The notes beneath the pieces were generated by a model. That model was not told the DNA's origin. It saw only the letters and a program-made list of their open reading frames with translations, and made no database searches. A stretch of DNA of 64,000 nucleotides from Felis catus (Eukaryota), in assembly GCF_018350175.1 (NCBI RefSeq), contig NC_058368.1:99388001-99452000 (forward strand). The letters run 5' to 3'. Positions 1 to 64,000 of the stretch are shown in pieces. Positions within the stretch are counted from its first letter, which is position 1; each line of letters begins with the position of its first letter. A program made the translations under genes and the position numbers.

Positions 1-1010
1 ATTTCTTAATTGGGTTGTTTATTTTTTGATTATTCTATTGTAAGAGTTCTTTTAATATTTTGGACAACCATCCTTTTTCAGATGTGCCTTTTGCAAATAT
101 TTTCCCCCAGTTTGGCTTGCTTTTCATTCTCTTGACAGTGTCTTTCATAAAGCAAAAAGTTTTAGTTTAATGAAGCCCAATTTATCATTTCTTTCTTTCG
201 TGGATTGTGGCTTTGGTACTGTATCTCAAAAGTCAACGCCAAGGGGCGCCTGGGTTGCTTAGTCAATTAAGCGTCCGACTTCAGTTCAGGCCATGATCTC
301 GCAGTTTGTGAGTTCGAGTCCCGTGTCGGGCTCTGTGCTGACAGCTCGGAGCCTGGAGCTTGCTTCGGACTCTGTCTCCCTCTCTCTCTGTCCCTCCACC
401 GCTCACACTTTCTTGGTCTCTGTCTCTCTGTCTCTCTCTCAGAAATAAACATTAAAAAAAAAAGTCAGTGCCAAACCCAAGATCATCTAGATTTTCTCCT
501 GTATTATCTTCTATGAGTTTTATATTTTTGCATTTTACATTTAAGTCTGTGATCCAGTTTGAGTTAACCTTTGTGAAGGGTTAAGACTTGTATCTAGGTT
601 CATTTTGTGCATATCAATGTCTAGTTGTTCCCCAACTAGCAATAAATATCATTCCTCCATTTTATTTCCTTTTGCTCCTTCGTCAAAGATCTGTTGACTC
701 TATTTATGGGGTTTATTTCTGGTCTCTCTGTTTTGTTCCATTTATCTATTTTTCTGTTTTTTTGCCAATATCACACTATTTGGCAATTGTACCTTAATTG
801 TAATCTTAAAGTCTGGTAATGTCAGTCCTCCAACTTTGCTCTTTTCCTTCATTATTGTGTTGGCGATTCTGGGTCTTTTTCCTCTCCACATAAATTTTAG
901 AATTAGCTTATTGATATCTACAAATAACTTGCTGGGATTTTATTAAGACTACATTGATTCTATAGTTCAATTTGGGAAGAAGTGACCTTTTGACAAGGGT
1001 GAGTCTTCCA
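1..1010 (-). mobile_element. L1 (LINE-1) ORF2 3' fragment, degraded, interrupted by a SINE
   Basis: Typical antisense L1 ORF2 text (ttttgcaaatattttcccccag, tgatccagtttgagttaacctttgtgaagg, ccacataaattttagaattagctt); no long ORF. Confidence 0.85.
243..462 (+). mobile_element. CAN-SINE (SINEC, felid type)
   Basis: ggggcgcctggg head, B-box gagttcgagtcc, CT-rich tract, aataaa and A tail; degenerate TSD aaaagtca..gccaa. Confidence 0.95.
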
Positions 1011-1332
1011 ATCTCTGAACAGGAACAGCCATCTTTCCAAGTTTTATTTGATGTTTTTGGGAAGACACAATCTCAGGTTGATAAGGAAATGACAAGCCTT
1101 TTATCAAATCTTAAACTTCTGATTCTATTGTCTTCACTTCCAGTTTTCCTATTAATATTTCCAGGGATACAGTTCTCATAGTAGAGGCAAAATTATGAAC
1201 ATCTCTGAATATAAGCATTGCTGACACTGCCTTCCCTTCTCTTCATCTTGAACTTCTCTTTCTCTACAATTAAATATATATTTTAAGCTTTCATATCACA
1301 TCCAACTATAATTTTTATTCATACTCTTATAG

Positions 1333-1419
1333 AATATGTCTTCCCTACATGGTTAAAAAAACCCTGTGAAAGAGTCCTCAGTGGGGATGACCCTGGCTGT
1401 GATAAACTACTCTTTAATG
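1333..1419 (+). pseudogene. Candidate exon of unidentified multi-exon gene relic (87 nt, phase 1-1)
   Basis: Acceptor tttttattcatactcttatag, donor atg|gtaaat; stop-free: YVFPTWLKKPCERVLSGDDPGCDKLLFN. Confidence 0.5.
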
Positions 1420-1834
1420 GTAAATTGCTTTTACACATAATAAGAATTAACAGCTTTAATGATTTAGTGATTTGCTGTTTCCACTAGTCCAAATGTTTCC
1501 AGCAGAGAGTTAAATGTATTGAATTCTCTAAATGTATATTTCTCAAGGGGATCAGCAGGGCATCAAGAAATAGTAATAATAATTAATAGTATAACTATAA
1601 CAACCTGACATTTTATAGGGATAGAGTGTACAGTTCAGTGACTGACACTGTAATTCTTAATATATTTGTAATGGAAGATAAGTTGAAAGTTTTTTAGAGC
1701 TGGTATTTTCCTAGTTCTAGAAAGAAAGAACATGGTTTGTGAAATCAAGAAAGAAATTGCCTTGCCTGGAAAAATGTCGAGAGCATACCACATATAATTG
1801 AATTTACGCTTATTAATGCATCAAGATATATTCT

Positions 1835-2026
1835 GGGGGCACCTGGGTGGCTCAGTCAGTTAGGCATCTGCTCTTGATTTTGACTCAGGTCATGATCTCA
1901 CAGTTTGTGAGATCAAGCCCCGTGTCAGGCTCTGGGCTGGCAGTGTGGAGCCTGCTTGGAATTCTCTCTCTCCTCCCTCTGCCTTTCTCCCACTCGCATG
2001 CTCTCATTCTCTCAAAATAAATAAAC
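1835..2026 (+). mobile_element. CAN-SINE (older SINEC)
   Basis: ggggcacctgggtggctcagtcagtt head ... ctctcaaaataaataaa. Confidence 0.93.
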
Positions 2027-2042
2027 TTTCGAAACCTAAATA

Positions 2043-2276
2043 TAGTAAAACCTTGGATTTCAAGTAACTTGTTCTATGAGTGTTCCACAAGACGAGTAAA
2101 CATTTCTAATCAATTGTAACTTGATAAACGAGCAATGCCTTACAATACGAGTAGTACATGATGTTGAACATCACATCACAACTTAGTGGTTCTTGAAGTT
2201 CACTTTGATATACAAGTGCTTTGGACTACAAGCATGTTTGCAGAATGAATTATGTTCACAAACCAAGGTTTTACTG
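2043..2276. mobile_element. Tigger-type (TcMar) non-autonomous DNA transposon, short internally deleted copy
   Basis: TIRs (t/c)agtaaaaccttgg ... ccaaggttttactg; both ends match the ends of the longer copy at 53790-54581 in opposite orientation. Confidence 0.85.
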
Positions 2277-2469
2277 TCTTCTAAAGACACTGTTGTGGGG
2301 ATATAATTATCAGGAATGAATAAAACTTGTCTCCTTATAGTTGACAATCTAAAATAGAGATTAAAAAAATGCGGCATAATTAAGACATAGTTAGATTGAA
2401 TATCTGATCACCTAATGAGCGAATATAAGTAATTTTTGAATTTCTGATTATTTTGTGATAAAACCAAGT

Positions 2470-2830
2470 TCAGATAAGCTGATGACAGAAACAGCACACA
2501 TTTATTTGGCTTTGGGACCTTATAGGAGATATCTACCACATTTGACTGGCTATTCTGATGTAGCTTCTTGGATAACTGAAAGGCTAACAGCTCTGGAATG
2601 AAGGAAGAGTAGCAAAGTCTCTGTGGTTGGTGCATACTGTGGTGAAAGGAATTCTCCCACTTGGCCCCTGTGACCCACCCATACTGTTTATTCACCTTGC
2701 ATATGTTGATGGCAGATTGAGCCCATGTCTACTTCCTCAGGAGCCCTGCCTGAACTGCAGTGGAATGGTTTGGAGTTTGTTTACAAAGCATACCAGCTTG
2801 GCCAAGGAAGGCAGAGGTAGCTGTCACTAG
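2470..2830 (+). mobile_element. Ancient ERVL-like (class III) pol fragment
   Basis: Translates across frameshifts to GPYRRYLPHL ... LVHTVVKGILPLGPCDP ... MVWSLF, resembling ERVL pol as I recall it (GFWRQHIPHL ... ALPLGPYDP ... AVWSLW). Confidence 0.6.
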
Positions 2831-2925
2831 GGATGTAGCTTTGCAAAATAATAAAGGCCAATTATAGGACAGTGGTTTGTTAGGATAACCAAATAAGAAC
2901 AGGAAAATAAAGAAGCTGTATTTTT

Positions 2926-3092
2926 GGAGCAACTGGGGGGCTCAGTCAGTTGAGGGTCCAACTTTGGCTCAGGTCATGATCTCACCACTGGTGGGTTTGA
3001 GCCCCGCATTGGGCTCTGGGCTGACAGCTCAGAGCCTGGAGCCTGCTTCAGATTCTGTATCTCCCTCTCTCTCTGCTCCTCCCCCGCTCTCA

Positions 3093-3147
<55 letters not shown>

Positions 3148-3176
3148 AAACAAACATTAAAAACAATTTTAACAAA
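2926..3176 (+). mobile_element. CAN-SINE with long (CT)n
   Basis: SINE body, (CT)n at about 3099-3142; 16-bp TSD aaagaagctgtatttt. Confidence 0.95.
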
Positions 3177-3789
3177 AGAAGCTGTATTTTCATTTTTGAA
3201 TGTATTGTAATTAAATTTCTCCACAAAGTTTCATCTGGGGGCACAAGGGAATTTGAGTGTGGGGAAAAATACACACAGAAATGCCTTTATATGTGGAAGG
3301 GTATACTAATCTCTTTTCAGATATAAGTTGGTTAAATTAGTGTTATCTTATTTGTGAAAGAATAATGCTAGTTAATTCTTAATTTTGGAAGTTTTTAGTG
3401 ACTGAAATGGTTCTTCAGATAATAGAGGGGGAATTGTACGTGGGATAGGAAACTGAGGTCCTAAAATAAGTATGGCTGACTTGGAGAGCAAACTGAACCA
3501 AAGTAATGCAAAAGCAGGTGGGAATACAAGTAAAAGTGGTGATGATGATGTAAATAGGAAATCTCAGATGCCAGTGATCATTCTGACACACTGGCCAACT
3601 CTGTTCTAGGGAAAGGAAATTATACTTCATTATAATGCTGCTGGCTTAATAATCTGTTTTAAATGATGGGGTTACCAGATGTTTCTCTCTGGATATGCTC
3701 TTGGGTCTAATTCACCAAACAAGTTTGACTTTGGTGATATTCTAACTAGATTTCCACATCGTTGTATCTGTAATCATTTCTTTTCCCTC

Positions 3790-3900
3790 AGTGCATTCAT
3801 TTGAGTATGCAGCAGTTTTTGAGTGCATAGTAACATGAGAGTTCATGCCTAGGTGCTGGGTTCACATTGATGAACAGAAATGATACCTGTTCTCATGAAG
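3790..3900 (-). mobile_element. L2 3' end relic
   Basis: cattcatt...tttttgagtgc...ctaggtgctggg...gatgaacagaa...cctgttctcatgaag pattern. Confidence 0.55.
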
Positions 3901-4368
3901 TACATGTGTTCATTTAGAATCATATTTGATATTGACACTGGCACTACTTTTTAAAATTAATATGACATAATAAGCCTAATTTAGACTCAATAATAGTAGG
4001 GTTGAGGTATATACCAGTCTTTGCATCTTCTTCGTACTTCCTGTTTTAGATAGATAGCCTGTATAGATGTAAAAAGCATATATATATATTTCATTTAACC
4101 TTTAAAAGTAGAAGAAAAATCGTCAGTTCATACTTAAAGCACATTGACACATACTACTGTATCAGCCAGATATGTACTTGATCATATATCTGACAGATGT
4201 TTATATTCTACGTAAGTACATACAATAAGGTCGAGAAGTATAAAAACCTGATAATAGAGCTGAGCCTTGATAGGGACTTAAAGGATTCATAGAGTTTAAG
4301 CAATTCTTTGGTATCATTTCCATTTTTCGAAGTTTTTCAATTCAGTGTATTACTTGTATATTTTAAAG

Positions 4369-4821
4369 GTCCTTTATTAGTCCTGTTTCTGAGAACATGC
4401 CTCATGCCACCTGCCAGACAGCAAAAGGTTAACTGGAGCTTAGCTGCCTGGAATGTGGATTCATGATTGTACATCTTATTTCACAATGACCTGACATCAG
4501 GCCAAGGGATGAGGACTAACATTCACCTCTAGAATTTTCACCAAGGAAATTTTAAACCTAAGTACATTAAAATTGTCATCTCTTTTCGTGGTCTTCCATG
4601 GGACTAAATTGACAATCAAGTTAAAACAAGTCAAGGTATAACCGACTTGGTTCCCAAACGGACTGATACAGTAAAAACTGTTAGAGACACAGTCTTAGTA
4701 GATGCACCAAAAATCCTCTTTAGAAATCGTTCATTTCAATATGCAGTGTTCCGTTTAATAGAATACAAAACTAAGCCAGAAATTTGGACTTATTTATGTA
4801 AATCTGACTTACTTCACATAA
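4369..4821 (+). pseudogene. Candidate large exon (453 nt, phase 1-1) with three in-frame stops
   Basis: Acceptor tgtatattttaaag, donor taa|gtaaga; one frame of 150 codons with only TGA 4464, TAG 4530, TAA 4605; in frame with ORF-track 4647-4850 (VPKRTDTVKTVRDTVLVDAPKILFRNRSFQYAVFRLIEYKTKPEIWTYLCKSDLLHI). Confidence 0.55.
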
Positions 4822-5062
4822 GTAAGATATGTGGCTTAGCCAGTTATTGACTTGTGAACTTTTGTAGGCTTTTTCTGGATTTATTTAAAATGAAATAAAT
4901 ATTGAGTGAAAATACCAGGAAATGTATCATTTACTTAAAGGATTACGAAGAATTGACATAAATTAATGACTTTGAAATTGGCTAAGTTGTTAAAATCAAG
5001 GGGTTAAGCATAAAAAACACATTTGCATCAGTGTATATTCTTTAATCTTTTTCTTGATACAG

Positions 5063-5233
5063 ACAAAATTCTGTTAGAAGATTAACAGGTTGAACATTCA
5101 CAGCATTCCAAGGATTTGCTATAAATAGGAATAACAGTAAACATGAGCAATTTAGACTACAGGAGAAACAACACGTTAGAATATTACTAAATGTTGAATG
5201 AAAGAGAAAGATTTGTTTGAAGGCAGACTTTGT
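5063..5233 (+). pseudogene. Candidate degraded exon (171 nt, phase 1-1)
   Basis: Acceptor tttaatctttttcttgatacag, donor tgt|gtatgt; length preserves phase but 4 stops. Confidence 0.3.
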
Positions 5234-5739
5234 GTATGTTGTGTTTGTATATGTGTGTGTGTTTTCTACATGCTAACTCACTTCATTTCTCTGAGCATCA
5301 TGAGTTTGCACAGCTCTTCTGTATATCCTCACATCATATGTCCATTACTCCAGGCATACAAGCTTCCTTCCTATTCCTAATGCATGCTAAATGCAACTTA
5401 CATACATGGCTTTTACACTTCCCTGTCTGCCTTGCTTACTTCCTCACTTCTTTCAGTTATGTGTCCAAAGAACACTTATGAGGTCTTCTCTAACAACTAA
5501 TAAAATAGCAAAACACTTAAAGGATTCCCAATCTAAGAACACCTGCCCTGCCACCACCATGACCCCCATGAACACGAGCACCACTATATCTTGACGTTCT
5601 TTACTCTCCCCATCATCCCAGCCTCTCAGCCCCACCCCTGCCTCAGTGTCACGTGACTACCATCACAACCTCCTAGCCTCTTTACTGACTCTTTTTCTCA
5701 GTGAGCATGCCACCATGTGACATATCATATATTTCTTTC

Positions 5740-5890
5740 CCTAATTACTTTTTTCTTCCACCAGATTGTGCTTTCTATAAAGGTTGAGACTTTGGTTCAT
5801 GAATGTATCTTCGGTCCTTGAAACAGATGGTAAAGCGTGGCATTTATAAGGTGTTCAGTCAATATTTGTAGATTGAATAAACAAATGATG
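5740..5890 (+). mobile_element. L2 3' end relic
   Basis: gtggcatttataaggtgttcagtcaatatttgtagattgaataaa is a typical L2 3' terminus. Confidence 0.65.
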
Positions 5891-5912
5891 TATAATTTCT
5901 TTTTCTCCATAG

Positions 5913-5987
5913 AGAAATCCAGTTTCCTGAACACTGTCTTCAGTATAGTTTCCACGGCCCCCTTTGGCAGTATAAAATTGTGTTACA
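5913..5987 (+). pseudogene. Candidate exon (75 nt)
   Basis: Acceptor aatttctttttctccatag, donor aca|gtatga; two open frames (KSSFLNTVFSIVSTAPFGSIKLCY or EIQFPEHCLQYSFHGPLWQYKIVL). Confidence 0.45.
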
Positions 5988-6429
5988 GTATGAATATAGC
6001 TAAATTCTGCCTTAATCCCATCTGTCTTTTGTCTCTTCTGAAAGTGTTAGCATATTTTTTAGTTTCTGAAATTTGATAATATATCTCAATTAGTTGGAGA
6101 GCAAATACCATTTCTTTGTTATTCATTTTCAGTGAATAACTATTTGCATTCAAATAGTTGTCTTTGCATTTGTCTTTATTGTGTTTGAAATGCATTGCAT
6201 TTGTCTTTATTTTGTTTCAATAAAAATAAGATTAATCTGGTTAATATCCTATAACAATACACCAGAAATTTGTTTTGTAGCTGCAGAGAATTGAGACCTC
6301 TATTAGGGGAAATAGGCATTTGAAATAATTTTGGTACCTAAGGACGTTATTAGGTAGCAATTTGGTACTTAGGGACTATGTCAGTAGATACAGCACTTTC
6401 TTTTTGATGAGTTCTAGTTCTAGGGGTCA

Positions 6430-6720
6430 CACTTAAAAAAGGTCACTCCCACTCCTAGATTTAAACTACAACTGGTACAACTTTCTATTGTTTCCTTCTA
6501 TTATTTTTGTATTCTCCATATCTTACTGGTCTTCTTATTTACATTTAAGTCTCCATCTGTATTCCCATATAAGATGTGAGATCCGAGTCTAAATTTATTT
6601 TTCCACAAATATCTCATCCATTCTGCAAAGCTATTTCTGGAGTTCGCGTTTCTTCCACGCTGATGTAGCCATTGTTTTCCCGCTTTTCTTGTGCAGATGA
6701 TAGTCTTGCACAATTATAGC
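6430..6720 (-). mobile_element. L1 ORF2 fragment, old
   Basis: acatttaagtctccatctgtattc...aagatgtgagat...tttattttttccacaaata. Confidence 0.55.
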
Positions 6721-7239
6721 ACTCGTACCGGTCAATTCCAAACCTGGACTTCTTATTTCTTCCTCTTATTTTAATGATGTCTTATGTCTAACAGCAGTGA
6801 CTAAATAGTAGTTTATATAGCGATGTCTTGAGCTCAGTCTTACAGGGAAGATTTCTCCATTAAACATAATATTTATCATACATTTTCTCACTGTGTGGCC
6901 TGCCTCCTCACTCTCTTAATGATAACTTTTGATAAACACAAGATTAAAACATCTTAACAAGCTTTACGTAATGAGCATGTGTAGACTTTTGCACTCAGTG
7001 ACTATATAATACCATTGTTTTCGTGAAGGACAAATGATAATTACAAAAAATGGACCACAGACTGGAAAGTAGAGAAAGTTAGAGTACCTTTCAAACAATT
7101 AGAATTAGAGAGCATTTTCTTTGGCCTGAGTGGAAATGGCTGAAAAATAAAACTAAAAAAATGATAATGGAAAAATCCCCAAACACTAGCATATATATTT
7201 CTCAAAAACCCATGGATTTTTTAAATGTAATGTAAAAAA

Positions 7240-7412
7240 AATTTTTTTAGAGAGCATGAACTGGGGAGAGGGTCAGAGGTAGAAAGAGTCTTAAGCAGGC
7301 TTCGTGTTTTGCACAGAGTCTTACACCAGCCTTGATCTCATGACATTGGGATTATGACCTCAGCCGATATCAAGTGTTGGTAGCTCAACCAACTGAGCCA
7401 CCCAGGTGCCCC
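7240..7412 (-). mobile_element. CAN-SINE (older) inside an L1 fragment
   Basis: Ends ctgagccacccaggtgcccc. Confidence 0.9.
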
Positions 7413-7664
7413 TAACACACGAATCTTTAATAATATCATGATACAACTTAGAAAATGTTTTCAGCTGAATAGTAATGAAATTGTGGCACATATGGACTTA
7501 AGAGAACCAACTAAAACAGTACTTACAGGCAAAATTATAGATATACATATATATATGTGTGTATATATGTATATGTATATATTTGATTTGATTCTCAACA
7601 TCTGATTTTAGCTGCATGAATGTTACCAAGCCAATTAAAATTACCTTGCTTCAGTTTATCACTT

Positions 7665-7870
7665 TATTTTTTTTAGATGTTCATTTACTTATTTCAAGAA
7701 AGAGAGCATGAGCAGGAGGAGGGGAAGACAGGGAAAGAGAGAATCCCAGGCAGGTTCCATGCTGCTGGAGCAGAGCCCGGCCCAAGGCTCGATCTCATGA
7801 AATGTGAGATGCTGACCTGAGCCGAAATGAAGAGTCAGACCCTTAACTGACTGAGCCACCCAGGTACCCC
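7665..7870 (-). mobile_element. CAN-SINE
   Basis: gacctgagccgaaa...ctgagccacccaggtacccc. Confidence 0.92.
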
Positions 7871-8831
7871 TCAATTTATCCCTGTGGAACAGAAAAAACA
7901 AACAAAAACAAACAAACAACTATTTGTCTCTTTAGATGGTTGTGAAGATTACAGAAGATTTATTTTATCAAAAATGTTTTTTTTATAAAGGAAAACATAA
8001 ATATAACAACAACTTAGACACAAGTACAGTTTCAGCCAAACTTTTCATTTTTCATCTTGAAGTGAAAACAGGGAACAATAGTCCTGTGTAAATATAAATC
8101 TCTTACTATACTAAGTAACACCCATTGAGGTCATGATATAGTTAAAATGCTTTGGTTATCCCTCAAATATGAAAAAATAGTTCATTGCCAAATGGATCTA
8201 TTACTTTAAGTGAAATCTCTATGAACCCTAAAACAGATTTTGGATTGTGATTTTTATTTCCACATTCTCACTATTAACTAATTACAGTCTGCCTGGGGAA
8301 ATATACTAATGCTTTAAAAGTAGATTGGACGAGTCAATGATGGAAAAATAGTGACCGTGAGCCAACATCAAGCTGAGAAAACAGGAACCCATAATCTCCA
8401 TATGAGATGAAACTATGTGGAAAGAGGAATTCAATGGGTCTGGGCTCAAGCAGTAAAAACATGATGGGTGTAGTTAAAGTACAACTTTAAAAATCATCCT
8501 TGGGAAAATAGAGCAAGGACATTCAGTTTTATTAACAGGGAATTAATTTAATTTTAAATCAAAGTAAAAAATACAACCATTATGCTATAGAGGTGGTCAG
8601 TGGAGTTGACATGGTAAGAAACTGGTTAGTGCTTTCAAAGGGCTTCAACGTTTTAAAGTCATAATAATGTTTATCTTGGACTAGGTTAAAATCATAAAGA
8701 TATCAAAATTCAAAGTAGGAAGTTAAATGCCTTTTTGGGGTCAGGAAGTTTGGGAGTCAGTAACACACATATTATCTTTTATTCATAAGAAATTAAACCC
8801 AGCCTTTTATTTTTCTTCCCATTTAATATAG

Positions 8832-8883
8832 CAATATGGCAACTTTTGCCAAGTAAGAAATATAAACATTGGGGTTGCTTTGG
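8832..8883 (+). pseudogene. Candidate exon (52 nt)
   Basis: Acceptor ttttatttttcttcccatttaatatag, consensus donor tgg|gtaagt; open as IWQLLPSKKYKHWGCF (phase 1-2) or QYGNFCQVRNINIGVAL. Confidence 0.5.
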
Positions 8884-9732
8884 GTAAGTCTTTCTCTTTA
8901 TTTTTCTTCTTAAGAGCAGCCATGCTTTCCATTTTTATGTAACACTGGAAACGTTTCACTGTAATTTTCTTTTCTGCAAATCATCTCTCAATTCTGCTTT
9001 ATTACTTTTCAAACATTATCTCTCAAGTTCATTTTCTTTGTTTACATTGTAAGCAACGTTGTTTTAATTTATTCACATTTACATTATAAATGATAGCTTT
9101 AACATTCTGATTCTAATCCTGGTTCTTATTTAAAAATTAAAACACCATTTTTCCCACTTAACCTTTTTGCATTTTGATTACGTGATTGATTTTAGTTTAT
9201 ATGTAAATATTTCTGTCCTACCATCTTCATATTTCATATTTTATTCCAGTTTGTTCCCAAGGTGCCTCTGTTTTCAGTTTCAAAACTTTGGGGGGGAAGT
9301 AGTTTCATTTTTCTTGAGGAAGTGGAAATATTTTAAAAATTGTACTTCCTGTTATTTATGGGGCAGCTACTCTTTGTTAATCCTTGTATTTAGAATAGGC
9401 CCAGTCCTCAAAATTTACGATAGTTTGTATTAAGCAAATGAAATACATGTGGAAAGTAAAGATAACAGAAGCTAAGTTGCCAGAGTCAGCTAGCAACTGA
9501 GCATTGAAATCAGAATTTGAACTTGCTTGGTACGCCGTGGTTTTCGTCTGTTTCATTATATCAGGTTGTTATAGAAGAAGCAGAAGATTAAAGATCTGAC
9601 CTTAGCACTTTTGCGATTTTTCTTTGTCACATCCTTTAGCATTTGCTCCTTATATTATTTACATTTGTACTAATCTGACAGGTTGCACAGTGAGTGAATA
9701 GTGTTTTATAGAAGTTTAGTGGATTTTATATA

Positions 9733-10272
9733 TGTTATGAATTTGTCAAATTAATACCTACTAGGTGAAGCACAGGCTGCAAGATGGTGAGCCTTGGCTC
9801 CACAGTGGATCTCAAGAGGACTTGAAATAGAGAAGTTTATTATTCATAGGTTCCAGAGGAAAAACCTGAGGCACTTTGAGAGGCCACATAGCGAGGTCAA
9901 GACACAATGCAGACAGCAGGGCAAAATCTGGGGGCACATACTTTTTTATTAGAGCCCATGTGTAGCATGCTTTGGGGTTCCCAGACTAATGCCATATTGG
10001 TCAATTCAAACTTAACAAGCCGGGTTTTGGCAAGCCACATGGTTGTTTTACCTAAAAGGCACATAGCAAAATGCCCTGTGAGACAGGGGAGACTGTTTTG
10101 ATCATGAGGGTTGTTGGAGAAGTCATATCAAGAATTTGTGTTGCCTTGTGACTCTGCAGGCTGTTATCTGGGGCATATGCTTACATGAAGGGGCTAGTGT
10201 CAGTATAAGGTCACTGCACACTGGCCGGCCAAACAAAATGGATGCCAAGACAGCTTAGCTAAACTCTCGACA
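9733..10272 (-). mobile_element. Old ERVL-type solo LTR
   Basis: TG...CA ends, near 5-bp TSD atata/ataga, antisense aataaa (tttatt), GC-richer than flanks. Confidence 0.7.
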
Positions 10273-10794
10273 ATAGAAATTTATGTTGTGTACTTTGTTG
10301 TTGTTGTGTGTGTATACCATTGTATTATTTTATGTATTTATATATTACATATTTATAACATCTTATATACAAATACCAAAGGGCATGTATTAAATTACCT
10401 CTTCTCAATGAATACCATTTGCTTCTGGATCTGAGAACTGAGAATAATAGTTTAAAATGTGAAAGTAGACCTAAGTTTAAATCTCAGGTTTATTGCCTGG
10501 TATTTAACTTACAGAGTTATTATGCCATTTAAGTAAATAGCTAATAAATAGAAAGCACTTGGCACAGTGCTGGGTAGCCAGGACTGATCAATTAAACAAT
10601 AGTGATGTTGTGAAATACCACTATGTCCATTTTACAAGGTCCTCGGGCGTAGTCTGTATTATAACCTTGGATGTCAGGACACCCTAGCGTGGAGTTTTGT
10701 TGTGGATGAAGTGATAAAGGAAGGTGGGAGGCATGGAGTGGTAGTTGGGCTAATTTCACTTTCATGTTGCTACGGCAGTGTACCCTGTCCCAAA

Positions 10795-10859
10795 AATGTC
10801 CCACCAACTCACAGCCAAGTTGGTTGTCCCACCAACTCGCAATGTCCCACCAACTCACA
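10795..10859. repeat. Three copies of tgtcccaccaactc
   Basis: Exact 14-mer at 10797, 10825 and 10843; copies 1 and 3 identical over 19 nt. Confidence 0.9.
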
Positions 10860-12123
10860 CAGTTTTCTGAAAGTTCTTGGTGTCTGGTAGTTGCAGATGA
10901 TGATGAAGAGGTGTCAGTTCAGTGAAACCCTCTTCAGCATTTCCAGTGTGAGTTACTCACTTCTTCCTCAGAGCGAATCTGGCAGAGAGTCCTCTGTCCT
11001 CCCACTGCCTCAACACCTCGACGCTACTCTGTGTAAGATTTTCAAAAACCTGATCAGATCCCAGTTTCTCAAGGAACTCTTTGCTGCCAAATTATCCTAA
11101 ATATATTTCTGTGTTTATTATGTCTCAACTCAAAACTCATATATCTAAGGTAACTTCCACTTGTTTTGTTACGTGTATGTTTCTCCTAATACAACCCATA
11201 CATTCTACAGAAAGTAGTTTTGTAATTTGACTCATTTAAGTTGCATATACTTATTCTATAAAATCATTCAGCATTTATTCAGTGCCTGGAAAAAGTCTTG
11301 CAGCTAACATTAAATAAGTACGTCGTCATTTTATTTATGCCATAAATAAATAAAGATTTGGCAAGGAGTGATACAAAGGAATAATTGAAACTTTCCTCAA
11401 TAATTCAAGGGAACAGGTAAACAGTTTTCTTAGAAAGAAACTGGAAATACCTTTTAAACCATCTGTGTAAATAATATGCCAGTTGACGTAAGTTTTTAGC
11501 TTTCAAAGATGAAAGAATTAGTTTTTTTCCCCCTAAATTAATAAAATAGAGTGGAAACATCATCTGTCTGTCCTACAAAAGTAAACTATACTCCAAGGGC
11601 ATAAATAATAAAAGTCTGCTCAAGCAAATGCAGTCTTTGTTTTTAAAGTGTTCACTAAAATGTGGCTTTGGAACAAGCAAAAAATAAATCCAATGTCAGA
11701 CTTTTCTAGTATTGTTTCCAAACATTTGTTTGTCCTCCAGTAGTGTATTCAAAATAAAATCACTGTACATTCCCAAGTGCAATCTTTTCTCGTATGAAAT
11801 AGCAATTTTGATAGAGGCTGGATTAGTGAGGTAAGATTCTCAGCAATTTGGAATATATTTTTAAATAAATATTGGTGAAAGTATTTAGACAATAGAAAGG
11901 GAGGGAGAAAAAAGGTGAGGGTGTCAAATATTTTATTAAGTGGGATAAACAAGGGATAGGAAATGCTCCTTGTCTCAGAAGCACTCTATGAAAGTGATCG
12001 ATATGGATGGTTTATGCAACTTTTACAATGATTTTCTAAGCAATTAGGTCATCCTAAGCTTTGATTTTTCAGCAAAGCATTCTCTCCAACAGTAGGTTTA
12101 AGTCTTACCATTTGTTTCTACAG

Positions 12124-12168
12124 TTGGGGCATTTAAGAAAAGGGTATATTCTTTGCAATGTGTGTAAG
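12124..12168 (+). pseudogene. Candidate exon (45 nt)
   Basis: Acceptor ccatttgtttctacag, donor aag|gtacct; open in phase 0: LGHLRKGYILCNVCK. Confidence 0.35.
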
Positions 12169-12428
12169 GTACCTGAAACGTTTAGGGCAACATACTTCTC
12201 TGGTTACTTTTAAAGATAGTTGTGAATGCCAGTGTTGGTGATGGCGTGTGGGCATGGGAAGGATGAATGTTTTGCATAAGTGTGTGTGGAAGAAGGCTAG
12301 AATTAAAATAATGCCCCTGTGTCTAACAATTTTACTTTGCTTTCCTTATCCTCTAATTTGATAAAGAATTTAATGGTTTACCTAAGCTTCATGCCATGTA
12401 TTTTAAGCTTTTATTCTAAATCTTCTAG

Positions 12429-12643
12429 TGATCTATCCATCCCAAGGAGCCGTATAACACATGTCGTATGTTTGATGTGAACTACTTGTAAAAAAAGTGA
12501 CGTATTATCAACGCTTTCCCTGTAACAATAACCAGGGAAACAGTTGTGTTTGAAACTAACAGATATTCTGTATTAAAAACATAATCATTGGCGTCCTACA
12601 AACAGGAGACAGATCACCTTACTCTTAGCAAGAGCAAGTTCAG
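12429..12643 (+). pseudogene. Candidate exon (215 nt), degraded
   Basis: Acceptor ttttattctaaatcttctag, perfect donor cag|gtaagt; stops in all frames. Confidence 0.5.
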
Positions 12644-13334
12644 GTAAGTATGTAGGTCTCAATAAAAACCATGTAGAATCTTACATTTATTTCCATTCAT
12701 TTGAATGCTTTAATATTGCACAGTTTTATTTGCACAGATAACAAATAATCTTATAAAAATATAGGAACAGATCCCATTTAGTGTATAGCTAGTCAAGATA
12801 AGAACTAGTAACGTCAACAAGTAGTAGATGCATAGAGCAAATATACACCATGCAGTAGCATCTAAATATTGTTTCTGTTCGTCCGAGGCTAATTATCTAT
12901 GATTCAAGGCCCAATATCGGCTGAAACTGTCATTAGCATTTATTTCAAATACATTAACTTGTATATCAGAGAAATTATGTGTTTTGCCTTATTGATTTCA
13001 TATTTGTTATGAGTACTAAATTAAGTTCTAAAATTTCTTTTTAATGCTTTAAGCTCATGTTTTATTACTTTTGGAGAATGCAGGTATGAAAAATATTTTT
13101 TAAAAATATTCTAAAAATTACTTCACCCTCAAACCTTGCCAACCTTACATTTGTGAAATAAAAAAATTGCTTTAATAAGATACTGTGAAGTAATACGTGT
13201 TTTAAGATCAGGTGTTTAGATTCATTCCCTGATTTTTTTTAACAAATAATATATACACTCAATATATAACACTCATGCACTTTGTGTATCTTCCTTTTAA
13301 TTCCAAATATATGCCTTTGTTGGGTTTGGCTGCC

Positions 13335-13335
<1 letters not shown>

Positions 13336-13372
<37 letters not shown>
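13336..13372. repeat. Poly(T)37
   Basis: Uninterrupted T run. Confidence 0.95.
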
Positions 13373-13373
<1 letters not shown>

Positions 13374-13489
13374 TAGATCAAAAGGTCTTCCATTTCCCAT
13401 ATACCTCTCTAAATTAGTTTCATTTCTAAGAAAAAGTATTCTTACTGGCATTGAACTATATTATAATTGGTTTTGGTTTCATTATGTAG

Positions 13490-13546
13490 GCCCCAACAGC
13501 TGGAGGAAAAGAGCTTCTATAGAATATACCAAATTCTGTCTTACAG
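13490..13546 (+). pseudogene. Candidate exon (57 nt)
   Basis: Acceptor ttttggtttcattatgtag, donor cag|gtttga; open in two frames (PNSWRKRASIEYTKFCLT or PQQLEEKSFYRIYQILSY). Confidence 0.45.
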
Positions 13547-13994
13547 GTTTGAGCACAATATATATTTTCATAGCCGCTTTCATTCATCATAATGTGGTGT
13601 ATATTTATGCCAAAATGACAGAAAGGAAAAATCACATTGTTTTTTCTTAATACTATAGAGTCCAGAGTGTAGTCTTAACTGAACCAGAATTCTGATTTAA
13701 GATATTCAGTTGATATTATTCCCTGAAGCTTTGAGATTACTCAGTGTGCAGTTATTGTCTTACCACTAAGAGAAATATTGGAATAGTATAGTCATCTGAA
13801 ACAATACTAATTGAAAGAAGAGGGAAACCCACAAATCTTGTCTGTTAGGAAAGGTTAACACAGCCATGATGAATATATATTCCATGAAAAGAACTCTGGC
13901 ACTTAACTCTTAAATTTACAGTGACATTTCTCTATCTGCATGAGAAAATGTTTCTTTAATAAAGAGGTATGGGGTAAAAAATATAAAGCACACA

Positions 13995-14210
13995 GGGTGC
14001 CTGGGTGGCTCAGTCAGTTAAGCACTTGACTCTTGGTTTTGGCTCAGGTCATGATCTCATGGTTTGTGAGTTCAAGTTCCACATCTGGGCTCCAACCTGA
14101 CTACAGAGCCTGCTTGGGGTTTTCTCTCTCCCCTTTGCTCTTTGCCCCTCACCCACTTGTGCTCCCCCCCACTCTCTATTTCTCAAAATAAATAAATAAA
14201 CTTTAAAAAT
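13995..14210 (+). mobile_element. CAN-SINE
   Basis: gggtgcctgggtggctcagtcagttaagc...aaaataaataaataaa. Confidence 0.93.
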
Positions 14211-14219
14211 ATGTATGTA

Positions 14220-16550
14220 GCACATAGGAAAAAAATTAGAAGAGCATTAACCTTGAAGTAGGCAAAGAATTCTTAAATTCACACAAAAAAAGCTTTATTC
14301 GGTAAGCATTTACAAATTGGACTTTATTTTAACTAAGGAATTGTTCATCTGGGAGCACTACTTACAGTATAAGAAAAGTATATGGAGAGACGATATATGA
14401 AATATATAGATTTGACAAAAAGCATATCTAGCATAAATGTGTATATATATGTGTGTGTATATACATATATAACTGTGTGTATGTGTATTCATTATTCCCT
14501 ATCAGTAACACAGAAGAGTCTATAGAAAAATAGGCAAAAGAATTGTGTAGGCACTTTGTAGAAGAGGCGAAACATAAGAAAATAATAACATCATGAATGA
14601 CCAGGGAATATTTAAGTTACAGTATTATACCACTAACATAACAGAAGGGCTAACATTGAAAAGACAAACAGTCAGTACCAAGTGCTGGGTAAGATGGGAA
14701 AATGTGGAACTCTTTTGCAGTATCGAGGAAAACACAGTATAACGAAAAATAACATACTTAGGTGCAAAGCTTGTACCATACTAACATGTATGGTATCTAT
14801 ATGACAATTACAAAATGCTAATGAAATAACTTTTTAAAAAGAACTAAATAAATGAAGATTTGATTTTTGAAAAAAATCAAAAAAGTGACGATGTTAATTC
14901 TCCCCTAACTGATCTGTAGGTTTCATGAAATTCCTATTAAAATACCAGAATTTTTTGTTTGTTTGTTTGTTTGTTTTAGACAAGAAGTATGGCTGGCCAA
15001 AGGGTTCTTAGAGTTGACACCAAAATCATGACCCATACATGGAAAAATTTATAAGCTGGATTTCATACAAATACTATAAAATAAGAACTTTTGTTCTGTG
15101 AAAGTTCTTGTAAAGAATATGGGAAAATTCACTGTCTACTCGGAAAAAATATTTGCAAAATGCTTATCTGACAAAAAAAATGTAGGTAGGTTATATAATG
15201 AACTCTGAAAACAAAAATATGTAATCTATTTAAGTGGGAAATAACACTACACAGACATTTCACTAACGAAGATATGCAGATGGCAAGTAAGCACATGAAA
15301 TTGTTCGACATTATTAGTCATCTTAAGAAAATGAAAGTTAAAACCACGGTCGGTGCCATTAAACCCCTATCAGAATGGATAAAATAAAAAGGAGTGAGAA
15401 CACTACATGCTAGCAAGGGTGTGGAGAAACCAAATCACTCTTACATCGGTGGGAATATAAAACGGCACAGACACTCTGGAAATGAGCTGGGCAGTGTGTG
15501 AAAAAACAGAACAAAACTAAGCATACACCTGCATGTGATCTGGCAGTTGCTTTCCTGCTCAGTGATCCCAGGAAATTGAGAAATTATGTTCACACAAACC
15601 ATGTGCATGAATGTTCAGAGTACCTCTGTTTACCGTAACAGAACCCTGGAAACAGCTCAAATGTCCTTGAGTGGGTGATTTATTTTTCCCACTGGGTGAA
15701 TTTTTAAACAACTGTGGTACATCTATAACATGGAGTACTACTTAGTAATTAAAAGGAACAAACTATTGAAATATGCTATAGCTTGGATGGATCTCAGGAA
15801 ATTACGCTAAGTGAAATAAGCGAATCTCAAAAGCTATATGCCATGCAATTACATTTGTGTAAGTTCTTGAAGAGACAAAATAATGGAGATAGAAAATGGA
15901 CTCCCGGTTCCCAGGGTTAGGGATAAGGGTGAAGGAGAGGGAGGATGGGAGAGAATGCTATAGGAAGTGGATGTGTCTACGCAAGCGATAGCAAAGCATG
16001 AGGGATCCTTGTAACATTACAACTGTTCTTGGAGCTTGGCTATACTTACATGTACCTATATCTTGGCTATACTTATAGTTACATGAATATAGACATGTGA
16101 CAAAATTTCAGAGAACACAATACGTGCACATATGAATATGCAAAATGTGAGATCTGAGTAAGTTTGTTGAACTGTATTAATGTCAGTTTTCCAGTTGTGA
16201 TATGTTAATTACAATTGTGCGCAATTTTACCATTGGGGAAAACTGGGAGAAGGGTGCATGTAATCTGTATATACTATTTCTTAAGACTGCATGTGAATTT
16301 ACAACTATGGCAAAATAAATAGTTTAATTTAAAATAAGTTTATAAATAAAGCAACCACAAAAGTAAGTCCAGATTGGCAGAAATAATCCGTGGCATTACA
16401 CGTCAGGATAGTGGGGAGGGTCATGAATGAAAACGATCATAAGAAGAACTTCTCAATATTTTGTTTCTTGATCTGGTTCTAAGTTCTTCCATTTTGTGAA
16501 AATCCATTAAGTCATATACCTATGATTTGTGTATTCTTTTGTTCATATCT
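14220..16550 (+). mobile_element. Old L1M fragments (ORF2 3' end and L1MC/MD-like 3' UTR, nested pieces)
   Basis: gaagatatgcagatggcaagtaagcacatgaaa...; 3' UTR taccattggggaaaactgg...actgcatgtgaatttacaa...aaaataaatagttt. Confidence 0.85.
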
Positions 16551-16580
16551 TTTTTTTTTTAATTAAAAAATAGTTTACCA

Positions 16581-16795
16581 GGGGCGCCTGGGTGGCTCAG
16601 TCAGTTAAGTGTCCGATTTCAGCTGAGGTCATGATCTCAAGATTCGTGGGCTTGAGCCCTGCATTGTGCTCTGTGCTGACAGCTCAGAGCCTGGAGCCTG
16701 CTTCGGATTCTGTGTCTCCCTCTCTTTCTGCCTTTGCTTGCTTGTACTCTATTTCTCTCTCTCTCTCAAAAATAAATAAACATGAAAAAAATTAA
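16581..16795 (+). mobile_element. CAN-SINE
   Basis: ggggcgcctgggtggctcagtcagttaag head and A tail. Confidence 0.95.
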
Positions 16796-16856
16796 CAAAA
16801 GTTTATCAATAAACTTTGGGCCTAGTACGGGAAAAAGTGAGATCAATAATTAAATC

Positions 16857-17074
16857 TTTTTTATTAAAAAATGTTTAATGCTTATTGATTTTTGAATGGC
16901 AGAGAAAAAGCATGAGTGGGGGAGGGCAGAGAGAGGGAGACCCAGAATCCGAAGCAGGTTCCAGGCTGTGAGTTGTTAGCACATAGCCCAATGCGGGGCT
17001 AGCACTCATGAACCGTGAGATCATGACCTCAGCTGAAGTTGGACCTTCAACCAGCTTAGCCACCTAGGTACCCC
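16857..17074 (-). mobile_element. CAN-SINE
   Basis: Antisense SINE ending agccacctaggtacccc. Confidence 0.93.
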
Positions 17075-17679
17075 AATAATTTAATTATTTAAACTATTTG
17101 ATTGAGGTGAAGTTGACTTGCAAAAAGCTGTATTTAATGTATACAACTTGATGAGTTTGGAGATACACGCCCGTAAAACTATCACCAGAATCAATGCCAT
17201 AAACATCCTCATCACAGTAAAAAAGGTTCTGATAAATCGTGTAGTAAATACATCAGTTTAATCTCTTCTCCAAAGTTATAAGCACAAGATTTCTCTAAAC
17301 AGTTGGATCACAGAACTATTTAAAAAATACATGTATATATATGTATATAAGTTGGGTATTTCATGAAACAACTTGAGGAATTTTGAATTAGTGAGTCAGA
17401 AGGCTGTGTGTACAAATACCTGTGAAATCCTTGAGACGTTAAAACCCCAGAGTTCTGAAAAAATCTCTGAGATATGGACAAGAGTAATTAAAAAGCAAGG
17501 ATAGGATCGCTTCATGATGTCATTACCTACCTTTTGAAAAGAGAGAGTTTGTAATTAAATCACTTACCTTTTAACATTAATCTACGTATAACAGTTTGGA
17601 GGGAAATTTATTACTGATTAAAAGACCGTTTGGGAATATTCTATGGATTTCACTTCTTCACTTTGTATCTATTTTCCAG

Positions 17680-17809
17680 TCAGCTGGGAAATAATCTGTA
17701 AAATACAGAATATGAGGGGGGGGGGGAAGAATTCTGAGACAAATGACAAGAAAGTGTAAAAGACTGGAGGTGTTTTCATTCAAACTGGACTTCAGTTATG
17801 AGTACATTG
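17680..17809 (+). pseudogene. Candidate exon (130 nt) with +1 frameshift in a G11 run
   Basis: Strong acceptor cacttcttcactttgtatctattttccag, donor ttg|gtatgt; with G10 it reads stop-free SWEIICKIQNMRGGGRILRQMTRKCKRLEVFSFKLDFSYEYI, phase 1-1. Confidence 0.5.
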
Positions 17810-18001
17810 GTATGTAGAACATTTACATACTTTGGTTACATTTGAGCATAAAAAGTGTGGGGATGTAACTCTTGGGGACAGATGAAAAACATGGTTATTG
17901 AGTAGTAAAAATAGCAGGTCTACCTCTTTCTGTATTTATCCACACTCTGTAGTAGACTCTAGGTCCTAAGACTCTAATTCTTATTAATATAATTGCCAAG
18001 A

Positions 18002-18216
18002 GGGGCGTCTGGGTGGCACAGTCGGTTAAGCGTCCGACTTCAGCCAGGTCACAATCTCGCAGTCTGTGAGTTCGAGCCCCGCGTCAGGCTCTGGGCTGAT
18101 GGCTCAGAGCCTGGAGCCTGTTTCCGATTCTGTGTCTCCCTCTCTCTCTGCCCCTCCCCCGTTCATGTTCTGTCTCTCTCTGTCCCAAAAATAAATAAAA
18201 AACGTTGAAAAAAAAA
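18002..18216 (+). mobile_element. Young felid SINE (SINEC_Fc-type)
   Basis: cagccaggtcac...ctgatggctcagagcc...gtcccaaaaataaataaa; TSD aatata(a/t)ttgccaaga. Confidence 0.96.
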
Positions 18217-19138
18217 TATATTTGCCAAGAGGCACTGGTTATCAATGGCCTATTGTGGCTCTAGAATGCTCTAGAATAGAAGCTGATGGAACTATATTGG
18301 TTATTCTTATGTAAAATAATATCTAAATGCACACACAAATACACAGTTCCCTTCTCTGTTTCTTATCTTCCTCTAACGCTATTGAATTTTAACTTACGCT
18401 CTTTTTAAAAGTCCTATGATCTTGCTATTGGAGGTGATTATTTGTCTGACATAGTTGCATTTTTCTGAGTTGAATTTCATTTTCTTCTGTTTATTACTAT
18501 ATTCATAGTCTGTGTGGTTCGATTTATTTCTCTGTTTATTCTCCTCTTTAGTACACCTGCCAGTTTATTATCGTTCACACCTCCCACAAATGTGCAGTTT
18601 GCTTCCCTTTTTACCTCATTAATTTAATACTAAAGAACATTACAACTTAAGCCAGCCCTTCTAGACATTCTCTCGACACTCACCACATCCCAATTCAATG
18701 ACAGGTGTGATTACCCTCTCTTTATAAATTTAGAGCCCTTTGTCAGTCTACATAATTGTTCTTCTCCAAACCCATTCAAGCTAATTTTGCAAATATTATT
18801 TTAAGACGTGATGTCAAATAATTCATAAACAGATAGGATTTTACAGGATAATACACACAATACCTGGTATATGTCATTCATTTTCTCAGGAGATAATCTA
18901 CAAATCTGTATTTTTAAGTTGCTGACCATTACAGCAATTTTGAAACCTCAAATAGGGATATAATTGGTTCCTTATAAATTCAGTCAGTGTTATCATATCA
19001 ATTTATATTTATCTGTCCATCCATCTATCAATGCATGTATCTCCATAAGCAAATAGAGACACATACTCATATACACACATACTTACTTTAAGTTCTTTAA
19101 TTTCTCACTTGAAATGTAGTATTAAACATAATTAGTCT

Positions 19139-19320
19139 GGGGGCTCCTGGGTGACTCGGTTAAGTGTGGGACTCTTGATGTTGGCTCAGATCAGGATCTC
19201 ATGGTTAGTGAGTTCAAGTTCTGCATCAGGCACCATGCTGACAGCGTGGAACCTTCTTAGGATTCTCTTTCTCCTTCTCTCTCTGCCCCCCCCCCAAAAT
19301 AAATAAATAGACATTAAAAA
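19139..19320 (+). mobile_element. CAN-SINE (older)
   Basis: ggggctcctgggtgactcggttaag head; TSD about ataattagt. Confidence 0.9.
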
Positions 19321-19401
19321 TAATTAGTTAGATTCCCTTTGCCGCCCCAAAGTTCTCCTCAGTCAGAAAGAATACAGTTGAGTCCATTCTTGGTTTTTCA
19401 G

Positions 19402-19635
19402 ATTGTAGTTGTGGCCAGTATACATTTGCCAGTTCCTTTTGGTTCACTTATATTCTGTAAAGCACCCTTCATAATGATTTCTTAATAGCTTCTACCATAA
19501 ATACTGTATCTCCACAAAACGTGTGGTTAGCATAGTAACTGTTAGCGCTCGTTTTGGTAAATAAACCAAGTCTGTGTATTAGCACAAGTGTGAACAAGTT
19601 AGGTTGGTGAATAATCTCAACCTTTTATCCATTTG
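19402..19635 (+). pseudogene. Candidate exon (234 nt), degraded
   Basis: Acceptor ccattcttggtttttcag, donor ttg|gtatgt; starts CSCGQYTFASSFWFTYIL in phase 1; stops and possible internal frameshift. Confidence 0.45.
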
Positions 19636-19886
19636 GTATGTATTTTATTTAGCACCAATTACTTTTTCATGCAGTCTTGTGGACTCTGAGATATCATAGA
19701 AAACATCATTTTAAAAAACAAAATTTTAAGGATATGATAGTCTGCCTGAAAAATATTTCTGGGCACTCAGGATGAGAGCAAATGGGAACCACATAAATGT
19801 ACATTGTAACTTCGTTATGCTAGTTTTGTTTTCATAGAACACTTCAGTCATTTTTCTGACATTCAATTAGGGTAGGTCATATTTAA

Positions 19887-19946
19887 ATATATATATATAT
19901 ACATACATATATATATATACATACATATATATATATATATATATAT
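19887..19946. repeat. (TA)n/(TACA) microsatellite
   Basis: Directly visible, flanked both sides by atatttaaatat. Confidence 0.9.
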
Positions 19947-20125
19947 TTAAATATTGTAATTAGCAAAACTGTGAGAAATCATATGGGTATTTTCATTGCC
20001 TGGAAATAATTCTATATTATCACTTTAGTCTTCATTTTATTTATCTTTTAATTCATTTTCTGAAGCCATATATTGTTTGGTATTTTTAAATTTATGACTT
20101 AAGCCATATATTTTTTCCCTAACAG

Positions 20126-20172
20126 TGAGAATTTGCCTCTATCTGCCTTTTTCTATTCAATTCTTACTAAAG
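20126..20172 (+). pseudogene. Candidate exon (47 nt)
   Basis: Acceptor attttttccctaacag, donor aag|gtagaa; open ENLPLSAFFYSILTK (phase 2-1). Confidence 0.4.
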
Positions 20173-20237
20173 GTAGAATCTTCCTAGTCTATATAAAATC
20201 CTTCTCCACTGGAATATAAAATCTATATTTTTTTTAG

Positions 20238-20292
20238 GAAATCACAAGATTTCTCATTTTCCATTGGCCAACCACAGCAAATTTTTTTTGAG
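20238..20292 (+). pseudogene. Candidate exon (55 nt)
   Basis: Acceptor tatattttttttag, donor gag|gtaact; open NHKISHFPLANHSKFFL (phase 1-2); upstream intron only 65 nt. Confidence 0.4.
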
Positions 20293-20608
20293 GTAACTCC
20301 TGAGATTATTTATTATTAGAAATTCAGATATTTCCCTGATGACTCTTTAAATCCGTAGCAATTTCTGGTTTTCTATGTCACACTTATGCTTCCAGTTTTC
20401 TTTTTTTTCTCCTGCCCTCATATGTCATACAGGAAATAAGTGGATTTCAATTCACTCCATTTTACCACTTCTTATTACTTCTAGGGAGGGAGGTACTTTG
20501 AAGACAGATATTTTTGTTAAAATCAAATTTTGGTATAACTTCTAAGTAGCCTCCAGTTTCAATTTTTTTTTCTATTAAAATAGAAATTATTTCAAAGAAA
20601 AAGTTTTT

Positions 20609-20824
20609 GGGGGCAACTGGGTGGCTCAGTCGGTTGAGCTTCTGACTTCGGCTCAGGTCATGATCTCAGGGTTTGTGAGTTCAGGCCCCGCGTGGGGCTC
20701 TGTGCTGACAGCTCAGAGCCTGGAGCCTGCTTCGGATTCTGTGTCTCCCTCTCTCTCCTCCCCTGCTCGTGCTTTGTCTCTCTCTCTCTCTCTCGAAAAT
20801 AAACATTAAAAATTAGAAAAAAAA
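20609..20824 (+). mobile_element. CAN-SINE (host of nested young SINE)
   Basis: ggggcaactgggtggctcagtcgg head. Confidence 0.95.
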
Positions 20825-21046
20825 GGGGCGCCTGGGTGGCGCAGTCGGTTAAGCGTCCGACTTCAGCCAGGTCACAATCTCGCGGTCCGGGAGTTCGAGC
20901 CCCGCGTCGGGCTCTGGGCTGATGGCTCAGAGCCTGGAGCCTGTTTCCGATTCTGTGTCTCCCTCTCTCTCTGCCCCCCCCCCCCCGTTCATGCTCTGTC
21001 TCTCTCTGTCCCAAAAATAAATAAACGTTGAAAAAAAATAAATAAA
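20825..21046 (+). mobile_element. Young SINEC_Fc-type SINE inserted in the A tail of the previous SINE
   Basis: CpG-intact body; TSD taaaaattagaaaaaaaa on both sides. Confidence 0.96.
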
Positions 21047-21109
21047 TAAAAATTAGAAAAAAAAAAAAAGCTTTTCCTATTGAACTGGGGGCCAACTTTT
21101 CCTTTAACT

Positions 21110-21352
21110 ACAGTGCTGGGGAGCTCATTACTTTTAGGGACCCACAAAAATGCTTTGACTTAGTTTAAAATCACAAGAAAAGAATGAGCTCTTAGGTCAA
21201 ATAATACATATTGAATATAATATTAATATATTCATGTTTATATTCATGTACTTACAAAACAGAACTTTGAATATTTTTGTGTGTGTTTTCATGCAGAAGG
21301 GGCAAAGGAAGGCAAAATTGCCTATGACCCACAGAAGTCATAATACAATCCT
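21110..21352 (-). mobile_element. Old hAT-like MER DNA transposon fragment
   Basis: gaaggcaaaattgcctatgacccacagaagtcataat end resembles a hAT-MITE terminus; family not certain. Confidence 0.45.
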
Positions 21353-21556
21353 AATTGATCCTGTTTCTCTTTATTGAAACATGGGAAGCTGTGGAATTAT
21401 TGATAAATCTAATCAATGAATATATGTGGAAGATTCTGCTACGTACATGCATCCATGCATGCTATTATGTGTATAGTTAATGAGTAAAAGCCATTTACAA
21501 GAATTTTGTATACTCTTCTAATTCTCACTAGTTCCTTACATTAAAGAATTAATTGT

Positions 21557-21773
21557 GGGGGTGCCTGGGTGGCTCAGTCGGTTGAGCGTCCACCTTCGGC
21601 TCAGGTCATGATCTCACAGTCTGTGAGTTCGAGCCCCGCATTGGGCTCTGTGCTGATGGCTCAGAGCCTGGAGCCTGCTTCTGATTCTGTGTCTCCCTCT
21701 CTCTCTGCCCCTTCCCTGCTCATGCTCTGTTTCTCTCTGTCTCAAAAATAAATAAATAAACGTTAAAAAAAAA
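21557..21773 (+). mobile_element. CAN-SINE
   Basis: Full-length SINE body and A tail. Confidence 0.95.
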
Positions 21774-21948
21774 TGCAGTTGAAGGGGCAAGTTGATTTTG
21801 TGTAGAGAACTCCAAGTGAACCCTAAAGCATGCAACTTTAGTATTAAAATTAACCAAATATATAGATTAATTTCATAATAAATATTCTCTCTGGTAGTGG
21901 GAGTCTCACATTTTTATAAAGTCTTGCTCTGAATTGTCTTCTTTGTAG

Positions 21949-22000
21949 TTTGGAGATAATTAAGTACAGAGGTCTTTCAAAACTAACTCAGAAATCACTA
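21949..22000 (+). pseudogene. Candidate exon (52 nt, phase 2-0)
   Basis: Acceptor ttgtcttctttgtag, donor cta|gtaagt; open LEIIKYRGLSKLTQKSL. Confidence 0.5.
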
Positions 22001-22065
22001 GTAAGTGCCCTGATTGGTCTTTAAAGTTAAAAAAGAAAAAAAAAATAGGAAGAAAATTGCTTCTA

Positions 22066-23278
22066 ATTGTTTTGTTTTGTTTTGTTTTGTTTTTTTGGTG
22101 GAATACTTAGGGTTTTCTATGTATAGTATCTTGTCTGCAAATAGTGACAGTTTAATTTCTTCTTTACCAGTATTTAGATGCCTTTTATTTATTTTTCTTG
22201 TCTGATTGCTCTGGCTAGGACTTCCAGGACCATGTTGAATAAGAGTAGCAAGAGTGGACATCCTTGTCTTGTTCCTAATCTTAGAGGGAAATCTCTGTTT
22301 TTCACCATTCAGTATGATGTTAGCTGTGGGGCTTTCTCTCATATGTGGCCTTTATTTTGTTGAGGTATGCTCCCTCTAAATCCACTTTGCTGAGACTTTT
22401 TATCATAAACAGATTTTTTGATCAAATGCATACTTTGCATTTATTGACATGGTCCTATGATTTTTATCTTTAGATGTGTTGATATGGTATGTCACATTGA
22501 TTTGCGAATAGTGAGCCATGGTTGCATTCATGGAATAAATCCCATTTGATTGTGGTGAATGATCCTTTTTAATTTATATTGAATGCAGTTTTCTAATAAT
22601 TTTTGAGAATTTTTCTTCAGGGATATTGACCTATAGTTTTCTTTTTTTGTGATGTCTTTGTCTTAGTTTAATATCAGGATGATGCTGGACTCTAATGATG
22701 TATTTACATTCCATACTAAAAGAATAATAATAATAATCTGATTAAAAATGATTATGGGACCTGAATAGATTTTTTTCCCACGGAAGACCTACAGCTGGCC
22801 AATAGATACATGAAAAGATCCTCAATATCACTCATTATCAGAGAAATGGAAATCAAAACCACAGTGAGATATCACCTTAAACCTGTCAGACTAGCCAAAA
22901 TCTAAAATATAAGAAATAACAAGTGTTGGCGAAGAAGCGGAGAAAAAGGAACCTTTGTCCACTGTTTGTAGGAGTGGAAATTGTGGAAAACAGTATTAAG
23001 GTTCCTCAACATATTAAAAAGAGAAACACAGTATGATCCAGTGTTCCATTATTGAGTATTAAAAAAAAATTAAATAATGTCATTACTCTGATCAAACTCT
23101 CCAAAGGCACTCCAACTCCTTTATGACAAAATCTTTGTGACAAAATCTTTTTAAAGAAAAACAAAAATGCTAATTTGAAAAGATAAATGTACCTCTTGGT
23201 TTAATGCAACATTTTTACAGTAGTGAAGATATGGAAGCACCCTAAGTGACCATTGACAGGCAAATAGATAAAGAAGAT

Positions 23279-23323
<45 letters not shown>

Positions 23324-23826
23324 TAGAATATTCCTCAGCCATAAGAACAGATGCGCTCATGCCATTCATAACAACATGGGAAGACCTAGAGGTTATTATG
23401 CTAAGTAAATGAGTCAGGCTGAAAGACAAATACTATATGACTTCACTTACATATGGAATCTAAGAAACAAATAAAGGAAAAAGCAGAGTCAGACCTATAA
23501 ATACAGAGAACGAGTTGATGGTTGTCAAACGGATGGGCTTGTGGGGAGGAGCCAAAGGGTGCAGGGAAGTGGTACAGGCTTCCAGGTAAAAAGTGAACAA
23601 ATCAGGGAAATTCGCCTTTTAGGTATAAGCGATATAGTCCGCGTTATTAATAGCACTGTTAATACATTGTTACCAATAGCAGCCTAGAGTCGCAGATGGC
23701 ACCTACACTTGAAGTGAGTATAACAATATTTAAAGAAGTTGAATCACTATGTTGTATACCTGAAACTAATGTAACATTGCATGACAGTTATACTCAATAA
23801 ATAAATAAATTAATTAATAAATAAAT
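22066..23826. mobile_element. 5'-inverted L1 insertion (antisense RT segment about 22066-22700, sense ORF2 C-terminus/3' UTR about 22715-23826)
   Basis: ORF-track 21998-22342 contains L1 RT text ([31 protein letters not shown]); sense part ends in (aata)n; shared flank aaaattgct at 22053 and 23827. Confidence 0.8.
23281..23322. repeat. (TG)21 microsatellite
   Basis: Directly visible. Confidence 0.95.
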
Positions 23827-24132
23827 AAAATTGCTAATTACTTTATATAATAATCCAAAGATCACTGTTCTGTAATTTATATCACTGTCTCATTGTTTGT
23901 ATTGTTGTTTATGTGTGACCATAATTATTAAAATATCTTCATTAATTAATAATGTGGCCTCCTGTTCTTATTCTTAATTCAGTTATTAATCTTTCCTTCA
24001 GATTTAGTTTTAAGAATACTGATATGCAAAATATAATTAAACTGTCTAATTGAAATGCATACAGTTTAATCTCACTGAAGATGATGTGGAAGCATTCATA
24101 CACATGTTGCTTTTGTAATTTTCTGAATCTAG

Positions 24133-24164
24133 GAAGCAAAAATATATCAGAAATTGAATTTTAG
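24133..24164 (+). pseudogene. Candidate exon (32 nt, phase 0-2)
   Basis: Acceptor ttttgtaattttctgaatctag, weak donor tag|gtttta; open EAKIYQKLNF; phases link exons 21949 and 26811. Confidence 0.35.
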
Positions 24165-24251
24165 GTTTTAACGTTTGTATATTTCTCTACTATCAAAAAA
24201 ATGTATAATTGTCTTGTTATGTGGTATTAATTTACTTAAACTGTGATTTTT

Positions 24252-24463
24252 GGGGGCGCCTGGGTAGCTCAGTCGGTTAAGTGTCCGACTTCAGCTCAGG
24301 TCATGATCTCGTGGTTTGGGAGTTGAAGCCCCACATTGGGCTCTGTGCTGACAGCTCAGAGCCTGGAGCCTGCTTCAGATCCTGTGTCTGCTTCTCTCCC
24401 TTCCCTCCTCTGTTTTCTCTCTATCTCACTCTCTCAAAAATAAATAAACATAAGAAAAAAAAA
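24252..24463 (+). mobile_element. CAN-SINE
   Basis: TSD ttaaactgtgatttt. Confidence 0.95.
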
Positions 24464-24662
24464 TTAAACTGTGATTTTCGGGTGGGGGACATTCTAGGCA
24501 AGATTAAAATTCATTAGGATGATCACATTAACTTTTATTAAAAATATTTCAAAGATGTTCACTACTAAAATAATACCATGGAAAATAAATGATATTATTT
24601 AATGATCTGGTTAATTTCATCATTTCGGGCAATCAACATGTGTTATTTTTTTAAATTAGTTT

Positions 24663-24884
24663 CTTTTTTTAATTTTTTTTTAACGTTTATTTATTTTTGA
24701 GACAGAGAGAGACAGAGCATGAACGGGGGAGGAGCAGAGAGAGAGGGAGACACAGAATCGGAAACAGGCTCCAGGCTCTGAGCCATCAGCCCAGAGCCCC
24801 ATGCGGGGCTCCAACTCACGGACCACGACATCGTGACCTGAGCTGAAGTCGGATGCTTAACCGACTGAGCCACGCAGGCACCCC
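24663..24884 (-). mobile_element. CAN-SINE (felid)
   Basis: TSD taaattagtttcttt. Confidence 0.95.
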
Positions 24885-25079
24885 TAAATTAGTTTCTTTA
24901 GATGATATACAATGTCACATTAATTTCAGATGTACAACATAGTGATTCAACATGTTTATACATTATGTTATACTCACCATAGATTATTTGCTCCCTACCT
25001 TGTACCACAGAAAGAAGACACTGGGACTGAGGTATATATAAAGTAATTTTCCCCAATACATTTGTCCTGTATTTGTTTG

Positions 25080-25420
25080 CCAAGCTGCCCGGACTCGGTT
25101 TTGCCCAGTAAATCTTTTGTCAGATCTGTCACAAGGTTTCTGGGAAAATGTTTCTTCCTGAATAAAAAGAGTATGTCTAAAGAGGGGCACTCTTTCAGCT
25201 ATATTCCTTTGATTGTCTTTTTTCCCTATGGTGGATGTAATCTTTAGGGCATTGGCATATATAGGACATATGTAGGACAACATTTAAGAATAAAACGCAT
25301 GTATATTGCAAATAGTAGAGCAGAAAGGCAGAGTGCTGGATCCTTGATCTTTTTGATGAGCTGTACCAAACCCAAAAAAAACCTACTTCTACATCAAAGT
25401 GTTGTCTTATAAACCACTCT
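25080..25420 (+). mobile_element. Old MaLR (MLT1-like) LTR fragment
   Basis: ttctgggaaaatgtttcttcctgaataaaaag...gcagaaagg...tggatccttgat...gagctg pattern. Confidence 0.5.
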
Positions 25421-25422
25421 TT

Positions 25423-25446
25423 TCTTTTTTAAGTGTATTTATTTAT

Positions 25447-25485
<39 letters not shown>

Positions 25486-25659
25486 TAGTACATGCATGTG
25501 CGCATGGTGTGGGAGAGGAGCAGAGAGCAAGGGGCAGACAGAGAATTCCAAGTAGGCTCTGCGCTGTCAGCATGGAGTCCAACCTGATGCCAGGAAATCA
25601 TGACCTGAGCCGAAATCAAGAGTCGGACACCTAACTGACAGAGACACCTAGGCATCCCC
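25423..25659 (-). mobile_element. CAN-SINE with (GA)n
   Basis: atgacctgagccgaaatcaagagtcggac...ctaggcatccc. Confidence 0.92.
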
Positions 25660-26214
25660 TTATAAACAGTTCTTATTTGTGCCTCCATTTTATCACAGCC
25701 TAAGGAATAAAATAATTTCTGTTAAACTCATTCTATAACTTCTTATTTATATTCCTTTCTTGGAGTACCTTTGGAAGCAATCTTCCACTTACTTGATTGG
25801 CATATTTAGCTACTATGAAAATAATTAAGAATTTTGTTGTTGCACAGGTATGCTCGGACTTGGATTTATGTAAGTTTTCATAGTTTTGATATTGTTACAT
25901 TTATTTATTCATGCCAAACTAATCGTGATGAGAGGTTTAATTTGCAGTTCCCTGATTACCAGCGTGATGAAACTTCCTTTCATATGTGCGTTGGCCTATT
26001 GTGTTTCTTTTCCAGTGAATTGCCCTTCATATTCTTTGCTCATTTTTTATTTACTTGTTATTTTGTTCTCACAGACTTCTTTGTATTCTTTACAGTTTAT
26101 AAATACATACATCAAACTTGTTAATATTTTACTCTTAAAATGCCCTTGCTTTTTGGTGCCTCATCAATAAAAATCTTTCTTCATTAACGTGATTAAAATA
26201 TTTTCTTCTTTTGG

Positions 26215-26730
26215 GAAAACATGGATGGAACTTGAAGGCATTGTGTTATGAAATAAGTCAGACAAGAAAGACAAATACTGTATGATCTTAAAACACACAC
26301 ACACAGCCAAGCTCATAGAAACAGAGAGTTTCTAGGGTTGGGGGGGGTGGTGAGTGGGGTAGAGGTATGAGATGGGTAGAGGCAGAGAGAGAAGGAGACA
26401 GAGACTCTGAAGCAGGCTCCTCACTGTCAGAGCAAATCTTGAAGTGGGGCTTAAACACGAACTGTGAGATCATGACCTGAGCTAAAGTCAGATGCTCAAC
26501 TGACTGAGCCACCCAGGTGACCTGACAATATTATATTTTATACTTGACAAAAGAGTAGATCTTGAATGTTCTCACCTCACCAAAACATTTTTTCGTGGCA
26601 GGTGATGGATGTGCTAACTAAGTTTTTGAGATAATCATTTTGCAATGTGTGTGTATATCAAATCATCCTATTGTATATCTTAAAGTTACACAGTGTTATA
26701 TGTCCGTTATATGTCACCAAAGCTGGAAAA
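26215..26730 (+). mobile_element. L1MA-type 3' UTR with antisense CAN-SINE at about 26340-26523
   Basis: acatggatggaacttgaaggcatt...aaataagtcagac; agagtagatcttgaatgttctcac...ataatcattttgcaatgt. Confidence 0.85.
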
Positions 26731-26810
26731 GATGAAGATCATATGGTCTCTATTGGATCCTCTTTCCTTCATGTTGAACTTATTTGGTACAACTAAATGT
26801 CATATTGCAG

Positions 26811-26894
26811 AGACATAATGAATAGTTTGGGTGATGATGGAAATAAGACACAAATATGGCAGAATGAATTTATCCCACGTGGGAAAAGATTCAG
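26811..26894 (+). pseudogene. Candidate exon (84 nt, phase 2-2)
   Basis: Acceptor catattgcag (weak tract), donor cag|gtaata; open DIMNSLGDDGNKTQIWQNEFIPRGKRF. Confidence 0.45.
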
Positions 26895-27472
26895 GTAATA
26901 TATTACAGATTGAAAACTTAAATCCATGCCATTGTTAAAAGTAAACTGGAGGAATAATGGAAGTAGAAAATTTTTCACAAGAAAGACTAATTACTATTGC
27001 TTGCTTGATTGATTTGGAAAAATGTTATTTTGTCTCATCAAATATTAGCAAGCAGGTCATTTGACTATACTTTAACGAGATGTTCTTTATACATTTGGAC
27101 ATATGATATTTCTCTTTGGGACTTTGACATTGCCAATAGCTCTTGCTTACACAGGGTTCTTTTATCATCTCTCTCGTTCTCGGGTTTCAGTATGAGACAC
27201 TGTGCAATGGTTTCGCCATGTGGCTGATCATGTCGCATACCAATTCACAGCTTTTTAAAGGCAGACAAACTTACTTCAACAATGATTACTAGTTTATTTC
27301 ATTGCTCGGATTACTTGAAAGATCTGGTTTGTTGTCCTTTTACAGATCAAATATTCTGTCTAAATCCCAATCGCATTAATGACTTATTTTCTAAATGTTA
27401 CATACTGTGTTGTGTATAAATACAACTTCACTTCAAAAGCCATTAACCTGAATTTTGAAATTCCTACTGTAG

Positions 27473-27514
27473 GACCGGAATAAAGCACCAGTATAAAGTA
27501 GAATGTGTTTTCAG
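27473..27514 (+). pseudogene. Candidate exon (42 nt, phase 2-2)
   Basis: Acceptor aattcctactgtag, donor cag|gtagct; open TGIKHQYKVECVF. Confidence 0.35.
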
Positions 27515-27906
27515 GTAGCTTGTTTCTCTACAGCCATCTCATTTTATTGCCTATAATTATTCCATGCTCATTGAAACCCACTGTTGGGTTTTTTCCATGC
27601 TTTTAACATGAGACCACAGCCCAGCCCTGGATATTTAGCATCTGATACTATAAGAGCACATGCACATAAACTCCTTTCCTACAAAACAGCTTATCTCTGA
27701 ATATCCTTGTCTTTCTCTTCTCAATCATGGTAGTAGAACTCGGCCTCTAAAGCCACTTACTTTTGGACAGAGTTTTTCTTTGTTGAAGTAGAATGTGTTT
27801 ATATTTTGTCTATTTTTGCGACATGTGTTTGCTATGTAGTGAAACACTAATATTAGCTGTTAAATTATAAAAGGAATCCATGAAGAGACATGGGATAGCG
27901 TAATTC

Positions 27907-28233
27907 CACTTGACCCTCAAACAACAAAAGGGTTGGAATATCAATCCCCTGCACAGTTGAAAATTTGTGTCTAACTTTTGACTCCCCCCAAATTTCACTA
28001 CTAATAACCTGTTGACCAGAAATCTTACCAGTAACATAAACAGTCAATTAACACATATTTTATGTAAGTATTATATACTGTATTCTTATAAGATTGTAAG
28101 CAAGAGCAAAGAAAATGTTAAGAAGTCATAAGGAAGAGAAAATGCATTTATAGTACTCTACTGTATTTATTGGAAAATAATCCACGTGTCATTGGACCCT
28201 CATTTCAAACCTATGTTGTTTAAGGGTCAACTG
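27907..28233. mobile_element. Tigger2-type MITE
   Basis: TIRs ca(c)ttgaccctcaaacaac ... gttgtttaagggtcaactg. Confidence 0.85.
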
Positions 28234-28409
28234 CAATAGCATATGTGACTGTGGATTTGCAAAAATATGAAAAACATTCTTGAAATAGGTATTTTCTAAA
28301 GTGTCAAGGGCATAAATATATTTATTTATATAAATATATTTGTATAGTATTTAATAATAAATAAATATATTTATTTATATACTTTTATTTATATAAATCA
28401 TACTTTTAG

Positions 28410-28448
28410 GGATATTATTTCACAAGGATCAAAGAATAAATCATGCAG
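28410..28448 (+). pseudogene. Candidate exon (39 nt)
   Basis: Acceptor catacttttag, donor cag|gtattt; open in two frames. Confidence 0.35.
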
Positions 28449-28644
28449 GTATTTGGTTTTCTTTTTACTTAACTGTGGAATTTTTAGAGTTGAAAGGTGC
28501 GCTTCTACGAACAAGTTGTCTCCAAACTTGGAATCTCTTCTAAATCTCTTATGAGACTGCAGATAAATAGATTTTTGTTGTTTTCCAAAAGATTATGATT
28601 TTATATGTCTAGGATATAGGAGTTCATATTTTTGCTTTTCCTTT

Positions 28645-28711
28645 TTACTATTATTATTATTTTTAATTTAGAGAGTGAGAGTGTGAACAGTGAAGAGGGG
28701 CAGAGGGAAAA

Positions 28712-28742
<31 letters not shown>

Positions 28743-28884
28743 CAGAGAGAGAGAGTAATTCTTAAGCAGTCTCCATGTTGAGCATGGAGCCCAAGGCAGG
28801 GCTTGATTCCACAACCTTGGGGTCATGACCTAAGCTGAAATCAAGAGCTTGGAGGCTCACTGACTGAGCCAACCCAGGTGCCCC
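28645..28884 (-). mobile_element. CAN-SINE with (GA)n
   Basis: TSD gagttcatattttt. Confidence 0.93.
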
Positions 28885-29566
28885 AAGAGTTCATATTTTT
28901 AATAAGCTTTCATTTGCAAACACCACTTTAGATTCCTTCTTTATCTCTCTCTAATACAAAAGTCTAAAGTGAGCTTTCAGAAAGCATTAAATTACAGCCA
29001 TTTGATATGGAGGCAGAACACAGGAGTGACTCTTTCTGATGAAGGCTGTCATTTATTTTTTCCTTCAGAGAGAAGCTTTATACACTGAGTTTTTGGACAT
29101 GTATTCATTGCAGCTTTGTAGTAAAGTAACAAAAAGGATGAAAAATCACCCTTTGATCAGGAATGTAATAAGAGTTGATAACAGCAGTCTGTTGCCTAAG
29201 TTATAAATGAATATCACTGTACCCATTATAGAAAATAGATATTACGTGATAATTATCTTCTAGTTCCCACTCTACCCCTGAATTCAGAAACGTTTGGCTA
29301 GCTTGGTAATGATAGTATAAGATAATAAAAAAGAACTGAACTCAAATAATTATATAATAATAATAAGATTAATGATATTAACTAATAATAATAGTTATTA
29401 CTCTTATGGTACAGTTGATGCTAGTTTGTCCTAAGAATTGACAGCATGGATAAGAATGAGGTGTTTTGTTGATTACATACTGGTATGTGATATTTAAACA
29501 TGAAAGATGGAGGGACTGCTGTAAATGCCAAAATGTAATACTATTTATTATGTGTTGTTTTCTCAG

Positions 29567-29698
29567 TGATAGAATATATATCCATCAGAAATAGAATCAT
29601 TGGACCTAACACATGCTTGCTTCTTCTGAAAGATCTTTTGAGAAACATGCATTCTGAGAAACATTTTTTAGAGAAATATATTCCAACAGTTCCCACAG
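29567..29698 (+). pseudogene. Candidate exon (132 nt, phase 1-1), fully open
   Basis: Acceptor tgtgttgttttctcag, donor cag|gtaaag; 43 stop-free codons IEYISIRNRIIGPNTCLLLLKDLLRNMHSEKHFLEKYIPTVPT. Confidence 0.6.
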
Positions 29699-29790
29699 GT
29701 AAAGTTGGCCTCAAGTTTTAAGGTATCAAGGAAATTAACAGATCTGTAGTATAAAAGTCTTCAGTATACATATTTTTTTCATGAGAGTTG

Positions 29791-29831
29791 ACCACACTCT
29801 GAGTTCATAGTTCATGAACTCAGAGTGTGGT
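29791..29831. repeat. Perfect 18-bp inverted repeat with 5-nt loop
   Basis: accacactctgagttcat-agttc-atgaactcagagtgtggt. Confidence 0.95.
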
Positions 29832-30539
29832 TTCATGTTAAGTGTCAGTCAAGGTTAAAATAAATGGCAAATTTGAGGCTAAGATACTATCTAGTTTTTG
29901 TGTTATTATTTGAGATTTTTATTAAGATATTTCCAAGTAAATAGAGTTAAAGAATCCCAATAACTATCTCAGTAAATATAGTTAAAGTTAAAGAATCCAA
30001 GGAAGATCTACAATATGTAAAGTGTTTGTAGCGGTAAATGTTTACTGACCTTCTAAGGTAAAAGCAGCTCTGATCTGTAGCATCTGCCAATTTGAGTGGT
30101 GTAAATACACTAACAGTGGCTGATGTCAACTTACTAGTTTTATGCCGCTGAACCTCAGGTTGGGAAGGGATACAGGATTAGCTCCACAACAGGTATCTTC
30201 CCAACTTCAGGAGTGGTGGGTATTACGGTGTTCCTTCTTGCATCTATCTCTTGGTGATGGAATGGAGATGGTAGTAGTAAGAAGCAGATGTCCGCTCCTC
30301 TTGCTTGACTGACTGTACCAAATTTGCTGAGCTCTTTCAGTTTGTTGTCATTTCTTCCCCATTTAGTGTTAACTAGAAGGTGGTTTCTTGTGGCAGCAGT
30401 CACTGAAGTGTTGATTCTTTTGAGATTATTTGTTTGTTCTTCTGGAACCTTCCTTGTTGCCAGAGATCTGTCTAACCTTTCTTCAAAGCTCTTCAAGTCA
30501 CCTTACTACCTCTGTCCTTTGCTACTGGTGATCCTTTGC

Positions 30540-30860
30540 ATAAGCTGACTTTTGCTCTATAACAAACCACTCTAAAAGTTAGTGACCTTATTGTTGTTTA
30601 TAGTTATTGTTATGTGGTTCTTCTCTATGAACAAATTTATCTAATCTCTGCTTGGCTAACTCTTGTATCTGTAGTCACCTGGCCAATGAGATAATCTGAA
30701 ACAACATTGCTCATGAGTTTTGAGGTTGATTAGTGAAGAACCAGAGATCTTATCCATGTGTTGTTGTTATTGTTTCATTTTCCAGAAAGTTAGATCAGGC
30801 TTGTTCACATGATCATTTAAATTTTTCAAGAACTGTGTGTACAAGAACTTTCCAGACTAA
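30540..30860 (-). mobile_element. Old MLT1-like LTR fragment
   Basis: ttttgctctataacaaaccactctaaaagttagtgacc...caggcttgttcacatg. Confidence 0.6.
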
Positions 30861-31056
30861 TGCTTCTTTAGGAAGATGCTACTTAGATATCTCATGCTTC
30901 TTTCCATATAAGTAAGCTCAAGAGAGGCATTTTTAGCAATGCAAAGGAACAGATAATGTTCTAGTTCTTACAATTTGGTAGTTTCTTCTGTGTTCACTCT
31001 TCCTCTTTAAATCCCTTAAATTTGTTGTATAATTTGTTGTATATGTGTTATTTTGT

Positions 31057-31777
31057 TGTCGTAGACTCTAAGTCTAAAGTTCTCTTTTGGCCAGCAAAAG
31101 AGTGGGATGCAGGATTAAAATGTGAGAGATGGTTAATGTCTGGGAAAAGACAAGAGCCCTGAATAAGGGTTTTTGCCCCGTATTTATTAAGATCAGAAGG
31201 CTTACAAATGTGATGGGTGTGCACAAAGAGACAAAGAAACTGGGAGCATTAACTTGGGGACTTGAGGGCAAAGGGGGTTTTGAAGACATATGGTGTTTGG
31301 GGTTTGGGTCAGTATAAAACAAAATTCTGGCACTGGGCAGATGGGTAGATGGTTGTTAATGGCAGACAGCAGGCCCCTTGTCTGTTTTTCTTAGATAAAC
31401 TAGAGTATAAGGCAGATAGGGGAAATAGCCTCAGGGTTAACAAGGCACCTTTTCTTTTGTTAATCATCTCCGCTCTGGGCTCCTTCACCTGCAGTGCAGG
31501 GGTCTATAGCCCAATTTACCTGTTTACCTAACTTGGTCTATCCTGTGAAAGCAGCTTTTTGCTATAGTACTAAATTGGGGGACACTTTTGCCCTGAATAC
31601 CTAATCTTGTTTATTTCATATACCTATGTATTGAGTGCCTTTGCACCCCTCTCTATTATGGGGTGCCTTATCTTGTTTACCCAAACTCAGGTGGGAGCAT
31701 CCTATGGATTTGTAATTCTTTATGTCTTGTTAAGCCATTGGTGTAAGCCCAGGAAATTGCTAAGCTTATTCCCCACA
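31057..31777 (-). mobile_element. Solo LTR of ERV2 (betaretrovirus-like) endogenous retrovirus, 721 bp
   Basis: Minus strand begins TGTGGGGA and ends CGACA; exact 6-bp TSD ttttgt (31051-31056, 31778-31783); antisense AATAAA at 31183-31188. Confidence 0.85.
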
Positions 31778-32382
31778 TTTTGTAAGATATATTTTAATAT
31801 ACACATTTTTTAAAAACATTGGTAACAGAAGAAATTTGCAGACCTATAAATTAAATAGACTGACTCATTTGGCACCTAGCACTCGTTAACGTTAGCAGTA
31901 TGAGAATTAATCAGTTACTCACTGAAAAATAATTGAAGACAAATAAGAGTGAAACAATAGATGTAAGAAAGTTGGACTCCTTTACAGAGAAAGTGCATGA
32001 CTAAAATTAAAGCTAGTAATATTTACCTTCCCAAATTCCTATTTTGTGTCTGATTGAATGAAATTAAACTGGAAATATACAAAAGAAAGATATCTAGGAA
32101 ATTTCCCCCCAATTTAAAATGAAATGGTACACTTATGAATTGCATATGGGTCCACAAGTATAGAGCAAATGTTTTGAATCAAATCCATAGAATGTCCTTA
32201 TTAGAAATATTAATCCTTTGTGTGGTTGCAAATAACTTTCTATTCAGGGCTTGTATTTTTACTGTGTGATATTTTTAATTTTAGTATAGTCTTCTCAGTC
32301 CTCTCACTTATGATCTGTGCTTTTGTGTCTTGATTAAACTATTTCCCTTTGTCCTAAAGTTTAGTAGACACTTCTAACCCAA

Positions 32383-32393
32383 TTTTTAAAAAT

Positions 32394-32440
<47 letters not shown>

Positions 32441-32617
32441 TTTTGAGAGAAAAGCATGGAAGAGGGGCAGAGATAGGAAAAGAGAGCGAACCTCAAGCAG
32501 GCTCCATGCTGTCAGCACAGAGCCCAACGTGGGCCTCAAACTCATGAACCATGAGATCATGACCTGAGCCAAAACTAAGAGTCGGATGCTTAATTGACTG
32601 GGCCACCCAGGCACCCC
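32383..32617 (-). mobile_element. CAN-SINE with (TTTA)n tail
   Basis: Antisense SINE ending ggccacccaggcacccc. Confidence 0.94.
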
Positions 32618-32644
32618 AAAGCCAAAGAATTTCTTATATTATTT

Positions 32645-32980
32645 CTAAGCCTCCTCCTTCTATATTATTCTCCATCTCAAATGATAGAAATGCTATCCTT
32701 TTATTTGGTCAACCTCCAAATTGTGGATTTATCTATGGCAACTCTCTTCCACTCACATTTCCCACTCAACATATCAGGAAATCCAGTCAACCTTCTCTCC
32801 AAAATATTTCCCAAGTTTGACATCTGTTATCTCCACTGTCATAACCTTGCTCTTGTTATCGCACTGAGACTAATACTATACCATCTCAACTTTTCTCCTG
32901 CTTCTCATCCCATTTATGTCAATATCTTCTCAACATAGCACACAGGGTGATAATTTAAATGCAAGTCACTCGTGTCACTC
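32645..32980 (+). mobile_element. L2 relic
   Basis: ccatctcaaatg...ctctcttccactcacatttcccac...ctccaaaatatttccc...tcttctcaacatagcacacagggtgataatttaaatgcaagtca. Confidence 0.7.
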
Positions 32981-33084
32981 TTTTTTTTTTTTTAACTGTG
33001 TCTCCTGTTTTCACTGTTGAAAAATTTTAACTATGTATTAAATTCTTTAAAATCTCTTGGGTAAATTCATTTTTTTAAACTTTA

Positions 33085-34340
33085 TTCTTGGCATAAAAAC
33101 AGAGAGATCAAATGGAACTGAATGAGGAGCCCAGAAATAAACCCACACATATATGGTCAATTAATTTATGACAGGGAAGCCAAGAATAGTCAGTGGGGAA
33201 AGGACAGTCTCTTCAATAAATGGTGCTGGGAAAACTGGATAACTAAATGCAAAAGAATAAAATTGGACCACTACTTACAGTATAGACAAAATTAACTCAA
33301 AATTGACTAAAGACTTGAAACTATAAAACTACTAGAAGAAAATGTAGGCTGTTCCCACTTTGGCACAGGTCTTGGCAATGACTTTTTTGGATCTGATGGC
33401 AAAAGCAAAGGTAACAAAAGCAAAAACAAACTATTGGGAATATATTATACTACAACGCTTTTGTACAGGAAAGAAAACAATTTTAAAAATGAGAAATTAA
33501 CCTATGGAATGGGAGAAAATATTTGTAATCCATGCATTTGAGAGTGGATTAATATCCAAAATATGTAAGGAACTCATACAGCTCAATTGCACAAAACCAA
33601 ACAGCTCAATTAAAACTGGGCAAAGGACATGAAAAGTCATTTTTTCAAAGGCATACAGATGGCCAGCATACATATGAAAAGCTGCCCAGCATCAATCATC
33701 ATTAGGGAAATGCAAATCAAAACCACAATGAGATAGCACTTCATACCTATTAGGGCGTCTGTTATCAAAAAACCAAGAAATAACAATTATGTTGAAGATA
33801 TGCACTGTTGATGGGAATGTTAATTGGTTCAGCCACGATGGAAAACAGTATGAAATTTTGTTAAGAATTTAAAAATACAACTATCATGTGATCCAGACAT
33901 CACACTTCCTGGTATATTTCCAAAGGAAACAAAATGATCTTGAAGAGATATATGCATTCCTATGTTTATTACAGTGTTATTCACAATAACCAAGGTAGAG
34001 AAACAAACTGAATGTCCATTGTTCATTGACAGATGAATGGATAAAGAAAATGTGGTATATGTATTTGCATTTATATATTTAAAACATCTACTCAGTGGAG
34101 TATTATTCATTTGTACAAAATAAGGAAATTGTGTCATTTGATACTGCATGGATGAATTTGGAAGGCGTTATGCTAAGTGAAATAAGCCAGACAGAGAAAG
34201 ACAAATACTGCATGGTATGAAATATTTGTGAAATCTTAAAAAAAAAAAAAAAGAAAAAAGAAAAAAAAAGGTCAAACTCACAAACAGAGAGCAGAGAATT
34301 AGAGAAATAGTTTGCCAGTGGGTAGAATAAATAGAGAAGT
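33085..34340 (+). mobile_element. L1 ORF2 C-terminus and 3' UTR (carnivore/L1MA-type)
   Basis: agcccagaaataaacccacac...ctcttcaataaatggtgctgggaaaactggata...gggaaatgcaaatcaaaaccacaatgagata. Confidence 0.92.
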
Positions 34341-34379
34341 TAGTAACAAGAGAAAGTCATTATTTTTCAGTCCATATTA

Positions 34380-35395
34380 ATAATTTTTCAAGGTATTTCT
34401 CCATTTGCATAGATTATAAGTTTATTGGCATAAAAATTTCTATAATATTCATTATATCATTTCATTGCCTGTGGCACTCGTGAAAATTACTGTTACCTTC
34501 TTTTCTTGTAATCAATTATAAGACAGATTTTTAAAAATATGTAATTATTTTTTAACAGAAATAATTTGTTTTGTTCATACTCTATATGTTGCATTAATTT
34601 CTCTGTTATTTTTGCTGTCCTTTTTCTATTTTCTATTTTAGCTTTTAATTTTTTCCTTTGTTATTCTAATAGAAGCATTGGAATCTTTGATTTTTCCTTC
34701 AAAACACTCTTTTAATGGCATTCCACAACTTTTATTGTGTCATATTGTTGTTAAAATGAAGTCCCAAATACTGTCTTACTATGTTAGTAATTTTCTTTTG
34801 GCCCAATAATTGTTTATAAATGGACTTATTAATTTACAGAAACACAGGAATGTTCTAGTTATATTTTAGCTGTTAATTTTTTTAATTAATTGCACTGTAG
34901 GCACAGGAAATTTTCTGTAACTTCAGTATTTGAAATTTATCGAGATTTGGTATGAATCAGTATACGGTATTTATAAATGTTTCATGAAGGCTTTAAAAAA
35001 TGTGTGTGTGGCATAAGTCTAGAGTATAGTGCTCTGTACATATCTATTAAGATGTTTGTTATTTACAGTCTTCAATATTTGTATATACTTAATGCACGTG
35101 GCCTTTTTATTTTGTAAGTTACTGAGAGATGTATTAAACATCTCCCAGTATAATTGTTGATTTGTTTTTTTTATATATTTATGTAATTTGTTTTCTTTTC
35201 TATATTTCATTTCTGGGTTATACACAATTTTTATATTTTTGGTAACTATATGTGTCTATTTATGAGACAATCATTTATATCTCAAACTTTTATCTAAAAT
35301 CTGTTGTATCTATAGTAATATAGCTACATCAACTCTTTTTAGTCAATTTGCATACCATATCATTACTATCTTTCCACCTTTTATATTTCTATATT
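34380..35395 (-). mobile_element. Old L1M fragment, antisense
   Basis: Degraded antisense ORF2 endonuclease-region text. Confidence 0.65.
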
Positions 35396-35528
35396 CTTTT
35401 TATTCTTTGTTTGTTTGTTTGTTTGTTTGTTTGTTTGAAGTAAGCTTTAAGGCCAATGTGGGGCTTGAACTCATGACCTTGAAATCAAAAGTGACATCCT
35501 CTACTGATTGAGCCAGCTGGACATCCCT
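35396..35528 (-). mobile_element. Short old CAN-SINE with (TTTG)n tail
   Basis: gggcttgaactcatgaccttgaaatcaa...tgagccagctggacatccc. Confidence 0.85.
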
Positions 35529-36449
35529 ATGTTTTACACTCTTTTCTTGATATTTGATGTATTCTTCATGAATCAGTGACATCAATGTGTGCATTCATTT
35601 AATTAGCTCTGTAACCTGTCTCCTTGTTCTATTTGCCTGCTTTTTGCCAAGCTCTCACTCTTATATTTGTAAGTCTTTAAATTTGGCAGCTGTTGTGTCC
35701 TCCAGTAGTGTTATTTTTCTTCAAGATTGACTTAGCAGAGCTTCTCCTCTGCCTGGGATGTAGAAAGCTGAAAAAGAAACTCACTCAGTTTTAACAAATG
35801 AGTAAAAGTTGGATGGTCTACAAAACCATAACTTTTATTGAGTCCATCAAAGTTGAAGGCAATCAAGGGAACTGAATTCCAAAAAATGACATAATCCTGT
35901 GAAGAAAGACAAGACATGAACCATTTCACCTTTGACAAATTATGGAAGGAAAAATTGGCTGCCATAGTTAGAGGGAAGAATAAATTATCTCAAACTTAAA
36001 TAAATTTCTAAAATTGAGTTTGGGCTACGACATCAGTTTAGAACAACTGGGTTTCCAGATACAAGGGTAGCTTGTAGACACACGTGCTTTTCTGCAAAGA
36101 CCTCCAGTAATTGTTCCAGAAAGAAAAATCTCTTGCTCCTGGGACCTTGTATCAATATAAAGAAGAGAGTTGGTACAGATGTGGGCAGAGAAAGGAAATT
36201 TATTCCTGCCCAATCCACTAGGCTTGAAAAACACAGAATGGTGGTCATGTACTGGAAAGGATTAGGAATGCCGGGACATTCCTCCCACCAACCACCACCA
36301 CCATTCCCAAGTGCACAGAACTTCCTAAGACTATGATCTGACAAAGAAACTGAGAATATTCTTTTGGCTTAAACAGAGTTATCCATGAATGGTACACAAC
36401 TGCAATTTGCTACTGGGGGATGGGCGAGAAGATTGTGAAGGCAGAAGCT

Positions 36450-39400
36450 CTCTGTAATGCAGGCAAGCTTGCAAAATATGCTGGAAGAAAATAAAGAAAA
36501 CTTAAACAAATCATGTGGATGGATGAAAAAGGTCACTTTTGTTAAGATGCCAATTGTCCTAAACATTTACAGGCCCAACAAATGACATCAAATTATATAA
36601 AGTAGTAACTGAAAGAACTGAAAGGAAAAACTGACCCACAGTTATACCTGAAATATAAGTATAAGGTACAGAGTGCTCCTCTCTCTGTAACTGACAGAGC
36701 ACATAGACAAAAAATTAATAAGGATGTATGGGACATGAACAACAAAATGAAATAATTTTACCTTTTTAGCTTTTAGCGGACTACCCAGCAATTCAAGGGT
36801 ACCTGCTGATTTTAAGTAAACCTGGACATTGACAAGGATCATATTACTTAGGTTATTGAAATGTACAATGTATATTTTCTGACCCCAGTAGAATTGGACT
36901 ATAAATCAACAGTGAAAAAATACCTGGAAAATCTCCTTTAATTTAAATACACAGTACATGGATTCAAAAAAATTACAGATGATATTAGCAAATATTTATA
37001 TTGAATGAAAAGGGAAACACAAAAAACTTGAAAGATGCAGTGAAAGCAATGCTTGGAAGGAAATGCACAGCATTATATTCTTACAGTAGAAAATTAGAGC
37101 TATCCCAAATGTCTACCTTACATAGAAATAAAGAGCAAATGTAATGCAAAGCAAGAAGAAAGGTGATGATGAAGAGCAGAAAACAGTGAAATATACACAA
37201 ACACACTCCTGCCCACACAAAAAATACATACTGAAACACACACAAAGACATACACACACAGAAAATCAAGAAAACCAAAAGCTGATTCTTTCTAAAAAAT
37301 TAATAAAAGTGATAAAACTCTAGCAAGATTAATAGATAAAATTAAAACAATGTCATGAATGAAGGGGGAACCATACATCTTACAATAAAATTATAATAAG
37401 TAAATAGCTTGAACAACTTTATACAACAACAAATTTTGATAATGTAAATAACAGAAAAATTCCTTTGGGCTGAAACTAACAACTTATTCAAGAAGAAGTA
37501 GATACTTTGTATAATCTTAGCCATTATATAAATAGGGTTCATTGTTAAATATCATCCTGTAAAGAAAACTCCTGGTCCAGATAAATTTGTTACTGAATTC
37601 TACCCAACATTTAAGCAAACAAATACACTTTATACACAAACTTTTCCCATAAATAAGAGGGAACATGTCTGAATTTATTTTATAAGGACAGCATTTATAA
37701 GGACCCTGATACAAAACCAGTCAAAAGCATTATAAGAAATCTATCTATAGACCATTATCCCTCATGAATAAAGACACAGTATTTTAAAAATTATAGAAAA
37801 TAGAATTCAGCAATGTATAAAAATTACAATATATTATGACCAAATTTTTCAGAAATGGAAGTTTGTGCCAGTGTGCCAGTGTTTAAAAACCAATCAATAT
37901 AATGCACTATATCACAGTACTGTAATGAAGTAAAATGATCATCAATACATGGAGAAAGAGCATTAGTCAAACTTTAATTCATGATTTAAAAGAAATTTCT
38001 GGTGAGTGTAGATAGAAGGAATCTACGGTCCTCCATCGAACACAAAACATCCACTAGGAAACTGATCCTGAAATATTAAGTACTTTCCCAACACTCCCTT
38101 CCCTATGAAGACCACAAAGAAAGGATATCTACTCTTATGAGATTTTTTTCAACATTTGATTGGCAGACCTAATCAGGACCAGAAAAGAAAAAAATATAAA
38201 AAGCACAGAGATTGTAAAGAAAGAAACTGTCTTTATTCATTTAGGACATATTTTCCTATGTAGAAAATCCCGAAGAAACTACAATAAAGGTAGTACAACA
38301 AATAAGTGAGCTGAGTAGTGTTAGAAAATACAAGAGCAAAATACAAAAATAGATTATATATCTCTATAATGACCAGGAAGAGTTGGAAAATGATAATGGC
38401 ATATATTTTAATAACATGAAAGTATGAAATACTTAGGGATTAATAAAACAAAATATATACAAGATTTGTATGCTTAAATAAATAAAACATTGATGAAAGA
38501 AACTAGGAATTCAGTATATGAAGAAATACATTGTTCATGCAGTTACTCAATATTATTAAGATGTCAGTAGTCCCCCTAATTTAACTGTACATTACATGTG
38601 CTCTCAATCAAAATCGTAGATTTTTTTTAGAAGTTGACAATCTAACTTGAAAATTTATAATGAAAAGCAAAGAAAGCCAAAATAGTTTCAAAAATATTAA
38701 AGTTGTTGGCCTCTACTGTCTGATTCCAAGACTTACCCTAAAACTAAGATAATCAAGACAGTATGGTATTGGAATAAAAATAAACATATGAATCTTTGGG
38801 ACAGAATAGAGAGTCTAGGAATAGACCCTCATATTCATAATGCCAAGGTAATATAATAGAAAGAGTAATTTCAACAAATAATGCTGGAATACTTCAAAGA
38901 TAATGAAAACAAATAAACCTTGTCCCTTCTTACAGCCATATACAAAAATCAAATTAAATGTGGTCAAAGACCGAAATGCAAAGAGAATACTTATGATAGA
39001 AAAAAAATAGAAGAAAATTAGTGACCTTGATGGACAAAAATCAAAATCATGAATGATAATTCTATATTGAACATCCTTCACATTAAAAGTTTTTTTGCTT
39101 TTTGCAAATGACTATACCAAATACAAAATCAAGCCAATACTTTGAGAAAATATTTGTGTACACATATCTAACAAATGACTGGAGTCCAAGTTATCTGCAA
39201 AACTCTCATAAATAAGACAATGTAATAAAAATGGGCAAAAATGTGAGCACTTAACCAAAGAATATTTTTGAATGAAAATGTGTACATGGCAAGATATTCA
39301 ATGTCATTAGTCATTAAGGAAATGACAGTTAAAACTAAAGCCAATACCATGAGTACATCTTCGCAGGAATGACTAAATGAAAAACAGAAAGGCAGTTAGT

Positions 39401-39460
39401 AGGGTGGGCTCAATTGTGGACCAAGTAGAATTCTCATACATGGTGGTGGAATGCATAGCA
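36450..39460 (+). mobile_element. Old, highly degraded L1M ORF2
   Basis: Colinear endonuclease-RT-C-terminus remnants (cctggtccagataaattt...attctacccaacatttaag; tatgtagaaaatcccgaaga; aatcaagacagtatggtattgg). Confidence 0.85.
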
Positions 39461-39838
39461 CCTGAAAAGGTGTTAGCTCTTGGAGAGATTTTTCCAACTC
39501 GTTGGCCATAGTTTTTCCAGAAATACAAGAATCCTAGAATAATAATTTACTACCGTACGCATACTTTCCACTCTCATAGACCTCACAAAGCATAGTTTAC
39601 ATATTCATTATACATATTTTTTAAAATAATGAGATTGGTACCATTACGTTATTACTTCTAAGTCAATTATCAAAATTAGGAAGCAAATTATCTACTTATA
39701 TTCTAGAGAAAGATTATCATTTGCTCATAAAAATTTGTCATGACACCAGACTGGAGTGAATACTGCATAGGCAAGTATATTCGCATCCATTCAAATTTTC
39801 ATTTTTAAATTATGTATTTGTTCTACATGTTTTGTTAG

Positions 39839-39900
39839 ATGAACCACGTACGGAAATGGTGCAGAAAAGGGTACTTGTGCTATTGTGTGAACCCAACTTG
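39839..39900 (+). pseudogene. Candidate exon (62 nt, phase 1-0)
   Basis: Acceptor ttgttctacatgttttgttag, donor ttg|gtaaat; open EPRTEMVQKRVLVLLCEPNL; phase matches exons 29567 and 40489. Confidence 0.5.
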
Positions 39901-40488
39901 GTAAATATCATACCCACAGGTTTAGCCAAGGATTCTTTTCAGTCATACTCGGTCCCTGGAAGATATTGACCCATATGTTTTGCTTCACTTCATTATATTT
40001 GCTGTGGCCTTTCAGTATTCCCGTACTTTGTAAGGGTCTCAGACAGATTGGTGGTGACCATCCATCTACCTTTTCACCCAGTTGGTTTTACGTGAATACT
40101 ATTAGCTTCTTTCTCCTGTTTATTGAAAGAAAGATGTACAAAGAGTAGGAGAATACCTGTTACACACTTGTTGAATTTACATGCTCTTGTACAAGGGTGA
40201 GATTATGCTCATTAATACTGCAATTTCCTGGCTATTTTATGTTATGTTTTCTAAAAATCTTTTTTTTTCTTTCTTGTTGTTCCTTTAAGTCACAAAGTAT
40301 TTGAAGACTGGAAAACATTGTAATAATTTCTGGGCACTTGGATAAAATTTACAACAACGCTGCGTTATACATGCCAAAACAGTTCATTTCACTCAATGAC
40401 AAAAGAAAAATCTGTATAAGCATGGGATCCCTTTATAAACATGTTTTAAATGAGTAAATTATGAAACTTTCTATTTGCCTCTATAAAG

Positions 40489-40720
40489 CAATTTGTCAGC
40501 CTATGTGCTTGGCATGGTTATGAAATATTTGTCCATAATGTTTATAAGAACGAGACATTCTGCTTCAGCTCTCACAACTGTGGAGGCAAGATAATTGTCT
40601 CCATAATTGATAGCAGTTTTGTCTGACTAATCATCAAACTTTGTAGACTGTGCAGAAGCAACCCTTGCTGCTTTGGATAATTACATCTTGATATTCATCA
40701 GTGTCTTCATAGGGCATCAA
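40489..40720 (+). pseudogene. Candidate exon (232 nt, phase 0-1), two stops
   Basis: Acceptor ctttctatttgcctctataaag, donor caa|gtgagt; QFVSLCAWHGYEIFVHNVYKNETFCFSSHNCGGKIIVSIIDSSFV*LIIKLCRLCRSNPCCFG*LHLDIHQCLHRAS. Confidence 0.5.
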
Positions 40721-41279
40721 GTGAGTGGGTAAAAGTTCTGTCAAAGTGATTCTATTCAAATTATCAACACTTTATTTTAAGGTCACTTCAGCTGTGCTGC
40801 TCAGATATGACGTAGATGATGGTTAACGTACAATTAATATTAAAAGAGTTAAAATTTACATACAGATGACTCTTTAGAGCATAAAATAAGTCCATGTAAG
40901 GAAGCAAAATAGTTTACTAGTTTAAAGATCTGTGGTAAATAATTTCTAGAAGCATGAGGTATTTCAAATTTCTCAAGAGATTTAATATGTACCCAGAACA
41001 AGGCATTGCTATAAGAGGATGCAGGGCATTGTCAATTTACAAAACATGTTTTACTGCCCAAGATTCACATTTACTACCATGAAGTCAGATGTAATTCATG
41101 GATGCAGAATTAAAATATTCTAGAAATCTCTACAGCCCGAACTCAAGGCTGTGTAACTTCAAACTCCCGTGATTTTTTGCCCTGTTCCACTGCGGTCTAG
41201 AGCCTCTGTATTAAGGAACTCAGCTCTACTGAGGATCCCTGACATATATGCTCTTTGCTTGAGAGAAATGTGTAAACCA

Positions 41280-41482
41280 GGAGCGCCTGGGTGGCTCAGC
41301 CAGTTAAGCGTCTGACTTTTAATTTTGGCTCAGGTCATCATCTCATGGTTCATTAGATCAAGTCCCAGGTCAGTCTCTGTGTTGACTGCGCAGAGCTGCT
41401 TGGGATTCTCTCTCTCCCTCTCTCTCTCTCTGCCCGTCCCCTGCTCATGTTCACTCACTTTCTAAATAAATAAACTTAAAAA
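41280..41482 (+). mobile_element. CAN-SINE
   Basis: Degenerate TSD gagaaat(g/a)t(g/a)taaaccag. Confidence 0.93.
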
Positions 41483-41669
41483 CACAGAGAAATATATAAA
41501 CCAGTAGTGGTTGCAATCATCTGGCACATTCTTGACTTTCTGCGTATCACATTCTGCTGTTTCCTTCGTTGGGGTCTGACAGCTAGGTAATTGTAAAAGC
41601 ATCAACTTCCATGCAGTCTAAACTTGAGGGTGCATAAAATTCTGCATTTCAGAGAGTGGAGACCTCTGT

Positions 41670-41773
41670 GGCATGGACCCCTGACTGCAGGAAAGTGTGA
41701 AATAATAAATATGGATTGTTTTAAGTCACCAAGTTTGTGATAATTGGTGACACAGAAATCCAATAGTAGTACA
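41670..41773 (+). mobile_element. MLT1 LTR 3' end
   Basis: gtgtgaaataataaatatggattgttttaagtcaccaagtttgtgataattggtgacacag. Confidence 0.65.
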
Positions 41774-41978
41774 GGAAATGCTCAACAAATATTTGTTAAA
41801 CATTTTATTTCGAAATGTTAACTGAACCCTGGACACTGGCCTTTGCCTTGATTGTCGATCCACCGTTAAGCCAGCAGGCATAATTTAACTTCGATCATGA
41901 ATGATAACAAGCAGTGGGATGTTTCTAGTGTATATCACGTGAACACAATCTTACACATAAAGCTTTTCTGACTTCTAG

Positions 41979-42139
41979 ATTGATGTGCATTTAGCGAGAT
42001 GGTTTTGAAAGTCTAATGTTTTTTGATTCTGTACATTGATAGTGTGATCGATAAGCACTTTTGCTCGCTTAATTTCCTGTCAGTCTGAACAGTTGTTTGT
42101 TGATTATTTAAAAGAGTTTTGCAGTGATGTGCTTCCAAG
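41979..42139 (+). pseudogene. Candidate degraded exon (161 nt, phase 0-2)
   Basis: Acceptor gcttttctgacttctag, donor aag|gtagag; 3 stops then SISTFARLISCQSEQLFVDYLKEFCSDVLP. Confidence 0.35.
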
Positions 42140-42225
42140 GTAGAGTCTGGTATTCAACTGTGAGCTTTGGTTTGGCAGGAAATGTATGTAATTAAGCGTT
42201 GCGTGTTCACCACCTCGCCGTTTCT

Positions 42226-42455
42226 TTTTTTTTTTTTTTTAATTTTTTTCAACGTTTTTTATTTATTTTTGGGACAGAGAGAGACAGAGCATGAACAGGG
42301 GAGGGGCAGAGAGAGAGGGAGACACAGAATCGGAAACAGGCTCCAGGCTCCGAGCCATCAGCCCAGAGCCTGACGTGGGGCTCAAACTCACGGACCGCGA
42401 GATCGTGACCTGGCTGAAGTCGGACGCTTAACCGACTGCGCCACCCAGGCGCCCC
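42226..42455 (-). mobile_element. Young SINEC_Fc-type SINE
   Basis: Perfect 18-bp TSD caccacctcgccgtttct. Confidence 0.97.
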
Positions 42456-42596
42456 CACCACCTCGCCGTTTCTGATGCATACCAGGGCCACACTCAAAGT
42501 TTCTTAAAAATCGGTGTGCACAGTACGTAGTAGTAGAGCATTGTATTTTCTAAAAATACATCAGATGATAGAATTTGAGTGATTTTATTCATACAG

Positions 42597-42628
42597 GGTA
42601 ATTATAAATTATAAAGCAAGCGTCACTG
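42597..42628 (+). pseudogene. Candidate exon (32 nt, phase 2-1)
   Basis: Acceptor gattttattcatacag, donor ctg|gtatgt; open VIINYKASVT; phase matches exon 41979. Confidence 0.4.
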
Positions 42629-42949
42629 GTATGTGACATCTCTAATGTATAATGTGTAGCTGTCCAAATGGGAAGCTTCCAATATAAATTACAAATGTGG
42701 CGTAGATCTGTTCCTTGCTCATATTCCCGTTTCCTGGAAGTTACACCCATCTCCCACTTACTGTGCCTGTTGGTTGATGATTTGCTGAATCTCTCTCCAG
42801 GGAATGCCTCAAAGATGTGACAATTCTTTGTTGTGATTGACACTCCATTGACTGGTAATGGAGAAGTTCACTGAAGATTACTTCTTTGGTTTACCCTGTC
42901 TTGTTTTCCTTTCTGTCTTCTAGGTTTATTTCTAAAAAAAAAAAAATCG

Positions 42950-42971
42950 TTTTTAATGTTTGTTTATTTTT

Positions 42972-43017
<46 letters not shown>

Positions 43018-43191
43018 ATGTAAGCAAGGGAGGGGCAGAGAGGGAGAGAGATGGAGACGCAGAATCCGAAGCAGGCTCCAGGCTCCAAGCTGTCAGCACA
43101 GAGCCTGACTCGGGGTTCGAACTCAGAAACAGTGAGATCATGACCTGAGCCGAAGTCAGGGGCTTAACCGACTGAGCCACCCAGATGCCCC
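42950..43191 (-). mobile_element. CAN-SINE with (GA)n
   Basis: TSD ctaggtttatttctaa. Confidence 0.95.
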
Positions 43192-43709
43192 TAGGTTTAT
43201 TTCTAAGGAGTACTGTGTAAGTCACGTGCATCTGTATCACAATCCATGATTTCATTATCTATATATGATCCATATGTGAAAGAAGCTTCTAGGCTGCCCC
43301 TTGTCCCAGGTGCTTCCTCTTTATTCTCCCCACCTAAAACTAAAAAGATACACTATCCACCACCAGTCCCTCTGCCCTCAACACACATACAGTGGTCAGA
43401 CGTTGGCAGGATAGCCGCATTCAAAAAGAATGGAAATGGAAAATACTGTACGAGTCACTGGCTCATAGCATTACAGAAAGGCATCTGAGCACATCCATCT
43501 AGGTCCTTTTGTTTCAAAACGGAATGTTCTTTGAATCTTGAACAGTTCCGCTACCTGGGAGTTGTTCCCTTTAATCCGCTATTCGCCACATCTCTTTGCT
43601 AAACCCTCAGAGCGTTTCCTTCTTTTCCATAAGAAGTGTCCGATGTTTGGAATGCACAGCTTTCTTAATCTGTTTCCTGTTTGTACAACGTCGTCAGCCA
43701 GAACCTACT

Positions 43710-43968
43710 TTTCTTTCTTTGTTTCTTTCTTTATTTTTTTTTTTAAGTTTACTTATTTATTTTGAGAGACAGAGAGAAAGAGCATGTGTGCAAGCAGGGG
43801 AGGGGCAGAGAAAGAGGGAGACAGAGAATCCCAAGCAGGCTCTGTGCTATCTGCTCCGTGCTATCTGCTCTCTGTGCTACATGGGGTTTGATACCAAGAA
43901 ACATGAAATCATGACCTGAGCGAAAATCAAGAGTCAGATGCTCAACTGACTGAGCCGCCCAGGCGTTC
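43710..43968 (-). mobile_element. CAN-SINE with internal 14-bp tandem duplication
   Basis: ctctgtgctatctg unit repeated at 43840-43879. Confidence 0.9.
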
Positions 43969-44570
43969 CATACTTTTCATTTTTACTCTCTCATGCCTTT
44001 ATCGTCTGTGCTGGTGGTGCTTAGGCCAGGACACCTCTCTTAAAAACATTGTTATAGTTCTGTGAATCTCTCTGTCCCAAAAGTGATATTCAGAATTATT
44101 TCTGAGATTCATCTCTCTCTATTTGCAGTGAGGTAGGCTGCTATGGGATAACGCTCTTAAGATTCGTTTAAGTCCTCTGTATTTCTTAGAAATTAGTATC
44201 TGCTTTGCTTATTTCTTTTTTGCAGTATCTTCTAGCACTCAGTGGGAAAACTCATTTGGCACTTTCAACATTTTAACTGGATACCTCCTTGTCCAGATCA
44301 ACAAGTCTCTTAAAGAGATTTACTAACTTCCAGCTTCCCTCGGCTCATACTTTCTGCCACTTTTTTTTTTCCTACCAACACTGGGCTTGATTCACCTTTT
44401 TTGAGACTCCAAGGACATCTTCCTTTCTGTCTTTTCATGCTCCACAAGAGTTTGCCATTTATTCATCCTTCTCAGCCCCCTTATCAGTGTTCCAGCCTTT
44501 TCCTGCTGTCTGATCCCAAATTCAGTGCCACATACTTCAGGGTTTTGTTACAATGCTGACTACCAATTCC

Positions 44571-45058
44571 TGTGTTATTTTTCCATTTCTACATAATAGA
44601 CCATCCCTGAGTAGAGTAGTATCTTCAAATAATAATCATTTGTTTGTTCTCGATTGAATGGATCAGCAGTTTGGCCTGTATTTACTCATGAAGATGCAGT
44701 CATCTGGCCTCTCAGATGTGTCTGTATTTTGCAAAGTGGCCCCAGTGCCTGCTCTGTTTGTCAGCCTGGCTTTTCTTTCCATGTGGTCCTTTAACATATG
44801 GGCTTTCTTATAGAGAAGCAAAAGGGTAGGCTTTCTCACCTCCTGAGAGGGTGGAAGGTGCAAGGCCTATTAAAAGCTAGGCTGGAAAGTCACAAAACTT
44901 CATTTTTGTTGAGTACTATAGGTCATAGTATGTCACAAAGCCAACCCAGATTTAAGGATGTAAAAACAGACTCTGTACTTCATAGGAGGAGATGAAAAGG
45001 ATTATGATACAGGTATGAGAGGGATTATTGTGGCCATATTTGCAAATAATCTACCACC
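44571..45058 (-). mobile_element. MLT1-type LTR
   Basis: gtcacaaagccaacccagatttaagg...gtggccatatttgcaaataatctaccac. Confidence 0.75.
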
Positions 45059-45823
45059 ATTGAAGAATTTAATTGATGGATTAGCCTGCATGATGTATTT
45101 TATCCTACGATTCCTAATAACAAAAAATGGTTGCTTTATAGTGCTAGAACTTAACATTGACAGAGATTTCAAGCAACTCATCAAACATAATTCTCTGGAC
45201 CAAATTCTCATATCAGAGATAGTTTCATGTCCCATTGCCAAATTATTATTAAGTAGGCAAGTAAATTAAACTCCCAAGAGATAATATGACTTATAAATAT
45301 TTATTTTTGTTTGTGTTTATTATGAATAATTTTTTCCTCAGTGTTATATTTTTTCTTATTTTCCCAAATTGTCTACTCTTTGTCATAGTTACCCTGTTTA
45401 ACATTATTGTACTTTGACATTTTCACGTATGCTATTTTATTTGAGCTTTTTAGTTACATTTGCTAACTTTAAACTGCAATTAAAGAGATGTTATTCTCTA
45501 ATGGTTAAAACGTTCTTTACCTAGCTAATTGAAATAATCTCGGAACATAATTTTTCCTAATATATTTAAGTCCATTAAAATGTTTTAATAGCATGCTAAA
45601 AATCTTAGCAGATTGTTAATAGTTATAGTTTACATCCTGAGTATTTTGAGAGGTGGTTTATAAGCTCATAGTTACTTTAACAAATTAATGCCATGAAACT
45701 GACTCATGTTTACTGTGTAAAAGTCTCAACTGACTTTTGAGACATTCTCTGTGCCGTTCAAAATTGTGTTGAAAACCCTTGTTTTGATTGCAGAGTTCCC
45801 CTAGAAATTATAATCATTATTAT

Positions 45824-46033
45824 TTTTTTTCAACGTTTATTTATTTTTGGGACAGAGAGAGACAGACCATGAACGGGGGAGGGGCAGAGAGAGAGGGAGA
45901 CACAAAATCGGAAACAGGCTCCAGGCTCTGAGCCATCAGCCCAGAGCCTGACGCAGGGCTCGAACTCACGGACCGCGAGATCGTGACCTGGCTGAAGTCG
46001 GACGCTTAACCGACTGCGCCACCCAGGCGCCCC
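45824..46033 (-). mobile_element. Young SINEC_Fc-type SINE
   Basis: Perfect TSD tataatcattattat. Confidence 0.97.
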
Positions 46034-46550
46034 TATAATCATTATTATCCCAAGTATCTGCCATACATTTCACCTGGTCCAAATATAGAGTAGATCATTG
46101 TGTTTATGAATATTTATAGAGAAGAACAATCTTAAAGTCATTTGCAGCTTATGAAATGATGCTCTAATGGGTTTCCTTTAACTTTATATTAACGTTTATA
46201 AGAAACTGGTCTAGAAAAAGTATTTTAATCTTTCTATTCTTCTTTTATTGAAGTGTTATTACCTATACTCTGGTAAGTTATAAAATATCAGACTAACTCT
46301 GACTGTTCTAGTTTGCCTTCTTTGTTTTCTCTCTTTGTTTTGGCTTATGACTTACTGTCTCTGCTAAAAATATCAAGAATATAGATTTCAAATTTCTCTA
46401 AAAAAATGCTAAACTAACATTGAAAAATTAAGCTAGTAACTAAAATCTAGTTTTTCTGGCATATATCTTCAGTAACTTTTGTGTAAAAATAAAAGAATTG
46501 CAATCACGAGTAATGTTTATGTGTTTAGAGATAGTAATTCTCATGTTGTT

Positions 46551-47152
46551 TGGTATAGACTGAATTATGTTCCTCCCAAATTCACATGCTGAACCCAACC
46601 CCCCAAATGACTGTATTTGAGATATGGTGTTTAGGAAGTAATTTAGGTAAGCCAAGGTCATAAGGGTAGTACCTTAATCCTATAGGATGTGTGGCCTTAC
46701 CACATGTGGAAGAGAGAGGCTCCTGGGTGTCTGAGTCAGTTAAGTGTCTGATTCTTGATTTCAGCTCAGGTCATTATCTCAAGGTCATGAGATCAAGCTT
46801 TGAGTCAGGGTCTGGGCTGGTGTGGAGCCTGCTTAAGATTTTCTCTCTTTTCCTCTGCCCCTCCCCTGTCCTTGTGCACCAGCATGGGCTCTTTCTCTGA
46901 AAAAATAAAAAATAAAGGAAATTTTATAAATTGAAAAAGAAGAAGAGAGAGTGATGACTCTCCACTCTCATGCACCAAGGAAAGGCTATGTGAGCACACA
47001 GTGAGAAGACTGCCATCTGCAAGCCAGGAAAAGACATATCAGAACGTGACCATATTAGCACTGTGATCTCAGACTTTAAGGCTCCAAAACTCTTAAGAAA
47101 TTAAGTTTCTATTGTTGAAGCCACCTGGTCTATGGTATTTTGTTATGGCAAC
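46551..47152 (+). mobile_element. MLT1A/B-type LTR interrupted by a CAN-SINE (about 46718-46940)
   Basis: gactgaattatgttcctcccaaattcacatgctgaa...gccatctgcaagccagg...gccacctggtctatggtattttgttatggca. Confidence 0.85.
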
Positions 47153-47712
47153 AAATATAGTGCTTTAAAGTTTAGTTCTGTGTAGATTTTAATTAAATGG
47201 CTTAACATTGTGAAGCCTTATTCCTCAATCTGGTTCTTCGAGGAATGATTTCACAAAATTTTCCTGGAGGAAAGCTTCTGCGATTAAATAAATTGGGCCA
47301 GGCTGCATAATGTAGGACCCTCTTGGAAATTCACAGTATGCATTCATGCATCATACGTGGGCTGCTGTCATCCCACTGTTTACTGCTGTGTAGCCCAGAT
47401 AAAGCTAAAATTTCTTAAGATAAAATTTTTAATTCCAATTTCATCTCAGCATAAAGAAATAAGTAAATAAAACCCATTCAAAACATTGAAAAGCAGTATG
47501 TTCTTTCCCTGAAAATTTATTGAAGACATGGAAGAGAGGAGTCACAGAAGTCATTACACAGTAACACTGACTAAAATTCTGTTTAGCAATGTAGCACTCA
47601 AAATTCCACACCAACTGTAGTCAACACCTCTTTCACCTTTCCCTCTAAAAAGTTCCTTGAAAAGTCCTATTTCCATGCCTGTTTTGATTTTCTTCTCTTC
47701 TTCCATATTTAG

Positions 47713-47723
47713 ATCTCCCAATG
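47713..47723 (+). other. Candidate 11-nt microexon
   Basis: Long polypyrimidine tract tttcttctcttcttccatatttag then atctcccaatg|gtgagt. Confidence 0.35.
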
Positions 47724-47751
47724 GTGAGTTTACTTCCTTAATATACAGAGA

Positions 47752-47827
47752 TTTATTTTATTTATTTTATTTTATTTTATTTTATTTTATTTTATTTCAT
47801 TTCATTTCATTTCATTTCATTTATTTA
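47752..47827. repeat. Compound (TTTTA)n/(TTTCA)n microsatellite
   Basis: Directly visible. Confidence 0.92.
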
Positions 47828-49240
47828 CACAGCACATTTTAGACCTGCTCTCACTGCTCTCATGTATTCCCATAGTTTGATAAGTAACAAAGATATCTGC
47901 TTATAAGACCATGTTTTGACATTTTGTTGTTTCACACAGTTGCTTACTCTGTACTCCCTACACTTTATGTTATAACACACCTATCAATATCATAAGGAAT
48001 GAGTATTTTATTGGATGCAAACTAGGAATATGTGTTATGAGCATAGTTTTGTGTCCACATGGGTTGAAACTTCAGTTATTCCTACCACTGTACCTTCCAA
48101 ATAGCAGGTGGATAATAAATGCACATTTAAAAAGTAATTGAATGTTGACATGTCAGCATTAAAAGAAGCACACCAAGCTTAAATGTTCACTTCTGGGGCA
48201 AAATATAATCACACTGAGATTCTGATGGCCTACAAATACTTAACTAGTGTGGGAAAAATGAAAGAGTCAAAACCAATTCCCCTTTTCTAGATTTATTAAT
48301 AATCCTTGTCCTTTTTAACAGTGTGCACATGGGGTGGTAATCTTATGTATGCACATGTCTGAAACATAGTGAAGTACCTTCTCTAATATCCTAATTATAA
48401 TCCATTTCGAAGCAATTACAATACCAGTTTTCCGAAGAGCTTAATGTCCCTTTCTGCAAGGCCTCATAGTTCATAGCCAGAAATTTTAGTTTAAAATACA
48501 CAACACAGTTCTACTCATGAAGGATTGACTGCCAAAAAAACCAGTTCTCTCTTGATAAACAACTAGAAAACTGAAAGAAGACATAAAACAAGTTTTTACA
48601 CATTGGATAACAGGCCCCATAAGTCAGATCCCTGAGAAAAGAATTTCACCAGCTTGCTACCCAGAGAGTTTCCAGGCCATATCCAAGGAAGATGAGAGTG
48701 AATGTTCTCAGTGAGTTAAGTTGGTGTATTTGAAGGGCAGGGAGGTCAAGAAACCAAAAATTTGTGAAGAAGATTATCAGAGAGCTACAAAGAGAACAAA
48801 CTTTGGTGATGGGCATAGCCTGTGGCTGAACGCCAATCTATGCATCAGTGAGAGAAAAACTCCCTGAGGCTGTTAGGGAGCACCATAAGAAATCAGTAGG
48901 CTGAAAAATTCCCAAGGCTCATACAAGCCTAGGAGTAGTTAATTCCCATCAGCCATAGATAAGAGATGTCACATTACTTGCAGCATTGAATGGATTCCCC
49001 AGAAAGGCGTAACCTTTGTAGTGGTGATAAATTAGTTCCAACAAAAAGGCTGCTTGGGGTTCACCATGGCAAAGCTTAATAAAGTAATCATTAATGGGGC
49101 CAAATTGGTTTAAAATTTATTTGACTACACATCTCTTGCTAAAACCAAAGACAGAATTTTAAAAGCAGCAAGAGGAAATAAATCTTCACATCCAAGGAAA
49201 TCCCCTTTAGGCTATCAGATTTCTCAGGAGAGCCACAAAT

Positions 49241-49320
49241 GTCTGCGGCCATACCACCCTGAATGCACCCAATCTCGGAAGCTAAACAGTGTCTGGCCTG
49301 GTTAGAACTTGGATGGGAGA
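49241..49320 (+). pseudogene. RNA5S: 5S rRNA retropseudogene, 3'-truncated, tailless
   Basis: gtctgcggccataccaccctgaatgcacccaatctc-ggaagctaaacagtgtctggcctggttagaacttggatgggaga matches mammalian 5S nt 1 to about 90 with a 10-nt deletion; TSD agatttctcaggaga. Confidence 0.95.
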
Positions 49321-49824
49321 TTTCTCAGGAGAAATCTTGCTGGCCAGCAAAGAGTGGGGGAATATATTTAAAATGCCAAAAGGAAAAAAAAAAAAGGCCA
49401 ATCAAGGACACTTTACCTGGAAAAGCTGTCTTTCAGATTGAACGAGAAATAAAGATATTCTCAGACAAAAAAAAAAAAAAAAGAAAGAAAGAAAAAAAGC
49501 TGAAGATGTTCATCACATCACCATTAGACCTGTCTTATAGGAAAGAAATGCTAAAGGGAGTTTTAAGGACTGTAACTAATAATATGAAATTCCATGAAAG
49601 TATAAAACTCACTGGTAAAGTTAAGTGGTAAGTATGCAGTCAAGTTCAGAATGCCCTAACACTGGAATGTGGCAGTGTGCTATTACTTAAGTCTAGTAGA
49701 AAGGTTAAAAGACAAAATTATTACAAATGACTATAGCTACAATAATTTATTAATAGAGGCACAGACAAAAAGAGGTAAATTATAACGTGAAAACATAAAA
49801 TGTAAAGAGGGAGGTGAAAGACGG

Positions 49825-49829
<5 letters not shown>

Positions 49830-49877
<48 letters not shown>

Positions 49878-50059
49878 AATGTTTATTTTTGAGACAGAGT
49901 ATGAGTAGGGGAGAGGCAGAGAGCAAAGGGGACAGAGGATCCAAAGCGGGCTCTGTGCTGACAGCAGAGAGCCCTATGCAGGGCTCGATCTAATGAACCG
50001 TGAGATCATGACCTGAGCCAATGTCAGACCCTTAACTGACTGAGTCACCCAGGCACCTC
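49830..50059 (-). mobile_element. CAN-SINE with (TG)n at its tail
   Basis: (TG)n about 49830-49873, then antisense SINE ending gtcacccaggcacct. Confidence 0.93.
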
Positions 50060-51569
50060 AAGAGTAGCAGTTTTTTATATAACTTTATCATATTAAAGAA
50101 TTTATAACTCTAGACTGTTACAACTATATGATATTTTATGTATGCTTCATCATAACCATAAAGCTTAAGAAACTACACTAAATATGCAAAAGATGAAGAG
50201 AGGGAATCAAAGAGTGGCTCTACGGAAAATTATAAATTCTCAAGGGAAAACGGTAAGAGAGTAGGAAAGAACAGAACTATTAACCAGCAAAGAAACAGCA
50301 AGATGGTATTGGTAAGTCCTTACAGATTACTCTAAATAGATTAAATTTTCTAATCAAAACACATAGAATGAATGATTGAATGGATTTTAAAAACAAAACA
50401 AAACAAAACAAAAAGACCAAACTGTATAATGCCTATAAGAGACATACTTTAGCTTAAGGATGTACATCGGATTGAAGTAGGGGTACAGGGAAAAAAATTT
50501 CCATGCAAATGAAAGCTAAAATAAATAATGATATTTATCCTTATAATAGACAAAACAGACTCAGTAAAAATAATTGTAACAAGAGGTTAAAAAAATCATT
50601 ATATAATAATAAAAGGGTCAGTTAATCAAAAGGACATAACAAGCTATGCACCCAGTATCAGAGCACCTAAATGTATTAAACAAACACTGACAGCTATTTC
50701 ATTGATCTAAGCAAAGAAGTGAGAGATTGGTACCCTGAAACCTAGAAGACACCGATGAAAGAAATTGAGGAAAATATGAAAAATGGAAGGGTATCTTGTG
50801 CTCATGGATTTAAAGAACGAATATTGTTAATAAGTTCACAACACCCAAAGCTATCTGCAACTTTTAAAAGGCCTCCTATCAAAACTTGTTTGGCATTTTC
50901 TAAAGAAAGAGAACAAGCAGTCCTAAAATTGTATGGAATGACAAAAAAACCCTGAATATCCAAAGCAATCTTGAGAAGTAAGAATGAACCTGGAGACATC
51001 ACAGTTCTCGATGTCAGACTACATTGTGTAGCTGTGGTAGTGGTGACAGTGTGGTGTTGGCATAAAAACAAACACATGGATCACTGCAGCAGAATACAGA
51101 GCCCAGAAATAAACCCACGCATACAGGGTCACTCATCTTTAACAAGGGTGCCGAAGAAACACAGGAAAGAAGGAGAATCTCTTCAATAAATGGTGCTGGA
51201 AAAACTGGATTTGCACATGCAAAATCACGAAACTGGATCTTTATCTTACAGCATTCACGAAAATTAACTCAAAATGGATTAAAGACTTAATTAAGTGTAA
51301 GAGCTGAAATCATAAAATACCTAGAAGAAAATATAAGGAAACAGCTTTTTGACATTGGTCTTGAATGCACCCATGTAACTACACCCAAAAAACTCATCCA
51401 CCTCAAACCTGTTTTATTTGATAATATCATGCACTTCAAGCCTGAAACAAGTATTGTCATAGATGTAGGAAGTTTTTGAAGATGCGTATGTTTTGAATGT
51501 GAAGGAATATGCCTCCTTCAGGTCAGGGGGATAATTGTCACAGCTGGTCTTCAAGGCTGCTACCAAGAG

Positions 51570-52090
51570 AATCTTACTTCTTGGCCTTAAAACCCGATTA
51601 CATATAACCCTTTCCACGTTGACTCTGGGCTACCTTTGCATAACTGATAGAGTGTGGCCAAAGTGAAAAAGTGAAACTTCCTCAGGTCATAAGAAAACTT
51701 AGTTTCCACCTTGGTCACTGGTTTTGGATAGAGTGAGCTTGCATGGATGTTTACTCAGAGACTACTGCCGGGGCATGAGAAACATCAAACTAGCCACATA
51801 GAGAGGTCACGTGTAGAAACCTCCCCTGAGATGGTCAACCTGTTCCAGATTTGTAGGCATCCCTGCTGAAATAACAGATGTAGAAGTAAATAAGCCGTCT
51901 TAGACTGAGTCCTAAGGTACCATGATTCCAGTCCACTACTTACTCCAACTTTATGAGACATACCCAAGTATGAACCGTCTGCATAAGTTCATAAGTATGA
52001 ACTGTCAGTCAATCCATAGAGCTTGAAAGATAACAAATTATTATTTAAGGCACATAATTTTGGCATGGGTTATTAGGTAGAAATAACTAA
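51570..52090 (+). mobile_element. MLT1-type LTR
   Basis: agccacatagagaggtcacgtgtag...ataacaaattattatttaaggcac...ttttggcatgggttatt. Confidence 0.65.
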
Positions 52091-52129
52091 AGACCACCTT
52101 AAAAAAAACCAAGATAGTGGGCATTATGG

Positions 52130-52850
52130 ACCACTTTTAATTCCATATGTATGTTAGAAGCAACTTGTTAGTTACTTCAAAATGCCTCCTGTATTTCTTA
52201 CATGAATTCCGTTGAAGCCAAAGGTTGGATGTCATTGTTGTGAGTGTTTCTACCCATGAACAATGCATCTCTGATTTCATTTAGGTCTTATTTCATTTAT
52301 CTTAGAAATGTTTTAGAATTTCAGTGGTAAGAGCTCTTATATGGGTTTTGCTCAATTTATTCTGAAGCATGTTGTATGTATGATGCTATTGTAAATTACG
52401 CTTTTTGAAAAAGTTTGATTTTCTAATTGCTTATGGTTTGTATACAGAAATAAGATTAATTTTTTTTTTAAAAAACTGGTGTTCTTAAACTTCCAACCCA
52501 GGTAAATTCACTTTTTAGTCCTAGTAGATTGTTTCCCTTTTAAACCCAGGAGATTTTTATAGAGTCAAGAATTTTCTATATAAATCATGTCATCTGAGAA
52601 AAAAAAAATATTTCCTTCCTTCTACTTTTTATCCATTTCTTTTTCCTCTTTATACTAGCGAAAGTTTCCATTGAAATGCTAGATAAAAATTATGAGAACA
52701 ATTGTACTTGCCCTCTTGATTTTATGAGAAAAATACTTAACCTTTCCATATTATGTATATTATATTATTTTGTAGATTTTATTGTAAGACTCAGGTGATT
52801 TCCTTCTATTCCTGCTTTACTGTGAATACTTACCATGAATGGCTTTTTCA
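52130..52850 (-). mobile_element. Old L1 ORF2 fragment, antisense
   Basis: tacccatgaacaatgcatctct...ttttctatataaatcatgtcatctg. Confidence 0.7.
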
Positions 52851-53517
52851 TATACTAAAGACAATTTTTCATGATTTAAAAAATTTATCTATATAAGTTT
52901 TAATGACTGCATATGCTCTATTGTATGTATGTACCTAACTTTCAGCAAAACCCCAGTTATTTGGAGTTAGAATTCTTATGCTCTTTTGTATACATTGCAT
53001 TAAATAATTCATAGGAGAGATTTGCTAGACAAAATGGTGTGCATTGTTTAGAATTTTGATATATTTGGCATGAGGTTAGTTTTGACTAAAAGTAAAAACC
53101 CTGAAACTTGGAAAGCTTACCAAAAATAGGGAATAAAATAAAATCTTTTGAAAATGAGAATATCTAAAAAGTTTTTCCTGCACTTTACTAAATAAGATGA
53201 AACATAATGTATGAGAGAGAAAAATACAGTTTTTCATTATTTACACAGACATCTGCACCTTAAAAATCACTTTTCTGTGAAATGTGTCCTCAAGTGTCAG
53301 CTATATTTTGGCCCAATATATAAAAACCTTTATGTAGTTATGCACACCTGTTCATATTTTTTTTCATTTTTAATAAGATATAATCTGATTTTGAACATGA
53401 AACTGAATAGTCTGAAATTCAGTTGTTTTTATATAATGAAATTAATGTACATTAGTTGTTAATCAAATTACCTTTACTTTTTTTGAATTTAAAAAATGTG
53501 TGCTAAACTCAAATATA

Positions 53518-53740
53518 GGGGTGCATGGGTAGCTCACTTGCTTAGGCACCCAAGTCTTGGTTTCAGCTCTGGTCATGATCTCACGGTTTTGTGAGTTCAA
53601 GCTGCTCATCGGGCTCTCTACTGGCAATGTGGAGTCTGCTCGGAATTCTCTCTCTCTCCCTCTTTCTCTGCCTCCATCCTCCACTTGCACTATTTCTGTC
53701 TGTCTCAAAATAAATAAGTCACCTTTGGAATAAATAAACA
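53518..53740 (+). mobile_element. CAN-SINE
   Basis: TSD aaactcaaatata. Confidence 0.9.
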
Positions 53741-53789
53741 AACTCAAATATATATATTGTAATTGGTAGATTTAACAATTTAGCAAGTA

Positions 53790-54581
53790 CAGTGAAACCT
53801 TGGTTTGTGAGCATACTTGTTCTGAAAACATGCTTGTCATCTAAAGCACTTATATATCAAAGCGAATTTCCCCTAAGAAGTAATGGAAACTCAGAAGATA
53901 CGTTCCACAACCCAAAAATATTCACATTAAAATTATTACAATACTGTAATATAATATAAAACAATATAGACAATACAAAATATAAAGAAAAATAATCATA
54001 TTAACCTGCACTTACCTTTGAAAACCTTAGAGGCTGGGGTGAGGGAGACAAGAAAGTAGAGGGTTATTGTGGAGGACAACTTTCGCTGTCGCTAACCCAT
54101 GTTGACTATAGTACAGTTTTGATGAACTCTGATCATCTCGTGCATTGAATGTAACTGGCAATAAGGCAGCAGAGGAAAGGGTCTCTATCTGCAGGCGGCC
54201 TGACCTGGAATGAAACAAAGCATTTCTAAGCTTACTTACCATGGAAAAGCAAAAGACTGTCCATAGTGCTTTGAGGTGACAAAAAAAATACTTTCGTGCC
54301 AGTCGTGGGTACTTTCCAACGTTCTGAAAAATCACTGATTTCTGCCAAACACTGTGGCCTGAGACCAAGCATATGAGCATGGGAGACAGTCACTCACAAC
54401 CCCACAGAGAGAGAGAGAGAGAGAAGAAACAGTGGCTCAGTTGTGATCATGTGACCTTTGGCATCAGGTAGTACTCGCATTGCAAGATATTGCTCACTTA
54501 TCAATTTAAAATTTATTAGCAATGTTTGCTGATCTTGGGGAACATTCGCAGAACAAGTTGCTCGCAATCCAAGATTCCGTG
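53790..54581. mobile_element. Tigger-type non-autonomous DNA transposon (about 790 bp)
   Basis: TA flanks (53788-89, 54582-83); TIRs cagtgaaaccttggtttgtgagca ... tgctcgcaatccaagattccgtg. Confidence 0.88.
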
Positions 54582-55173
54582 TATCTCCCTAGGATTTTTT
54601 CTTTTTCAAAAAACTAATTAGATACAGCCTGTAAACTAAAAAGTAGAAAGCTAAGCATTAATTGGATTCTTTTTTGGTAATTAAAAAATATTCCTTAATG
54701 TGGTATTTTTATTACTATTGGTATGTCTTAACCTTGTATAAAGTCTAATATACTAAGAGCCACTGTAGCATTTCTATCAATAAATTAAGTCCCCTTTCTA
54801 GGCCTTCTAAAATGGTATTCACATTTTTTCTTTTGCTACTGGAGTGTAACTTATGTGAAGAATAGAACTGTTCCTTTGGTTGAATGATGCTTCTCACTCA
54901 GGTATTCTGGAACATAGTAGGTGCCCAATATGTGTTTCTTAACAAAATAAATAATATGTGCACATTTTAATTGAAATATCCATTGCAGAAATGTCACATC
55001 TTAAATACCAGCTTAATGATATAAGAAAATGGAGGCTTAAGAAATTCAAGTTACCTTCTATGTGTATACTTTTAATATGGTATTTCAATTACAATGTTGA
55101 TTTCCATTAAGAAATTTAAGACAGTCCACCAACAGTGCACTTCTCACTTTTCAACTTTATTTTTCTCTTCTAG

Positions 55174-55269
55174 TAAACATATTTGGTTGGGTCAGAAAGG
55201 TCATGTCATATCTCAGAAAGGAAAATCATGAGAAGAGATAAGTTTTAATTTCAGGTCTCAGAAATTCTG
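55174..55269 (+). pseudogene. Candidate exon (96 nt, phase 1-1), one stop
   Basis: Acceptor caactttatttttctcttctag, donor ctg|gtatga; NIFGWVRKVMSYLRKENHEKR*VLISGLRNS. Confidence 0.4.
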
Positions 55270-55589
55270 GTATGAAATCAACTCCTCCCTTCCCCAGTAA
55301 GGGAGATGGCTTATTTTAATAGTATTTTGTGAACAATGTTAGGTGGGAAACTGGTATTTGTTACATGGTTAATAATTGCCAGTTGGTTCAAAAATTGTAG
55401 GTTGAGCTTAAGAAATTAATTATCTGAAACATTCACACAAATTGGATTTCTGAAAAGAGTATCCCAGAGGAATGAACGAATAGCTAAATTTTTCTCAAAC
55501 CAGAGTACTTTTAATTTAGACAACTTGATTTTTAGTATATAAAAAGTGATGTATTAAGAGTACTCTAATACATTTTAATATTTCCAAAG

Positions 55590-55674
55590 GCACACAGTGT
55601 CAGCCTTTTGAAATGTTTGGATACTTCTGAGGTTCTTAGACATGCTTTATGACAAGATGAAATGTATTCCACAG
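55590..55674 (+). pseudogene. Candidate exon (85 nt), one stop
   Basis: Acceptor attttaatatttccaaag, donor cag|gtataa; AHSVSLLKCLDTSEVLRHAL*QDEMYST. Confidence 0.35.
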
Positions 55675-56145
55675 GTATAATGGGACTTAAGTTTTAATTT
55701 GCCTTTGTATATTGTCTTCTGATAAATTGCTTTTAGCAAATGTAAAATTAATAAACAGTGATTTCTGAGCTTTTTATTAATTCCTCTGTGTAGCAGATTA
55801 TTTATAAATTTATAGTAGCTTACATTACTTCTAGATAAATTATTAATGAACTGTGAGAGTTTAAAGCCTTACAAATCTCTTACATGCTCAACTATTGTTT
55901 TAGTAGGAAAATTTGGTTTAATAATTATTAGATTTAATAAGATCGTATTCAATTACCTTATCTATAGTTGCATTGTTCTCACAGATTATCTCTTGGGATT
56001 CTTTTTTTTTTTTTTTTTTTTTTTTTAGAGAGAGAGAATAAAGTTAGAAGTTAGCAAAAAAAAAAAAAGAAAAGAAAAGAAACAACATTTCATGGTCAAA
56101 TAAGTGTGAGCAACTCATGTGTGTTGTTAATGTTTTTTTATCATT

Positions 56146-56360
56146 TAAATTTTTTAACAGTTATTTATTTTTGAGAATGAGACAGAGTGCCTGCAGGAGA
56201 GGGTCTGAGAGAGAGGGAGACACAGAATCCTAAGTAGACTCAAGGCTCAAGGGTCTGAGCTGTCAGCACAAAGCCCAACCCAGGGCTCAAACCTGCGAAT
56301 GGTGAGATCATGACCTGAGCTGAAGTCGGCTGTTCAACTGACTGAGCCACCCAGGCACCT
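56146..56360 (-). mobile_element. CAN-SINE
   Basis: TSD tttatcatttaa. Confidence 0.92.
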
Positions 56361-56719
56361 CTGTTTTCTTTATCATTTAACATAACATATACTCAAAGTA
56401 GTTCTCCAATAAATTGTTAAATTATATTAACTGTATTTATATCTAGTAAAGTAGGAGCTCAATACATCTACCCTGTCAATGTCCAGCAATTTACATGAGA
56501 AGTTTCTAATCCCAAATTGCACACAGAATTCTAATGTCAATCCTGACCCAAAGTGAGTACCTTGAATTATTAAGTCTTCAATGCTGCACTCAAATAAAAT
56601 ACTGTTTCACATATGACCTGGTGATTTACCCCATATAGTAATATATCTGATAGTATTGCCTCTAAAGTATCACCCTCAGCTTATTGAGTGTAACGTGAAT
56701 AATGTATTTTTTATTTTAG

Positions 56720-59700
56720 TGTTTGTTTTGTAATTAAAATTTTTATTTTGAGATAATTACAGATTTACCTGAAGTTGTAGAAAATAATATAGAGATACCA
56801 CATTATCCTTTACCTAGTTTCCACCAATGGTAATATCTTGCAAAACTGTAATACACTATCACGGCCAGGATATTGACATTGATACAGTGAAGAGAAGGGA
56901 CATTTTCATTACCATAATAATCCCTCATATTGCTCTTGTGTAGACAGCACATATTTGGATTATGTCTTGTAGTCCCATCCTGCCATTCCCTGTCTTTAAT
57001 TAGCGTTTTCATATGATTTACATATGATTTAGTTATTGAAATGTTAAGGATTAAATCTGGCATTTTTTTTTTTGGTTTCTATTCTCTCCGTGTTTCATGG
57101 CTTTGTTTTCTTTTTCCTGCCTTCCTTGAGGTTACTCGAACATTTTTTTTAGAATTCCAGTTAGATTTATCTATAGGATTTTTGAAGTGATTTCATTGTG
57201 TAAGTTCATTAATGGTTGCTGTAGGTATTATACATGCAAAACTTGTCGCTGTCTATTGGTAGTATAATTTTATCAGTTCAGATGAAATAGGAGAGTCTTG
57301 CTTCCCTTTATGTACATTGGCCATCCGCCATTTATAATCTATTCATATTTAATATTCACTTGAATAATATATTCAAGATATATCCAATTCAATATAATTA
57401 TAAGATATATATTATACATATAATATATATTATATATAATATAATGTATTAGTTTGACTATAACGACATTAAATAGTATTATAATTTTTGTCTGATTAAG
57501 CATAATTTGGAAACCTCAAGATGAGAAAGAAGGAAAGCCTGTTATATATACCCATCTTTTGCTGACCATGTTCTCTCTTCCTGATGTTCTAAGTTTCTTT
57601 CTTTTGTTATTCTCTTTCTATTTACAAAATTTGTTTTAATTACTCCTTTAGGGTAGATCTGTTGGTAATAAAGTCTCAATTTTCCTTCATCTTAGGATGT
57701 CCTGATTCTTCATACCCTCAAAATATTTACTTTGCATGAAGTATTTCAGATTAATGACTGTATTCTTTTAGCACCTCAAAAATATTATGCTCCTTCTTTT
57801 TGGGGTCCTTCGTTCCTTATGAGAAAACCGGTTTCATTCTATTTGTTTTTCCCTGTAGGTAAAATGCTGCTTCCTCTGGCTACTTCGAGATGCTCGTCTT
57901 TAGTTTTCAGAAGCTTAATTATGTTGTGTCTTGCCATGTTTTCTTTGGGATTGTCGTATGTGGGGTTTGCTTAGTTTATTAAACCTGTAGCACTGTGTCT
58001 TTTGACCAATTTGGGAAGTTTCAGTGACAATTTCTTTATACACTTTTCCAGTGTTGCCCTCTTCCTCTCTCTTTCCGGGATTCTGATAACATCTTGGATG
58101 TTTTGTTACCATTCCATAAGTTCCCTGAGGCTCTACCCATTTTTTCCCAGATTACTCTGTTTTGTTCAGATTTAGTCACTTCTATTGTTCTGTCTCCAAG
58201 TTCATGGATACTTTTCTTTGTCCTTACCAGTCTACTACTGTTCTTGTCGGATGAACTTTTTATTTGCATGGCTGTATTTTTTAGTTGTAAAATTTTCATT
58301 TGATTCTTACTTATGTCTCATATTTGTTTGCTAGTACTTTGTGTCTTTGGAGAGATTTTATATTTTTACACCTGTGTCAGGAGTGTTCATCTTGACAGTG
58401 TTTTGGTTTTGTTTTTGTTTTTATGGCCGCTTTATCTATTTCTTTGTCTAATAATTCTAACATCTGTGTCCTTTTGGTTGTTGTCTTTTGCTGCTCATTT
58501 TTTTCCATGCATTTTTAGGTCTTTCTGTTCCTTGGCATAACAAGTAATTTTCTGTTGCAATGTGGATGTGTTAAGTATTATATTACACAACTCTGGATCT
58601 TATTTAAACCTTCTCTTTGGCTTGGTTTCCTATGATGCCAGTCTGGTAGGGGAAATGGAGGCACTGCCTCATTGCTGCCAATAGGGGTAAAAATCCAGTT
58701 TCTGCACTCAGCCTCCATTGATACTTGATGGAGAGAGCTTCTAGTTACTGTTGGGTCAGTCTACGAGTGTCATTTCCTCATTAGGCCTCTACTCATACCT
58801 CTCTGGTTGAGAGGCAGAAAGGTGTGTCACTATTACTCCCTATGTGACTTCCACTGATGTCGTGGGGAAAGTATGGTAGCCTTGTTCACATTGGGTGAAG
58901 ATAAAAGTCCTGACCATCCTATGGCAGGGTGTAGGATGCCTCATTACTACTGGGGAGAGGGTAAAAGCACAGTCTTTCCTTGTGGTCTTTACTCACTCCT
59001 GAGGCATAAAAGGGCATCATTACTTTGTAGCCAGGGATGAAAGTCCACATCCCTATTCAGCCTTCTTTGATGCTACCCCAATGGGAATTTGGATGCCTTG
59101 TTATAGCCACGCAAGGGTAGAAGTCTAGTCTGTCTTCTCAGCCTTTGGTAGGGATGGATGGGGTTTTTCTATGCTGTTCTTTGGAATAGCAGAATTGTGG
59201 TTTAAAAGTTTTCTGTATTGTCACATTTCTCTGCTCCTGGCTCCCTGCTGAAGTGACCAGTCTTTTATTCTGGCTTTTCTTTTTTTTTTTTTAAATTTTT
59301 TTTTCAACGTTTATTTATTTTTGGGACAGAGAGAGACAGAGCATGAACGGGGGAGGGGCAGAGAGAGAGGGAGACACAGAATCGGAAACAGGCTCCAGGT
59401 TCTGAGCCATCAGCCCAGAGCCCGACGTGGGGCTCGAACTCACGGACCGCGAGATCGTGACCTGGCTGAAGTCGGACGCTTAACCGACTGCGCCACCCAG
59501 GCGCCCCATGGCTTTTCATTTCTCTATACCAGTTGGTGTTTTCAGGTTGATGGTTTCTTCTGCTCTAAGCCTGGGATATGTGAGGCAAAAGAAAAGCCAG
59601 TGAACTCACCTCAGTGTCGTTCCTGGGGATTTGAAGTTTCTAGCCAATCTGCCACTTTTTCTACCCCTCAGAACCTCCTTCTATCGAGAAGCATCTTCCT
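56720..59700 (-). mobile_element. Old L1M fragments, antisense (3' UTR piece, then ORF1 and 5' region)
   Basis: ORF-track 58036-58299 and 57915-58112 resemble the L1 ORF1 coiled-coil/RRM (ELGDRTIEVTKSEQ, EIVTETSQIGQK). Confidence 0.8.
59280..59507 (-). mobile_element. Young SINEC_Fc-type SINE
   Basis: TSD tggcttttc; CpG-intact body. Confidence 0.97.
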
Positions 59701-60858
59701 AGAAGCTGAAGAAGTCTCTGGGCCATTATAAAGGCTTACAGTCAAAAGTGTAAAGAGGCTAGCTAGTGGATGTATGTATGTATCCATTGAGAAGCTTTTG
59801 ATTGATTTACTGTGTTGGTTATAAGGACGAAAAAAAAAAAAAAGAGAACAGTTTTGAAATTTTATTGCACAGATAAAATGTTTATTTCACTTTATGAATT
59901 AAAACAGCTCTGTTTCTGTGTCAGGATACGTGCTTTGGAAACTTGGGTCTTGACACCTGATCATAAACGGATAGTTAAAAGCACTAAAGAAGTTCCTTGC
60001 CCTCAAAGAAGTAATGCTATTAATGTCAAGGGGAGGAAGTAGGAGCCTTTTGGAGGAATGAGACAGAAGTGAAGTAAGAGGTCATTTGGATATATTCTTG
60101 CTTCACCCCCTGTACCAACTCAAATTCAAGGGTAAACCCAATACAGGGAGAAATAGTGCCCTGGTTGTTTTTTGGGGCTAGAATGGAGACCACCTGATAG
60201 AAAGTTTGACACCAACCACAGTATCAACTGCAAAGATGATACACACAGAACTAGAAGTGGCTCTATTGTGCTTTAGTAAAAGTTCACAAATCTCTTTTCC
60301 TCCCCTTTGGGAGGCTAAATGAAAGTTAATAGACAGTGAGCTTGGAATGGGGCAGTAGTAGCAAGGGGGAAGTGATGAGGCAGTGTTGTGACACAGGTCT
60401 GGAATTGATAGCTACTCCACAGGCCAGATGGAGAATGTGAATGAGACTTCGAGGCTCTGCAAGGTGAGCCACAGTGGAGGTGGAGATAAGTCAGGGACAG
60501 AAAGCAGTATATTTGACTCCTAGTGTGCGGAGGGATTAAACCATGGGTTCTGTTAGCTTTGGACTTGAGGAGTGAAATGCAGGAGCACATCCAGTCTCTG
60601 TGACAAAATTTCATGTCCATGAAGGTCAGTGAGAGATCAGAGGAACAGCAAAGAAAATGCTCAGCTTGGGTTTCCTGTGGCATCTCCTTATACCCCAACT
60701 TCCGTGTGGAGAAGGAAAATTATAGAGATGTATGTGTGTGACAAAATTAGTCCTTAAGTAGAATTTATAACTTAAAATCTTATTAAAACTTACCCAAACA
60801 AGGATGAAATAAACCAACCTAAGTAAGAACACTGATAGACTTTTAAAATAAATGGCAA

Positions 60859-60859
<1 letters not shown>

Positions 60860-60894
<35 letters not shown>
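60860..60894. repeat. (TG)n microsatellite
   Basis: Directly visible. Confidence 0.95.
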
Positions 60895-60896
<2 letters not shown>

Positions 60897-61200
60897 AAAG
60901 GTCAGGATTAGAATGTTGTAATAGTTATGCATTATGTTGTATATTTTTGGACACTCTTCTCTCTTTGTTCACATCCAACTAATATGTCTGTAAAAGCCAC
61001 TTATTTAACATAAATGCTTTACCTGGGCTGGATGGGAGAAAATAGTTCTAAGCTACTAATATTGGCTCTTAGTATGCAAGTGCCTACTTAGATTGCCTTG
61101 TAAAATACTGTTCAGATACTGCAAACAGCCCCTCCACCCTGCAAATATCTGTTGTGGCACTCCTAAATTTTTTGGTAAAGATCTCTCTTCTCCACAAGGC

Positions 61201-61351
61201 AGAATGAGCCATCTTTGAACCAGTTAGAAGGTTTAGAGAGTCACTCAGTGATACACAGCCTAAAATTATCTCCTCATTACCTCTATAAATGGTCTAGAGT
61301 TACCTCTGCGGGTCTATTCTTTCATTTAAAAATCTTTTATATTGAAAATGA
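61201..61351 (+). repeat. Copy 1 of about 150-bp direct duplication
   Basis: Aligns by eye to 63237-63386 with about 20 differences. Confidence 0.92.
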
Positions 61352-62169
61352 ATGTCTTACACCCCAGTAATTTATTATAGAGCCTGTTTTGGCTTTCCTT
61401 ACTGCTGTCATTATTGTACCCTGAATGAGTTCCATTTTGTACGTGCCATCGGAATTGTGGTAATTAGGATTAAATGCCGTATTTCTGGTAGAACCTGGCC
61501 AGCTCCAAATGCACTGCAGGCGACTGTTTCTAGAAAACACTGAACTGCTTGACTTGCAATCTGTATCTGATGGTCTTTCCTTTCTTTATTTCACTTATTT
61601 ATTTTCCTTTTCCATTATAGTAGTAATGTACTTCATAGAACATTATATATATATTTTTCCTGCACACAGTGTATACTTTTCTTAAAAATAAAAATTATCT
61701 AAAAACGTTCTTTGGCATCCTGACGAGAAGGTCGAACTCCCAATTAGTCACACCTGCCGTAGTAAAATTGTAATTTGGGGATGACTCATCAACAAGCGAA
61801 AGCAATGAAACAGATGAGGCTGGATGCTGAGAGGGTTTCAAAACGTGACATCAATCACTGACAATCATTGGTATTAACAATTGATGTCAATTTCTTTCAG
61901 GGAGAGATTACAGGAACAGGAAATACATTGCTTACATAGGTAAACAATGGGAGAGTTATCATCAGATACCAGCTCGAGTTTGGGTCTCCCAGGAATTTGG
62001 AGATAACTAAGCAATCCCTAAAGCCCAGGTTGTGATTAAAAAAAAAAAAAGTCCTAGATACTAGAGGGAGCATGTGCCTGAATGAATGCCATCAATAAGC
62101 TGCAAACCTGGTGTTCCACTTTGCAGTTTTGGGCTCAAAGATAGAAGATCCATATTCTGGTTTACTCTA

Positions 62170-62600
62170 TGTTTCAGCTGGCTAATCTCATAAAAATGTG
62201 ACGTAACCAACCACCTAGACTTTAGTGGCTTAAATCTGAATATTGTATTCTCTTCCGCTATGGGTCCCCCAAGAGTCCCGTGATGTAGGCTTTGCTCAGC
62301 TGGACAACTCTGCCAGTGGAGGCGGCAGCCGGCGAGCACCTGTTTCTCATTGCAAATCTATGCTTGAGCTCGCTGGCTCCAGGTGCTTCTCATGCTCAAG
62401 GAACCAGTGGGCTAGCTTGGAGCACACGGGTCTCGTGGCAGAACAGAGATAAAAGAGTGTCTCCTGGGTCTTTTAAGGTCTTGGTTTGGAACTGACCCTG
62501 CGTTCTTTCCGCGTCGCCAGAGGGCAAAGGAAATCGTCTGATGTAAAGCCCCAAAGCAAGACACGCAGAAGTGTTACCCACCCACAGCGAGGCTTCGGCA
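62170..62600 (-). mobile_element. Old MLT-like LTR
   Basis: gtgacgtaaccaaccacctagactttagtggcttaaa...ctcagctggacaactctg pattern. Confidence 0.55.
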
Positions 62601-63236
62601 AATGTAAGATTAATAAGGGGTGTCCCTTCCTCTGCCCTACTCTGTGTTAAGACCAGAAATTGACGACAAACACTGAACAGTAGTGACCGCGGGGATGGTG
62701 AGTGGTGCAGGGAGAACCCCAGGTGCCGGTGCAGACCCGTCGCCCCGGCCTTCAAAACAAACAAGCAAACAAACAAAAACCAGAACACTGTAGTTTCTCT
62801 GCTCCATCTCAAGCTGACCAGCCTGAAGGTCTTAATTTTTGCACCTGATGTAAAATAAACTTAGATCCAGAAACTTGAGCCCCTGTGAATAGTAAGATTC
62901 AAAACCTAGAAATGGAGGGGGGAAATGAGAATTCCACACACTTTTCTTTGTTAATCTTGATTTCGCTCTGATCCTGAATTCAATTTTCCTTTACATTGCA
63001 ATTCAATTCATTCTGCCTTCTCTTTCTGAATTCATTATGCTTAAATTTTTGTTTATGTTCAAGATAAATAGAATATTACTCCATTTGATTTCTGCAGTAA
63101 AATAATATATTTTTGAGTAAGCCTCTCAGAAAACACACGATGTTGTAATCGTGTTTCAAGTGTCTCATTTTTTTGCCATAAGACGTCATTGAATTTTTGA
63201 GAAATTTTTTTGGGTCCACCATGTTGGAGGGCATTG

Positions 63237-63386
63237 AGAATGAGCCATCTTGGAACCAGGTACAAGGTTTAGAGAGTGACTTGCGATACACAGCTTAAAA
63301 TTATCTCTTTGTAACCTCTATAAATGGTCTAGAGTTGCCTCTCAGGGTCTGTTCTTTCAGTCACAAATCTTTTACATTGAAAATGA
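63237..63386 (+). repeat. Copy 2 of about 150-bp direct duplication
   Basis: Aligns by eye to 61201-61351. Confidence 0.92.
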
Positions 63387-63442
63387 CCTTGAGAGTAAAA
63401 GAATATAAAAATCACATTTGCCTGAGTTTTGATGATGAGCCT

Positions 63443-63637
63443 TTTTTTTTCTCTTTTAATGTTTGTTTGCTTGTTTTGAGAGAGAGTGGGGGGAAGGGAG
63501 AGAGAGGGAATCCTAAACAGACTCTGTGCTATCAAGGCAGAGCTCCACTCGAGGCCTAATCCCATAAACAAAGAGATCATGCCCTGAGCCAAAATCAAGA
63601 GTCTGACATTTAACCGACTGGGCCACCCAGGCATCCC
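63443..63637 (-). mobile_element. CAN-SINE
   Basis: gagatcatgccctgagccaaaatcaagagtctgac...ggccacccaggcatccc. Confidence 0.92.
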
Positions 63638-64000
63638 GAAAATAGAGGGCTTTAAGAACTTCTTGACTCATTGCTTTCATCCTGATAAAGCAATGTCTCT
63701 CACCTGTGCCAGGAAATGCCAAGAGACCGTTTCAAACTTCTTAGATGGAGAGTTGAAATAAACTTGGAATTTATGCAGAAATGTTCGCAAGGATACCAAT
63801 ATGTGATGATTTTTAAAAAGGGGCTTAAATATAATATTCTAAAATTCTTTCCAAAATCTTACAGTCACCCTCAACCTGAACACAGCTTTACTTGTAATTT
63901 TTAAACAGGTACGGTATATGCACACAATATACTTTCTAGTATCTATTATAATGTTCCATGAAACTGATAACTCAAAATGAGGATAAATGTTAACTTCCAG

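Follow-up and report, generated by a model that had tools for sequence, protein, structure and literature searches.

Pseudo-exons, or decoy exons, are more numerous than real exons (PMC2685110). The exon-like segments described here resemble them as characterized in that text: they are exon-sized, have good 3' and 5' splice signals, and occur as often on the minus strand and in flanking DNA. Unlike those pseudo-exons, they are intergenic and have AG-free zones longer than those of matched decoys.

The PhyloCSF unitary pseudogenes in the sections of Mudge 2019 covered here (PMC6886504) would be alike in being multi-exon relics where nothing is annotated, interrupted by stops and a break in phase and lacking a second genomic copy. 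Each of them, however, names an intact orthologue or a representative coding model, and none was found for this locus. There is also a likeness to coding-derived lncRNAs (searched supplements of Hezroni 2017, PMC5577775, and Wen 2023, PMC10195156), in that the splice sites would have outlived the coding sequence, which was the second option of an earlier note on this DNA. Unlike those lncRNAs, the locus has candidate segments only, with no entry at its estimated position in the searched files of Hezroni 2017.

The window, a 64,000-nt stretch of Felis catus DNA, is flanked by PRR16 on one side and by LOX, SNCAIP and SNX2 on the other. PRR16, FTMT and SRFBP1 were the only genes given for this desert in the relevant part of a human copy-number table (PMC9777446). 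No gene was described at this place in the literature covered, a scope that ended before the later half of Mudge Data S6 (PMC6886504) and the supplements of other gene-loss catalogues.

The earlier note had inferred here a decayed multi-exon gene on the + strand, with about 20 segments bounded by AG and GT. Coordinates accompanied ten starts and two ends, and the claim held for these (AG before 10/10 starts, GT after 2/2 ends). The segments considered, with boundaries as assigned in this analysis, were as follows.

1333..1419, + strand: exon-like segment, 87 nt, single open frame, GC 41% against 30% in the flanks
4050..4211, + strand: exon-like segment added in this analysis, 162 nt, no frame free of stops, gave rise to the RGS guess
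20126..20172, + strand: chain 1 segment 1, 47 nt, with a candidate 65-nt intron after it (20173-20237)
20238..20292, + strand: chain 1 segment 2, 55 nt, open in two frames
21949..22000, + strand: chain 1 segment 3, 52 nt, donor GTAAGT
24133..24164, + strand: chain 1 segment 4, 32 nt, phase bridge, donor GTTTTA off consensus (-2.2 bits)
26811..26894, + strand: chain 1 segment 5, 84 nt, AG-free zone of 71 nt upstream
27473..27514, + strand: chain 1 segment 6, 42 nt, phase clash with 29567
29567..29698, + strand: chain 2 segment 1, 132 nt, best exon candidate, single-copy, no homologue found
39839..39900, + strand: chain 2 segment 2, 62 nt, GC 45%, acceptor weak at 0.8 bits, 61-nt AG-free zone
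40489..40720, + strand: chain 2 segment 3, 232 nt, donor GTGAGT, single-copy
55590..55674, + strand: segment at the last coordinate of the earlier note, stops in every frame

The acceptor of the last segment was uncertain, with AG preceding 55561, 55590, 55598 and 55604. The best candidate, 29567..29698, had splice scores of 7.9 and 8.5 bits and one open frame of 43 aa.

The six segments of chain 1 joined, as had been claimed, into 312 nt without a stop, giving a 103-residue peptide. The phases fit because the 32-nt piece 24133..24164, with its weak donor, bridges them. Chain 2 was likewise stop-free for the 109 residues reported, and then met a stop at 40624-40626, 94 nt short of the donor; the three frames of 40489..40720 contained 2, 3 and 8 stops. 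Together the chains comprised 212 stop-free codons in nine ordered segments on one strand. The join from 27514 to 29567, already flagged as problematic, was out of phase, and direct joining produced stops in all three frames. Further weak points, missing from the earlier note, were the GTTTTA donor after 24164, the 0.8-bit acceptor at 39839 and the 65-nt intron. Stops and a phase break were present among the segments, but would count as disabling changes only relative to an ancestral coding sequence.

Frame-blind draws of the same lengths were stop-free in 240/60,000 cases for chain 1 and 218/60,000 for chain 2, approximately 0.4% each. This rarity is to be set against the picking of the segments by frame in the earlier note. 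The caveat that small exons often have two open frames was borne out: short pieces were usually stop-free, often in two frames.

It appeared quite unlikely that the PRR16-LOX desert holds a coding gene of unusually small exons, largely in frame in cats and unannotated in the proteomes searched. Such a fast-evolving gene would be partly intact or recently dead in the cat lineage, with unannotated orthologues and, most plausibly, testis restriction; the phase would be mended by one more exon, now missing, in the gap from 27514 to 29567. The 212 codons in order on the same strand and the rarity of such chains in blind draws argue for it. So does the single-copy state of every segment tested: searches of the cat genome returned, at a significant level, only the self match in 5/5 segments, and hence no parent or duplicate. 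On the other hand, the non-consensus donor, the 65-nt intron, the phase break and the stops within 40489-40720 argue against it.

In simulated neutral decay at 0.05 substitutions per site, 0.5% of runs left both chains open with their splice dinucleotides kept; at 0.10 the share was about 0.002%. Only decay of no more than about 0.05 substitutions per site thus leaves the chains intact, a point in favor of a coding gene that is alive or only recently dead. Decay that spares such chains must be recent, and orthologues should therefore be easily found, as they were for the RGSL1 control described below. After a recent loss, identity to the coding ancestor should be 90% or more, yet no protein matched in a collection rich in mammalian proteomes. 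A unitary pseudogene presupposes an intact orthologue elsewhere. The fossil-gene reading was thus internally strained, since its intact chains need a recent death and no orthologue was found, and we consider it unsupported.

In the catalogues, Mudge 2019 Data S3 gives 44 human unitary pseudogenes, of which none is this locus, and rows 1 to 2,131 of Data S6 contained no PhyloCSF region on chr5 at 121.1-121.4 Mb; no case listed in these parts of the source sits at the syntenic place (PMC6886504). Both results also count against a coding gene.

Pfam gave no family for 12 segment peptides, and two rows only, both sub-threshold, for 13 readings (most with X at stops). Of the 247 ORFs on the + strand that were repeat-poor and reached 38 aa, none scored above the cut-off, and weak rows (E <= 0.05) in 12 of them were near the chance expectation. 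The best E value in a PDB sequence search with three segments was 0.96; 1333..1419 matched nothing in Pfam, in the PDB or elsewhere in its own genome. Two segments gave nothing usable in the ESM Atlas (best 0.78), and Rfam gave no matches. AlphaFold, run without an alignment on the 60-aa frame over 29567, predicted one long helix (pLDDT 65, pTM 0.32), which was uninformative.

One 43-aa query had no match among 1.84 billion representatives, a library without a positive control. The word-indexed search yielded 0/3 candidates, and 0/145 with six stacked segments, whose profile is a blunt instrument. A control RGSL1 exon recovered 101 orthologues among 124 candidates, at 58-100% identity. A single short exon makes a weak query, and by our estimate orthologues below about 55% identity would escape. 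No intact orthologue emerged from single-segment or stacked-segment queries, including those against a collection rich in mammalian proteomes.

Among metagenome contigs, 0/590 stretches matched. Two matches in 591 were treated as chance, because only a short seed motif was shared, inside longer unrelated ORFs.

Motif likenesses had led us to guess that a third gene of the RGS22/RGSL1 type, carrying multiple RGS boxes, once stood at the locus and left this remnant, which is highly improbable. An alignment of chain 2 with RGSL1 gave p 0.034 by shuffling, as one of 16 pairings, and the aligned RGSL1 intron lay 1 nt off the 39900>40489 joint. On the other hand, PF00615 (RGS domain) had no match in the window, and an RGSL1 profile found nothing in its six frames (best E 0.77). 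Spliced alignment scored 46.8 on the + strand of the window, compared with 46-62 on five control strands, 992 at the RGSL1 locus and 80 at the RGS22 locus. A partial RGS22 (single sequence, 564 residues) scored 64, within the 57-75 of the controls. The hhalign probability was 0.1-0.4%, and the intron phases were unlike (1 vs 0). The likeness to these multi-RGS-box proteins was confined to a few short motifs seen by eye and the one marginal alignment, and the window segments were much smaller than the 14 measured RGS22/RGSL1 exons. With no Pfam RGS, profile or spliced-alignment signal, and no support from 4050..4211, this identity was rejected as unproven. A TBC1D21-like ohnologue was also considered as a candidate, from the gene order at 15q24.

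Background was compared between strands and with flanking DNA. Open AG...GT pairs numbered 140 on the + strand and 144 on the - strand, which by the earlier note's own reasoning speaks against a fossil gene. Of the high-scoring candidates in the window's first half, 16/39 and 15/31 were open on the two strands. The power of such strand tests is low, as RGS22 gave 29 calls on its true strand and 30 on the wrong one. Between 17 and 32 kb, + calls exceeded - calls (11 vs 5; 9 vs 2 at a stricter score), a + density that was matched in a flank bin. Under a crude model, pieces lying between such AG and GT signals numbered about 1-1.5 per kb of unique sequence on either strand, the repeat mask being self-BLAST only, which old repeats escape. 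Splice-consensus matches thus lay at background density on both strands, as expected for pseudo-exons.

Stop-free, phase-matched chains of 4-19 segments could be constructed by dynamic programming in 98/98 test stretches of 12 kb; positions 18001-30000 of the + strand ranked 69th among the 98, in what is a weak test. The eight chain segments tested had a median length of 53.5 nt, compared with 58 nt in 793 score-matched controls and 130 nt in 14 real RGS22/RGSL1 exons. Their donor score was 7.1 bits (6.6 in the controls, 9.2 in the real exons) and their amino-acid score -0.14 (-0.08 and -0.01, respectively). By these measures they resemble the controls rather than the real exons. Codon usage was within the range of stop-free controls, of which 25-57% of 1,500 scored as high. 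The amino-acid and codon scores, from weak models, thus contained no residual coding signature relative to controls, a further point against a coding gene. The splice and codon models were crude and did not separate real genes from wrong strands, and the splice-site matrices and general amino-acid frequencies were approximations.

One feature did favor real exons, namely the long AG-free zones before the acceptors. The median AG-exclusion zone of the earlier note's 10 acceptors was 40.5 nt, against 17 nt in 876 unique controls (p 1e-4) and about 21 nt in controls matched for AT and pyrimidine content (p about 0.002); in real exons it was 38.5 nt. The excess dropped to p 0.07-0.11 only once the controls were required to carry 20 AG-free bases. 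The claim of a decayed gene with kept splice sites was not refuted outright, its acceptor zones being like those of real exons, and leaned toward not supported overall, since no orthologue was found and the minus strand was alike.

These zones suggested another interpretation, which we consider rather unlikely: several segments may be, or may once have been, real exons, either of an unannotated spliced lncRNA or of a very old gene whose loss preceded the placental radiation. Their splice sites would then be genuine, the open chains partly coincidence, and the ancestral protein not preserved; an old loss would account for the missing homologues. The local + strand excess at 17-32 kb is consistent with this, as is the GC content of segments 1333, 12606 and 39839, which exceeded that of their flanks. 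Against it, no promoter or first exon was identified for the segment run, and the window contained no CpG island except one stretch coinciding with SINE copies. Moreover, lncRNAs do not usually contain series of exons as short as 32-55 nt.

Also opposed to it, the parts of the Hezroni 2017 supplements covered (PMC5577775) had no human conserved lncRNA at the estimated position, which was interpolated from approximate coordinates: in file 3 the consecutive rows 6069 and 6070 leave chr5:116.3-121.2 Mb empty, and there was no chr5 row under coordinate prefixes 1203-1208 in file 4. PRR16, SRFBP1, FTMT and RGS were named in no entry of the searched supplements of PMC5577775 and PMC10195156. The 29567 segment was present in 9 sequencing runs from 3 studies; four of these were RNA-labelled, all from one gut study, and would fit a real exon if they carry the segment as spliced RNA, though they may carry it as DNA.

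With no related protein and equally good chains nearby on either strand, we interpreted the segments as most likely look-alike sequence: they are probably for the most part pseudo-exons rather than pieces of a lost gene. On the pseudo-exon reading, the region would be unremarkable single-copy DNA of the PRR16-LOX desert, carrying insertions of SINE, LINE and LTR type, in which pieces of AT-rich intergenic DNA happen to have an acceptor-like AG before them and a donor-like GT behind. Short pieces of this kind were mostly stop-free, often in two frames. Their density and frequent openness would therefore let a reader who chooses pieces and frames freely link five or six in phase, with a weak-site piece as the bridge, as dynamic programming reproduced. 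Nothing would be spliced or translated at the locus, and no gene would have been lost.

Should the quite unlikely coding gene be true, it would represent a new gene family without a Pfam domain, which felids still have or have lost only lately. Mammals would thereby gain a previously unknown gene family in a desert for which the copy-number table, in the part covered, gives only PRR16, FTMT and SRFBP1 (PMC9777446). If the pseudo-exon reading holds, the result is a caution only: phase-matched, stop-free chains of tiny segments can be put together almost anywhere in AT-rich mammalian DNA, and therefore would not be evidence of a gene unless joined by homology, conservation or junction reads.

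According to the earlier note, about 20 exon-like segments on the + strand (1333 to 55674) were the fossil of a multi-exon gene, and coordinates were given for 10 starts and two ends. Direct reading of the sequence found AG before all 10 starts and GT after both ends. The segments of the two proposed chains are as follows.

Segments of the two chains (window positions)
20126-20172, + strand, chain 1
20238-20292, + strand, chain 1
21949-22000, + strand, chain 1
24133-24164, + strand, chain 1
26811-26894, + strand, chain 1
27473-27514, + strand, chain 1
29567-29698, + strand, chain 2
39839-39900, + strand, chain 2
40489 onward, + strand, chain 2

When the segments were joined and translated, chain 1 gave a stop-free peptide of 103 residues and chain 2 one of 109 residues, both as claimed. 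Chain 2 then ran into a stop at 40624, well short of the donor following 40720, and the joint between the chains was out of phase. The donor following 24164 scored poorly (-2.2 bits), as did the acceptor at 39839 (0.8 bits), and a third poor link was the first intron of chain 1, at only 65 nt.

The highest splice scores among the exon-like pieces belonged to 11741-11830 (9.8/10.5 bits) and 12606-12643 (5.4/13.0 bits). Each contained an open frame, and a family search with them gave no match. Pieces with good scores at 30786-30911 and 44716-45012 lay, by eye, inside old LTR elements, presumably of the MLT type. Such pieces would show how decoy splice sites can come from unmasked old repeats.

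Eight chain segments were compared with 14 real exons of RGS22 and RGSL1 and with 793 score-matched controls. Length was 53.5 nt in the chain segments, 58 nt in the controls and 130 nt in the real exons; the corresponding donor strengths were 7.1, 6.6 and 9.2 bits, and the amino-acid scores -0.14, -0.08 and -0.01. In these three features the segments resembled the controls, not the real exons. The codon usage of the chains was inside the range of stop-free controls; the model used distinguishes real coding sequence only weakly.

With approximate splice matrices, 140 open AG...GT pairs were found on the + strand of the window vs 144 on the - strand. As test material, 98 stretches of 12 kb were taken from both strands of the RGS22 and RGSL1 loci and of 234 kb surrounding the window; in every one of them a dynamic programme built stop-free, phase-matched chains of 4-19 segments. 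The stretch with chain 1 ranked 69th of the 98, a weak test that did not place chain-building above chance. Counts of pairs and chains are weak tools, because the RGS22 locus gave 29 calls on its true strand vs 30 on the wrong one. Calls on the + strand exceeded those on the - strand in the 17-32 kb bin (11 vs 5; 9 vs 2), and the call density of this bin was equalled in one flank bin. The stop-free rate was only 0.4% per chain for same-length pieces drawn blind to frame, unlike the frames of the earlier note, which were picked by eye. We interpreted the segments as being, on balance, pseudo-exons (exon-sized pieces between an acceptor-like AG and a donor-like GT that are not parts of a gene), linked by the selection made in choosing them.

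The one feature in which the segments resembled real exons was the AG-free zone. Its median length upstream of the 10 acceptors was 40.5 nt, vs 17 nt in controls (876 unique) and about 21 nt in controls matched for AT and pyrimidine (p ~0.002). Real introns are known to be poor in AG between the branch point and the acceptor (PMC9284458). These long zones argue for genuine exons, belonging to a non-coding or an ancient transcript, which we hold to be possible, if somewhat unlikely. The excess stood at p 0.07-0.11 once controls were required to have 20 AG-free bases already, and by-eye choice of clean pyrimidine tracts might impose just such a requirement. The 29567 segment was contained in nine public sequencing runs from three studies, by run-level match; the four of them that carry an RNA label come from a single study of gut metatranscriptomes.

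Homology was sought with single segments and with a stacked profile. The best query, 43 aa from 29569, had no match in Pfam, the ESM Atlas or PDB, nor among 1.84 billion representatives, a word-indexed collection and metagenome contigs. In the cat genome (2.4 Gb) it matched itself alone, as did four further segments at significance, which leaves no parent copy and no close retrocopy. A profile stacked from six other segments matched none of 145 candidates, and among the 247 ORFs (38 aa or longer) taken from the + strand of the window none reached the Pfam cut-off. As a positive control, an exon of the fast-evolving gene RGSL1, longer than the queries at 65 aa, matched 101 of 124 candidates, spread over the placental mammals, with identities of 58-100%; the searched collection therefore includes mammalian proteomes.

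Neutral decay was simulated with an assumed indel rate of a tenth of the substitution rate. At 0.02 substitutions per site, 12% of runs left both chains open and their splice dinucleotides in place; this share fell to 0.5% at 0.05 and to about 0.002% at 0.10. The 43-aa segment was still 90% identical to its ancestor at 0.05. If the open chains had kept an ancestral frame, the gene would therefore be alive or recently dead, and orthologues would be easy to find wherever annotated, yet none was detected in the searches run. An unannotated coding gene, live or recently lost, is thus unlikely. If the loss was old enough to hide orthologues, the chains should no longer be open. Under this simulation, a gene that decayed long ago and yet chains in phase would fit neither case well.

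A third RGS22/RGSL1-like gene was also considered, on an impression that the peptides resembled RGS boxes. The material consisted of 34 RGSL1 proteins and RGS22 exons taken beside COX6C, RGS22 being partial. An RGSL1 HMM gave no match in the six frames of the window (best E 0.77). With a home-made spliced aligner, RGSL1 scored 46.8 on the + strand of the window vs 46-62 on five control strands, 992 at the RGSL1 locus and 80 at the RGS22 locus; partial RGS22 scored 64 in the window vs 57-75 in controls. One of 16 pairings, chain 2 with RGSL1, reached p 0.034; the RGSL1 intron there differs in phase from the 39900>40489 joint and is one base away from it. This is not evidence for membership, and an RGS22-like relic is very improbable. 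Elsewhere on the contig that holds the window, at C1:82349754-82350104, a full-length RGS domain without introns (75.7 bits) lies in a 366-aa open frame; it may be a retrocopy or a domain encoded by one exon.

The window has a GC content of 35.7%, a repeat share of about 20% (self-BLAST) and no Rfam match. Two SINE copies lie head to tail at 20610-21021 (period 214) and account for the only CpG-rich interval in 234 kb. A stretch of about 150 nt occurs at 61201-61351 and again, 2,035 nt away, at 63237-63386. The two are 87-91% identical, and either the sequence was duplicated locally on a small scale or both are copies of one repeat.

The window spans C1:99,388,001-99,452,000. An exon encoded in another part of the genome is identical to a protein labelled Felis catus, which agrees with the felid assignment. 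In family searches of the genome, a PRR16-type DUF4589 exon fell at C1:98.84 Mb, LOX at C1:100.14 Mb, SNCAIP at C1:100.48 Mb and SNX2-type Vps5 exons at C1:100.82 Mb; the window therefore lies within the PRR16-LOX desert. Its human counterpart is estimated, by interpolation between human coordinates, to be near chr5:121.3 Mb (hg38). The locus is absent from the 44 human unitary pseudogenes in PMC6886504 Data S3, and the first 2,131 rows of Data S6 include no chr5 row at 121.1-121.4 Mb. Among the conserved human lncRNAs tabulated in PMC5577775, none lies between 116.3 and 121.2 Mb on chr5, and the neighbouring gene names are absent from the searched files of PMC5577775 and from one PMC10195156 file.

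Contig C15 (32.05-32.24 Mb and 40.87 Mb) carries a paralogous block in which a gene of the LOX family, a DUF4589 gene and a sorting nexin of the Vps5 type repeat the gene order seen around the window. Genes between the first two members of this block would be natural candidates for an ohnologue lost at the window.
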